DNA of 63,555 nt, the filler included, from Reticulomyxa filosa (Eukaryota; Protista; Foraminifera): the NCBI GenBank assembly GCA_000512085.1. It is 17 parts of 17 records of this genome, joined end to end, with 100 filler letters (N's around TTAATTAATTAA, not from the genome) between each part and the next. Parts side by side here need not be neighbours in the genome. Positions count along the whole stretch, not along the records: positions 13,302 to 16,253 come from ASPP01003321.1; positions 16,354 to 19,246 come from ASPP01003531.1; positions 19,347 to 30,018 come from ASPP01015777.1; positions 30,119 to 39,744 come from ASPP01024057.1; positions 39,845 to 41,136 come from ASPP01002013.1; positions 41,237 to 44,348 come from ASPP01018727.1; positions 44,449 to 45,884 come from ASPP01026230.1; positions 45,985 to 48,919 come from ASPP01010950.1; 9 more parts are not named here. One strand, written 5' to 3'. Under the pieces are notes generated by a model. The model was not told where the DNA came from, searched no databases, and saw only the letters and a program-made list of their open reading frames with translations. Positions 1 through 63,555 of the stretch are shown here, in pieces. Numbering within the stretch: position 1 is the stretch's first letter; each line of letters begins with the position of its first letter. The position numbers and the translations under genes are program-made.

Positions 1-809
1 GCAAAAGTGTGCATCGCAAGTGTAAGCGATGGAGCGCAAACAAACAAACACAAGTCTGACTTGCCTTTGTGGATGGCCATTAGGTCTTCCTGTTTCACAA
101 ATAAACCGTAAGGGTTGGGACATTTAAAATATCGCATTTGGTTTACGCTTCCATCATTTTCTCCGTTTTTTTCGTCCAATTCGATCCCATACCATATCCC
201 TTCGCCAAAGTCCACCGACCCAATAAACCTCACCGTACCTACCCCTTTCTCCGGTAACGTCACCCGGTCTTCTATTCCTATCCGAGTATGTTTGCGATCT
301 ATTCACATGGCCCATTCATCATATCGTATACGTTTTGTTGGCGTTTTTATTATTTTGTCGTTATTGTTTGTTTGTGACGCTTTTTTTTTTTTTAAACAAG
401 TGAAAAAATTTCGCACATTTCGACCACTTGGCATATGATTGGACAAATTAAAAAAAAAAAGGTTGCTTTTTTTTTTTTAAGAAAAAAAAGAACTTTAGAA
501 CAACAACGAAAATTAAAAAACCAACACTATTGCTCTTTTGTACGTATTTTCATAAACATATACACCTGCGTTGTTGACGAAACTTGGAATAAGGGAAGTT
601 ATTTTAGGCCTGTTTACCAATATCCCATGATTTGTTTTACAGTCAAAATATTTTCGTTTGTCAACAGTCCCGTTATTTTTACCGTTGTCCGTGTCTAATT
701 GAACACCATACCAAATACCTTCTGCAAACAATACCGGTCCAATAAATTTCACTTCTCCTTGTCCATAGTCGGATAATTGTACCCGGTCACCAATGACTAT
801 TCTTAGCAT
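1..809 (-). CDS. Tandem CAP-Gly domain protein (multi-exon, 3' end runs off window)
   Basis: ORF 809-513 has IGDRVQL...GEVKFIG...GIWYGVQLD...GKNNGTV...YF (GKNDG-like motif). Manual translation of ~300-60 on the minus strand gives a second domain, IEDRVTL..GTVRFIGSVDFGEGIWYGIELDEKNGENDGSVNQMRYFKC. Confidence 0.85.
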
Positions 810-1444
810 TTTTTTTTTTGAATGTATTGATTATTTTGGAGTTTTTAGAGACCTACCGAAAACAAAGCCGTCAAAAATTTGAAAAATATTCTCCAATATT
901 ATTAAAAGAGTAATCAAAACTATTTAAGATAGTATTACTACAAGGATGAGAAAAAATGAAAATATTTATTATCGTTGATAAAAAGTTAATGTTGAAATAT
1001 AAATGTAAAAGAAAAGTTGACTTTTTATGCTTATTTCAAAATTTATTGGATATTAAATTAATATCCACACGTTTTGGGTTCACAAAAAAATAAAAATAAA
1101 ATAAAATTATCCATAAATTTTGAGTAATGTGCGCAGCTGATGTGAAGAGGGGTTCCTTTGTCCAAGCGTAGAAAAATATATTGAAAAAAAAGAAAAATTA
1201 GATTGTGTCAATTGGATTTATTGCGATGTTGCAATACTTTTTAAATTTTTATTAAGGACTACTTCGTTTTGACTCTTCTACGATTTGCAGAAATTCATAA
1301 GATTTAACTTCTTTCGGGTTTTCCTTCAGATTTAGAAAGCTTGGCCTAGTTTGATCAATGGAATGAAAAAATTTGTTTAGCGTTTTGTGATGATAAGTTT
1401 AGCGAGAGGTTGTCATTGGCGTTTCAAAAAATACTGAAAGAGTA

Positions 1445-2729
1445 TCAATTTTTTTTTTTTGCATAATGATGCAATTGGCCTTGGCCAAACATGGTGGACA
1501 ATGGCACGAACAACACAGGCAGATACTGTCGAAAATAGCCATAAATAAGCGTAGGAGCTTGGCATAGCCAAGCTTCATGCAAATTGAAATATAATGCCGT
1601 AGCATATAATTCAGCACAGCGCTGAGTAGACATTTTCTTCTTGCTATTTTTGTCATCGGACAATCTGCCGCTGGATTCATCAGGAGAATTGCCAAAGCCT
1701 TGAGTGGAAGAAGTGGTGACATGAGTAGGGCCAGGGCAAACAATGGAAACGCGAAAGCTTTCAGGAGCCAATTCAATTCGTAGACTATCAAACAAGCCAT
1801 TGAGCGCATGTTTACTAGTAGTGTAAGCCGGTTGTCCAGGACTTCCAATCTTCCCGGCCATGCTACTGGTCACCGCTATCAAATGGCGATGAGACGTTTT
1901 ATTGCGTTTGCGAACGGCACGGACAAATGTTCGAGCCAATTCAATAACGCTCAGTGTATTCAACTAAACATCAAACATATGCATATGTATATGCATAGGT
2001 GTATATACATATGCTTATATTATCATTATTTTTTTTTTTTTTTTTTAAGTTATAAGAAATGAAGAAAAGAGGAATGCAATAACAAAAGAGAAAAACAAAC
2101 AAACCTGAAATACAGTTTTGTACAAAGATAAATCTGTGTCCATGGCTAAACCTCTTTGAGACCCCCCTAAATTGAGGACGACAATATTGATGTCATTATA
2201 TCTTTGAAACAAATCGTCTGCAATGGCGTCATTATCTTGAACCGTCTCTGGATTGATGGACTTGATTGCATCCAACGACCTTATCACCACATCGCATCCG
2301 CTGTTTAGTACACTGCAATTCTTTTTCACTCTTTCCAGTTCTTCTTGGCGACGGGAAGAAAGGATCAATCGGTGTGCTCCATCCCTTTTTTCCCCCCCCC
2401 CCCCCACATAAGTCAATTCACGAAAATGAAATGTGATCCAATTTTTTTTTTTTTTGTGACACTCAACTTGACCAGTTCGTAGGCCAAACACTCACCGATC
2501 CCTGAGGACGCTCCTAAAATCCATATTGTCTTCTTGCGGAATGAGTTTTTCAAAAATTTTTTGCGATACCAGTGCAATATATATGTTGTGTAGTCTGCAT
2601 CAACGAAAAATAATAACACCAGCAATACTAATCCTGACAACACGAACTAAACAACAAACACTTGGTTCAGTTTACATTTGACAAACTTTGCACAAGGACA
2701 AAAGATGTAATGTAGAACCGAACCAACAT
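1445..2729 (-). CDS. Short-chain dehydrogenase/reductase, DHRS7-like, with N-terminal membrane anchor (4 exons)
   Basis: Hydrophobic N-terminus then DAD, the WILGASSGIG Rossmann motif, VVLNLG, SSMAG and the catalytic YTTSK (YxxxK). GT-AG introns join the ORF pieces in frame, e.g. ELVK|DGAHRLILSSR. Confidence 0.88.
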
Positions 2730-3124
2730 CTATCAGCCCAGCCGAAGGAAAATCCTCAACAATTTATGAAGGCAATGTGCGAACGTGCACCTCAGCACAG
2801 TACAAAACTTTTTATAAGAACCTGAATTTCTTTTTCATATCTCAAAGGAAAAACCAACTATCCAGCTTTCTCACATTCATCAATATTTTTTAGTTATTAA
2901 TATTCAAACAAAAAACGAAAACGTGATAACCAATCATTCTTCAGCGTATTTCTTTTTAGTGTAGACAAATTGCAAATGATGTTTCGGAAGATTATTTAAG
3001 TAGAATTCAAATAAGCTTAAAAAATACTAATAAAAAACTAACTCAATTTATGCCTACCTGCCTTGCAAAATTTACATTTTTTTGTTTCTTCGAAAAGCTC
3101 GTTTAAAAAATTGAGGGGTAACAA

Positions 3125-4348
3125 ATGGCAATGGCAGTAGTGGAAAGTAAAGAAGATTCAGTGGCAGATAATAAATCAACAGATGAGGATATCCCCCAAG
3201 AATTTATGTGTCCCATAACACGAGAAGTAATGAGAAATCCAGTGATAACAGTAGTAGGACACAGTTACGAGCGAGAAGCCATAGAGGAATGGTTGTTGAA
3301 ACACAACAGCGACCCATTGACAGGAATGCAATTGAGTAGCAAAATGCTGGTTCCCAACCACACGCTACGGAAGCAAATTGAATCATACGTAGTAAAATAC
3401 GGGATAAAAATAAAAAGCAGTGTGACATCATTTCACCCGTTGCTAAAGTTGTTGCGTGAACACACGGAAGTGATGAGATGTTTTTATGCGTCATCAAATA
3501 TATTGCACCGACTAAGCGATGACTGGTTGGAAAAGCACAAGGAGTGGCAATCATGGATTAAAAACTATTTGAAGTCCTTGAAAAAGTTTACACAGCAAAT
3601 GCAAGAGACTCGGGCGAATATGCTGAAACATTTGCTCTGGCTTCGAGGTTTGGCGAAAGCTTATGCCAACAAAGAACTGGCTCTATATTTGGAAAAAGAC
3701 GAATTAAAACTTCAGACGACTCAATCGAAGGGAGAAGAAGTCAAAGCTAGTGACGACGATATAGCCATTCAGCATATTTTACCTCGCTTCATTGCTCTCA
3801 AAACAAGCTTGCGCTGTGTCGCCGGGGCGCAAGAACTGAACTTGACTCCGACTCAACAAATGCTCAAATTGTTGGAGGCAATCATTGAAAAAAGTGATAT
3901 TACAGGCTCCAATTTTGACTTTGAAGAGGAAGCTGTGGCCTTTAGTGCGTTGCTGGGCGCGATGGTGGGCGGTAATGCTGGAGGCACTACTGGAGCCACC
4001 ATCGGCTCTGCTGGAGGGCCGGTCGGAACTGTCGCTGGAGCCACCATTGGCTTTTATTTGGGTGTCTTGGTTGGTGCCACTCCACCAATGGCTTATGCTG
4101 CATATCGTGAACACTCCAAAGCTCATATATCTTCCGATCTCGAAATTATCAACCTTGCTCATCTTGGGTTAAGCCGATACTGCTGTCATGTCTCGCAAGA
4201 GTTAAAGGAACTCGTCAAATATAACGATCTGTTGAGTGAACAGATGAGCACTTGGCTTGCACACACTACTTTGGAGTCACTTGCACTTGAGTTATGGCTC
4301 AACCCTTTGGAACTTCTCATTTCCTTGTTACAAGAGCCTTTGTTGTAA
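3125..4348 (+). CDS. U-box E3 ligase domain protein with coiled coil and glycine-zipper segment (single exon)
   Basis: IPQEFMCPITREVMRNPV...GHSYEREAIEEWL...DPLTG...LVPNHTLRKQIE is a canonical U-box. GAMVGGNAGGTTGATIGSAGGPVGTVAGATIGFYLGVLVG is a GxxxG zipper. Confidence 0.9.
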   Translation: MAMAVVESKEDSVADNKSTDEDIPQEFMCPITREVMRNPVITVVGHSYEREAIEEWLLKHNSDPLTGMQLSSKMLVPNHTLRKQIESYVVKYGIKIKSSVTSFHPLLKLLREHTEVMRCFYASSNILHRLSDDWLEKHKEWQSWIKNYLKSLKKFTQQMQETRANMLKHLLWLRGLAKAYANKELALYLEKDELKLQTTQSKGEEVKASDDDIAIQHILPRFIALKTSLRCVAGAQELNLTPTQQMLKLLEAIIEKSDITGSNFDFEEEAVAFSALLGAMVGGNAGGTTGATIGSAGGPVGTVAGATIGFYLGVLVGATPPMAYAAYREHSKAHISSDLEIINLAHLGLSRYCCHVSQELKELVKYNDLLSEQMSTWLAHTTLESLALELWLNPLELLISLLQEPLL

Positions 4349-5172
4349 AGAAGAAGCAAACAAAAACGATTAGAAGAAAGAGAGTTATATATAAAAAGGG
4401 ATCAGAATCAATCTTTTGTTTTTTTAAATTTTTTTGGATGAGAAAATGTTAGTACTGGTTTCAATGTTTTATCGAGTTCTACCATCCAATCTGTATAATA
4501 AATAATTCAAGAAATGTATTTTTCATAAATTAATATCACAAGATTTTTTACATTAACATAATGAAATAAGATGCTAGATCACTGTCGCACGCAAAGATAA
4601 CACTGCAATACAGCTCCAAAATTTCCAAAAGATAAAATAAAACTATCATTTTTTGCTATAGAAAAATTGTACATGCTAAAAAGGATTTATTTAAAATTTA
4701 ATTTTGGTATTATTCTGTGTGATATCTACTTTATCAATATTTCATTGTATTCATATAACAAAATTGTAGATTTTTTCGTCTTTGGTCAAAAGGGGTCCAG
4801 TTCAATACGATTTGCGATAATAGAATTAAGTTTGTTTGTTTTCTTAATTAATTAATGTCTTGATAATAGATATCGAACACATATGAAAATGATTTGTCTG
4901 ATAACAGTAACAGTATTTAGCAATGAAAAAAGTAACGAAACAAATTAACGAACAAGTTAAATTTAAACAAAAACAACTTTTGTAATCAACAGTTGATAAA
5001 TAAGCAGCAAGAATTCGAAATAAAGTTATGTTTTTAAAAATTTTAAAAGAAAAATTATTTATATTGTAAGAAATAAATAATATAAACTAATATATACTAA
5101 AAATGTAATTTGATCTTCGTCAGATGAAAGTACTACGATATATACAGTAGAATGCAAAAGAACGTTGAAATA

Positions 5173-5456
5173 TAAAAGGGCACATTATAAAGATAATTGA
5201 TTTTCTTCATGAAAAAACAATATTTAGACTTAATTTTTCGACAGAAAAAAATCTACAAATAGTGTAATTTTAAATATAATTTTTGCTTTATTAAATATTT
5301 ACTAATTTTCAAAAATTTGAATATTTTATTGAAAGATTTAATAAAACAAAAATCATATTTAAAACTACAATATTTGTAGATATTTTTCGATGGAAAAATT
5401 AGTACTGATGTGTTTTTTCATGAAGAAATCAATTATCTTTATAATGTGCCATTTTA
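5173..5456. mobile_element. Foldback/MITE-like long imperfect palindrome
   Basis: The left arm taaaagggcacattataaagataattgattttcttcatgaaaaaac... is the near reverse complement of the right arm ...gttttttcatgaagaaatcaattatctttataatgtgccatttta over about 125 bp. Non-coding, with TA at both ends. Confidence 0.65.
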
Positions 5457-5682
5457 GATCAACTTTCTTTTGCATTATACTGTATGATGCTGTCAGGTAA
5501 GCATAATATTGGCTCAAATAGTTTTTTTATTATCTTCAAATAAGGTTGAAATTGTAAAGTTTGAGTAATATTTGATTGACAAAACTCTTTTGAAATTAAG
5601 TAACAATTTTGGATATACTCAAAAAGGACTTGTATTTTTATCAAATTGACCAAAATCACAAAATAGTCAAAGAAGAGCTAAA

Positions 5683-8600
5683 TTATATATTAACTTCTGG
5701 ATCTTCATCTGGCACTTCTACCATTCCTTTATGTTTGGAATGTGTAACTTTGTTATCCATCAATTGATAGTTCAGGACAATTTTATTCCATTTTTGGTCC
5801 ATATCTTGTTGTTGTTTGTACATTTTCCAAACAGCAGTTGCAGCACCAATGACGAAGAGTAATGCAACGACGACAACGACAGAGATGATGGTAACATTGA
5901 CTGAAGAGCCTCCTTTGGAGGACGAAGAGGAACTTGAGTATTGTGAGTATCTGCAGCTATTGTAATCAGAGTCTTCAGGACTCAAACACTTGCCACATGA
6001 GTCTTTTGCATAGCCACCATGACAACTTCCTCGGCAATCTTTGCCATATGTATCCCAATTGTTCATCGTGCTGTTAAGGCAATAACCACAAGGATTGACT
6101 TTTTTGCCGCTATTTGGAACTTGATCACAGCCGACGCAGGAGTCCCCTAATGTCGAATAAAAAAGAGCAAGTAAGTAATTAAAATAAGGAAACTGACATA
6201 TCACATATAAATATATTAAGAAATGGATAAATTATATGCACATATAATTTTCATAAACATATATGTACATATACATATACATATATATATATATAATAAA
6301 GCAATAACATAATAGGTTAGAAGTTCCATTCAGACATTGGCCACAACGATCGACAATATAACCTCCATCGCAAACACCATTACAATCTTTGCCATATGTG
6401 TCGAAGTTGGGCAAGGAGGCATTCATGCAATGATTGCAAGGATTGTATTGTTTGCCACTATTGACCACCCCATCGCAGCCAACGCACGAGTCCCAGGAGG
6501 GGTCACTTTGACTGAGACACTGTCCGCAGGAATCGATAGCATGTTGTCCGTTGCACGTGTCATTGCAATCCCTCCCGTATGTGGCAAAGTTGGACGAGTT
6601 ATTCTGCAAACAAAAGCCACAAGGATTGATTTTCTTCCCACTGAAAGCCACTCCGTCGCATCCTACACAATCGTCAAACGATTCATCGTCAGACGGCAGA
6701 CATTGTCCACACTTGTCTTTGTTCCACGTGCCATAGCAAACGTCATTGCAATCCATCCCAAATGTGGTAAAGTTGGACGAAGTACTGTTTAGACAAATGC
6801 CGCAAGGATTGATTTTCATCCCACTGAATGACACCCCATCGCACCCTACGCAGTCGTTAAATGATTCATCGTCGGGCGATAAGCATTGTCCACACATGTC
6901 TTTGTCCCACGTGCCATAGCAAACGCCACTGCAATCCATCCCAAATATGGTAAAGCTAGACGAGCTGCTGTTCAGACAAACGCCGCAAGGATTGATTTTC
7001 ATCCCACTGAATGACACCCCATCACACCCTACGCAGTCGTTAAATGAGTCATCGTCGAGAGACAAACATTGTCCACACTTATCTTTGTGCCACGTGCCAT
7101 AGCAAACGCCATTGCAATCCATTCCAAACGTGGCAAAGTTAGACAAGCTGCTGTTCAGACAAAGTCCGCAAGGATTAATCTTTTTTCCACTGAAAGGCAC
7201 TCCGTCACATCCTTCGCAATCGTCAAACGATTCATCTCGGGAGGTAGACATTGTCCACATCTATCTTTGCTCCACGTGCCATTGCAAACGCCATTACAAT
7301 CTTTTTCGAGCGAGGTGCAGTTGTAGTGCATCGTTGGTGCGGGTGTGTAATTGCATTGCTGCGGCTTCGAATCTTCCGCAAATCCTGCACAAATTGCACT
7401 AAACACTGCACATGCCTGCGGAGTAATTTCTTCACAATCGATATTCCCGTGCACCAACACCGAGTTCACAGTTATTGCCGATAATTGGTAAATGCCTTTT
7501 CCGCCGCGATATGTACATACACGTATAATTTTTTAAAAAAACTACTTACGTACGTATTCTGATACTTTTTTTTTTTATTTATTTTTAGAAAGAATACACA
7601 TGCAACACAAAACACAACAGACACTACACACGGAGTGTTTCACGGAGCCTGGTCTCAGCTTCCAATATGGTATTGACTCCTCCTTGGTAGCTAGATCCTC
7701 CTGATTGCGTCACGCATTGCTGCACCCATGAAGACAGTGTCGAGTTCAGCTGGTCCATTTGCTGGTAACTGCACGAGGCTGTAAACGTGCTCACTTGATT
7801 GCCCATTTGCCAGCAGTTTTTATTCCATAAATTCTCATAGTCCCACCAAATCGATTCATTTTGTCTTAGTGTTTCAATAAATCTGTTTTTTTTTTTTTTT
7901 TTTTTTAGTTGTTTGATTTTGTCTCTTGGCCTTGGTACAATACATGCACACATATGTACATATATGTGTATGTATAAAAATACTGGGTATGAATCAGTTG
8001 TATTAATTGTTGATGTGATTTATGTAACTTCCACACGCAAGCACTTCGTAAATTTTCTTGAACAACATCCATCCCATTCAGTCCTGTTCCTAAATCATCT
8101 GTTTTCTCACAGTTCATTAATCAAAAAACCGTTCTTTAACTTATTTGTGTGTACGTATACACACAAATACACGTAAATGCATCAAACATTCTGGATCAAC
8201 AGCACAATATCTCCCCGAATTGGTGCACTGAGTTCCACAGCGATAACTGCCATCGTTGCAGTTCCAATGAGATCCATTGAGAATATATACGTGGGGAGTG
8301 AACAATGTATAGTTTTGGTATTCGAAGCTGAGTGCGGTATTTCTCCAATTGGCTTTGAATTCAACTGTCCCTGGATCGATACTGCTCGTCCACACTTCAT
8401 ATTCGACACGTTTGCCCGGATGGGGCAGTCCCCATTCCAGCCTGGCCACCACCCAATTCATAAATCTGGGTTCAGGATATTTGGTCTTGTTTATGTTTAC
8501 AGGGTTCCATTGAGATACATTCAGTGCTGACATTAGTGAACTAGCATTCGTATATCCTTTTTATTAAAAAAAAAACAAATTGTTTTGAGCTACTTGTGCA

Positions 8601-8968
8601 TTATTTCAAAACCTTTCCTTTTTTTTAAAAAATAAAAAACCTAATAAAACGGAAGGGATCACAATATCATCGTCCCAATTTTCAGGTGACCACATGTTGA
8701 AGAGACTCTCAACCAAATTGTCCAAAACAATTGTTGCAATTGCGGACAATGCTTGGGTATTTTCCACTTTGTCCACGAAATAACAACTTCCTCGATCGAC
8801 CAAAAAAATATAAAAGACCTTGGAACTGTCCCCTGTCCAATCTTTCAGCCAGTGAATATAAGGATTCAGGTCCAACGGCTCTTGAGTACACTCGGTATGG
8901 AACGTCGTGTTCATTGGCAATACCAAATATCCCTCCACACTCCCTCCGTAGTTTTGGTACCCAAACTG
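5683..8968 (-). CDS. Vacuolar sorting receptor (VSR/BP-80)-like type I membrane protein; 5' truncated; multi-exon; one apparent 1-nt indel near 7240
   Basis: PA domain (LVDRGSCYFVDKV...DDIVIPSVLL), VSR-type motifs WGLPHP..RVEYEVWTSS, FTPH, CTNSGRYCAVDPE and GMDVVQENLRSACVW, then Cys-rich repeats, a TM helix (IISVVVVVALLFVIGAATAVW) and a tail with YQLM (YxxPhi). Confidence 0.82.
5960..7310 (-). repeat. Coding tandem repeat, 183-bp/61-aa Cys-rich unit, about 6-7 copies
   Basis: gccatagcaaacg recurs at 6730, 6913 and 7096 (183-bp period). Unit: GxDCNGVCxGxWxKDxCGQCL...DCVGCDGVxxSGxKINPCGxCLN. Confidence 0.9.
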
Positions 8969-9068
8969 NNNNNNNNNNNNNNNNNNNNNNNNNNNNNNNN
9001 NNNNNNNNNNNNTTAATTAATTAANNNNNNNNNNNNNNNNNNNNNNNNNNNNNNNNNNNNNNNNNNNN
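8969..9068. other. Artificial contig-joining spacer (first of 16)
   Basis: 44N + TTAATTAATTAA (stops in all six frames) + 44N. The others are at 11978-12077, 13202-13301, 16254-16353, 19247-19346, 30019-30118, 39745-39844, 41137-41236, 44349-44448, 45885-45984, 48920-49019, 54241-54340, 55535-55634, 56841-56940, 59578-59677 and 62274-62373. Confidence 0.98.
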
Positions 9069-9104
<36 letters not shown>

Positions 9105-9105
9105 G

Positions 9106-10563
9106 TTGAATTTCTTGGAAGCGACGCGAAGTAATTATCAATATTTGGACGACAACAGCCGCAATGCCATAGGCTATGTAAGTGAGAACGACAACGACGA
9201 GCTGCTCGTCGACCCCGAGTACGGAAAGCACTATTGTCACGCGAGCGAAAAGTATCGAAGTCAGGTGCTTCGCGATCCTTGCGACGGACGACCGGTGTAC
9301 GAATGGCAGGTCCCATTTGGATTGGATGAAGCACATGGATACAAAGATGGTTTGTATATTTCTTTTTTGTTGTTGTTAATTTTGCCATGTCAGATAATAT
9401 ATAAATATAAATATATAAAACGCTATCAGTATCAACGGCAGTCGATGTTCTTGGAAATGAAAATGCTTTAAAAAACACCAACTTTGAATGGAAAGAAGGC
9501 ACAACACAAGGAAATGAAATAACACTGACTCATCCTCATCGAAATCAACAAGTCATTTTATGCACCGAACAAAATGCAGCCAAAGTCATTAGCGCTGTGC
9601 AACCGCATACTGTTGTCGTTGAGTCAACTTGTTTCTTTTTCTTTTCTTTTTTTTTTTTTTTAAAGTTTATAAATCGGCTAATCCAATTGTCACATAACGT
9701 AATCCCATTGTGCGTGTCCAGTTTCAACGTGGTGCGGAATTGCTACTGAGCAATTTGACGCATCGATTTTCGCCCACTTTCTTGACTGATTTAAATGGGT
9801 GTGCTCTGGCATCCGCATGGAGTGCGGCCTTCTATTTGAGCCCATTGTGGCCGGAAGCCACCTTTGCGAGCGGCTTGCTTGGCCTTGGCTTATTGGCTGT
9901 CAATTATCGGCTGTGGAGTGACGTCACTTTCAGTAAAAAAGACCTGAAACAGGCCTTCAAACAATGCCGGAAAAATCAATGCAATGTCGTGCTGGGTGAT
10001 TGGATGGCTGAAGACTATGAAGAACGAAAGGATTATCTCAAACGATTCGATGACTTTGCAACTTCGTCTCAACACTCAAAACCAACCAGTCCCGGCTTGG
10101 CTGTCAATAACATCTCCACAACTAATCTTAACACTTCACCGGCCTTGGAATATGTCAAATCCTTGGTAAGCCAACCCAAAGCTCAATTGGATGTCAATGC
10201 CAAGTTATTTTTTTTTTTTTTTTTTTATCTTGTAATGTTTATGTGAAAATTAAACAAAAGAGGGATATACACATACATATGTGTACATATGTATATATGT
10301 ATCTGTGTATATATGTGTATAGAGAAAAAGATGTCATTCGAACTTATCATGACGCATTACTGAATCGTAGAATAGATGTTTTTGCACATGTGATTAACAA
10401 TGTTGAGGGAGAAAAGATTGTTGTCCCCATCCGCGATATTGATGACGCACCTTTGTCGTGGGTTAGCAGAAATTTAGTCAAGAGGTTGACTGGCGCTTTC
10501 CCAATCACTAAATCTCCACTCAAATTTGATCCCTATTTCGAACGTGTTGAAGTCGCATTTTAA
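9106..10563 (+). CDS. Multi-exon protein with divergent TraB/PrgY-like domain (5' truncated)
   Basis: The exons give KVISAVQPHTVVVES (cf. TraB ..PDxVxVEL), LKQAFKQCRKNQCNVVLGD (cf. EFxxA..A......VVLGD) and DALLNRRIDVFAHVI...EKIVVPI (cf. L..ERD..MA..L...VVAVVG). Confidence 0.45.
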
Positions 10564-11395
10564 AAAAAAATTTTCACTTTCTAAATCATGTCCTTCTCTC
10601 TCTCTCCTCCCCTGATTTTTATTTTTGGAGACAAAGTGTGCCATTGACCTCAAGAATCAACTTTCCAAGCGAAATTTGATAATTTTTTTTGAAAAACTTG
10701 TTTTGTCAGGTTTTTTTCCCCCTCCAAAAAAAAAAACAACACACTTCTGAAATAATCACTTGTGAATATGCCCCAACTGTGGTTGGATTTTTAAAGAGCT
10801 AAAATTGATTAAACACTATCTTCCCTCAAAGTTTTCTCGCTGATGGTAAAACTTGAATTTGCAAATTAGAAAAGTTCATTGACTCTCATTTGAAATAAAC
10901 AATATTGTTAATGTAAGAAAGAAAAGATGTCACCAACAAAAACTAGCAAATTCTATCCTTTTGGACTTCTTTCTATCTTTTTTCAAATCAATGTTTGAAT
11001 TGAGAAATAAGCTCACAATATTTAAGATTCTGTGTATTGCTTTCTTGCCCGCTTTTCATTTCTCGTTTGCCATCCACACAAAACGCCACAAACATTAATT
11101 AAAACAAGCAAATAAATAAGGACATTCCTTTGGCTTGCTTGCTCGAGCAACAGCTCACACATACACACAAACTCCAAATTTACTCAACAAGGGGAAAGAC
11201 CAGTGAATAAATCAATCATCTAATAACAATCAGTGGCAAACTGTAATCTGCTTTTTTTTTTTTTGTGCTAAAAAAACGTAAATCTTAAAAAAAAAAAAAA
11301 GTCCAACAAAAAAAAGCAGATGGATGAAACTTTGATTGAAATGCATAAGAATAAAAACTAAAGATAAAAAAAAAAAGTTTGATTATTGTCACTCC

Positions 11396-11842
11396 TCAAA
11401 TGGGCTGAAAGGTATTAGCCTCAGGAAGACCAGAGTTAGTATTGTGACTGTGGATACGTTTTTGGGAAGGAGAGTGAGGAAAATCCGAATGGTGATTCGG
11501 AAGATTGTTGTGAAGAGAAGGATCAAGAACAACAGGATGAGAATTGGTTGTGAAGCAAGAGTTGCTGAACACGGGCGAGAAATAGCTTGGTTGAAAATCG
11601 CCAAAGTCCACAATATCATCATGAGCGGCGACAATGACGAGTTTGCGTCGGCGATGATGCAGCCAAATTAAAACCATTCGCAAGCACTGGGAAGTGAGAC
11701 GAATCAACAGCAGCAAAGAAAACAAGATGCCAGAAGAGGGAATTATCCAATAAATGACCAGCGCAAAGACACATAGCAACACCACAAAAAAATCAAATAC
11801 ATTTGCACACGACCTCCAATAGTTGTGAGGATGAGCGAACAT
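11396..11842 (-). CDS. Voltage-sensor-like (Ion_trans S3-S4) membrane protein, last exon
   Basis: YWRSCANVFDFFVVLL matches the S2-S3 WNxFDF signature. It is followed by an Arg-containing hydrophobic helix (LLLLIRLTSQCLRMVLIW), a soluble tail and a stop. Confidence 0.6.
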   Translation of the reverse strand: MFAHPHNYWRSCANVFDFFVVLLCVFALVIYWIIPSSGILFSLLLLIRLTSQCLRMVLIWLHHRRRKLVIVAAHDDIVDFGDFQPSYFSPVFSNSCFTTNSHPVVLDPSLHNNLPNHHSDFPHSPSQKRIHSHNTNSGLPEANTFQPI

Positions 11843-11929
11843 CTTTTTCAAAAAAAAAAAGCATTAAGCAAGAATATTTGATTTAATAATTTCCAGAAAT
11901 TTTTAAACAAATGAATGAATGAATAAATA

Positions 11930-11977
<48 letters not shown>
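11930..11977. repeat. (TA)n microsatellite at contig end
   Basis: Near-pure TA run (one interruption) adjacent to the spacer. Confidence 0.9.
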
Positions 11978-13856
11978 NNNNNNNNNNNNNNNNNNNNNNN
12001 NNNNNNNNNNNNNNNNNNNNNTTAATTAATTAANNNNNNNNNNNNNNNNNNNNNNNNNNNNNNNNNNNNNNNNNNNNAACATCTTTATAACGTATATTTA
12101 ATATTTATGCATACGTGTGTGATATAATGTTGATTGAACTTTTTGAATAGATCTTTAAAGGTATGCAAATGGAAATGGGCAAGTTGTTGCTGTTCATATT
12201 ACTATTGGTGCTGAAGTGAATCCAAAGCAATAATGGTAATAGTAATAGCAGCGGCGTACATTGCTTATGGATCATGGTATAATTTGAAAAAAAAATAAAG
12301 TGCTCATTATTGATTGAAAGTGGTGAGCTGTGCAACCTATGTTCCAAGTTATAATATTTTTTTATAATGTGATTGGAGAATACTTGAAATACGTATACAC
12401 ACATATATAACATAGGTCTCAAAGAATACAATATATATCAATCGAACATTGAAAAGTGATGGTGATGCAGCAAGCAAAGGTGAAGCCAAACAATGCCAAT
12501 TTTGTGGTATTGCAAGTATTGATATTTGCCTCAAGTGTTGTTTGTTTGTCCTAATTGTAATTTCTTTTTGATTTTTTTATTTTAATAATTGAACATCTTC
12601 TCCATCTCACCTAATTTCTTATCAAATTATATTCATTCCAAAAAATTTCTAAATTTGAATATTTTGAGTCTAAAAGAATGTTCAAATCGAATCTATCTGC
12701 ATATTTGGTTTTCATTTGGGTCTTTGAAAAAACTCTATGATAATATGCAATGGACTATTCTACTATTTAGGGTTGGTGCCAAAAAAAAAAAGTGCTCTAA
12801 AAGAGCCCACGCGAAAGCGTCAACTGTACGAAATAGGAATTGATTTTCTCACTGTTCTTGGCAAAAAGACCACGAATAGTATCTTCTTGCTATCAAGAAT
12901 ACCTACAAGAGAAAGGAACAAAAAGAGAAAGTATAGTCTGAATCCAATGAAACCAATGAAAGCAAAAATGGCAGTAATGTTGTGATTGAAGTCGGGGAGA
13001 TATGCAAATTCTTTGGCCATAAAAATGAACAAAGGACTATGAAAATTCCAAAGAGAGCTTTCTAAAAAAAAAGATATCACTCGTAGTTTTGTTTGATAAT
13101 TGATTGTAATTGTTGCAAGAGACAGTAAAACATTACAGCTCAAGTACTATAATTGCGAGCGTATTTGATGTGTTCTTGACGTTTCCATGTCACAATTAAT
13201 ANNNNNNNNNNNNNNNNNNNNNNNNNNNNNNNNNNNNNNNNNNNNTTAATTAATTAANNNNNNNNNNNNNNNNNNNNNNNNNNNNNNNNNNNNNNNNNNN
13301 NAGTGCACAGCTTGACATAGTTATGTGTGTGCATTCCCGTTGAAACAGTTGTGTCCTTGCTGTGGTGTTGCTCTTCAAATTCGGGATCATTCAGCAGTGC
13401 TCGACGCAGCAAGTAGTCGCTCTTTTGCGCATCGTTTAGGACCTTGTGTACGGATGGCAAGGTGTTGGTGACAGCTATCGTGATTTCTTTTTTGCACAAA
13501 TATTTTTATTCTTTTTACAACATTTTATTGAACTCAATAATTTTTTAAAAAAAATTTAACTTTGCGTTTTTACTGAAACGTTGTTTACCAAAAGTACGTA
13601 AACATTGTGAAAATTAACACAAATATTGCTTAACTAATGCTTTGCTTAGTGTAAAAATGAATTTTTTTGAAATCAATGATATGTATATTACGAAGCAATG
13701 AAATTCCGAAATTGGGATCATTGCGAAACTGAGTTAAAATGTAACTTAAACAGTAAATTAAAAACATAAAAAAAGCTTTAATCAACACCAACTACAAGAA
13801 AACAGTGAAATGAAACAAGAAGAAAATATGAACATTTTTGGTGTTAATTGTTCCAT

Positions 13857-16181
13857 TTAATTGTCATTTGTGATCTGGTTAAGAACTAAGTCCGTGACTA
13901 CGTGAGGACGGTTAAGTTTTTCGCTGGTGTTTAAATCTTTCAGACAACGATCGCTGGCCAAAATAGTTTGAGAAAAAGACTCTGCATAGTGTTTGGCATA
14001 TTGAATTGGCGAAGGCTGTGCAGTGCCTCCCAACGGGAAGGGGACACTAAAAGCAAACATATACGTCAGGCCAAAGACAAATTGAAATAGATCCATTGCA
14101 GAGCCTTTGGCAGCTGCCTTGTCGTTGGCCAAGTTCAGGCCGTCTAATAGTACAATATAACGAACAGGCCGTGTTTTTTCTTTTTTAGAGCGATGATAGC
14201 CAAAAATGATGAAATCCCATAAACGATCGGATAAGACATGATCAAACACAACGCACGGTACGTCTAATTGTCTGACTGAGACAGTGTGTTCGTCCCATTT
14301 TCCAAAGCGATCGATTGTGTTTTTATTGCAAAGCAGGTACTCTAAGGCAGGCCTCCATTTTTTTAACTTCCAAGCGTCTCGAAACATGCTCAATGCACGT
14401 TGAATTCCGACAACCTCTTTGGTAAACAACTCTTGGATTTGGCCATCGGCAACACCATCTCGAAAGATCCAAATGCAACCAGGCAAGCTTTTTTTCTCGC
14501 GAAGCGTGGCTTGGTATCCCTCTTCAAGTACCTGATACATTACGTTCACCATATTGGAAAACCCAACGATCTCTTTTCGACTGGGATTTAAATCTGTTCA
14601 CAGTGCACACTCAAGTTTTTTTTTTTTTTTTTTAAATAACAAAAAAAAAACAGAGACTTTGTGTTAATTTTAAAAAAAAAAAAAAAAAAATAACAATAAC
14701 ACGAAACGGCATAAGAAATGCATCTGTCGGAGTGATCCTTGAAAAGGGTCTCGCGAAAGGCTGATCATGACCACCGAGGGTTTGTTGACCACGTGGGATA
14801 CGTCGACACCTACAACCCAGCAATCATTGGGATTGATAAAAGTGGCTCCATGTGGCAAACAAGGATTAATGCGATAAGGAACATTTCCAAACTTGATCAT
14901 GATATCCTCAAAAGTGCCCAAACAGGCATTATTGTTATTGCAAGTGGCAGCTTGAATGCACTGGACCATGACCGGAACAGGGAAATTGGGTTTTTGCACC
15001 GCTTTGGTAAAGCGAGCTTTGACCTCGCTACCGCGAATGCCTTCGGGGAGTATGAGCACTAAAAACTCGTCTCCACGTCGCACCGTGTCGTTGTAGAAAG
15101 ACTCGTCCATCAGGTCGGACACAGGACGAGGCTGCGGACATAAAATTGGACCTGTTTCGAAATCGAACCTTCGTTTTTTGCAATACTCCTCCCAAGCGTA
15201 TACAAAAGATTGATACGACTTTTCATCGTTCTTAGTGCGGTCACGAGGATTGCTTTCGAATACGACCCCCCATTGTCGCAGTTGTTTCGTGCCGTCCAAA
15301 AAGCCACGACACAAACTGTACTTAAAATTATCCACCGGATTTTCTATCGGTCCTTCGTCGCTGTAAATTATTATCTTTGGCATTTGCAATACGTACGCCG
15401 GAGTTGTCATCGATTCCTCTTCGATTTCAAAATCAATGTCCAATTTGTCACTCTCGTTATCGACGTCGATACGTACATTGCTATTCTTACCCTCCTCCTC
15501 TTCTTCCTCTTCCTCACTATTGATCGAATTACTCTTACTTTGGTCTTTGGCTTTGTTTTTATTTCTGCTTTTTTTATTTGCTTCCGCTTTGCTGCTATGG
15601 TGTTGACTAATTTGTTGCACAAAGTCTTCAATACGACTCAATCGTTCTTTGGTGGAAGGATTGACGTACTCCAATACGTTTTCATACACCGCGTCGGACT
15701 GTTTCGATGTGATCGTCAATCGAATGTGCTGTGGCAAAAACACTGCTCCGCCTTTGTCCTTCACCACGCACATTTCTTGCTTTGGTGATTTGATCCCATA
15801 CGTTTTCTGCAAATAGTCTTTGTATGATATCTTTCCCCCACTTTGCAACTCAAAGGAACTGTGTTCGCTTTGGCTCCAATCCAGGCTATGCAACTGTAAG
15901 TTCCGCTTTTGATACGATAGCAAAAAATGTCGATTTATCAATTCACGCTCTGCCCTCTCTCGAAATTCTTCTATGCTTCGGCTTTGTTGGCGCATCAATT
16001 CCAACCGTTCGTTCACCTTTTTTTTTTTTTTATTAAACATATCTCATGCAAGTGTATATACGTATAAACGTATACAAAACTGTCGCTCTCTCAACCAGTT
16101 TGTGCGATAAATCCGCTTTGAACACTGTCCATTGTTTGTCACCTCGTTTCGGTAAAATACGCATTGAACACTCAAATCCAC
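13857..16181 (-). CDS. Divergent PIWI/Argonaute protein #1 (L1-PAZ-L2-MID-PIWI; N-terminus truncated by contig end)
   Basis: L1 GFECSMR...KADLSHKLVERATV; PAZ FELQSGGKISYKDYLQKTYGI...AVFLPQ; MID VQCI...IMIKFGNVPY; PIWI VVGVDVSH, RKEIV (after the intron at ~14595-14706), IFRDGVADGQ, RPVRYIVLLD, LTYMF and PSPIQYAKH. Confidence 0.92.
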
Positions 16182-16353
16182 TAATTATTGCCAAAAAAAA
16201 AAAAAAAAAAAAAAATAGTATGTTATTTAGTAAGTAAGTTTAAATTAGTTAAGNNNNNNNNNNNNNNNNNNNNNNNNNNNNNNNNNNNNNNNNNNNNTTA
16301 ATTAATTAANNNNNNNNNNNNNNNNNNNNNNNNNNNNNNNNNNNNNNNNNNNN

Positions 16354-16874
16354 TGCAGTGTTCTCCTTGGGAATCAAAACCTGAAAACTTGCACAATTTT
16401 ATGGAAAAAATTCAGCCAGATTATGGATGGGGAAATAAAGCAATTGAAGTTGGATTGGCTCATGTCAATAGAGAAATTGAGAAAGGAGAAGTTTCGCAGG
16501 TTATTTTAATTGGTGATGCTTCAGCAAATACAAAGGAAGAGGTATTGAGCAAAAGAAGCACCCGAGGAGAGCAGTATTGGAAAAATACGAAATTATTTCC
16601 CACTCCCACATACTGTGAAAATGAACTTAGTCGTTTGAAAAAACATAATGTTCCTGTTCATGCCTTTTTTACTGGAATCTTTGCAAAACAAGGTTTTGCA
16701 GCTATAGCCACAGCTACAAATGGCCGATGCGAACAATTGGACATTAATTCAAATAGAGGCTCAGAGCAATTGACTGATCTAGTCTCTGAGGAAGTTCTCA
16801 GAAATGCAGGAGGTGCAAATGGAAACGATTTTGTGGAAGCATACCGAGCCAAATTCTCGAAATCATTTACTTGA
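16354..16874 (+). CDS. von Willebrand factor A-like domain protein, C-terminal part
   Basis: GWGNKAIEVGLAH...VSQVILIGDA...VPVHAF...FAAIATATNGRC fits the second half of a VWA Rossmann fold. Confidence 0.7.
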
Positions 16875-18309
16875 TACATTTTATCTTTTGGATAATCTCT
16901 TTTGTGCATTTGTGTGAACATAAGATGTAATTTTCTATTCAATGCCCGAAAATTTGTTTTGGTAAATGATGGTATTATTTTCCTAAGAATTGGAGAATGT
17001 AAATACTTCTTTTTTTGTTCCAAAAGAATGAGAAAATTACATGTGAAATTTGTTACATTTTTTCCTTTGTTTATCAGTTTAAAAAAAGAATATGGCTGAA
17101 ATTCAATAAAATAATTCCAAAATCATTCAGTATTTTGTGATAAATTTGCATTTTTGTTGTAAGTTTTCTCGTTCGCAGAACACGACAGAATTTAATACCT
17201 AAAACAGCCAACTTTTTAAACATTTTCGAAAATGTTCCACTATAAATATTTTGCATCAATTTTTCCAAAAAATAACAAGATTTCGCAATGGAAATGAATA
17301 ACAAACATTTGTTGAAAAAATGCGTTAAAAATAAAAATTATTAATAGAGTTAAAAAAAGAAATAAATGATGATAAAATAATTTTATGTTAAGAATATTAT
17401 AATTTAAATGAAATCTTTTTTAAATTTGATTTGTTAATTTTTTTTTGACTTTAATATTGTGCAAAAATTTCAAAAAAAACTTCTATTTTTTTTGCAAACT
17501 ACTGTATTGTAAATCAGAAAAAGTCAACAGTAATATGAAACATATTTTACAAAGTGTTATGCTTAGTAAATTTTAAATTTTCAATTTATGATGCTAGGTT
17601 GCCCTTTTTAATTTACTTTCGTATTAGGACGACATGCTACCAAACATATGGAAGAAATACTTGGGGAAGAGATCAAACAATGTCGAGAGGATGTAAACTA
17701 GAATTATAAAGTTCTTTGAAAGAGTAGAACAAGCAAGAGATACAAATGAAAACGAGTATGTTAGCATACAGAACCAAATTCTCAAAATCGTTTACTTAAT
17801 ACATTTTATTTTGTTTTTTGAAAACTGTCAAAGAGTTTGATCATTTGTTTATTATTTGCTTCAAAGGAATTGATAGACTCTTTTTTTTGCTTCAAAGTAT
17901 AAGAAAATTAATCAATTAAAAAAAATGATTGAAATTTATCAAAGAATCATTTAGTAATTTGTAAAAATACTACATTAATATGTTTTTTAATATTCGAATT
18001 CAATATCAGATAATTTGTGTAAGACGAAAAAATGTTTAAACATTTTTTTCTCTCAAAAAAAAGGATGACATAATTCTCTCAAAATTGAAAAAAAATATTG
18101 TAATTTTCATTTTTTTTATAAGATTGGCGCTTTTTTTAAAAAGGAAAAATTCTACGCATATGCTTTAAAACCAATAAACAAATTTTGCTTTGTGTCTTAT
18201 TCACAAAGGAATAGGAGAGATGAAATGCAATCGAGGCATGCAGGATAATAGCAATGACAATTATAATGAAAAAACAGAAATATGTTAAAACGATTCAATT
18301 ACAAAATAT

Positions 18310-19150
18310 ATTAACTGGAAAACAAATTCAAATATAAAAGGACATTTTGATAGTATATTTTCATCAGATAGCTCAAAGGTTATTTCATATTCAAGTGATA
18401 AAACTACGAATATGGGATATATCTTCAAACATTGATTGTAAAACAATGTGATGGACAAACTTCAACAGCATTGTTATATTTTGTTCATAATATTTATAAT
18501 AATAATTTAATACAGGCAAGCACAGTCTTTATGATTGACACATTTTGCTCATCATCCAAATTAATTAGTACATTCACTGGACATACTAATATTGTGTGTA
18601 GTATAGAGTATGGGATGTTGACAATAAACAAATTCAATCATTTAATAAGCATTCAAGTGCTGTAAGTTGTGCCAAATTTTCATAATCATCGTCATGTCAT
18701 TTGTTTTTTATTTGGATTGGTGAGATTGAATTTTCGCCATTTAATGGTGGCCGATATTTGTGTTCTGACAAAACTATTCGTTTATGGGATGTTGAAACAG
18801 CTAAATCATTATATGTTTTTGATGGACATGAAGACCGTTTTTGGTGTGGATTTTTCACCACTATAAAATAGTAATGATATTGATGTGATTTGTGGTAATG
18901 GATATACAATTTGTTCTGGATTACCATTTGTACATAGGGTATGCTGTTGAGTATTCATTTATAATAAATAGTAGTGGTGATATGCTCTGGGTCACGTGAT
19001 AATACAATTCGATTTTGTGATTTTCGATCAAATGTAATTAAAGGAGATGAAAGAGATAAAGAAATAATATGTTTTAAATTTATGTCATTAAAAAAGAAAT
19101 TAAACAATGTTAATTTATGTTATGATCCAATTCATATTTGGGATGAATAA
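18310..19150 (+). pseudogene. Decayed WD40-repeat gene
   Basis: Fragments KGHFDSIFSSDSSKVISYSSDKT, FTGHTNIVCSIEY, SDKTIRLWDVET..FDGHED and SGSRDNTIRF are spread over different frames with stops. Confidence 0.8.
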
Positions 19151-19346
19151 AATTTTGTAATATGGTGATATGGACAAAATTTTTTTTTGCCCCATTTCAT
19201 TGATTTGTGATCATATTACAAGTACATAGAGAAAATATACAATATCNNNNNNNNNNNNNNNNNNNNNNNNNNNNNNNNNNNNNNNNNNNNTTAATTAATT
19301 AANNNNNNNNNNNNNNNNNNNNNNNNNNNNNNNNNNNNNNNNNNNN

Positions 19347-19846
19347 TTACTGACTTTTCGAGCAAAGAGTGAATATCATGAACAATAAGCACGTGTGGGG
19401 GTTCATTTCCGAATTTATGAAATTGTGTCAAAAATTTGGTGAGCTCTTCAATGGTTGTTATATTTTCTTATTTACATTTTTTTTTTTTTTTTTTTTTTTT
19501 TTGGGTTGTTTCGCCTCCCCCTTTTTTTAGTTTTATCTTTAACTTCATTTGAATTTGACGGAACAGGTCTGTGTGTTGGTCAACACGAAAGTGAGAGGGC
19601 AAGCGAGGGAGTGTCCCTTTCGTGAAAATTGCTTTGTTGCAGACAAATATCACCCGATTTCCCTTCATGGTGTGAGATAGACCAGTCTGAAATAACAACG
19701 ACACCAAATCGCTATTGTTTTATTTTTGATTCGATTACGTCCCTCGACAAGGCGAAAGAGAGCCCATAAAAAAAGGTAGTAAAACCACCACACCAGTTTT
19801 CAGTACCAGCAATCAAGCAATTTTTATCATCTGTGGCACAAAACAT
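19347..19846 (-). CDS. SWSAP1-like RecA/RAD51-paralog-fold protein (3' truncated, start uncertain)
   Basis: The spliced translation CLIAGTENCDLVSLLFQTGLSHTMKGNRVIFVC...LFRQIQMKYITTIEELTKFLTQFH...PHVLIVHDI follows the SWSAP1 pattern (LLLG.....TALLF...VLFL...IRFQY....EL..LL...PSLLLLD). Confidence 0.5.
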
Positions 19847-20068
19847 CGGAAATGCTTGGTATATTGGGTTCAATATTACAATTATAAATGAAAGGGCCCC
19901 TCCCAACTGAATTTTTTAATTTAGAGTGTCTTTAAAACAACTGAGTGCTGACAAGTTCTAAAGAGAAAAAGCGAAAGCCAATAGCAAACGTTTAGCTTTT
20001 CAACTGAAAGAAAAAAGGAAGAAAAGTGGAAGGGGACAAGAACAGTTTTCAGTTCGTCAGTTTGAATT

Positions 20069-22669
20069 ATGCGTTCAATATTGTTGAGCATATTTCCATT
20101 TTTGTTTGTTCAGTGTTGTATTAATGCTGCGTCAACTCGGTATCCGAACATACTTTTTCTGATCGATGAATCAACGGAGGCAAGTGCGTACTTCATGGGT
20201 AATCCCAAGGCAGCACCAATGCCGATCCCAAATCTGCAACATTTAATGAAAGAAGGTGTTGCATTTACAAACCATTACGTTGCAGCGCCAGTTGTGTTGG
20301 TAAATGTTGACCTCTTTGAGTCCTCTTTTTCTGTTTCTGTCTCTTTCAATTTGTTTTTTTTTCAATGATATGAAAAATGACTAGCCCTTCCCGAGCTTCA
20401 CTGATCAGTGGACGACATGTCCATAAAATTGGTCACTACCAAGAAAACCCAAGCACAGGTCTATATGTAGATGGTGCCTGGAACAACCACGAAGTAAGTA
20501 TACGGTACTTTGTGCAATGACCTGTTTTCAAACATGCAGTCAACTGGGTGATATTGTAAAAAAAAAAAAAAAAAAGGGAATTGCCATCCAATTTCAGTGA
20601 ATCCTTTTTTGATGTATTGGAACATGCAGGGTATGCATACAAAGTGTTTGGGAAAAAAGATTGGAGTGCAGGTGGTCACACAGTAAGCTGTCGAGTCGCA
20701 GCATGGGCAAACAAAGTCAAATTTCCATACACTTTGGATGGAAATGCTTCCGGGTAATATACATATTTGCATACAAATATGTATATTTCTTTGCACATTG
20801 GCACAAAACGAGTAACGATAATATACACTTGGCCAAACAAAAATTTGATCAGATGGTTCGAGGAAACAGGACCAGTTTTTGATGGTTAATATATGCATTT
20901 GCTATATGTATGAGAAGACATACATATACATATACATATACATATATATATATGTATATGTACATATTCACTGAATTGTGTGTTTCAACGACTTAATTAG
21001 ACATCAACACAACCAATCCCGATGCAACGACACACCAAGGAGATTTGGGAAATGCCGAAAATTTGGTAAATTGGGTAAAGCAACAGAGCAAACCCTGGTT
21101 TGTGTGTGTATGTGTGTCTGTGAAATGATATTGTGTGTACAGTCCGTGCAAATGCTACGCACATGCATACGTACATGCATACGTACAATGTATAATAAAA
21201 ACAATGCTCTTAATAAACAGGGTGGCATATTTCGCTCCCAGCATCTGTCATCCTCCATACTCGACAACAACATATTGGTTGTCTCAAGTGAACCAATCAC
21301 TGATAACAATTCCGACTTGGGTGCCAATAGAGGACATGCACATCGAAGACTACTTTTCCAGTATGAAAAAGAAAATGTTTGGAGGAGATCCTGACTGTTG
21401 CACCGATGAGTACAAAAAAACAATTCGGACTCACTATTATGCTTTGGTCGCCGAATACGATTCCATGTTGGGTTACATTTTCAATGGAATACAGCAAGTA
21501 TGTTTCCACTCCCATTCTTTCACAATATATACATAAATATATTTATATTTATATTATATTTATATTTATACCATTGTTTGTGTGAGTATGCAATTCGACA
21601 ATTTTTTTCCCGCAACACAATTCACCTTCATTTGTTACAAATAGGCCGGAAAATGGAATGACACCTGGATTGTTGCAACCAGTGACCATGGCGATATGGT
21701 CCTTTTTTTTAAAAAAAAAAAAAAAATCCAATTGAACCTTTTTTTTGTTCTGTTCAGAGCCAGTTAAATTTCACAATCTATACGTATGCTTTGTTGATAA
21801 TAGAATATGGAGCATCAGCAGTATTACAAAATGGTTAGTGTATTGTATGAAATTGAGTATATGTATATGCATATATAATATATATATACATATATACACA
21901 CGCATGTTTACAAAGGTATTCTTTGATGGGTCGTCGCGAGTGCCTTTGATAATATCAGCAGGAAACAAAATAGAAATCAATCGCAACGTAGTTATAAATA
22001 ATCTTACATCCTCGTTGGATTTGTTTCCGACTCTGTTGGCGATGGCGAATGTCTCTGTCCCTGCGAATATCAGCTCCAAATTGGATGGCTACAACATTTT
22101 GCCTTTCGTTACAAACAAAAACTACAGCAATGAAAATATTCGTCCCAATTATATCATGTCCCAATTCCACGGGGATGATATTCATTTGTCTTGGTTTATG
22201 TTACGAAAAGTTACTTGCAATTAGTCTCACTTTCATTTCGTAGTTTTATGGCTTCCTTTTTTTTTTTTTAAACTCCATGTTTTGCTTGGAAATCTAAAAA
22301 TAGGACAATTGGAAATATGTCACATATGGCTCTGGACACGAGGTTCCTGTTCGTTTGTATGACATGGTCAATGATCCGAATGAAATGAATGACCTGGGAC
22401 AAAATGATACGTATGACTCTGTTGTTGCCCAAATGGACACCCTCTTACGAAGCATCATCGATTATCCAAGTATAGCTACAAATGTAGAGGCTTACAACAA
22501 AGACTCCTTTGTCTTGTGGAGAGATGCTTTCCCGAACCAAACAAGTTACATGGAAACTATATCTAGCTTACGCTGGAATGTCAGCTGGACTTATGATCCC
22601 CCTGCTTGCTATTTGGCCATTGACGAATGGCTCAAAACTCCTAATGACACATTTTTTTGGGCCTTTTAG
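20069..22669 (+). CDS. ARSK: Secreted/lysosomal sulfatase, arylsulfatase K-like (multi-exon)
   Basis: Signal peptide, PNILFLIDES, PSRASLISG, AWNNHE, GYAYKVFGKKDWSAGGHTVSCRVAAWA, CHPPY, YYALVAEYD, TSDHGD, RVPLII, DLFPTL, SQFHG and YDMVNDPNE. Confidence 0.85.
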
Positions 22670-23098
22670 ATTAAACTATTGAAGTGTTGGATTGTTGTTT
22701 ACCTTACCACTTTTTTGGTTCATATTGAACCGCTATGTGATATAAACCCCAATATTTTTCTGTACTTTTATTTCATTCACATGAAAATCATATTAGCGTA
22801 ATTGCTCAATCAACTGATAAGAAATTTGTATAGAAAATCTGCTATCAAAAAACTTGGAAAAACGATACTTTTTTGCAAATATGAGGTTGATCACTTGATC
22901 TTGCCCAATATCTTCAATCACCAAAATAATTTTAGAAAAGTAGTGAATTTTTAAATTATTTCACCCAAAAAAAGACTTTCCACTTCGATTTAGGAAGAAT
23001 TAAGCACAGGACAGGCTTTGATTATTGTTATCAGCCACAAGGTGTCACAACAAGAAATTATTTACAACAGTATCTTTATTCTACTGAAAACGAGGAAA

Positions 23099-25615
23099 AT
23101 GTACACACCGTCAAAAGTGGTAAGGACTTCTGTCACCACTTCAAGCAAAAGAAAGAGGGCCTTATTGCTCAAAACTGCTAAACAAGATCAATTCCTGAAA
23201 CTTCCAACCGTTCTTATTCATCACATTTTTGGTAATGTTATGTGTTGTTTCGTTTTACACTACACATTTTCACATTTTTGATTGGTTTGAAAAAAAAGAC
23301 TTTCTCGATTTGAAAGAGCTACTAGTCTTGCGATCAGTGAACATGTTTTTGGGAAATTTTTGTTTGACGACCTATTTTAGTGGTAATAAGTGTCCACATA
23401 AAGAATTGACATTTCTTTTGGGTTATGTTACAAGCTATTTCAATATGAAAATGCCACAACTCTTGCAAAACACGACACCAAAATCGCAATCGATCGATGA
23501 CATATCCGTAGCAGCTTACGACAAAGCCCTTGCATCTTCGGTATTATCTCAAAGAAAGAAAGCCCTATCTTTTCCTTTGGTTGGCATCAATGGCTCAGCA
23601 TCCAAACTGTCACACGACAACGGGATACCATATTATTGTCGCAGTAAATTGACCGGAATAGGAGTTTGCAATGCATCAGATTTGAACAAAAAACTAATTG
23701 TTATTTCGCAAATCCCTGATATACTTGCATTTAATTCATCCACTCAGTCGCGAGTTTTTGTTACGTGTTGTTTTGTTTTTGATAAAAAAAAATTGCTCTC
23801 TTGTTAACTATTCGATTGGGTGACAAACACAAAAAAAAAAGCTGTACGATAACACTTGGCATCACATTGCATCAGAAATGCGTTCACTGACTTTTCGAGG
23901 TTTGGTGTTATGTCAAAGTGTAAGAGGAAATCTTATTGCTGTGGGAGGTAGTAACAGCACAAAAAGTGGAGGACGGGTCGTTGTTTGGAGACTTCGTGGA
24001 GTAACAAAGTCTGAGGCTTCTCTCTCTCCTAAAGGAGATGAAAAAATATTCGAGCACAATGAAACAAACGATTTTAATAATAGCAGTTTGTATGAATAGG
24101 GGAGAGAAAGAAAAGCAATTATAAACCTTTTTTTGCTTTTATTTGGATTGATTCAACAGATGACACTCTCTATCGTGCAAAAGTTGTCGCAGAACTTACG
24201 GTATCAAGTAGTGTTAAACTTATTGATATTTCCCAAGAGTTGTCACATGTAGTATTCATGACCGAAAGCGCACACTTATGTCTGTTAAGTATTGCAGGTA
24301 GCACAAAATGTTCTAAATTAAAGTTGCACATTTTAAGAACAAAAAAATCAAACAAAACAAAAAGATGGAATTTAAACAATAAGAAATCGCAGTGCTTTTG
24401 TGCACACAATTTGAAAGCAACCGCGGCGCAGTTATCCTATAATCACTTGTACCTGAGTTCCCCAGCAGAAATTCACATACTTGACGCGAAATATGTTTTT
24501 GAAAATCAAACATATGCTTCAACCAAGCGTAACGCCGTTGCCATATTTTCAGGTTCCAAATATTTGAACAATTCTTGTTTTCGTCTATGTACTGATTTTG
24601 TAGTGGTTAATGAAATGTGCATTAATGACAGATGATGAAACATATCCAAGAGATGAAGCAGGCGAAACAGATTATTCGCAAATGCCATTTGAAAAAATTG
24701 TGACACTTTGGCAACGTTAAGTAAAAAAAGACAATAAATATTGCAAGAGAATATTGTCTTTTTTGTTGTTTATTCAACTGATAGAATGGATGGACAAAAA
24801 GAAAATTTCGGAAAAAATATATCAATTGAATTGCAATGGAGTTTGCTGGTATGTCCTCAACTCCAAAACTCTTGATTTGCTACGATTTGACCTGCCGAAG
24901 TCGTTGCAGAAAAGTGTTCCATTGAAAGAAAAGCAAAATTTCACAAAACAACAACCTCTGTCCCCGATCAATTTAGCTTCGCGCAGGACTAGTGGTGCAA
25001 ATCTTACAAGCCAACTCGTCGACGCAACAAGAACAAGTACACAAACAACTGGGCATTGCCCTAATTGGCATTCATGCAAAAAGATCGACTCCGAGTTTTG
25101 GGACTTTGTTGATCCTTGCCCAGAACCAATACCAGAACCACCAAGTTGTTGAAAATCCCTTTTTGTGCTAAGTTGAAATTTGAGATGTCTTTGAAATATA
25201 CACAATTTTTTCTTTTTGATTCGTTTTGTTATTGAGAAGACGCTTATCGTTGCCGAATCAAACTGCCTTTAAGTAGCACTGACAGGATCTGGTGTATTTG
25301 TGTATATGAAAAATTTATATTGGTGCTATCAAAAGAATTAGAACTGTTCGTGCTTGATGACTTAGGTAAAAGTTAAAGGAATTAACACTTTTCATCAAAC
25401 ATAAATCTCTTTTTGTTTGAATAGGACATTTTTGGAGGCGACAACATTTGAACATGGAAGAGATAGTCCAAGATTGGAATGATTTAACAATGACATATAC
25501 CAATGGTGCTTTGTGGTTTTTGATAAATCAAGAAAAGATTACGTGCTGCAAATTTACATTTGACAGTTACGTGGCCAAAGAATTTTCCACCACACCTACA
25601 TCCAGTCTTGCCTAA
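23099..25615 (+). CDS. F-box protein with probable beta-propeller C-terminal region (multi-exon)
   Basis: FLKLPTVLIHHIF|DFLDLKELLVLRSVN is an F-box consensus. The downstream exons are beta-rich (IAVGG...GRVVVWRL). The final exon ends ...TPTSSLA* at 25615. Confidence 0.65.
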
Positions 25616-27472
25616 TCCGAGTGTATTTATCACAGTAAATTCATAATGCAAGGGATATTTTTATTACAAGTGCAGCTGCTGTTTTGTTTTTTATTTGCAA
25701 TATTCCAAAGTAAATGCATGAAGGTTGTTCGAGTGCAAGAGTGTCTAAAAAAGCAGAAAATAATTGTACTTAAGGCTTCTTTTTTCCAAATCGAGAAAAA
25801 TACATTTTCGAAATTCGTCACTCATCCTATGTGTATTGAGTTCTTTTTTTACGTACCAGGCAAGTTTCTCTTCGTCAACATCTACGTTTCAGAGTGTAAT
25901 CGTCCGCTTGTGCCTTGCAGTTTTTACAAAAAATTATCCCTATTTTTGACAGTAAGTCACAGAATCAAATATTATAGTTATTTGGTTATAGTTTAGATTT
26001 AGATTTTTCATTATGATAATTTTTTTTGCTTGTTTTTTTCATACGTGCTAAAATGGTCACAACGAACATAAAATAATTCAATTCGAATATGTAATACAAT
26101 CGCAGTCTTGAATATGGTTTAGTCAAAAAATATTATAAACTCAACTCAGTCTAGATTTGAACCTTATTTGAAAAATAAATATCAGTGTCAAAAGTTTATT
26201 GAATAATTTTCTGATTTAAAATTGTTGGAAACTCAACTAATATTACAAAGCGCAAAAAGGAAGGAAATTATACATTAAAGCAATTTCCAACTATTGCGTT
26301 ACCGTTTGGAAAATAATCAAAAATAGTATTTATGTAAATATACAAATAAAACTATAACGAAATTTACGAACAGAAATAGGTGAATATTATTGTAAGTTAT
26401 TTGAGTATTAGACTTCATTATCAATTACAAAAAACAGTAAGTTACTTGTATGTTTCAATCAAGACTTTAATAATCAAACACTAGCAAAAATTGTTGAAAC
26501 AATAAATGAACCAACAGTTAATAAAGACATTACATGTTATATTTTTGACAACGAATACAATCAAAAAGAAGAGTTTTTAAGTGTATTAGACCAGATGAAA
26601 ACATTTGCTATATCAAGGTAGAACTTGTAGATGAAGTGCATAACATCAAAATAATTTATCGATCTTTGAAATCACAATTTTTTAGCCACATTTATTACAA
26701 TTCGGTCGAACAAGCTAGAAAAAAAAAAGAAAAGTTACTCATTAGTTTTGTGCAAGCAACAATTATCAGCCAAACAAGTAAAACACAACAAAATCAGATG
26801 TTAATGTTGTTAAAAATGCTCTTATTTTACAAGAGGACAAGTCTAAATGAAAATAATTCGAAGAAAAGCAATCAATTGAAAATATTGAAAAAGCAAACAT
26901 GCCAAATCAAAAAGGAAAGCAAAATGGGTAAACATAACAATCATTTGAATGAAAAATTTAGAAAAAATTTCAACTATCAAAAGAAAATAAACGGAGAAAT
27001 ATAATTATTTGATATATTATGTTACATTAATTTGCATTAGCTAGCGTTTATTACAATAAAAGTTATATTTAGTGCTTATCTAAATATCATAATCATGATT
27101 ACATTCTATTTGAAGAAAAGATATTCGAACATTTCCTGATAGAATATTTGCTTTATTAAGAATTGTGGATATTAATGTTTTCTTCAATTATTTTTTTGTG
27201 TACAGTTTTATCTTTTTAAGATTTTGTGTGATTCTTTCTTTTGTTTTGATTAATGTGCTCTTTTTTATAACGAGTTACTCATTAACTTTAAATTTTTGTT
27301 CATCTGGTTTAATTATCTGAATCATATTTGTAAGTAGTATATTAACTTATTTGAATGCACTTAAAACAGTATCTCTGCGAAGAAAAATTACAATAAAAAC
27401 AAAGATATTGTCTCAAATTATTGTAATTTATACTAACTTGAAAATGGTAAGTAATTCTTTTTTGTACAGTAG

Positions 27473-29566
27473 TCACTCATAAACAATGCCAGGAATTTGT
27501 CTCAATTTTTCGGGGTTCAAATCGCCAATATGTGTTCTCCATTGTGCACCGATGAGTTTTTCATAACTACTAATCAATGTCCTTGTTTGCAACGGATCCT
27601 GTAATAGTCTTTGCCATATCCCTTCAGGTAATTTGTCTTTGGCAGATTTGGAAAGCGTTGATTCGTCACGTGCCAAATTCAGATGTTTTTTTTGCAAGTT
27701 TAAAGTTTTGCTTGATCCCGGGATATCTGTTATTTCCCGACGCGTAAATTTCAGCCAATCGAAAATAGCAATCCACATACCCTCCTTTTGCAGCTGTGTC
27801 TAGCCACAACAGTGCCTCTGGCATATTTTGCTCCATTAACACTTGACCAGTTTTTTTATCAGTATACCCATAGGCATAAATCATGCCTAACTCACGATGT
27901 GCCCGTTTATGTCCGCTGTTTGCTGCCTTTAACAGCCAAAAAACCGCTTTGTAGATGTTTGATTCGACTTTTGGTGCTCCTTTTGCCATTACAACAAAAC
28001 AAAAAAATCAGTGACTTGGCGTCAATATATTTGCGTTTTCTTACATTTAAAAAAACAAACCAACATGATAAATATGCCCCAAATTACATTGAGCATCGAC
28101 ATCTCCTAAAATGGCCGCTTGTTCAAAGAAAGGTAAGGCCTGAATAAAGGAGTTCTGCAAACAATACATGCGACCCGCAATCGTCGCAGCTTCAATGACA
28201 AATTGTGGATTGTACACCTTTTTTTTAAGTTTTTCGGCTCCTCTGCCTGCGGCTTGCTCACTCAATCGCAACGCAATGAAATAGTCTTTTTCAAGTTTGA
28301 ATTCTTTGTCTTCTCCACGAGGATTACCTTGCACTCCTTTTTCATACATTTCTGCCAAATAACATTGGCCTTGGGCATTACCTTTTTTTTTTTTTTAATT
28401 GACAATAAAAAATGTTGCTTTTGTGTCATCAAAAAAAAAAAAAAAAAAAGCACTTCAAACCGAGTCTGGAAGATTCATTGAGCAAGTCATAAGCACGACG
28501 GAGATTTTTTTTTAATCCATATCCTCGCATATACATGGACCCCAAGAATGCTCTCGCTTCGACGCAACCTTGGGCGCCGCTGCGAACAAAATAATAAACT
28601 GCAGATGTGTGACTTCGTTCCACGCCATATCCCAACATGTGCTGCTTTCCCAATTGCACTGTCAACACCCCCGTTCACTTCGTGCTCATATTCCAATGCT
28701 CGCCAATGTTTATTTGCAAATAAAATGAATACATAAAACAGAAACTTACATTGGGCCGTTGCGTGTTCCAACTGGGCACTCAATGCCAAAAAGATAGCTG
28801 CAATTCGATTTTGTGTTCTTACGGAACTGTTTTGAGCCCATTCAACTGAACTGATTGAAATATCATAAAAGATCATTCCCAATTCATACAATTCATTTTT
28901 TGTCAACGCATTGACCGTACAAAGCGCATCTTGTCGAAGCGCAGATAACAGCAATTCGTCCGACTTTTCATTCACAATTTCTCGGTACGATGCTTTGATC
29001 TGTTCCTTTTCTTTGTCTTTGTCTTGCTTTGCACTTGATTCATTGCTTTTGGCTTCGGACTTTGTGTCAGAGAGATCAACCTTGTTCACATCTTTGTGGA
29101 CAAATTCTCGGAAATAGCAATTCAATATGTCGTCGTCAATGCAAAAATATTTCGACAACAGTTGCTCACTGTACTTGTTCAAAACTTGGACCATTTCGGT
29201 TGCATTTGGCCTGGCTTTAATCAGTGCAATATATTCCTCCAATTCCTTGTACCCCACTCGCGGTAATAATGGGAGAGAATATTCCTTTGTCAATTCGTTC
29301 AAGACGGCTGGAGGTATTTCAATGTCTGTAAACTCTTGTTCTGGAATGTTTTCGCGTGTCAACAAATCTCGCAAATTTACCTCAAAGCGTTGACGAGGGG
29401 ACACGTCCGGTTTCTTCATTGCATTTTCAGACAACTGGTCTTTTGAAGTGCACATGCCCCTCATTTTGAATGTGCTCAGCCAGCAAAGAGACGGACGCAA
29501 TCGCAATCCATTCGAAACTCCATTCCAAAGTCGTCTGTTGCGATTTGTTTGTAATAAGATTTTCAT
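27473..29566 (-). CDS. Sel1-like repeat protein with putative mitochondrial presequence (multi-exon)
   Basis: Several Sel1 repeats (LGKQHMLGYGVERSHTSAVYYFVRSGAQG, ARAFLGSMYMRGYGLKKN, AQCNLGHIY, AHRELGMIYAYG). The N-terminus MKILLQTNRNRRLWNGVSNGLRLRP is Arg-rich and acid-free. Confidence 0.85.
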
Positions 29567-30118
29567 TATAAAAAAAACTATACTGAATTTGAACGTTTCC
29601 CTTTTTCTGGTGTAGTTTAGTTGACTCAAAATTGCATTTTTCAGTTTAAAGTAATGTTACAAATGCGAATAAGAATTCACTTTACTTAAAAAAATATGTG
29701 CAAAAGTTCTGTTGGATATAGTTATCAAGTTTATTTTTAAAAGAAAAAAATCAAAACAAAAACTAACTTAAAATATAATTTGATCAATATATTACATAGT
29801 ACTGTCAGCCAAAACTGAAGCTGTACAAAGCAATTTCATCAATATTGAAACTTAAATAACAACGTTTTATTCAGATTTTCGTAAAGTATAAATGATAGTT
29901 TCTAAAATTCATGTTCGTTTTCTAACATATGACGACAAAATTTGAAATGTGCAAAAAGTAATTCAAAAATATCACGTCCCAAAAGGAACACAGTACTATA
30001 ATAAAAACAAACAAAAAGNNNNNNNNNNNNNNNNNNNNNNNNNNNNNNNNNNNNNNNNNNNNTTAATTAATTAANNNNNNNNNNNNNNNNNNNNNNNNNN
30101 NNNNNNNNNNNNNNNNNN

Positions 30119-31432
30119 CCATCTTCGTTGTGGTATACCGCCCAATCGCCAAATACCTGTACACACACACACACACACACACGCACACATATCATCGCAG
30201 ATATTTCATTTCGTTATTTTTCTCAACAAACCCTGCTTCCATATTATGTATTTGTATATGTGCATATATGTGTATATGTATGCATATGTATATATATATA
30301 TATATATACATATATATGTGTAACTGGTTGCGTAGATTGCTGATGTGTGGTAGTAGTGGAGCTACCTTCGCGTCCCGATTTATCACGCTGAAGAGAGGAA
30401 GACAATGACGAAGGTTGTGCATTTGAGTGACTATGGCCAGAAGCTGTTGCTGTTGTAGCTGTCGTTATCGGTAGAGATGTGCTTGCTTCCTTGAGTTGAA
30501 TCAGCTGCACCTGTGGTTGCATGGCATCCATTATTTTTCTTTGTTCAATCATCTGCTGTGCAGCTTGCCTTTGAAGTGTGGCGCCAAGGATCGTGGAGCG
30601 GTTCAAATGAAGCGTGTTCAGCGCCGCCATGTTCATGTTCATGTTCATGTTCATATTCAAAGTATTCATATTCGTGTTGGTGTTCATATGCATGCCTATG
30701 GATGATAGGTTATCTCCGACAATATTGGTCGAATTGGTTGGCGTCGCCCCTGGAATCTTGAAGGACATTTGCGTAAAAGGTCGAGTCAATGTCGACGTCT
30801 CGGCTGTGGCTGGGACGGAGGACATGAGCATTGGGATCGGCACTGGCATTGACATTGGCATGGACATGGAAAGAGGGACGGACACGGACACTGACAATGG
30901 GACAGACACTTTGCGATTAACATTCTCTCCTGCTTTGAGCAAATGCGTGCTGGCGGATAGCGACGGGGTTGTCGCCATTGTCGATGTCGTGGAAGTGCCA
31001 GCGGTGGTAGTAGTGGTCGTCGCTGTCGTTGCTGTCGTTGCTGTTGTTCCTGTTGTTCCTGTTGTTCCTGTTGCTCCTGTTGTTCCTGTTGTTGTCGTCG
31101 TAGGAGTTGCTCGCGACAGCAAGGGTCCCCCTGCCCCGATAAGTCTCGCTTCAATCACACGGTTGGCGTGGCTGGGACCGGGATAATGTGTATCGCTGCA
31201 AACGGATGATAATGCTCGGGGCATGTCACTGTGCGAAGGCAGCAGTCCTTGGTGTAATGTCTCTGGCGCCTTCAGCAGAATCGTTTTCAAAGGCGGCTTT
31301 TCGACATTTGCTGTAAAATTGGCCCTCGGGTCTATATTTATCATTGTCGTCATTTCATTACCTGTCGCTAATTTCTTTCGATTCAAATTGCCCAAGTTGC
31401 TCACATAACTGTCAATGTTATTGTTATTATTA

Positions 31433-31482
<50 letters not shown>

Positions 31483-32445
31483 GACGCTATTATTGTTGAA
31501 AGTATCGTTATTGTCATTATTGTTATTATGATTATTGTGATTATTATTATTATTATTATTATTATTATTGTTATTGTTATTGTTATGGCTATAATTGTTA
31601 TTATTGTGACTGCCTTGCATACTGTGCTTTGCTTCAAAATGTCCATCCAAATGCTCCAGCGTGTGTGTTGGGTCCTGCACGTGCACAAGTGTGCGCTGCA
31701 CGTGTGGGTGTGTGCGTATGTGCAGGTGCGGTCGTATGTGTGCGTGTGCGTGCGCGTGCGAAGAAGACATTGGAAAGGGTGTATTGGGGAAAGAAGATGT
31801 GGACGGCAGGGACGACGCGGATGAGGAGGACAACGACGATGGCGGCGGAGGGTGGAATGACATTGGATGGATATCTCGATGCATACTTTCAAATGTCGTT
31901 CCGTGAGATAAACCTCCATTGTAATTCATAGTGTTTGGAAAGGGTCGCAAGTGTGAAGGGGGAGGAGCTGGTGGGCCGAGTCTTACTGTGGTGAGTGATT
32001 GACGTGATGACTGAGGCGGAGGCGGGGGTGGAAGAAATCCGGACATTGGATGATGTGGGTGTGGAATGCTCGGCTGAGAATGTTGTTGTGCCCAAGGGGG
32101 TAATGAAAGTGGATTGGATCGAAGTGGGACAATGTCTTGTCTTATGAGTGACGGAGGAGGGGGTTGCAGTGGCAACACATTCATTGAAACATCTCCTGGA
32201 TAAGATGGTCTTGTCGCCTTTTCTTCTAAATGAACTAATATGCGATCTCTCTCCCTTTCATACATTGGCTGCGTATGAGTCACATACTCTCTTGTTTCTC
32301 GGTCCTCTCGAATACCATATATACCCCTGACAGGAAAAACTGAGGACTGCAAATGTGGTTGTGGATGAGGTGGTGGATGGCGTTGCACATACGGAAGAGG
32401 GGGCTGGTACGAATGTGGTGGATAATGGTACTGTTGAGAAGGCAT
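30119..32445 (-). CDS. Large low-complexity (Pro/His/Asn/Thr-rich) protein with start of a WW domain; 3' truncated
   Basis: A >700-codon ORF. The next exon at ~30157-30119 reads VFGDWAVYHNEDG, the first strand of a WW domain. Confidence 0.7.
31417..31606. repeat. (ATT/GTT)n coding microsatellite encoding poly-Asn
   Basis: Trinucleotide runs read as NNNN on the minus strand. Confidence 0.9.
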
Positions 32446-33188
32446 TGTCGCTGTTAATAGATGAATAGGCTTTTTTTAAAAAGAATTTTTGTAAAGCACA
32501 GGGCACAACCAAATTCGAACTCGCTTTGTACAAAAAAACTGCAAAGCAAAAACAAAGAACTAAAAATAACAATTGTCGTCGTATATTTATACTCTACATC
32601 TCAATAGCATTACCAAAAACTAGGAAACTCAATGTGGTAAACACTTGTTGTTGCGTACGTTACCTGGACTATTTAAACCTTGGTAAGTTGTTCATGTAAA
32701 ATTAAAGTGTTAGATCAACATTTTATTGTCATAGTTTATAATGTCCTAAAACTCATGTGAAGGCACGAAAAATAACCACATTTTTATTAAATATTCGATG
32801 AAGTTTTTTTTGGTTAGTAAATTTTTGACAAAATTATATTTTGTGTACGATGATATTCTTATCTTTTTGACAAACTTGCACTAGGTCCATAGATAGAAAA
32901 TTCTCAAATATCTTGATGAAAAAAGTTTTAAAGAAACTTGCGCAAATTATTTCCGCTTTTGCGAGAAATAAATCCAAAATTTCTGGATTTTTCTTGATTG
33001 TGAACGCACCATAAAAAAATTTTGGTTTGAAGCAGAAGCAACAACAAACAAGTTACACAGCTCAAAACTGTCAATGTAACAAACAAAACAAACAAAAAGT
33101 CGAATAAGGCCTTTGCTCTCAGCCAAGCACCGAGCTGAAAGTGCTTTTGTGATAAATTATTTTGTTTAAAAGGAGCGGCGGGTGGTGA

Positions 33189-34527
33189 TTAATCGGTAAC
33201 ACCATAACGTAATCGAATGTATTCTCCTTTGAATAAATCAAAGCCAGCAAGAGTACCGGCACCAGCCATACCTCTCAAAATGTTCGCACCAGCACCTTTA
33301 AACAGGGATCCAACACCTTCATTCTGTTTATTTGACAATTAATAATGTAAAATTTTTAGTTTCTTAAAAATTTTAAAAAAAGAATTTTAACTTTGATGAT
33401 TTTGACAGTGCAATCAATTGATCCCTTGTATTTTTCTTTGGCACCAGAAGTCATCATCATGCGTCTTCGAATAGTGTCCAAAGGATAAGAAGCCAAACCA
33501 GCGGTAACTGTGAGAGTATTTGCGCATTTGTAATGGTAAACCCTCGGATAAGGATTCAACAGAGTGAGAAAAATGAGCACAACACACCTGTGACAGCATA
33601 TCCAAGTAAAAAGGATACAGCGAAACCAACATCTTTTCCCATCATTGGTTTTGCTGTGTCGTACAATCCAAAGTAAAATCCTCGATAAACCACAATACCG
33701 ACACATGACACAACAAATCCACGATATAAACCAGCAATGCCGTCAGATTTAAATGTTTTGCGATACACATCAACTAAGCCATTGAATTCTCGTTCTCCAC
33801 CTCCCTTTTTTGAGGATTTTGTGTCATTGGCCAAACCTATAAAGTTTTTTGTGTACGTAAGAAAAAAGGGGCAAAAATGAAACAAAAAAACGAAAGAATG
33901 AAAAGGGTATCATCCGGAGAAAAACTTAACGAGTTCGCGCATAATCCAAAGAATAGACGAAAAATAAGGAAAGTGCACCAGCAGTCCCACCGGAGGCGAC
34001 ATTTTTTGCAAAAAGTACTGAGTTGCTGTCTTGCTTTGATGTGGCAAACCAGATTTTTATTCTATCCCGAAATTATTGTTTTATGTTTATGCTTTGCAAT
34101 GATTAAACTGTTTTTGAGCAAAATAGACAAAATTCAAACCTTTCTTTGAACATGAAGTTCAATGCTTGTGTCGGGAAGTATCGCAAACAGTTTGCTAAGT
34201 TACCACGCCACAATGGCATGACACCTTCCTCTTGGATGACTCGGCGAAAACAATCAACAGGTCCTTTGTAACGTTCTTTCAATGTTCCGGCTTTGATCAT
34301 CTCATCCTGTTCATTACGTTGTGCAGATTAAAAATCGGATTAATACTGACAATAAAAAAAAATTTTATTTTGTGGTTCACACTAACTTGGTTCTGCACCA
34401 TCAATTTCACTCTTTCAATTGGAGCTGCCACAGTTTTGGAAATCACAGCTGCTGCGCCAGACAAAGCAAAATCTTCGACTGGGTTTAATTTCACTTTGAA
34501 TTGTTTTGGTTGATATCCTTCACCCAT
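33189..34527 (-). CDS. AAC: Mitochondrial ADP/ATP carrier (multi-exon)
   Basis: [54 protein letters not shown] (ANT signature) and [11 protein letters not shown]. Confidence 0.97.
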
Positions 34528-37500
34528 GTTTACTTAATGGTTTTCAGCGAGTATACAAAAATGAGCAAAAGAGTTCCACCAATGGCAAGAAAAAGACCAG
34601 GAACTTTGAAATTAAAGAAGATAGCCGTCACCTTTTCGGCTCTTGTGTTCAAGTGTTTTTAACCGTCTTTTTCACTGTACAATTTTAGGGGAGAGGCAAA
34701 AATCAGTCATGAAAAGAACAACACGTTCTCCAATATTCAAACAAAGTTCGGCAAGTAAAATTTTTTGCGAGATTAATTTCTAAAAGTTTTCTCTCTGAAT
34801 TACTTTTTATCATTTTTTTTTGCCATTGTTCTTTTTTATCAAATGGATGAATATAAATGTGTGAGCTTATCTTGAATAATTATATATTTCGATTTTGACA
34901 AAACTTATATTTCGACATTCTTCGAGACTTGTACAATGAAATATTCGGAATGTATTGATGAGCTAATTTGCACAAGAAGACAAAAAACACAAGATCGTAT
35001 CTCAAGTAATAAAAAACGCCAAGGTTGACCAATCGATTCAATCCTTACAATGTTTGAATGCAAAAATTATTTATGTTGCAGAAAGACGTTTGAAAATTTT
35101 AGAGGAAACAAGCTGGTTGAACAGTTTAAATAAAAAAGGAACCGTTCACATTTACGATTGACTAGAAAAAACAAAATCGACATGCAAAACTCATGCATTG
35201 AACAGTCAAAAAGATCATTAGTACGCATTGGTAAAAAGGCAAGTGATAACAGTAGTGGAATTCTTGGACGCAAACTTAAAATAGTATGCACTTGAACGTA
35301 CGATTTCATCGTGTCATCGATTATAGACTGTGGTGGCTATGATATCGTATTTGCAAACTCAGTCAAACTTTCAATCTCGTTGCAGCATATCCAACACAAC
35401 ATCTTTTCACTATATGTAGGAAGTCTACATTGAATAGCTTCACTAAATGTAATACGAAATAGTGTTACTATCAATGATAGTGACTTTCAGTAAATAAAAG
35501 TAAATTAAAGAATAAATCAAAGACAAAAGAAGTAAAAGAGAAAACAAGTAAGAGGTAGTTTGTTGAGGAGGTTTAACCCAAAGGGAGCTCCTCAGTTCAA
35601 TAAGCGTTCAGCCATGTGTGATAAGGGCTTGGCCTACATGTATTTCTTTTTCGATTGAATCAGACCATTTGACATCTTGCACTGCATATAGTAGGTAACA
35701 CGCTTAATGTGTTTTTCTTGGAAATCACTTTGTTGTGCTGTTCATTTTATAAATGCAACACGTTGGAATTGCGCATCGCAAGTCAACGACTTTTTTTTGA
35801 TGTTCTAAACACAATATGCTAAAAATTGCAAAACTCTTCATCCAAAAAATTATTAATGATGATCTTGGAGATCAATAGTATGGATTTATCCTTTGGACGA
35901 AGAGGTACGCGCTTTACATTCGAAGTGTGTTGATGCAAGCACATTTATCAATAAATTGCATTATAATACAGACATCATCTTTCTCATTTATACTTGATGT
36001 AGTATCATGGCAATATGAATTTTATAAATTACACATTAACTTGAAATGGTCAATATCTACAACTTTCATCTTTTTCTTCGATGGTGTAGACTATTTTTTG
36101 AAGACGACAAGATCGCGCATGTACCTTTCGAGATTTCAACGACAAAAATCAGTAAGCATATAACAAATTGCAATTTGTAGATTATGTTGTATCATAACCC
36201 CGATGCGAACATAATGAATCTATTAATATTGTTCATGTTGACTTATCCACTTTTAATGACAATGCCAAGTACACATATGCTATTACATTTCAATAGTAGC
36301 TGGAAGATCATTAATCAAAGCACATTTGGATTAGACTATCTTGGAAATAAAAATAAATGTTTTTTCCGTTTGTAAAGATACTAAATTTGAATATTTCAAA
36401 TCAAACAACAATATTCAATTGATCCAACAAGTATTTGATATTTAAATCACAACAAAAAAGCAATATAGTATGCGTTCATATAGTTGATGAAATTTTCGTC
36501 AATAAACCATAATTTTTCAATTGACAAGGTTTTTGACAGTCAAACACCAACAGTTTGCAACAATGGCAAAGATGATGAAAGCAGTCCTAACTTCATCATA
36601 TGATACCACTACATAATATCGATTGCAATGATCAATAAAAAATTAGAATTAATTATAATGTCAGTGTTATTGAAAAAATTACATGTCAACTGTGTCGAAT
36701 AAAACTTTATTCTACGTATGGACGATTTTGCAAAAATGATAGATGTTAGTCATATATCTTAGTTTGTTTCAAATTATATATTTTTTATACAAGAACGAAA
36801 CAGACATATTCTTTTATTGTGAAAGTCATAGATTATTTTAGTCTTTATACGACACTTATACAACAATAAGAACTGTAATAAGTAAAAAAAGTTGTTGTTG
36901 TTTCAATCATTTTGAAAACTGACATATAATTGAGTTTTCGCAAATGGAAAGGAGTTATTGAGTCGAAATTGCGAGAACTCACAGAGTTCTACAAACGTGT
37001 GTTTTTGGTTTATCTTTTGAAATAATTATTTTGTCTAATTTTCATTAGATTATCTTTTTAGTTTGTTTTGTAATATTATGTAAGGTGAATGTTCTATTTA
37101 TCATGATAAACTATACACTATAATAGAAAACATACATAGTATATTGTATTGTGGTAATAAACATTGTATAATTTGGATGAAAGCATAAAACTAATCCATT
37201 TGATTGATATATATATATAATCAATTATCCAAATCGAAATCGCGCATTCGCATATTCTTTTAAAATGAAAGATTTTTTTTTAATTTTTTTAAGAACATAA
37301 ACTCAACAGTGTATTTCAGATTTTGCAACTTACTAAAATTCCTTAATTTGAAGTACTATTTATTGAATTGATATCAAATGTTGCAATCTTTCTCCGACGA
37401 TTTCATAACATGAAAACGATAATTTTTTTTCTGAGCATAATTGACTTAATTCGTTTTGTTATTATTTGAGAATCTATACATTATCAATAAAATAATTTTA

Positions 37501-38350
37501 AAAAATACATTAAATTCAACTTTTCTTTATCATCTTTTTTTATAATAATTTTATTCTTTTTTAATATTTTTTTCACTAATATTCATATTTAATTCTTTTT
37601 TCCACACTACAAGCACACTAAACTACAACTTGTGCTACGTTTTTTGAAAATACATTGTGTGATTGCTTGTAATACAACAAGCTTTTTTTAATTAAAAACA
37701 AAATAAAACGTACTAGATGTTGTTGATGTGAATATGTGATTATATCCAACTGCACTCTCAAACAAATAGTTGATCAAAAAAAGTTCAAAACTTTTTTTAT
37801 GTGAAACGGCGTAATAGTTGTTCACAACTGTTGAGACAGGACAACAGCAAAAAAGTAAATTTCTGCAAATTTGATAATTTTGATACTTAAAAAAACTTTT
37901 GAACAATCTCCTAGGTACTATGTATTTAGCCAAAGAGTTGTTTCTTTGGCAAGAGTTGGATGAGAATGAGTTGATTATTCAAAAAAGATAAAATAAAATG
38001 CAAACACAAAACAAAGTCTCCAGAGCACACCTCAGATAAAAATCTACACTCCAATGCGAAAGAAACATTTTTTTTTCCTCTTGTTTCACACACAAAAAAA
38101 CAAAACAAAACAAAAACAAAAAACAAAAAAATTAAAAGAAAGAGAAAAAAACACAATAGCGACATCCTATGTGGATTTTTGGAAAAATAACAACAACAAA
38201 AAGTAATTTGTTTTTTGTTTTGTTTGATTACTGAGGTTCGAACACAAGGGATAAGCCTAACAAAACAAAGAAACTTTGACATTGTTTTTTTTTTTTATTT
38301 TTATTAATTTTATTTTGTTGAAGACATTTCGGATTGTAAGTGAAGAGGAT

Positions 38351-39294
38351 TTACTCAGTTGTGGACTCAATTGTTTGGCTTTGTGCCTGGTCTGAGCTTT
38401 CAGTGATGGTATTTTGTTGCACTGTTGTCTCATTGGTGTCCTCGGAGTGAACTGCATTCACTGTAAATTCACCTTTTGAAACATTTTCATTGACTGGCTC
38501 CTTTTTGTTTGTTTGTTTGTTTCATTTATTTTTGTGGCGTGATGAGAAAGAGAGAAAACACACTAAACACACTTGTTCATGTTGTTGGTGAGTATCAAAG
38601 TGATCTTGATTTTCACTCATTTGAGCGACCTGATCAATATCATTTGTTTTGCTAGTAGTTTCACTTTGCTGTTGGGTACTAATATCTTGAGGTAATCCAA
38701 AGTCACTGTCATCCAACCTCGGCAATTGAAAAGGGGTAGGTTGGTGAGTTCTCGTGTATTCAGTAGTATCTTCTTCTTCTTCATTGCTAGTTGTCTCGGA
38801 CGGGTATGCGGCAACAGGGTTGTGTGTGGACTCTTGACTCGCCTCCACAGTTGCGTGTGCTTGCAAAGGTACACTACCAGTTTGTTCCACATGTTGTGTG
38901 GTGGGTTCTTCTTTGCGATCAATTTCCTCCTGTTTTGTTTCCTTCACATCATTTGATGATACTTCGGTGGCAGAAGAGGGGTTGCTTTTGTCCGTTTCCT
39001 TTGTTTCATTGTTGTCTTTATCGTTATTACCATTATTGTCATTGGTATTCACTACCTCTCTTTCTCCTCCTCCTTTTCCTGTGGCCACCTCTTTCTCCGT
39101 TTCCGGACGGTCTTCTGATGTCGAATCTGCTCCTGAATCGTCCGAAGACTCGGAGTCCAACGGTTTGGGGGCAGTATCTGCAACTGTGCTATCGACTTGT
39201 TGTTGCCGTTGAAGGAAGATTTCAACTGATCGCACGATTATATGTTTTGTGAACAAAATAAAACTCATTGTTATATGTTCATATAAATAAATAA

Positions 39295-39330
<36 letters not shown>

Positions 39331-39644
39331 GTATATGTATATGTATATATAATTTTATTTTTTTTGTATTGTTACACAAAGACATGCTTTCAGTGTCACT
39401 GGAAAAGAATCTCATGACTTCAATATCTTCCTTTTCATTTTTTAATTTTTTGACGCACTCTTTGACGTCCTCTCGATTGACATATTTTTCATTTTTCAAG
39501 AGATCAGTCGACAAAAATCTCGCCAGAGCAAATCGTACGTTAGAAATGCGGTCGTCTGCATAGGTCAGCAACTTTGGCAAGAAGCGCTGATTAAACAAAT
39601 CCGTCGAGACTCTTGAAGAACATATTTCACACAACTTCACATAC
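38351..39644 (-). CDS. HEAT-repeat phosphatase regulatory subunit, PP4R1-like, C-terminal part with long acidic tail
   Basis: FLPKLLTYADDRISNVRFALAR...VKKLKNEKEDIEVMRFFS resembles the last HEAT repeats of PP4R1/PP2A-A (L..LA.DRVPNVR). Confidence 0.7.
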
Positions 39645-40843
39645 CTGATATACAAAGCCAAACAACCAAGACGATTCAATTATTATTATTATTATTTTTT
39701 TATTTTTTTTTTTTGTTGAAAGATTTGAATAAAAAAAAAAAAAANNNNNNNNNNNNNNNNNNNNNNNNNNNNNNNNNNNNNNNNNNNNTTAATTAATTAA
39801 NNNNNNNNNNNNNNNNNNNNNNNNNNNNNNNNNNNNNNNNNNNNTGCCATTTAGGTATGGCAGTTTTTTTTGCAATCTACTGTATGTGTCAATGATGTCA
39901 TCTTATTCTTTGGTAGGTGCGGAGATTGATTATTCACACGATTATGCTTCACTATCAATTTGAATTTTTATGATGAACGTCAGCTTCCATTTACGCACAC
40001 ATTCATGACTTACACAAAATTGTTTTGAAACTTTGCGCAACTCCAGCACTGACAAAACATATCAACGGTAAGTCTTTTGTTAAAATTATCAATCCTTTAG
40101 TAATTTTTAAAAAAAAATTAAAAAACTCAAATATTGAATTAAATTTAGCTAAAAAAAAAAAGAAAAATAAAGGATAAAATATTGTAATAATTAGTAAAAA
40201 TTTAATAAAAAACTACTAACTCCAAACAAACCAAATGAAATAATTGAAAGTGCAATGATTGTAGACAATGCCACGACAATTCTACAAGTCTTTTGTGTAC
40301 AATATAAAACTGTGAGAAATTAGCGCAAATGGCTTAAAACATTCTTTCTTTTTTCTTCGTTTGTTTTTTATTTCTTGTACATTTTTTGTAATAAGAGCAT
40401 GAAATGTGATCAATCAAAAGTTCCACAAAATTGTCATAAATTCAAAATAAAACTTTATGCACATGAATTGGAACTTTGTTTGAATCATAACATCTTTATC
40501 GAATAGTTTTATTCTTTTTAGTGAAACTGAATAATTGAAAAAAAGAAATTTGTCAAATAAGATATTCATCTGATTTGGATTGCATACAATTATGGTTCAT
40601 GCTGTATTTATTGTAAATTATTTTATTGTATTTTGTAAAGAATAAAATGACTTCGGAATTGTTTTCCGTCCAATTTCACTGCCATTGTTCCAAGTGAATA
40701 TTTTTTTGTTCAATTTAAGAAAGCAAACAGCAAGAAGTGAACTGAAAAAAATATTTCAAAAAATAATAATAATTTTCACTTTAGAAAATTTTATTCAAAA
40801 GGGATATAATTAGAAAGAAAAATTGTATTAATTTGTGTGACTC

Positions 40844-41136
40844 TTAATTATCCCAAATTCGAATTGTACAATCAGTAGAACCTGATACAATTGTATTTCC
40901 ATTTTGAGATATATCAATACATCTCACAGCTTGAGAATGCCCTTCTAGTATTTGTATTCTCTTCCCTGATTCTACGTCCCATAATCGAATTGTATTATCG
41001 CTTGAACATGATACAATTGTTTGGCCATCTGGAAAATATTTTATGTCGTTTACATGATGTGAATGCTCTTTCAATATTTTCCATTCTATTTCTATTGCAA
41101 TATTCCATATTCGAATTGTTTCATCCAATGAACAAG
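40844..41136 (-). CDS. WD40-repeat protein, C-terminal end
   Basis: EHSHHVNDIKYFPDGQTIVSCSSDNTIRLWD and GHSQAVRCIDISQNGNTIVSGSTDCTIRIWD. Confidence 0.85.
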
Positions 41137-41339
41137 NNNNNNNNNNNNNNNNNNNNNNNNNNNNNNNNNNNNNNNNNNNNTTAATTAATTAANNNNNNNN
41201 NNNNNNNNNNNNNNNNNNNNNNNNNNNNNNNNNNNNAAAAAAAAAAACTAATGGAATGTTAATTTCTCTCCAAACATTTTCAAGAAAATTCTGACATATT
41301 CTAAATATCCCTTTTTTTTTTTTTTTTTGGGACAACATA

Positions 41340-42234
41340 CCACCATCCTCAGAGGAATTAAAAATTGCTAGCAAGGGCGTTGATTGTTTGCAAGCATATG
41401 CTAGTAACGCAATTCAATTGTTTGGACAATATCTCAAAGTGGGCACGCTGTTCGCCTCTGATCTGTGTTGGAGATGATCGTCAAAAAAAACAAAAACAAA
41501 AAAATTTTTTGGTGTCCTTTCCTGAGGGTGTCCACCTGTGTCCCCCTTTTTTTTGAAAAAGTTCCGTTCATAGGTAATCCATGTTTTAATCTACTCCTAT
41601 CCCTTGTAATCAACTTTCAAATCCCCTCTCCTTTCTCCCTTCTCCCTTCTCCCTCTCTTTCCTTCCTTGTTTTTGCAATAGCATGACATACCTCAATTGA
41701 CAGACTGTTTGCTCTTTCTTCAGCTCGATCGTCCATTTCTTCAAAACGTTTCTGGTTGTTATCGTCACATTCTTTTACCTGTTGCATTGTAATAAAATTT
41801 CAACAAATGATAAAACCATAAACTCTTTTATAACATTTATTTATTTTTATTTACATTGTTTGTTTATTGCAAAAGTGATTAACTAAATCTTGTGTCTCTA
41901 ATGCGGTATCTTCGACTTTGTCAATCACTTTTTTGGTATTGGCGTTGCTCGAAAAATATGAGTAGGCAACAAACACTATCAAAGCAGCAGAAGTCAGTGT
42001 TACCGCTTTTCGGGTCAGTGAGACCTCACTTCGCTCTGTTATTACATGAATGGACCGCATTACTCGTTCCTCTGAGGCCACGTTTACTTGTGGCGTTTGC
42101 AAGGAGGGCTGTGGTGGAGCGTTATCTTGTGCTCCTGCCCAATCTTTCAATTTTTGTAAGCTCTCCGCTTTTAAGAAATAGCTTGAAAGAGTTACAGCGC
42201 CAGTACCACATAACAGAAAAACTACCGGATTCAT
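41340..42234 (-). CDS. Membrane-anchored coiled-coil protein (possibly DUF1664-like); 3' truncated
   Basis: N-terminal hydrophobic segment, a second TM segment (LTSAALIVFVAYSYF), then coiled-coil exons (VKECDDNNQKRFEEMD..., IRGEQRAHFEILSKQL). Confidence 0.5.
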
Positions 42235-42516
42235 TATACCTCAATTACAAAGGGTTTTTTTGTTTGCTTTTTTTTTTCTAAACAAAAAAAGTGGACCACA
42301 AAGTTGCAAAAGTACACAAAAAAAAGTTTTATTTTTCCGTTAGTTTTATGGCCTGGAATTTCAAAAGTGTTCATTTGTCAAGAGCACGAACATTTTTTTA
42401 AATCTAGAAAAATCTCAATGTTTTTTCTATAAAAATTTTAATTTTTGCTGTTTTCAATTAATTTGCTAAAAAGATTTTTTATTTCACAAAAAAAAAATGT
42501 ACTTGTTTATTTCAGT

Positions 42517-43011
42517 TCAATTTGAGTTGGTTGAATTCTCCAGGATATAAGAGGGAATGAAACAAGACTCACGCATTTGTAAGAGATCGTCCAATAAATT
42601 CATTTTCAACAACAATGCTTTAAATTGTATTCGAACAACAGAGAGAGTGTTTTCCACAACTTTTTCAATATTGCTTTGATTTTCTTTGTTTTCAAGACCA
42701 CTAAAGTGCAGTGTTATTTTGTTCAAATGCCGAGAAATTCGACGGATAGTCATTTGAATTTTTGCACACTCTTTATCATTTGATGTATTTTCCCCGTAAT
42801 TTGACATTTCCATTTCAAATTTGCAAATAAAGGCTTGATAAAACCCCAGCTCTTCTCCCAATTTTGTTCCTTCTGCCTTTCCTTGTTCGAGTCCGTTTTG
42901 AAAGGCTTCTTCGTTTTTTAGTGCTTGTGCGCTCTGTAGCCCCTCATTGATAAATGACGATTCTAAATCTAATACAAAATCAAATGCATCATCTATCTCA
43001 TCGATATCCAT
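42517..43011 (-). CDS. LTO1: LTO1/ORAOV1-like Yae1_N domain protein (CIA adaptor for Rli1/ABCE1)
   Basis: DAFDFVLDLESSFINEG...GLEQGKAEGTKLGEELGFYQ gives the GX3 repeat and ELGFY motif. Confidence 0.8.
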   Translation of the reverse strand: MDIDEIDDAFDFVLDLESSFINEGLQSAQALKNEEAFQNGLEQGKAEGTKLGEELGFYQAFICKFEMEMSNYGENTSNDKECAKIQMTIRRISRHLNKITLHFSGLENKENQSNIEKVVENTLSVVRIQFKALLLKMNLLDDLLQMRESCFIPSYILENSTNSN

Positions 43012-43746
43012 GTCTATTTCGTAATGAAGAGATTTGGGATCTTTTTATGTAAGTCAACTTTACAAAACGGAATAAACCCCCTTTTTCGTCCTACATTTTG
43101 AATTAAATTGAAAACTTGACACTTTAACAGATGACGCAAACATAAAGAAAAGTAAATAAATTTGTCATTTTCTAGACAACCAGTACAATTCCGATTTTTA
43201 AAATTGATAGTAATATTATGCACCTACCATAAAAAAGTGAAAGAGGGCACAATAAATTTGTATAGACCCACTTTTTAGAAAATTGAAGATTCTTGTAAAT
43301 TGTGGTAGTTTCTATTCTTGAAGAAAGGGTATCATTTTGACTTTTGTTCAAAAATGTCATTTACAACTCGGAGTTGATGGTCAGCAACAACAAAAAAGTC
43401 TTTATCTAGCACGGTAAATTTAAAACCCCGGAAATGTATAAGGTACCGAAAGATGTTGTCCACAAGAGGGGCGAAAAAAAGGCAGTACAAAAAACTTCAT
43501 GTCGAAGTCAAACACAAAGCATGTCTTTGCACACCAAAAAAACAAAAAACCGAATCAAACCAAAAAAAAAAAAACTACTGATCATCCAGCATTAAAAGCA
43601 AGGGAGAGAGAAAAAAAGAAAAATATTAAAAAAACAAGATTGATCTTGCGAGCAAATAGAAGGAAAGAGGGAAAATGTAACAAGATTGCATATAAGAGCC
43701 GAACATGACATGGAGGGGGGGGGGAGCACAAAGAAAAAATTGCTGA

Positions 43747-44302
43747 TCAGTCGAAATCTTCTTCGCCGGGTTGAAAGATATCTTTTTTATCAATAGGAAT
43801 TCTTTCAAAAGTGAACCCGTAAAAATGATTTTTATCTTTTTTTACATTGAGAAGACCCCCATCAGCAGGTGGAGACGAAGCATTTTTGTCCAACTCTTCA
43901 AGACAAGCCCCACAAACCCCTTTGGGGTCAAGATTGTTAAATGACGATTGTTTTTTCTTGTGCGAGTTTTTGCGGGCTGGCTCTGTAATTCCAAGGTGGT
44001 GTTTCCCTTTCTCATCCTCATTCATATCGGGATCGGAGTCGGAATTTTGTGGATCCGGTATCGCCAATTCCACGTCTTTTACTTTGTCAAAGTACCGAAT
44101 GTCTGCGTCGTGGTCGATCACCGGCTTGAACGGAGGGCGCATCGTGCGCAAATTGTGCCACGGTACATTGCGAAAAAACGCATGTTTTTTCAGTTGATTG
44201 AAGTTCATTCGTTTGTCTCGTCCACAAATCAAGCGAAAGATGCAGTCTTTCGCCTCTTTCGACAGATTGCAGTGTTTGGGAATTCGTAAGTATTCTCGAT
44301 AT
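43747..44302 (-). CDS. NDR/LATS-type AGC protein kinase, last exon
   Basis: LSKEAKDCIFRLIC...KKHAFFRNVPW...PPFKP...DIRYFD and the hydrophobic motif FYGFTF. Confidence 0.85.
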
Positions 44303-44448
44303 CTTATTCACCACCAAATATGTACATAAACATAAAATGTATATATATNNNNNNNNNNNNNNNNNNNNNNNNNNNNNNNNNNNNNNNNNNNNTTAATTAA
44401 TTAANNNNNNNNNNNNNNNNNNNNNNNNNNNNNNNNNNNNNNNNNNNN

Positions 44449-45855
44449 AAAATGAACAGTCGAAACAAAATAATATCAACAATAAAGAATGGCGAACAAA
44501 ATTGAGCAACTTTTTTATTAAATAAGCCGAAATTGCAATATCAACAGCATTCACATGCTTTTCTTTAATAATAAGTGTTTAAATTTTATTTTTTTTAGTT
44601 TGCTTTAATTGTTAAAAGAGGTGAATTGAATCTTAATATTTCACTGAGACTTCAACACTTCGAAAACAAGGCTCAGATGATTCGGTTGAGCATTGGCATT
44701 GCTCATGTAATTCCCCCTGACCATTCCACAGGGAAGAGTCAATTTTATTTTCACAACCGTTGATTGATCTCGCCGTACAACTTTTGATATTTTAAAGGTT
44801 AAATTAAAACTTAAAATTTTTTTTCACTTGTTGTTGTTAATTGTGTGAATTTTTGATATATTTTGTTGATCTTTTCTATTTTTTATTTGTTTTCATTATA
44901 GTACTATGTTCCTTTCGGGACGAGATGCTCATTTTAACTTGGATAAGGTCTCATTCTTGCTAAAAAAAAAATGGAAATGAAAACAGTAATGGTCCACAAA
45001 AGCCAAAAAAAAGATCAATAGAAAGAGAAAGATTAGCAACGATCAAAGACAAAAGAATGAGAAATCTAATGCTGATAAAATCTTATCGCTAAGACGTGAA
45101 TTGTCAGAGATGAAACCAGCATTCCAACAATTACAATCCTTCTTGCAATCAATTAATCCAACATTGATTCAGATGGGAATTGGAAATCTATTAGATGAAA
45201 TTAATATTGCAAATACCAATAAGAAAATGGATCTATGATCGGAGTCTATTGGTATTCTAGAATAATATCAACGAATTATGAATCGTCTTTGGTGGAATGC
45301 TGTTGATATTGCAATTTCGGCTTATTTAATAAAAAAGTTGCTCAATTTTGTTCGCCATTCTTTATTGTTGATATTATTTTGTTTCGACTGTTCATTTTGG
45401 GTGTTTCGTTTGTTAACTTGTATATATCTGATCTCGCGCAAAATCGCAATATCAGATATCTGACTAGTAAAAAAAAAATTTTTTTAACGATAAAAAAAAA
45501 AATTTACTAGTTAAAAAAAATTTCTTTTTTTAGTAGTTTGAAAGCATTTTCTTTGTATCTTTGTTTTTGTTTCTGTTTTCGCCACAATCTTGTTGACGAC
45601 GAAAATCGTTGTTAATAATCGAAAATTAACTTCGAACTTCTTTCAGATACTGCTAGATGTTTCAGTATCTAGTTGTTCTGTACTTGCCTTCCTTCAAAAT
45701 ACAACTTTTTTTTCAAAAGTTTATCTCGATGACGAAGGATTTTTTTTTCTTTCAATTTTGTTCGTCATTCTTTCTTGTTAATCGACTATTCATTTTGAGT
45801 GTTATTATCTTGTATATATCTGATCTCGCGCAAAATCGCAATATCAGATATCTGA
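44449..45855. mobile_element. Inverted-repeat element (putative non-autonomous DNA transposon)
   Basis: 44449-44552 is an exact 104-bp reverse complement of 45295-45398. A 47-bp direct repeat sits at 45417-45463 and 45809-45855, and a degenerate third copy of the IR arm at ~45752-45803. Confidence 0.65.
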
Positions 45856-46144
45856 AAGTTTTCGTAAAAAGATTTTTTATCACANNNNNNNNNNNNNNNN
45901 NNNNNNNNNNNNNNNNNNNNNNNNNNNNTTAATTAATTAANNNNNNNNNNNNNNNNNNNNNNNNNNNNNNNNNNNNNNNNNNNNTTTTTTTTTGTTGAAC
46001 CATTTGAGCCTCTGAGATTATAAGGAAAATGCATTGATATTTTTTTTTTTTTTTTTTTTTGAATATTTTTAAAATATTTGTTTCTATAGTGGTGACAAAG
46101 ACCAAAAAAAAGAAAAAAGATCAAAAAAAGAAACTGGCACAGAC

Positions 46145-46630
46145 TTGAATGAAAACGATAACGATAACGAAAATGAAAATGAAAATGACAATAAAGAAAA
46201 TGAAGATGACAATAAAGAAAATGAAGATGACAATAAAGAAAATGTAGAAAATACCAACGAAGCTCAGTCGATTCAAGAGTTATTGGATAAAGGCAAAAAA
46301 AATGACTTAGATCATTCCAATTGGGCTTATGTCGAAGAAGAAATGGTCCAAGAATTGCACGACTTCGATGTCAAACAAAAAGATTATGTGTTTATCACTG
46401 TCAAAACTACCTTTCAACAATTAGTTCAATGGCTAATCCAAACCAATAATTATCAGAGATGGAATTGCTCAAAGATATTTGCTATCGAACGTCGGCACGT
46501 AGTCGAACGAAACATTGAAAAATTAGGTTATTTGAATTGGAAACCTTTGTATCCCCGACAATGTCTCATGTTTGCTGGCTTAGTCATGTCGCTGACTATG
46601 ATTTTGCTTGCTTTTATGCAAGTTGGATAA
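46145..46630 (+). CDS. Unknown protein, last exon with acidic repeat and C-terminal TM (tail-anchor-like)
   Basis: Tandem ENEDDNK 21-bp repeats, a globular segment and terminal CLMFAGLVMSLTMILLAFMQVG*. Confidence 0.55.
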   Translation: MNENDNDNENENENDNKENEDDNKENEDDNKENVENTNEAQSIQELLDKGKKNDLDHSNWAYVEEEMVQELHDFDVKQKDYVFITVKTTFQQLVQWLIQTNNYQRWNCSKIFAIERRHVVERNIEKLGYLNWKPLYPRQCLMFAGLVMSLTMILLAFMQVG

Positions 46631-47010
46631 ATTTAGCTGTATAAAACAAAATACTGTGTTTCACTTCAAAAAAACAAGAAGACCGGGAATGGGCGAGCTT
46701 TCTTTGTTTTTTTGCAAGTAATAAAATGCTTGTCAAAAACTCAAACCGTTGACTTTTTTTAAAGTGACACTTTCGCGTTTTCTTGTTGATCAGAATCTTC
46801 AACAAAATTTTTTTGTAAAACACAGCAATATTTTCAACACCATTTAGCTTTTCATCATCAGCTACAAACTCAAAAAAAATCGGAACTAAAAACAGACAAA
46901 TCAAAATTCAATTCAATACAACAAGTGCCTTCATTTTTTTTAACCATTTTCAAATCCGAAGACACTTGTCTTCGTTTTTTTGGTGGTTTATTTAACCACT
47001 GGAAAAAAAA

Positions 47011-47099
47011 GCTGGAGACAAAAATCAAAAATTTTAGTTATAAGTCAGGTGTCAAATACGTGACGCCTGAATTATGACTAAATTTTTTCGGTTTCCAGC
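47011..47099 (+). other. Long intergenic stem-loop (candidate ncRNA/pre-small-RNA or tiny foldback element)
   Basis: A 28-bp inner stem around the loop aatacg (47055-47060) plus a 9-bp outer stem gctggagac/gtttccagc. Confidence 0.5.
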
Positions 47100-47528
47100 A
47101 GATGTGCAAAATTGAGATTAGTGCTTTGTTTGTACTTGTAATTTCTATGAAAAAATAATTCTTTTACTTATCCCTTCCGTGACAAAATTGATTTAAGCCA
47201 TCTATCTTGCAGCAGGTTGCTGTTCTCCAAATAAATTTTTCATACTGGCGACTCCCGCCAACAGAACTATTTGCTATTTGAGTTATTTGACTTTAAAAGT
47301 ACAAAAATTGTCGAATATTATTTTAAATCTTCTTCAATACAGCTCTTTTTCCCTATTTTCGTGTTAAAATGAAAAGTTTGGAAAGAAATTTGTTTGTGAA
47401 TGACGTTGCTAAGGGATTGTCACGATCTCATTGCTTAGGTTTGATAATTAAAAAAAAAGAAAGACAAAACAAATACATTCTTCAAATCACTGCTGACTTG
47501 AAAAAAAAGTACAAAAGCATTATGCCTA

Positions 47529-48834
47529 CTAACTCTTGAAATCGTTGACACATATTGGTTCATCACAAGAAACAACAAATTCTCGAAGACCACTCTGAGA
47601 ATACTTCAAAGCAAGTTTATTGGCGATTTTGACGACATGTGGAACATAGGTAGGGTCGTTGAAGTACAAGTCAAATAAATGATACGAGAACGTTTGGAAG
47701 TGTCGAAGACACTGTTTAATAATATCTAGCCCATCCTCGATGATGATAAACTCAGTTGGAGTGGGTTGCCCTCCTTGACGTATGCGAAAGGGAATAATGA
47801 AAAACTGGTTTTTGAGGAAAGTCTGGCTGAAGAGTGTTCCGGAAGTGAGTGGAGCTCCATTTTCCCCATAAAATTGGGACTCTGCACTTGACTGAACAAT
47901 TACGAATTCAAGACCACAATTTTGTTCATCGCATTTGGACGACAGCATTTTTTTTACATTTGAAACTTCTTCTTTTTTGATTGTTTCTATCAGAGCTGAT
48001 GGGCGTATACCGGCCTTTTTTTTAAAAAAAAAAAAATTCGCAGTCATCACAAAGTTTAGCTTTATTGGAAGACGAATAAACAAATAAATAAATGAATGAA
48101 AAAATAAGCACCTGTAGAAAATGACTTGATCTGGATAAGCATCGTTGTGCTTGTGAAATGTATCCAGCGCGAGTGCAAGGTATTTGTCACAGCTTGGGAT
48201 CACATCATTCTGCATTGGCTCGATGCCGACTAATCGATGGACTCGAACAAAATCGGGGTCGTATGTGGACGCAAATCCGACCATTGCACTTCCCTCTGTC
48301 GTGTTAACATTGATATCCATTCCGACAAGCATCGTTTTTTTTCTTTTTAGTTGCAAAGGTCGTTCCACTTGTTTCCAGTCTATTTTCCACGGGATCCAAT
48401 TTGCTTTGGTTAATAAGCAATAGAGAGCACTACGCAAACGCTGGTTGTGTTTTGCATTCTAATTAGTACGTAAAAAAAAAAAAAAAAAAAAAGGGGGTTT
48501 ACGTATACGTGACAGGGAAAAAAAAAAAAAAAAAAAGTACATCTTCTTTGATGCATTGAACAGGAATTCTCTTTTGGCCATTCCTTCGCGACCAAGTTTG
48601 CATGCACGTGTAAGCCTGCTCATCTCGACCTCTGGTGACAACAAAGAGAGCATGAACAGGTGGTCGTGACTGTGTCACAATCGAGGATAAATACTCGTGA
48701 CAATCTCCCGAGTCGATCAAATTGGTGGTTACATATCTGCTCGGATGTAATTCTATCCCTTTGAACAGTGGGGAATCCAATAGGTTTTTTATCTTGTTTG
48801 TCACTCGAGTTCCACTTTCAAAGTTGTGTGTCAC
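47529..48834 (-). CDS. Divergent PIWI/Argonaute protein #2 (MID-PIWI; N-terminus truncated), catalytic tetrad degenerate
   Basis: MID EQAY...IPVQCI...LLTKANWIPW; PIWI TMLVGMDI, AMVGFASTYD, YPDQVIFYR|AG, PTPTEFIIIED, FQTFSYHLFDLYFN and VPHVVKIANKLA. Confidence 0.88.
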
Positions 48835-49103
48835 TACTATACTGTTGTTGTTGTTATTATTGTTGTTTGTTTCTACTGTTTTTTATATACACACATATAA
48901 TAATAAAAAAAAAAAAAAANNNNNNNNNNNNNNNNNNNNNNNNNNNNNNNNNNNNNNNNNNNNTTAATTAATTAANNNNNNNNNNNNNNNNNNNNNNNNN
49001 NNNNNNNNNNNNNNNNNNNACATATATAATTTTTTTTTATAGTGTCTCTTTTTTTTTTCCCCCCCCCCTCCTCTCCAAGTGATAAGAAGATTAAGATAAC
49101 ACA

Positions 49104-49830
49104 ATGGATATTGAACACCACAGGGGAACCGCGCTGACAAAATTGTTGCGAGTTCGCCATCGCCAAATGGAACAAAAGCGAAGAAAAGACGCAAAAAAGT
49201 TGTCCGATTTGCAATTCAGTGTGTCACGCGGGATCAAAAATCTTGATGCCCACCAAACCGAAATTCCTTTCTTCCCGCTTGACGAAGTTGAAGGCGTATG
49301 GGACACACATACCACTGCCCACTGGAAAGATGTCTACAATGTTGTCAATACTGTTGTTCACCAAGTGTCCGGGCATACCGCTTATAATTTCCGCGAAAAT
49401 ATTGTTTCGTCTATTCTTTACAAAAAAAAAAATAATAATAATAATAAATTATATGTACATACACACATATGTATGCAATTGAGTTTACTTACTTTTGCAT
49501 GTTTGATTGTTGCTTCAGCTCGTCTGCTCGGTAAAACTTCACAACCCACGCCTACAGTCAGACTCGTTAATTCAATTTGTTGTTCAAGTGTTTCGCTCAC
49601 GCGAGTTTCGCGATGGGCCAAGCCACAGCACGAGCGACAGCGAAAACGAAGCTTGCAGAGCCACTGCGGAAGTCATTTATGTTGTTCGCTTTCGACGTGT
49701 GGAAGGAGATGTCTTGGATTGGAAAAAGGTTTTGAATCAGCTGTTGTATAATAAATGTGCTGGTGTTTTAACTGGGCTACCCAAATGGGCTCGTCGACAA
49801 TTTGCAACAACTACACTTTCCAACAATTAA
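49104..49830 (+). CDS. KA1-like C-terminal domain, probably the tail of a CAMK-group kinase (5' truncated)
   Basis: IQFVVQVFRS...IYVVRFRRVEGDVLDWKKVL resembles KA1/CIPK-type tails (VxFRRxxGDxxxF). Confidence 0.5.
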
Positions 49831-50662
49831 CAAAGCAAAACTCTTCAATTTTAAACAAATCAAAATAATATCCATTCCATCCAATTCCAAACCTTCATTG
49901 AATGGCTTCGTTTTGTTCTTTTTGTTTTGGTTCGGTTTGTTTATTGTTTGTCCTCTCAGTTTGTATCTTTTTTTTTTACTCACTTGGTTCACTTTAGTTA
50001 TGTATGCTTTTTTGGCGGTGTTGTTTTTTTTTCTTAATTCTTTATATTTTTATCTTGTTTTGCGATTTGTTTGCTGGTGTTTTTGTTTTCCTTTGTCTCC
50101 GATTATTTCAAACTTGGAAATTGCTTGAAATATTGAAAAGGAGAACAAGGAAAAACTTATGTTACCTTTGAAAAAAAGGAGGTGTGACAATGATGAATAC
50201 ATGAATGGCAAACAATTTGACAAAAAAAAAAAGAACATAAAAAAACATTATTATTTTTTATTTATTTTTTCCAAAATTTTAGTTTTTTCAATCTCTGGTT
50301 TGGTTTGTCGTATTTTGTTTTTGTTCACGACTCTTCAAAGGTCTTGCGGTTAAATGTTGTCATTTAGTGAATTTTTCAAAAAAAGTTTCTCGAACATATG
50401 GATTTTTTTGTTGTTGTAATGGCAAGCAAGCCTTTTTGGTAAAATGTTAATTCGAATGTCAAGTAATTCCATTGTAGAAAAAGTTTTCTTGGTCAAATTG
50501 GGATGAGATAAAAACAGTCGTCTAAACAATGTTTTTACAATATATTATCTCTTACACGAATTACTGCAACGTGTAAAAAAAAAGTGAAATGATATTATTT
50601 TGCAACAATATTTGACAAAAGTGAAGTTGTGAAGATTTCGCATCATTAGCTTTACAAGTGAA

Positions 50663-52464
50663 ATCAAATAACTCCGGCAGTTTGTAATTGATGTTTAATT
50701 GCTTGATATTGTAGTGTGCGCAATACGTTTTCAAGCTGACCACGGTCTATTTATTAAAAAAAACAAAAATATTCGATAAGTGTAAAAATAATGAGAAAAA
50801 AGTTTAACATACCAGTGGCACAAGTGACATGAAAGTGCAGAAGCCTTGATTCTTTTTCAGGTATGGGCATGCTTACGCTTGATTTTCTAGGGGTCGACAC
50901 AAACCTTCGTATTAATTCTTCCTTGCAAAAATTGATGGCATAATCTGGATTGTGAACCTCAGTAGTAGGACATTTTTCGTAGTACGTTGTGAATGATACT
51001 TCTTTTATTTTCTCTTGAAACAGATCTATTGTCAGCGTTTGGTTTGTGAAGCAGAGAAACAAATAAACATGTACAACACATACAAATATAACATAAATAT
51101 GTGAAATAAAAAAAATGAGAAAGCACACCAGCTTTATTCAAAAAAGTAATAAAACTAGTCTTTTGGAACTCTTTCAAACTAGCAAGATCGCCAAACAATT
51201 GAAACGACTCATCCCAGGAATTTCTGGTATTATCCTCAAATAATACTTCATCATAACCATTTAAAGACATTACATACAACACTGCATTGAGATCTGTAAA
51301 CAGGCGGATCCACCTTTTGTACAGAATATTTTTTAAAAAAAGAGAAAAAAAGTAGTTATTTTTAAAATCTCCTTAAGAAAAAAAAAAAGTAAAACGAGAG
51401 CAAACTTTCGTCTTTCACTTCGTTGACCACCGACGTCAGTGACTTTGATTACCCATTTTTGCTTTTCAAAAACTGATGGAAATGAGTCATGTAATATCCC
51501 TGTGGTTCGCTTGCGAACTCTTACCTTTGGTGATGCAAGCAAAAAAAAAAAAAAAAAAAAATGGTCGCTTGTGTCTACCCCTCTTCAATAAAGAGACAAG
51601 AAGGACGACAAATGAACAAAGTAGTTACATGGTCCTCAAAATCTGCACTGTAGTCAGGCGCCGAGATTGCCAGCACTCTATCCAAAAAAAAAGGGGTGCT
51701 TTCCATTATATGAGCTTTACTACGAATTTTCCAGGTCTTTTTCATTGCATTCTTTTTGGTTTTTTTTTTTTTTTTTTTTTGCAAGGTGTATTCGTACAAG
51801 TGCAATTTTTTTTTTTTTTTTATCTATCAAGTTAAAAAAAAAAATATACATATATATTGAAACTTGCTTCCAAATGTATTGGATGTTTTGAGCTAATTCT
51901 CTTGTTAACTCGATTTCATCATTGAATTTTCCGAACAGCAAAGCGAATCGGTCTCGAATTTCGAGACACTTTTCATCTTCAATCTCAAAGGCTTTGTCGT
52001 TTTTTACCAGCTCTTTATTCGCGGCGCACAAGTCGATGATGTCATCTAGCACTTGTTTCTTCACTGCCTTTGTGGTCAAACGCATCTCTTCCTTTGTTGT
52101 TTCGCCGTGATAATAGTTCTGCATTTGCCGAAATAATGTACCTTAAGATTAATAACCAATCCATTTATGGTCAAATTGTAATTATTTTTATTATAATTAT
52201 TGTTATTAATGTATCCCTTTTGGGACGAAAAAAACAAAAAAAATCTTTCAATGAAAAGTAAGAGATTGGGATGTGTTGGGATCAATAACTTTTCCCACAT
52301 CCTCCTGTGCCAAGAAGTAATAATGCCACCAATCGCTTTATTGATTTTCTCTCTCCGCTCATGTGGTCGTCAATGATCTCGTTTGCCTTGCGCTCCTTTG
52401 ATTCGGGATCATCTGTTTGTCTATCCTTTGATTCAGGTCTTTTTCCGAACCACCCAAAAGGCAT
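50663..52464 (-). CDS. Heterotrimeric G-protein alpha subunit (multi-exon)
   Basis: G1 LLLLGTGGCGKST, G2 VRKRTTG, G3 DVGGQRSERRKW, G4 FLNK, G5 HVTCATD; ends ...LQTAGVI*. Confidence 0.93.
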
Positions 52465-52625
52465 TATTTTGAGCTGTAAATAAGCAATAATGCTATCACA
52501 ACTTAAAAAAGGAATCAAATATTTATAGTTTATTTATTTATTTATTTTTTGTTAGGTCTGTGTTTTCGGGCCGTTGCTACAAAAGAACAAAAAAAAGCAC
52601 TTTTAAGTTGTGAAACTGATTGAAT

Positions 52626-54240
52626 TCAACATGAAAAAAATTGTAAAGTCACTTGTTGTTATTGATCAATTAAAAAATTTCGATGAAACAAACAAAACAA
52701 AAAGCAAAGAAACAAAATGGAAAACACAAATGGGTGAAACAACAAAGCACTGGTAAAAAAAAAAGAGACAGAGAAACTACATGCAATAGCAACGAGTATT
52801 GTACACAATATGCACATCCACCAACAATAAACCGAGCCAGAGGAGAAGAAATGATCTACAAAAAGGGGTAGCAAAGCCAGAGCCCATACCACGTTCAACG
52901 CCACGATATGTGGATGGTAGGGAAGAAGAGAAAGGGGGGGGAGGGGGTTTATAGATAAGTCTCAAACTATTTTTTGGTAAACATTGTCACGACATTTAAG
53001 CACCAGTGGACGGAACGTCTTGGGTGCGTCCGTCGATATTTGCATTGGATATTGGTTCAACGTCAGTTTGTCGATTGCCAACTGTCGTTTGAGTGTAACA
53101 TTGCAAATAGTAAATAAATATAAATATATAAATGAGTGTATACACACACATATATGCATATGATATGTATATATTGTATAAAAAATGACAATTCTAAACT
53201 TGACGTGCTTTTTGGTCGACTTTTAGAAGTTTCATTTGGCAAAGGTTTTTCTGTAATGTGATTTAGAAGGCCATTGGTTAGAAGTATATAAAAAAAAAAA
53301 AAAAAAAGTAAAGTATAATATGAATAAACAAAACTAGAATTACTCCAGCCTTGACTCGCTTTTTTGAATTCATTGATTTGATGCAATCTCTCTTGCGGAG
53401 AGACGGTGTTGGAATGAGCAGATTGAGTGGTTTTGGATATGGCTCTGGTTCTCGTGGTTTTGGTATGACTCTTGTCTTTGGACCGAGCGCTTTTGTGACG
53501 GGTGCCTTTGTTGTGATTGGAATTGGTGGTAGGCGACTCCAGCGGAATGCTTGTAGTCCGGTTTAGCGAGGGCGATTGGATGGTCTTGTGCATATCATTG
53601 TCATTGCCATTGTCGTGCTCGTCCATTGCATGTTCGTCCTCACTCATGTAATAATCCTTTGTCACATGCGGCCTCATCCGTTGCGTGGACGATACGCGTT
53701 TCGTCTGTATTTTTTGAGAACTCGTTCTTGAGCGCTGTTCCGATGTTTGCGTCTGTGGTTTGCTTCGCGTTTTCGTTTTCTTGCCCGATTGGGTTTCAAT
53801 GCTATTTAATACATTCTGTCTTCCATTGCTTGTTGTTATTGTTGCTGTCGTTGTCTCCGTCTTTTCCATTGCCTTTTCACTTTCCTTTTCCTTTTCCTTT
53901 TCTTTTTCGCTTTCCTTGTCTTTGTCTTTGTCTTTGTTTTTGTTCGCTTTGGTCGAGTCTTTGGCTCCTTCATTGTCCGACACGTAGGGAGATGTCGAAC
54001 GCAGCGGCTTGGCTCCACGCTTCTTTCGTTGCGTTTTCTTTCGTCCCTTTTCGTTTGCACCATTGTCATTTCCACTTTCTTTTTCTTTTTCTTTTTCTTT
54101 TTCTTTCTCCTTGTCTTTGTCTTTATTTTTGGTCTTCGAATCCAAATCAGAACTCTTGGCATTGTTTTCGTACTGACTTATTAATGCCGACACTTTACTC
54201 GGAGATTTCATCTTTATATACATACATATACATATATATG
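52626..54240 (-). CDS. Unknown protein: long Lys/Glu/Ser/Thr-rich disordered region, probable C-terminal TM hairpin (5' truncated)
   Basis: ORF 54223-53063 with (KE)n/(KD)n repeats. A downstream exon reads VALNVVWALALLPLF...WWMCILCTILVAIA. The exon linkage is inferred. Confidence 0.45.
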
Positions 54241-54340
54241 NNNNNNNNNNNNNNNNNNNNNNNNNNNNNNNNNNNNNNNNNNNNTTAATTAATTAANNNN
54301 NNNNNNNNNNNNNNNNNNNNNNNNNNNNNNNNNNNNNNNN

Positions 54341-54381
<41 letters not shown>

Positions 54382-55534
54382 GTTATTGCTATTATCATTA
54401 TTGTGTTACTGTTGCTATCATTAATATCGTTCTTGTTTTGAGTATTGAGAAACGCATCGGCCGAATTCCTACTTTCCAAACTCGTCGACAGCGTTGCGGT
54501 GGTATTGGTGACAGTTGTGTTGGTGTGATTATCGTTGACCATGGGCACAACCATTCTAGCATCCCCAGCGCTACTCTTCGTAGTGGCCGAGTGAGGCAGT
54601 CCCATCGTATGCATCGAGGAGTGCTGTCTGGAACGGATTTCCAGATTTGGCTCGTTGATGATATGGAAGCTGCGCAGTGTGGTTGGCTCCAGCGTCTTTC
54701 CATGCGGGGAAGACTCACTCATTTCAAACAGCGTCGCGTCGCTGGCATTGGACTCGTGCGGACTTTCGTCGTTTTCATTGGTCCAATGGTTGTCATCGTT
54801 CGTTGGACTGTCGTACATGGAGTTGCTTTGTGGCTGTTTCCGATTAATGTTGCTGTGATAACTCTTATTCGCTTCATGAGCTGTGCTCACGTTGATGCTC
54901 CCCAAATTCATCAACGGCACACCCGTCGAACCCATGGCCAAGTCCGCCACGGCGTCTGCACGCAGTTGTCCAAACGTTGTCCCACTCCTCCCGTTCTGGC
55001 TCAACATCAACAGTGAGTGTCGCTGCGCCGACGGCTCCATCAATGACGACATGCCGTTGGAAGGCGAGTCAAAGCCATTGCTATGCAAACGCGGTATTCC
55101 AATTTTTTTGTCATTTATCACAAACTGCTCACTTGGTGTCCCTTCTATGTTTTTTTTTGTGATATGTGTTCTTTTCTCGTCGTAATAATAAATACACCTA
55201 TTTTATTTATTCTTTTCGCACACAAAACTGGATGTCATGGTTGTTGTCCGAGTTCTTGCATTGGACAAGTTTTCGACAGTTTCGTCAAGGTCGTGAAGTA
55301 TCGCTGATTGCAAATCAACAACGGTCACCGACGACTCTTGCTCGGTACCTCCGGACGAGAGGTGTCCACTTGCAGGATGGGTGGGAGGGAAGACCGGTGC
55401 TATTCCAACATTGCCAGTAGGCAGTACACTAGAAGTAATACTTGCAGTAATTGGTATTATGGCGATGGCTATGTTGTTATTGTTATTATGATTATTACTG
55501 TTATTATTGTTATTATTGTTATTATTGTTATTAT
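54341..55534 (-). CDS. Fragment of low-complexity Ser/Asn/Thr-rich protein
   Basis: A 278-codon minus-strand ORF with exon-like GC content, flanked by (ATT)n runs. No recognisable domain. Confidence 0.45.
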
Positions 55535-56940
55535 NNNNNNNNNNNNNNNNNNNNNNNNNNNNNNNNNNNNNNNNNNNNTTAATTAATTAANNNNNNNNNN
55601 NNNNNNNNNNNNNNNNNNNNNNNNNNNNNNNNNNCTGTAAAAAAAAATTGTTGGAGGCAACGAACGAAAGAACTTGACCTGTTACTATCACTATTATTTT
55701 TTGCTGGGGATTCACTTTAGCACCAATGACAATATTAATAGCAACAACTTGTAATTCCATTTGCACACTTTTAAATATCTATTCAAAAATTCATACCACA
55801 TTATAAAAATGTTTATGTGAAATATGTACAAATACTTTTTCAGGTAATGGACACAATCACGATTACAGCGTCAGATAGCAGGAAAGAGTATAAGCGCACA
55901 GATTACCAATCAAATACCTTGAGTTCTGTATTGGAATGCGAGCGTTAATTTCAACGACAATACCTCCATCAAGTATGAACAATTGAACTAACTTAGGAAG
56001 ATATTATCACTGAAAGGCTCTTCCCCAAAAGCTACTATTTCTTTATTGGAGTCTTGTCAATGGCAGACCATCCCACTTTTTGAATTTGAGTGACCCTGTT
56101 TTTGGTATCCGAAAAATTCATCTGTATTCACAGTGATCACTTTTTTTTGAGATGAGAGTAGAGATGGGAGAGGAAAGAAGAGATAGGATAGATGGGCTCG
56201 GTTGCTGACATAAAATATTGCCCACGTATTCACTCAGCAGGGCCAACGCTACCAACACATTGGCAATACTCAAGTCCTTATTTTTATTGATCAAGTAATG
56301 GAGCGACTTTGCATTGATCCAATTATCGATTGGCACATGCGATCTTATTGTGTTTGTAATAAATGGCGCAACAATATTAGCCTCTTCAGCGCACACCAAC
56401 AGCAGCAACACCCAAATATCGGCGCACAATCTTTTTTCTTTTCTGTTTTCTCTTTTTCTTTTTTTTCATTTTTTAATGGTCGATTTTTTTTTGGATCAAA
56501 GCTCATGAATATATCGTAATTTAATCAAGGATTTAATATGAAGCATGTGTTTTTTTATATGCTTTGTGTATGATCATTTTTTTAGGCTTATTCATTATTT
56601 AATGCTTTAATTTTTTAACATCAGATAGAAGCATGTAGTTTTTTTTGAGTTTATGTTGTCCATTTTTAAATATTTTTTTTGCTTTCATTTGTTATATTAA
56701 ACGATTATTAAAATTTTTTTTATTTTAAAGATGCAGAAATAATAATTATTACTTTTTCAAGTATTCTACATTAAAATCTTGTCCAAGTTTTGATTTAGTG
56801 TGGAATATTGAATTATCAATGATTTTCTCTGAAAATATTTNNNNNNNNNNNNNNNNNNNNNNNNNNNNNNNNNNNNNNNNNNNNTTAATTAATTAANNNN
56901 NNNNNNNNNNNNNNNNNNNNNNNNNNNNNNNNNNNNNNNN

Positions 56941-59050
56941 TAAATAGTCCAACTATTTCATTCCAATCTTGCTCGCAACGATAATAAAGTTCTTTTGTAT
57001 CGAAAAACGATACAATAATTGATCGAACTGCAGTGTCCATAGTTGTAATATTTTCTACCGACGTGGAAATATCACCAATTTGCGTATCTGATGTGTATGT
57101 AACATTTGGAGCTACGTACAACATATCGCAAATACATGTGAATGCAATTGACACTAATATCTGATCAGCCAGATGATTGAATTATGCACGTTGATTGTCT
57201 GTAATGAATCAAGTTTCACCCCATCGACTTTGGATGCGTCTTTGAAAAGTTTAATGTTGTGCGATTGCAAACACATAATATTTCCATTGTCACTTGCGTT
57301 CGTTTCTGTGTATCATCCATAACAGTCCCATTGCCTTGATGAAATACATACCGTTACCTCATAGTGATTTATTGTGCTGACCCCTTCATTCACCTTTTCT
57401 CTGTAGGTATGGATAAGTCTTGTTCATTTGCGCAAATTGGTCCATGTTGATGCATCTCCTCTTTTCTTTTTTTTTTCTTCTTTCTCTCACTCCAAACCAA
57501 GTAAAGTGCTTCACAGCGAAATGATCTAGGTTCACATTGCTTTGATTGAACAACCACTGAACACATAACACAAAGAATAAATATACAAACCAAACTTCAA
57601 ATATAGCTTGTTTCTTCGCACCTGATCGACGTTTGCCATTTTTTTGTTTTTTCTGTGTTTGCTTTTTTTTTCCACAGCTCCCGGTGAAGATATCTTTTTT
57701 TTTCTTGGACTGTGTGGACTGATCTATAGACTTATCACTAAGCAATCCACTTTTGAGTCTTCATTGCGATATATCAAGATGAAATACGATTGATATAAAT
57801 TCACATTATCTTCTTCATCCTCGGTGGTGGTTTCTGATACGGCACATTTATAATTGTTGATATACTTGTCCAATGCCAGTTAATCAGCCTGTTTGTTGGA
57901 TGTTTTTTCACAATGCAATTATGTCCAACCTGTTTTTAAGTGATCCCTTTATTGCGCAATACATTTATCCGACAATAATATCAACGCGTTGGTAACCACA
58001 TTAATAATTTGGCTTAGCACGTCCAACGCTTGGATTATCCGTGGCAACAAAACTCGGGGACAATGCAATTCGAGCAGTACTATTGTTGGAGGAGATCAAG
58101 TGTCCATCAACAGTACCAATAGCTTCTGTTGACGAAGATAAAAGGCATTCAATGCTCCCAGCACATCACCTACATTTGCAAATAGAATACGTTATATATA
58201 TGTACATATATGATACCAATGTCGCTTGGACAAGTTGTGAATAATCTTTAAAGCTTTGACTTGGCTCGATGTTTCATTTGGACCAAAAACCTTTGGGCTG
58301 CTGTCTTGTTATTTCACATCTACAACTACATGAGAACGATAATACACATATTGGAGATTATTATTATTATAGTAGAAGGATGGTGAAGTCGAATAAAAAG
58401 TAAAGACATCACTCCAGTGAATTCTTGTCTCTAATTCACTTGAACTGATTCTATGTACGTACTTGATTTTTTTGTACATACCAACGACAGCAACGACAGC
58501 AATGACAATATCTCCTTTTTGATGGTGGCATTTTGAATGTGCGAAGCTGCTCTTGTCTTAATGCTTGGAGGATGTCCGCTTCGACATATTTACAAACTTG
58601 AACGTTGCCACCAAGACGCCGATATGGAAAATACGAGTAAACAATCCTTGATATTAGTTTGACCTGGCTGAAGATAATTTCCAAAGTACAGTCGACTAAT
58701 GCCTATGACGGGATTATGCTTGGTGTCAACGGTGATATTGACATCTATTCAATGCAAGCTTCACTCCATCCGATGGAAAATACACTCAATGATATCGATA
58801 AAAATCTCCACAACAATCGACCACATGCAATAATATCCATTGCTATAACCACACGATCATGTTCACTACCGGTACACTTATACTCGTTGTCGCAATGCAA
58901 CACAACATCAACGATATTCGACAAAAATAATATACTTGTTCGTGACATCCTCACTGATATCATCGCTGGAGGCATTGACCACAGATTATTCAAAATTTTC
59001 ATCCATAAAAATTTGTGTTGGCATGGCTGGAGCGACTGTTGACTTGACAT
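56941..59050 (-). pseudogene. Decayed coding region, weak resemblance to RRN3/TIF-IA
   Basis: Broken ORFs: HKFLWMKILNNLWSMPP...LFLSNIV, LISRIVYSYFPYRR...VCKYV and YQSYFILIYRN, with several in-frame stops. Confidence 0.3.
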
Positions 59051-60289
59051 GCTTTCAGTCTATGTAATGTTATGTTTTTAGATTATATTTTTTTAACAAA
59101 CAAAGATAAAAAGATATATTAATTAACTTTGCTTGTGGCTGCGCTGGATCCGGAACTGTTGGAGTAGTTTCTCCAATAAAATAAAATTTAAAAATAATTA
59201 TTTTTAATTTCTTATCTTTCTTTTTTTTCTTATTTCTCTTTGTTGTCCTTTTTTTTCATTTATTTTTCTTTTTCCAATTTTAAATTTATTCTTCATTTTT
59301 TCTTTTATTTTCTATTTTCTTTTTTTTCTTTTTATCTTTTTTTCTTTCCTTTTTTTTTCTTTATCTTTTTTTTTTTCATTAGTATTCCATTTTTTTTATC
59401 ATAATCTTCTTTTCCCCCCCTATTGTCAAATTTTTCTCCCCTTTATTATTCTATTTTTTCCCCCTACCCACTTACATCCACTTATTATTTAATTTTTAAA
59501 AAAAATATATATTGCACCGGAAATCTATAAACGCACAAACAAAATTTATTTTATAATTTTTAAATATTACACAAAAANNNNNNNNNNNNNNNNNNNNNNN
59601 NNNNNNNNNNNNNNNNNNNNNTTAATTAATTAANNNNNNNNNNNNNNNNNNNNNNNNNNNNNNNNNNNNNNNNNNNNCTTATGTATCCTCAATTTTGCTT
59701 TTCTATAATCATGATAATTATTATTTCACAAATAGGAAATTGATTTTAAGGATTCGACAAATTTAGTTTTATCTGGATCCTGAGTTTTATTTTCTCAATA
59801 AATCTATTTAAAAGAAAAATGCTCTTATGATCTTTGTACAAATTGTCATTACTGCGACTACATTCTCTCAAACACAGCAGTTATTCATAAGCTACTTTAA
59901 ATATCTACTTCAAATGTAATTCATAACATTACATCAACAATTGTACCACCCATAATCAAATTATATTATTTTGCAGCTCTAAAAACAAAAAATATAATGA
60001 AAATGTAATGCATATTTAATTGAACGCAATAAAAAAGCTAAAAATAAATATGTCAACTTTTGTATAGTAACATTCAAACAATAGAATTACTGTTTTATTT
60101 TTTTAACTGAATTTTTTTTAACGCAGTATTTTGTTCTTTTCATTTTCATCATATTTTGTCCTTTTTTAACTTTAATATAAAATGTTGAAATTTTATTAAA
60201 TTATCATAAATTATATTGTGTTAAAATGAATATAACATGCTCCAAAGCACCAAGACATAAAAAACTCACATCAAAAATAAATAAAATAA

Positions 60290-60890
60290 TTCCCAAACTC
60301 AAATTATGCCCTTATATTAGCCATGACACAATCATTATTTTTTGATTTTATAAATTTAATACATTTAATACCATTGTCTTTATTTTTACTTGTATTGATA
60401 TAATGCTCTTGATTATTCATTTTAGTACTCCAAAAACGAATTGTATGATCATATGACGAATAACATACAATATTCACAAAATGCGAATACTCAATATCAT
60501 AAGAAGTAGCTTTATGTCCAATGAATATGTTAATAATTTTACTAGTAACATACACTGAAATCACTTGATCCAATAATATAGTACTTTCTAATCCATTTAA
60601 TCAGTATTTTATGCTTTTGCGATGGTGCAATAGCAACACAGTTACATATATTGTAAAAGTACTTAATAATTTTGATGTTCCAAATCCCATAAACTAACAT
60701 GTTTGTCCGCAGATCCTAAATACAAATATTTACCATCATTAAATGATGAAAATTCAATGACATTAACTTTATCATCATGCTCTTTTAATATTTCGAATTC
60801 ATCTTGTGCATTCCAATCCAAAAAACGTATATACTTATCAAATGACGAATAGCAAATTACTTCTTTTTTATGATGATAATTAATCAAAAC
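60290..60890 (-). pseudogene. Decayed WD40-repeat gene
   Basis: EHDDKVNVIEFSSFNDGKYLYLGSADKHVSLWD and GHKATSYDIEYS..YSSYDHTIRFW lie in different frames, separated by stops. Confidence 0.75.
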
Positions 60891-62375
60891 AAGATTTTTT
60901 TCATTCTTTTTTTCATTGGATTCTATTTCGTCATATTTTATTTTTTTTAATATTTATATTGTAATTGATGCACCTGAAAATAATTGTTTTTGCATATTCT
61001 TTTATTGTTTCACTTTTTACCTTTGAGTTTGATTGTTAAATTTAAAATATTTAGCTATTGAAATAATTATAATTTTATTATAAACTATTCTTGAGTTTTT
61101 TTTTTTCATATTAATCAATTATAATTATATCATGACGCTTTATACATTATAGTCATTGTTAGAAAATAAAATTCAGTATCCATTTATTCGATTATTTTTT
61201 GAATCCTTAAAATCATTTCTATTTTATATAATACAATTAAATTTTTTCTTTATTATTTGCAGAAAACAAAATTTGAACATTCAATAATATAATTTTTGAA
61301 ATGCTTAAATTCTAATACCATAATTAGAAAAAAGTGAAATTATGAATATAAAGTTTAGCAAAATGAAAAACTTGTATTAAGTACTTTTTTTCTTAAGTTT
61401 TATGAATAATTAATTTCACTTTTATTAATCATATAAATTATGTAGAAAAATAATTTTAGTATTTTACAATTATACACTGTCAATTTAACTATTTTCTAAA
61501 TAGTATTAAAAGGAAACACTATGCATATATTATCTGAATCCTGAGTTTTTTCCGACAAAAAAAGTGTTTTCAAGGATCTGTATATAAGTTGTTATTACGA
61601 CTTATGATTTTTACAATTAAAATTATCAAATTATTTATGCGACAAATACTTATCCTAAAAATAGTTAAATGATATACATTTTAACATAGCAATAATCTGA
61701 TATTGTGTATTAAATTAAATTTTGTTCATATCAAACTGATTGAATAAATAAAAGCATACATAAATGAAATATACACTATTAATCAAAGAAAAAAAATCAA
61801 CAGCTATTTGCTCGAGTCTAATCTGTGTGTTTGCCAACCAAGTGTGTATGCAGTCTTTCTTTTGAACATTTCTTCTTATATTTTTTTATTGAATAAATAA
61901 TAGTTAACCATAACTTGGCTTTCGCTCTTGTCGTAAGACAGATTTATTACTTTCAAGCTTCATTATCATTCCTTTATTCAATGCACTTATAAGAAAAGCC
62001 TGCCTTTTCGCGCCTGTGGAATTACAACTCTTATATAACTTATGATACTGCTTTGAACCTTACAGTTCAATTTCATCTCACTAACAAACACCAAAAATTC
62101 GCTTTCAATCTTTGAGTATTGATTACATTTTTTCCAAGTTCTTTGTGATAATATAAGTAGTACAAATATAATTGACTGTTCACCACTTATTTATCAAAAG
62201 TGAAAATGTCTACTTCAAATTGTTTATCGATCTTATGTTAACAACTATCACTTATTTCAACCTTTGAATTTTGNNNNNNNNNNNNNNNNNNNNNNNNNNN
62301 NNNNNNNNNNNNNNNNNTTAATTAATTAANNNNNNNNNNNNNNNNNNNNNNNNNNNNNNNNNNNNNNNNNNNNAT

Positions 62376-63555
62376 CAGTTACTCCTTTCCTTATTAGTCT
62401 GCTGTTCCTGTGCATACCTGCCATTAACAGCGCAGCACTACGACGCATCAAAAGTGAAGCCTGCAGTCATGGCCCGTTATGAACAGGCTATTGACCTGCT
62501 CAAGGATGGCAGCATGCGTGAAGCTGTACTGGTATTACTGGAATGTATTGCAGCCGACAGTAATTTTCTCGATGCTACACTTTCACTCGCGGGTGCATTT
62601 GGAGAACTCAAACAATACCAGCGTTCTGTGATACTCTATGAAAAGGTTCGGCAGAAAGATCCGGCCTATTTTGGAATCTATCACCTGCCCTACTCGATCA
62701 ACCTTGCCGGACTCGGCCGATTTGAGGAGGCATTGGAAGCTGTGAGTATTTTCCTCGCTTTGCCCAACCTGAGTGAACGCAGCATCAAAAGTGCCGAATA
62801 CAGAAAAAAACCTATGCTTTTGCCGTTGCCTATGCACAAGCGCATAGTATGAGTAATTATAGTTTTAGTCCTGTTAACCTGGGCGATAGTGTGAATAGTG
62901 CCAGATCTGAATATTATCCTGCTGTAACCATTACCGACAGCCTCCTGGTATTTACCCGTAAAACCGGGGCCATGCGGGAGGATTTCATGCAAAGCACCCT
63001 TCAGGATACGATTTACAGAAAGGCCGAACTCATTGATGGTGATATTAATATCGAACCCAGAAAGGGCGCTATCACTGTGTCGCAGGATGGAGAATGGATG
63101 CTGTTTGCAGCGGATCTTTCCGGACAGGGCGAGGGAGGCTTCGACATCTATATTTCCTACCTCACCCCGGATGGCTGGAGTAGCCCGGAAAACCTTGGTC
63201 CCGGTGTAAATACCGATTTCTGGGAAACATCCCCTACCCTAAGTCCGGATAAACGCGTGATTTACTTCAGCAGTAACCGCCCCGGAGGATATGGCGGTAT
63301 AGACATTTATGCTTCCTACCGGCAACCTAATGGCAGATGGGGTAATGCCATCAATATGGGGCCACTTATTAATACCGCAGGTGATGAACAATCGCCTTTT
63401 ATACATGCCGATAACCAAACCCTCTTCTTCTCTTCAACCGGATTACCTGGTTATGGTAACCAGGATCTGTTTGTTGTAAGAAAAATGAAAAGGCGAATGG
63501 GCACACCCGAAAACCTTGGCTATCCCATAAATACAATCGAGAATGAAGGCAGTCT
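62376..63555 (+). CDS. Bacterial (Bacteroidetes-type) TPR + PD40 beta-propeller protein, OmpA/PorE-family N-terminal part; frameshift at A-run ~62803-62810
   Basis: Intronless and GC-balanced. Signal peptide ...LPLTA-Q, TPR helices, then PD40 repeats (PVNLGDSVNS..EYYP, PENLGPGVNTDFWETSPTLSPDKRVIYFSSNRPGGYGGIDIY, NMGPLINTAGDEQSPFIHADNQTLFFSS). Confidence 0.88.

Follow-up and report, generated by a model that had tools for sequence, protein, structure and literature searches.

The window analysed here, a stretch of 63,555 nucleotides (filler included) from Reticulomyxa filosa, contains 16 paired N blocks that are joins between separate short contigs, so that gene neighbourhood across them is meaningless. 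One contig (2952 bp, positions 13302..16253, bounded by N linkers) carries the R. filosa gene named 'Argonaute-2b' (ETO33529.1, P0001), which was matched via its last exon; all features of the gene given below lie on the minus strand. The first exon within the window belongs to the L1 region (16081..16180; 74% over 39 aa by tblastn to the intron-free orthologue P0003), is preceded by an AG acceptor at 16182-16181, and is not part of the NCBI model ETO33529.1. It is followed by a 64-nt GT-AG intron (16017..16080), placed by comparison with P0003, and by an exon that encodes PAZ, L2, MID and the first catalytic Asp (14708..16016; Pfam and spliced frame). A second GT-AG intron of 114 nt in phase 1 (14594..14707), whose junction is common to P0001 and the orthologues, leads into the last exon, which encodes the rest of the PIWI domain, a C-terminal extension and a stop at 13859-13857 (13857..14593; spliced frame and Pfam). 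With both introns removed the frame is continuous over 714 aa and has its only stop at the end, and the product shares 412 identities over 742 columns with P0003, both junctions being gap-free. Pfam recognized a Piwi domain (E 9.3e-13) and an approximate PAZ domain (15729..15983; PF02170, E 6.7e-12) whose best matches among solved structures are the PAZ domains of PIWI proteins. Because the gene runs off the right end of the contig and is thus truncated at its 5' end, its N domain lies outside the window, within which tblastn found no second piece of the gene. Judged by sequence comparison, the NCBI model (13634-16043) appears to start inside the first intron and to splice away the natural stop; its tail adds about 50 residues unlike those of any relative. 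(Note that open frames of 172 residues at 16356-16874 and 182 residues at 9698-10246, both on the plus strand of neighbouring contigs, matched no Pfam family at E 0.01.)

The initial annotation of this locus had pointed to a charged insertion in L2. A charged, low-complexity loop is indeed present (15444..15605), but both its length and its sequence vary among relatives and it is not a feature of the family: between anchors it spans 61 residues here, 26 in the orthologue P0002, 29 in P0003, 19 in the R. filosa paralogue P0023, and 8-83 across the other rows measured.

Relatives were collected with HMMER, and the best 150 of 2069 matches were taken. A first tree, comprising 94 of 167 matched proteins (each covering at least 255 of 424 MID-PIWI columns) and built with trait columns dropped but with the pocket K and T columns left in, contained a 59-row clade with SH support of 99. 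A second tree, built under a mixture model from a realigned 60-row subset with eight trait columns dropped, recovered a deep clade of 37 rows with support of 100/100, in keeping with the earlier proposal of an Argonaute subfamily. Monophyly of the members that carry Lys at the fourth tetrad position (the Lys group) received SH support of 90 and 85 in two trees; in the mixture-model tree the group split into 5 and 16 rows. Species labels for 4 of 20 matches checked were Nonionella stella (three matches, two inside the clade and one outside) and Bolivina argentea (one match, P0062). Four clade proteins are from R. filosa, and besides the locus described here there are at least three clade pieces in this species, namely P0010 (RFI_27655), P0023 (RFI_27243) and P0179 (RFI_07127). 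(P0023 and P0179 represent different halves, possibly of one gene that is split between contigs.) All named clade members are foraminiferan, and the remaining rows are environmental sequences. Argonautes with a DEDD tetrad were found in Nonionella stella (P0043, P0071 and P0080), and a single foraminiferan has both a DEDD PIWI-like protein with a canonical pocket and DEDD proteins with a rebuilt one. In other branches of the clade the tetrads are wholly degenerate and the rebuilt pocket is kept.

Scans of other collections returned little. A metagenome DNA scan gave 1 locus from 168 pattern matches, the ESM Atlas gave generic Piwi clusters only, and in a prokaryote scan (GTDB) that used a PIWI-like alignment as query rather than the clade's own, 1 of 17 matches was a canonical HrAgo1-like gene. 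An archaeal MAG contig (L002:1254-5577) encodes an HrAgo1-like Argonaute with a DEDH tetrad (299 bits to 8R3Z) that is directly flanked by two genes for RNase III, one of them including a dsRNA-binding domain, with a Snf7 gene nearby; this neighbourhood suggests a Dicer-like source of guides. Our literature searches, which covered few subscription papers, found no description of the clade.

Three tetrad residues named in the initial annotation lie where it had placed them: the first Asp (GVDVSH, 14802..14804), the Glu finger (RKEIV, restored by splicing, 14571..14573) and the second Asp (FRDGV, 14457..14459). The 60-row alignment also places an equivalent of His600 (14795-14793), and an Arg668 equivalent is present; at 14319..14324 the alignment gives a retained Lys709 equivalent followed by Asn in place of Arg710. 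(Residue numbers for human AGO2, Piwi and Siwi are those of the cited literature.) The fourth residue is the Lys of YAKHYA (13992..13994), as had been proposed. In profile alignments this Lys aligns gap-free with the His of YAH in solved PIWIs, and in the independent 60-row alignment it occupies the column in which all controls have Asp or His, such that the controls read DEDH or DEDD and the R. filosa protein reads DEDK. The orthologues likewise read YAKH, not YAH. Thus the network of a canonical slicer is represented by its first three tetrad residues and by His600, Arg668 and Lys709, and what has been replaced is the metal-binding His or Asp at position four.

Position four is occupied by Lys in 29 of the 33 rows of the Lys group, by Ser in three, and is missing in one; the tetrad is exactly DEDK in 21 of these rows, eight of which are close orthologues. 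A His follows directly (13989..13991), and the initial annotation took it for a catalytic residue shifted by one. A local slip of the helix register could in principle make this His the fourth ligand of an ordinary DEDH-like slicer, and the residue is common enough in the Lys group (27/33 rows) to suggest as much. But the same His adjoins the Asp in DEDD members (4/5) and occurs in the degenerate group (12/14), the spacing between the preceding prolines and position four is unchanged from solved PIWIs, and in a model of P0003 (121 sequences; pLDDT 89.4, pTM 0.91) the Lys lies within an unbroken helix, residues 922-937. We therefore consider a register slip very improbable. Because canonical DEDD and dead relatives also have His at this place, it is not a displaced catalytic residue, and row counts and rates indicate a clade-typical and probably non-catalytic one. 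In the mixture-model tree the DEDD rows diverge before the Lys rows, a placement with modest support (89/69). The history would most simply be a change of Asp to Lys beside a His that was already there and had no catalytic part.

Column rates were estimated for 28 Lys-group rows (tree length 20 substitutions per site). The slowest 3-5% of columns include the second Asp, His600 and the fourth-position Lys; Lys709 ranks at 12%, the first Asp at 18% and Glu at 24%, and the Arg668 equivalent is also slow-evolving. In 19 degenerate rows, by comparison, the second Asp and His600 rank at 51-57% and position four at 89%, a contrast that is partly circular given that these rows were selected by their tetrads. 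Relative to PIWI-like rows, the second Asp, His600 and Glu evolve at similar rates in the Lys group, and the first Asp and Lys709 somewhat faster. These slow rates bear on the notion that the gene is decaying or mis-assembled and that its substitutions are drift, as might be imagined from the contig end that truncates it and from the degenerate tetrads of several paralogues. That notion is refuted for the family and scarcely credible overall, for the reading frame is intact, and the same odd residues recur in paralogues of about 35% identity and in orthologues, one of which lies on a contig (L001) without introns.

The pocket that receives the guide 5' end has been altered as well. In the alignments human AGO2 Tyr529 corresponds to a Lys (15018..15020) and Lys533 to a Thr (15006..15008), and an Asp occupies the position that is Lys566 in AGO proteins and the metal-binding Gln in PIWIs (14904..14906); the equivalents of Gln545 (14961..14963) and Lys570 (14892..14894) are kept in the 60-row alignment. 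The MID motif YxxxK, reported as replaced in the initial annotation, thus reads KxxxT. In canonical rows Tyr and Lys stand 16 and 12 residues before the conserved Gln, and the clade members with the shortest loops have Lys and Thr at these same distances; profile-profile alignment also supports this register. (An alternative MID register, with Gly at Tyr529 and Lys533 retained through a chance E-V-K match, was one helical turn off according to later alignments.) In the same columns of the 60-row alignment the controls read YKQKK or YKQQK and the clade reads KTQ[D/N]K. Across the 33 rows of the Lys group, the first position is Lys in 27 and the second Thr in 25 and Ser in two (six gaps at each), the third is Gln in 30, the fourth Asp in 16 or Asn in 13, and the fifth Lys in 32. 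These pocket positions rank within the slowest 1-4% of columns, and their residues persist in catalytically degenerate relatives as well. Lys is in register and the pocket is KxxxT, rather than a catalytic His being paired with a normal MID domain.

In PIWI proteins the fourth pocket residue, a Gln, coordinates a metal jointly with the C-terminal carboxylate; its AGO counterpart is Lys566 (PMC7015924, in the text available). Here the C-terminus is extended, as the initial annotation had it: 44 residues follow the fourth-position Lys, versus 25-31 in 7/7 animal-type PIWI rows. Tails after position four run to 34-266 residues in 32/33 Lys-group rows, and to 25-40 residues ending in Leu or Ile in 24/26 PIWI-like rows (the other two being truncated or unaligned). 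Structural alignment of the P0003 model ends at residue 958, against 858 in human AGO2 and 898 in Siwi, and for this reason the His or Gln of an R-P-H/Q motif probably occupies the place of the usual terminal residue; in the R. filosa protein this is the His of R-P-H, followed by a 14-residue extension (13860..13910). The tail beyond (model residues 969-992) is of low confidence. We infer that the Asp stands in for the lost C-terminal carboxylate, an idea that rests on essentially one evolutionary event; two basal clade rows combine a long tail with the Gln. The metal-dependent 5'-phosphate pocket of PIWIs (Y, K, Q, a Gln ligand, K and the C-terminal carboxylate) is therefore represented here by K-T-Q-D-K and an extended C-terminus.

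Of the remodelling claimed for this pocket, the change of two of the four classic MID residues stands. The result is still basic and polar, with Lys, Thr, Gln, Asp and Lys at the five positions, unlike the MID-OH pocket of MpAgo with its hydrophobic replacements as described in the accessible text of PMC6299218. That difference matters for the suggestion that the pocket is specialized for guides without a plain 5'-monophosphate, such as 5'-triphosphate products of an RNA-dependent RNA polymerase or 5'-OH guides, which would be compatible with either view of slicing. We regard this as rather doubtful. Two of the four YKQK residues and the C-terminal carboxylate have been replaced throughout the clade; nematode WAGOs (HKQK) load 5'-triphosphate RNAs, a link that a review terms a hypothesis (PMC12908457, as excerpted), and PliAgo, in the part of PMC9360449 available, needs neither metal nor C-terminus to bind guides, and shifts register. 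On the other side, the Gln545 and Lys570 equivalents are kept in 30/33 and 32/33 rows, and two Lys residues remain in the pocket.

By similarity and fold the protein is of PIWI type. The clade profile scores 246-202 bits against PIWIs (MIWI, EfPiwi, MILI and Siwi), 172 against HrAgo1 and 148 against human AGO2. The architecture N-L1-PAZ-L2-MID-PIWI and the fold are those of the long Argonaute superfamily, the N domain being seen in the orthologue only. The P0003 model aligns to AGO and PIWI chains alike with Z of about 27-30 (for 7ki3_D, Z 29.3, rmsd 3.2 and 579 aligned residues), so that fold comparison does not tell the two groups apart. The description as PIWI-clade-like accordingly holds for similarity, and membership is another matter: the best tree, which lacks an independent root, places the clade outside the PIWI and HrAgo1-like rows (98/96), and the AU test does not reject a topology that nests it with ten protist-type PIWI rows (p-AU 0.099). 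Nor does the clade look like AGO, with Asp in the 566 column and six AGO rows grouping apart (100/99). The trees contained no identified WAGO or trypanosome sequence. Taken as modelled and aligned, the protein would be PIWI-type by fold and similarity and yet depart from the PIWI pocket; similarity is not membership.

What such a protein might do can be proposed from comparison. The chances seem to us slightly better than even that it is a binder guided by RNA, which slices little if at all and whose phosphate pocket has been rebuilt; the fold is complete in the full-length orthologue, and conservation extends to the D-E-D-K column, to the K-T-Q-D-K pocket and to the longer C-terminus. The fourth residue normally binds one of two catalytic metals, a ligand that Lys would remove, and because the Lys is strongly conserved it may now clamp a target phosphate, perhaps in place of the lost Arg710. 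The guide 5' end would still be a phosphate, gripped by two Lys and a Gln, with Asp supplying the metal carboxylate no longer given by the extended C-terminus, and loss of the stacking Tyr may have changed the preference for the first base or 5' end. Guides would then be held in an undescribed way. Silencing would proceed through recruited partners, as in Drosophila Piwi, and cutting might be left to DEDD or DEDH paralogues such as those of Nonionella. These pocket and metal assignments are read from aligned columns and are meant as candidates.

Precedents for the proposed loss of slicing come from the available text of PMC7015924, where slicing is almost abolished in Siwi H874K (DEDK) and absent from Drosophila Piwi (DVDK). 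Of the altered 5'-end preference or chemistry that had been put forward, the remodelled MID pocket is borne out, and the Piwi and Siwi precedents favour a loss of cleavage over an altered chemistry. The initial annotation cited DEDK from some prokaryotic Argonautes, and Drosophila Piwi provides a eukaryotic precedent for Lys at position four. In human AGO2, D597 and H807 coordinate Mg2+ at the scissile phosphate, and R710A slows cleavage 12-fold in one report (PMC11893014, in part) and has an effect of about 20-fold in another (PMC11643337, in part). Counter to the binder reading, the tetrad is exactly DEDK in 21/33 Lys-group rows, a single engineered mutant need not predict how a natural, co-evolved site behaves, and Drosophila Piwi has also lost Glu and His600, both of which are kept here.

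A natural DEDK slicer is a live rival, to which we would give a minority chance, since the catalytic network is otherwise retained. Here the Lys ammonium would replace one catalytic metal or Arg710, and D-E-D, His600, Arg668 and Lys709, all present in this protein and slow-evolving in the Lys group, would complete the chemistry. The first Asp and Glu tend to be lost jointly, in 2.4 of the 3 independent pairs, a number too small for statistics, and reviews count K among the residues permitted as X in DEDX (10.1101/366930; PMC9360449), the accessible review text naming no tested DEDK enzyme. Against such a slicer, beyond the near inactivity of Siwi H874K, Arg710 is gone from most Lys-group rows, being kept in 5/33 versus 5/5 DEDD rows. 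Moreover, the Lys persists without the first Asp: among the nine Lys-group rows that lack this Asp, Lys stays in five, Ser is found in three and one is truncated, and the R. filosa paralogue RFI_27655 (EDGK) keeps the Lys though its first Asp is lost. Since Lys is kept in such rows, it does not depend on a working site. A bolder combination, which we judge unlikely, is that Foraminifera have, besides AGO and PIWI, a further deep family of eukaryotic Argonautes. Its DEDK members would be true slicers in which Lys does the work of a catalytic metal, and its K-T-Q-D-K pocket, no longer tied to the C-terminus, would read a new kind of guide 5' end.

On the binder reading or any other, the clade presents DEDD, DEDK and degenerate tetrads on a common scaffold, a natural series for probing the role of the fourth residue; DEDK is quoted as an allowed tetrad with no tested natural example in the literature examined. 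To our knowledge nearly all eukaryotic Argonautes have the YKQK pocket and a buried C-terminus, and the clade provides a test of guide anchoring without the terminal carboxylate, in addition to an Argonaute that could be tagged at its free C-terminus. PIWI-clade proteins bind piRNAs of 24-31 nt. Foraminifera reorganize their nuclei drastically, and a PIWI transcript, its paralogue unspecified, is reported to be up in the Zerfall stage of Allogromia (10.64898/2026.10.21.760831, in part). Given that reorganization and that transcript, the Argonaute expansion may have to do with how foraminiferan genomes are controlled.

Precedents exist for Lys at position four, but the literature searched offered none for a whole clade in which it occurs together with a K-T-Q-D/N-K pocket, an extended C-terminus and an intact D-E-D network. 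The rhizarian Argonautes studied so far, according to the accessible part of PMC13547706, are Plasmodiophora PbAGO1/2, which belong to the same supergroup and, unlike the protein described here, are reported as AGO-clade with canonical DDH; that part makes no mention of foraminifera. Nematode WAGOs (PMC12908457) resemble the clade in being a lineage-specific expansion with a changed first pocket residue and differ in retaining the second Lys, though they were compared by description in the available text, their kinship lying outside our trees. Among prokaryotic Argonautes, TtAgo (RKQK) likewise has a basic residue instead of Tyr, and PliAgo (PMC9360449) is independent of its C-terminus, as far as the texts examined describe them. 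Unlike those of TtAgo, MpAgo and PliAgo, the R. filosa gene is eukaryotic and intron-containing. Its pocket is not hydrophobic, and none of the variants named in the portions of the prokaryotic Argonaute literature examined is K-T-Q-K. Drosophila Piwi (PDB 6KR6) and Siwi H874K are alike in being eukaryotic, PIWI-type and equipped with Lys at position four (PMC7015924, in part). Piwi itself, however, has a canonical Y-K-Q-Q-K pocket with a metal held by Gln589 and the C-terminus, whereas the R. filosa pocket is rebuilt. The PIWIs (MIWI, EfPiwi, MILI and Siwi) together with Asgard HrAgo1 are the best profile matches and have the same domain order and fold; from these the clade differs in having KxxxT, Asp or Asn for the metal-binding Gln, Lys at position four and no terminal hydrophobic residue.

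Follow-up and report, generated by a model that had tools for sequence, protein, structure and literature searches.

Two divergent PIWI-type genes with altered catalytic tetrads in the foraminifer Reticulomyxa filosa

Introduction

Canonical PIWI proteins bind 24-31 nt, Dicer-independent, 2'-O-methylated piRNAs, and in eukaryotes it is common for a paralog family to include dead members. Reticulomyxa filosa is a freshwater foraminifer. The stretch of its genome analysed here (the window, 63,555 nucleotides) is made up of 17 contigs with artificial spacers (44 N, 12 nt, 44 N) between them. A preliminary description of the window reported two PIWI-domain genes, one potentially active and one slicer-dead, and suggested that this lineage may possess a diversified PIWI pathway of its own. 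This raises the questions of where the two genes belong among the Argonautes, whether either is likely to cut its targets, and how large a family they represent.

According to PMC13547706, little of RNA silencing in Rhizaria has been explored. The same source assigns both Plasmodiophora brassicae proteins, PbAGO1 and PbAGO2, to the AGO clade and describes their DDH residues as intact. These were the only studied rhizarian Argonautes found, and they differ from the genes reported here, which are of the PIWI clade and have altered tetrads. In our literature search we met no published account of Argonaute families in Foraminifera, although the R. filosa genome paper, reviews or supplements may give a count.

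Results

Two PIWI-domain genes on separate contigs

Both genes are encoded on the minus strand, gene A on a short contig at positions 13302-16253 and gene B on another at 45985-48919, and they match the annotated R. filosa proteins P0001 and P0006, respectively. Gene A has Pfam matches to PAZ (E 6.7e-12) and Piwi (E 9.3e-13), both above the Pfam cut-off and in the domain order of long eukaryotic Argonautes. Gene B has a Piwi match (E 1.7e-14) and covers only MID and PIWI at its contig end; in its sister RFI_29768, PAZ is matched just below the cut-off (E 3.7e-6). Because the contig ends cut both genes, each is incomplete at the 5' end, and tblastn with nine relatives found none of the missing 5' parts elsewhere in the window. 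The reported genes are real, and the ends of the interval first given for them, 13857..48834, fit the gene A stop codon (13857) and the upstream exon of gene B.

The first exon of gene A on the contig (16081..16180) encodes the end of the L1 linker. It was located by tblastn with the protein P0003 (74% over 39 aa) and is absent from annotated P0001; the exons for the N domain, further 5', fall outside the contig. A GT-AG intron (16080-16017) separates it from the exon at 14708..16016, which carries PAZ, L2 with an acidic low-complexity insert, MID, and the first catalytic Asp (codon at 14804). The next intron (14594..14707; 114 nt, GT-AG, phase 1) splices in frame, in agreement with P0001 and with intron-free relatives. 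The last exon (13857..14593) encodes the PIWI domain, with Glu at 14573, Asp at 14459, a Lys at the fourth tetrad position (13994) and a His one residue after it, and ends in a stop codon at 13859-13857. The C-terminus is extended and does not have the canonical aromatic-Leu end. A structure model of P0001 is of low confidence (pLDDT 53) and confirmed the Argonaute fold but nothing finer. Foldseek with this model placed human Ago2 (E 1.5e-15) ahead of Siwi (E 5.7e-15), whereas PIWI proteins rank first in the sequence searches with gene A.

Placement among the Argonautes

Placement was based on an alignment of 93 proteins of at least 230 aa each, and on trees of 50, 35 and 31 rows from which near-duplicates had been dropped, along with outgroup rows that were short or surplus. 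The comparison rows were retrieved with gene B as the query, so the set is biased; most rows carry no taxon label, and the trees hold no WAGO sequence and no ciliate-labelled row. The split between PIWI and AGO received full support (100/100), with genes A and B on the PIWI side. Gene A and its relatives group together with 100/100 support, and the stem of their clade measures 2.1 substitutions per column; gene B falls in a subclade of its own (100/100). Both groups sit within a 31-row clade (100/99) that contains neither animal-type PIWI nor AGO. A 23-row node uniting A, B and the named Retaria and Gromia rows reached only 93/85.

In profile comparisons, P0003 scored 236 bits against Retaria-type PIWI, 148 against the sister group, 124 against other PIWI and only 9 bits with AGO. 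All five A-clade rows and all 14 other Retaria/Gromia-type rows share a Trp signature that occurs in none of 25 other PIWI or five AGO rows; gene B does not have it. The Lys566-equivalent, an AGO feature, is found in 5/5 AGO rows, 0/5 A-clade rows and none of the four B-subclade rows that cover the site. Grouping the A clade with AGO was rejected on full-length rows (p-AU 0.022), but not on the MID-PIWI columns alone (p-AU 0.198). As a lead only, the top ESM Atlas feature match of P0003 (0.98) is a Piwi-domain cluster whose members are mostly from nematodes.

The tree settled no sister group for the A clade, and a sister relationship to the B subclade was not rejected (p 0.43). The two genes share as little as first reported: identity is 16% over the aligned MID-PIWI columns, and the best BLASTP stretch is 17% over 99 aa (E 0.16). 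An origin of A and B in one recent species-specific duplication was rejected, as the four R. filosa genes do not form one clade (AU p 3.6e-5). By the preliminary description, a few Argonautes that group with conventional clades would have spoken against its suggestion. As to the grouping, the trees and sequence features place the genes instead in a rhizarian PIWI radiation, apart from animal PIWI and AGO.

The catalytic site and 5' pocket of gene A

In the 93-protein alignment, the tetrad of gene A reads D-E-D-K. The Lys stands opposite the catalytic His of PIWI proteins, in ungapped register with a sponge Piwi. It is present in all seven A-clade rows that cover the site, which form five clusters at 90% identity. 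D-E-D is intact in four of the five clusters; the exception, P0005, reads N-D-D-K and has also lost the first Asp. The helper residues of the glutamate finger (a His after the first Asp and an Arg before the third) are likewise kept in four of the five clusters, which are 38-62% identical, and the His adjoining the Lys is invariant. Neither gene A nor gene B (D-D-A-N) has the slicer tetrad D-E-D-[D/H].

Gene A is predicted to be a non-slicer because D-E-D-K is the tetrad of the Siwi mutant H874K, which, in the available part of PMC7015924, "had almost no slicer activity". The preliminary description had taken one gene to be potentially active and the other to be slicer-dead; the second half agrees with the gene B site at the sequence level, and the first does not fit D-E-D-K in gene A. 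The retained D-E-D and invariant His could mean that catalysis was kept. Gene A might then be an active slicer with an unusual site, in which the Lys-His pair is swapped or the downstream His acts as the fourth ligand, and the conserved glutamate-finger helpers would suit such an enzyme. We regard this as unlikely. A Tyr-Ala anchor fixes the register and leaves no gap, the His-to-Lys change in Siwi affects the very same site, and P0005 has lost the first Asp. Moreover, Drosophila Piwi (D-V-D-K) has both Asp residues and yet is described in the same source as a non-slicing binding platform.

The metal-dependent 5'-phosphate pocket of PIWI proteins consists of Tyr, Lys, Gln and Lys together with the Gln589-equivalent and the C-terminal carboxylate (PMC7015924, available part). 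In the alignment columns of the A clade, Tyr is changed to Lys, Lys to Thr, and the Gln589-equivalent to Asp or Glu in 5/5, and the C-terminus is extended; in gene A the Tyr-to-Lys codon is at 15020 and the Asp codon at 14906. In gene B, a pocket Lys is changed to Gln and the Gln589-equivalent is Cys. The canonical pocket is thus found neither in the A clade nor in gene B, and by these residues both genes read as PIWI-derived variants, not canonical PIWIs.

Full-length A relatives have an RG-rich N-terminus, with 27 and 19 RG within the first 230 aa. Taken together, the alignments describe the A clade as a conserved, strongly remodelled PIWI subfamily. It is probably foraminiferal, although a single member carries a species name. 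A metagenome scan with the A-clade alignment gave two loci among 299 pattern matches, both near proteins already found. Literature searches found no published description of this subfamily, nor one under DEDK and argonaute.

Gene B has a degenerate site in an open frame

The upstream coding segment of gene B (48541..48843) has an open frame, encodes the end of L2 and MID, and matches P0006 and P0007. It is followed by an 82-nt GT-AG intron of phase 0 (48459..48540), with the same join in annotated P0006, and by an exon (48112..48458) that holds the end of MID and the start of PIWI, with the first catalytic Asp at 48317 and an Asp at the glutamate-finger position (48206). A 97-nt intron-like insert (48015..48111) then lies at the catalytic strand. 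Enumeration of possible splices showed that removing it by the canonical GT-AG splice puts the frame out by one base; in the public annotation the insert is translated in frame. The insert is 77% AT, has a poly-T/poly-A tract and resembles the other three introns. The 32-residue annotated insertion was rejected as protein, being absent in 12 of the 12 other alignment A2 rows that cover both flanks. The last exon (47529..48014; stop 47531-47529) carries Ala at the third tetrad position (48014), Asn at the fourth (47621) and QSS in place of the guide-backbone motif QKR (47891).

In the 93-protein alignment, the tetrad of gene B is therefore D-D-A-N. No in-frame splice gives an Asp at the third position, which would need two base changes. 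The three closest relatives whose tetrad is complete, P0007, P0009 and P0015, have D-E-D-D, and P0008 has D-E-D with the last site missing. Gene B has an end branch of 0.97, and its 377 codons contain no stop, where neutral divergence of 10% would be expected to leave 5.3. From these data, gene B appears to be a fast-evolving, degenerate member of a slicer subclade. It may be a very recent pseudogene: despite the long-kept open frame, recent decay is possible because one intron splices out of frame.

How large is the family?

At least four R. filosa genes belong to the PIWI clade: A, B, RFI_29768 and ETO31586, the last with an intact D-E-D-D tetrad. This is a lower bound. The 29 of 82 matches that were looked up gave two further named members, the word-index search is insensitive (P0007 and P0009, though within its range, were not recovered), and paralogs of more than 50% identity are hidden in the representative library. 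A B-clade profile search gave eight matches among 6922 candidates but recovered one of its own 15 rows and is useless as a census.

The pair may have been met by chance in an ordinary small family of about four to six PIWI genes, with gene B a decaying duplicate. We consider this doubtful. The four members found fit a family of this size, no close duplicate of gene A or B appeared in the insensitive word-index search, and gene B has its frameshifting splice and lost QKR motif; a non-canonical tetrad is likewise seen in 8 of 40 other PIWI-type rows. However, the searches could have missed paralogs, the gene B frame stayed open, and the A subfamily is conserved whatever the gene number. In addition, with contigs drawn at random, the chance that some window of the 101.9-Mb assembly holds a PIWI pair is 0.4% for four genes and 0.4-0.9% across four to six genes, and rises to 11% for 20 and 52% for 50.

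These odds rise with the square of the gene number, and the posterior for at least 20 genes is 0.55-0.94 under two priors, on odds that assume random contig order, depend on the prior and ignore the scan's selection of coincidences. Given a prior and random contig order, they favour more than four PIWI genes in R. filosa. A large WAGO- or Twi-like expansion of 20 or more genes could guide programmed genome processing, for example chromatin elimination at Zerfall. The named foraminiferal proteins are spread over four separate sublineages, and non-canonical tetrads occur in 11 of 22 Retaria/Gromia-type clusters, against the 8/40 above; five of the 11 are the A clade and are not independent. For this tally, AGO rows were removed, as were duplicates within a cluster and rows in which a site is missing. 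PIWI is also upregulated in the Zerfall of another foraminifer, Allogromia laticollaris (bioRxiv 10.64898/2026.10.21.760831; its available part does not state the paralog). Against these points, just four genes have been shown, the Zerfall data come from another species, and nothing within the window ties gene A or B to DNA elimination. We therefore find such an expansion very doubtful. What the data support is a moderate, old PIWI diversification with catalytic loss. To that extent the suggestion of a diversified PIWI set particular to this lineage holds, with catalytically altered members.

The preliminary description also listed a foldback and a terminal inverted repeat (TIR) element, and both were recovered when repeats were searched contig by contig with BLAST. 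The foldback (5142-5485) is 83% self-complementary, and the TIR element has 104-bp perfect arms (44449-44552 and 45295-45398). They add no evidence on function because they are on contigs unlinked to the PIWI genes.

Discussion

On balance, we think it probable that genes A and B are old, separately evolved PIWI proteins with altered tetrads that act as small-RNA-guided binding platforms, silencing targets without cutting them, and that D-E-D-D paralogs of the same genome would slice. The published mutant suggests that D-E-D-K would abolish most slicing. The Asp or Glu side chain of the A clade may take the place of the C-terminal carboxylate, the group with which PIWI proteins bind the metal at the 5' end, and this replacement suggests that a different guide class may load into gene A. 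The analogy of Drosophila Piwi suggests that the two proteins could recruit effectors and silence repeats at the transcriptional level.

Among known systems, the eukaryotic PIWI clade (sponge Piwi 7kx7/7yfq, human PIWIL1/2, Siwi) provides the best sequence matches and shares with gene A the PAZ-MID-PIWI order and, in its full-length relatives, the RG-rich N-terminus. However, identity is about 20%, the tetrad there is D-E-D-H, and the two genes differ at the Gln589-equivalent and in having no C-terminal aromatic-Leu end. Drosophila Piwi resembles gene A in its fourth-position Lys and in the non-cutting platform role predicted for gene A, but gene A retains the glutamate finger, Drosophila Piwi keeps the canonical 5'-phosphate pocket, and the Lys arose separately in the rhizarian lineage. 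Like genes A and B, nematode WAGO proteins are lineage-restricted and long-branched and have lost catalytic residues; A and B, however, come from the PIWI side, and tens of paralogs and RdRP-made triphosphate guides find no support here. The ciliate Twi, Ptiwi and Otiwi proteins are, like the R. filosa set as predicted here, protist PIWI-clade slicers and non-slicers in cells with unusual nuclear dynamics. They number about 12-15, against at least four in R. filosa, and no link to DNA elimination emerged for the R. filosa set.

A bolder reading, which we hold to be distinctly unlikely, is that Foraminifera evolved a multi-gene PIWI system of their own, with the A clade as a non-slicing, WAGO-like type of separate origin. 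Its re-engineered 5' pocket would load distinct guides, such as triphosphorylated RNAs, and together with D-E-D-D slicers it would mark chromatin to be kept or discarded when the cell processes its thousands of genome copies in Zerfall. If this were true, a second protist lineage, beside ciliates, would have small-RNA-guided genome processing.

Foraminifera have repeat-rich genomes and a massive chromatin-breakdown stage with PIWI upregulated, according to the available part of bioRxiv 10.64898/2026.10.21.760831. Specific foraminiferal paralogs are now named, with a prediction for each of whether it slices, and a conserved subfamily is identified whose active site and 5' pocket are both altered, so small-RNA control of foraminiferal genome dynamics can be put to the test. 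If D-E-D-K is a natural, conserved state in a PIWI protein, slicer loss of the kind known from Drosophila Piwi would have a second, independent example.

Two divergent PIWI genes in the foraminiferan assembly

The window consists of 17 short contigs with artificial spacers between them. The assembly of R. filosa has 50,809 contigs with a total length of 101.9 Mb (PMC10245619), 30.5% of it repeats (PMC13746701), and the genome size is estimated at ~320 Mb (PMC4471660). Gene A is encoded on the minus strand by three exons (16180-16081, 16016-14708 and 14593-13857) with two GT-AG introns between them. In coding order it contains the end of L1, PAZ, L2, MID and PIWI, and the N domain lies past the contig end. 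The annotated counterpart of A is 'Argonaute-2b' (P0001 in our comparison set), a protein of 733 aa on a 2952-bp contig. This annotation begins within an intron and ends in a spurious C-terminal tail, spliced past the genomic stop (13857-13900). The MID-PIWI coding segments of gene B, also on the minus strand, were found at 48843-48541, 48458-48112 and 48014-47529. B is annotated as RFI_15003 (P0006), a partial protein of 448 aa on a 2935-bp contig, again with a spurious C-terminal tail from splicing past the genomic stop codon (47529-47560).

Relatives were collected with phmmer, using B as the query against 1.84 billion representative proteins (E <= 0.001), which returned 83 matches. Species look-up covered 29 of the 82 non-self matches and recovered names for seven clusters: RFI_29768 and ETO31586 from R. 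filosa, and Astrolonche serrata, Elphidium margaritaceum, Gromia sphaerica, Nonionella stella and Bonamia ostreae. Together with A and B, the two named R. filosa matches give at least four PIWI-clade genes in this species. This count is a minimum: some known relatives within range escaped the word-index searches, and the representative library collapses proteins more than 50% identical. A homologue search with A among 1209 candidate proteins of 432-2000 aa gave five matches, A itself and four metagenomic relatives with 39-64% identity. A metagenome scan gave two intron-free loci of the A family, both with RG-rich N-termini.

In a 50-row MID-PIWI tree, the A clade and the B subclade each have 100/100 support, the A clade on a stem of 2.1. 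Both fall within a 23-row group (93/85) that also contains the Retaria and Gromia rows with species names. This group is enclosed by a 31-row group (100/99) separate from animal-type PIWI and AGO. A single clade of the four R. filosa genes was rejected (p 3.6e-5) and, therefore, the gene split predates the species. Since A is a long branch, its placement was tested separately. Grouping A with AGO was not rejected on the MID-PIWI columns (p 0.198) and was rejected on full-length rows (p 0.022). The A-clade relative P0003 scored 236 bits against the Retaria-type profile, 148 against the sister group, 124 against other PIWI and 9 against AGO. A Trp signature is present in 5/5 A rows, 14/14 other Retaria/Gromia-type rows and 0/25 other PIWI rows. 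PIWI ranked first in PDB sequence searches; a low-confidence predicted fold of A placed human Ago2 slightly ahead.

Catalytic sites of A, B and their relatives

The catalytic tetrad, the four catalytic positions of slicer Argonautes, is D-E-D-K in A. The fourth position is Lys in all seven A-clade rows covering the site (five clusters), one of which has also lost the first Asp. The alignment with sponge Piwi is ungapped here, with PIWI His-Lys corresponding to Lys-His in A. The equivalent His-to-Lys mutation in silkworm Siwi leaves almost no slicer activity, and the non-slicer Drosophila Piwi has D-V-D-K (PMC7015924), sharing the fourth-position Lys with A but having Val where A has Glu. Based on this tetrad, the Siwi mutant and Drosophila Piwi, A is predicted to be a PIWI without cutting ability. 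The preliminary description had regarded A as the potentially active member; judged by the published Siwi mutant, its slicing would have been lost.

The guide 5' pocket of A is also altered. PIWI proteins contact the 5' phosphate through Tyr, Lys, Gln and Lys, and hold the 5'-end metal with Gln589 and the C-terminal carboxylate (PMC7015924). In 5/5 A clusters the Tyr is Lys and the first Lys is Thr, in columns whose register comes from sequence alignment in a divergent region. The Gln589 equivalent is Asp or Glu and the C-terminus is extended, again in 5/5 clusters. We infer that this acidic side chain stands in for the lost terminal carboxylate, and the A clade may differ from canonical PIWI in its guide 5'-end preference.

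The tetrad of B is D-D-A-N, and the guide-backbone motif QKR is replaced by QSS. A 97-nt insert at the catalytic strand is intron-like and resembles the other introns; its canonical splicing shifts the frame by one base, and with each of the 13 donor-acceptor pairs that keep the frame, the third site is a residue other than Asp. If a G-run had been undercalled by one base, the product would be Arg-Ala-Gly. B has no stops in 377 codons, compared to 5.3 expected at 10% neutral divergence, and its end branch in the 50-row tree is 0.97 substitutions per column. The stop-free frame and long branch indicate that B was protein-coding through nearly all its history; it is currently either live or only recently dead. 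D-D-D-N, one change from the B tetrad, was found in four more PIWI-type proteins (P0011, P0034, P0068 and P0088).

Non-canonical tetrads occur in 11/22 Retaria/Gromia-type clusters, 2/13 sister-group rows and 8/40 other PIWI-type rows, counts that are phylogenetically non-independent. Several further Retaria-type PIWIs (P0012, P0017, P0019 and P0022), Astrolonche included, have Asn for Asp at the first position. Such Asn-first proteins are spread over more than one sublineage. This recurrence points to repeated loss of slicer function within Retaria.

Repeats and other features of the window

The foldback and TIR elements reported in the preliminary description are both real. The foldback (5142-5485) is MITE-like: 344 bp, 83% self-complementary, AT-rich and non-coding. 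The TIR element (44449-45398), cut on its left side by the contig end, has perfect 104-bp terminal inverted repeats, and a partial second copy of its arm lies at 45752-45855. Since both are unlinked to A and B, they show only that the genome has repeats. A membrane-anchored protein gene (5683-7301) carries tandem Cys-rich repeats with a 183-nt DNA period, and its main repeat ORF had no Pfam match. Two dispersed repeats have copies on more than one contig: 12123-12248 with 55685-55805 (81% identity), and 18725-18811 with 60664-60758 (73% identity), the latter presumably fragments of WD40 genes. The last contig (62374-63555, GC 47%) carries an ORF free of introns, in which Pfam recognizes three PD40 repeats (E 7.7e-19), and looks like bacterial contamination of the assembly.

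A diversified PIWI family in R. filosa

No account of foraminiferal Argonaute families was found in the literature searched; the R. filosa genome paper, outside that search, may count them. Two recent rhizarian genome papers (PMC13746701, PMC11069148) do not mention them. Rhizarian RNAi has been described as largely unexplored; the slicers of Plasmodiophora are two proteins of the AGO clade (PMC13547706), whereas A and B are PIWI-clade proteins with altered tetrads.

The chance of a PIWI pair in some window of the assembly is 0.4% with 4 genes, 2.6% with 10, 11% with 20 and 52% with 50, presupposing random contig order. These odds shift belief toward a larger family, but the scan itself favors such coincidences. 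R. filosa PIWI genes have undergone a moderate, old diversification to at least four genes; a family of WAGO scale is beyond this claim.

In Allogromia laticollaris, PIWI rises during Zerfall (bioRxiv 10.64898/2026.10.21.760831), which is the sole functional hint. The most likely arrangement in R. filosa is a division of labor between slicers and non-cutting binders. Slicing would fall to D-E-D-D paralogs, such as ETO31586, whose tetrad is intact. The conserved A and the degenerate B, whose targets and partners we infer, would bind guide-matched RNA and then recruit silencing partners, on the model of Drosophila Piwi.
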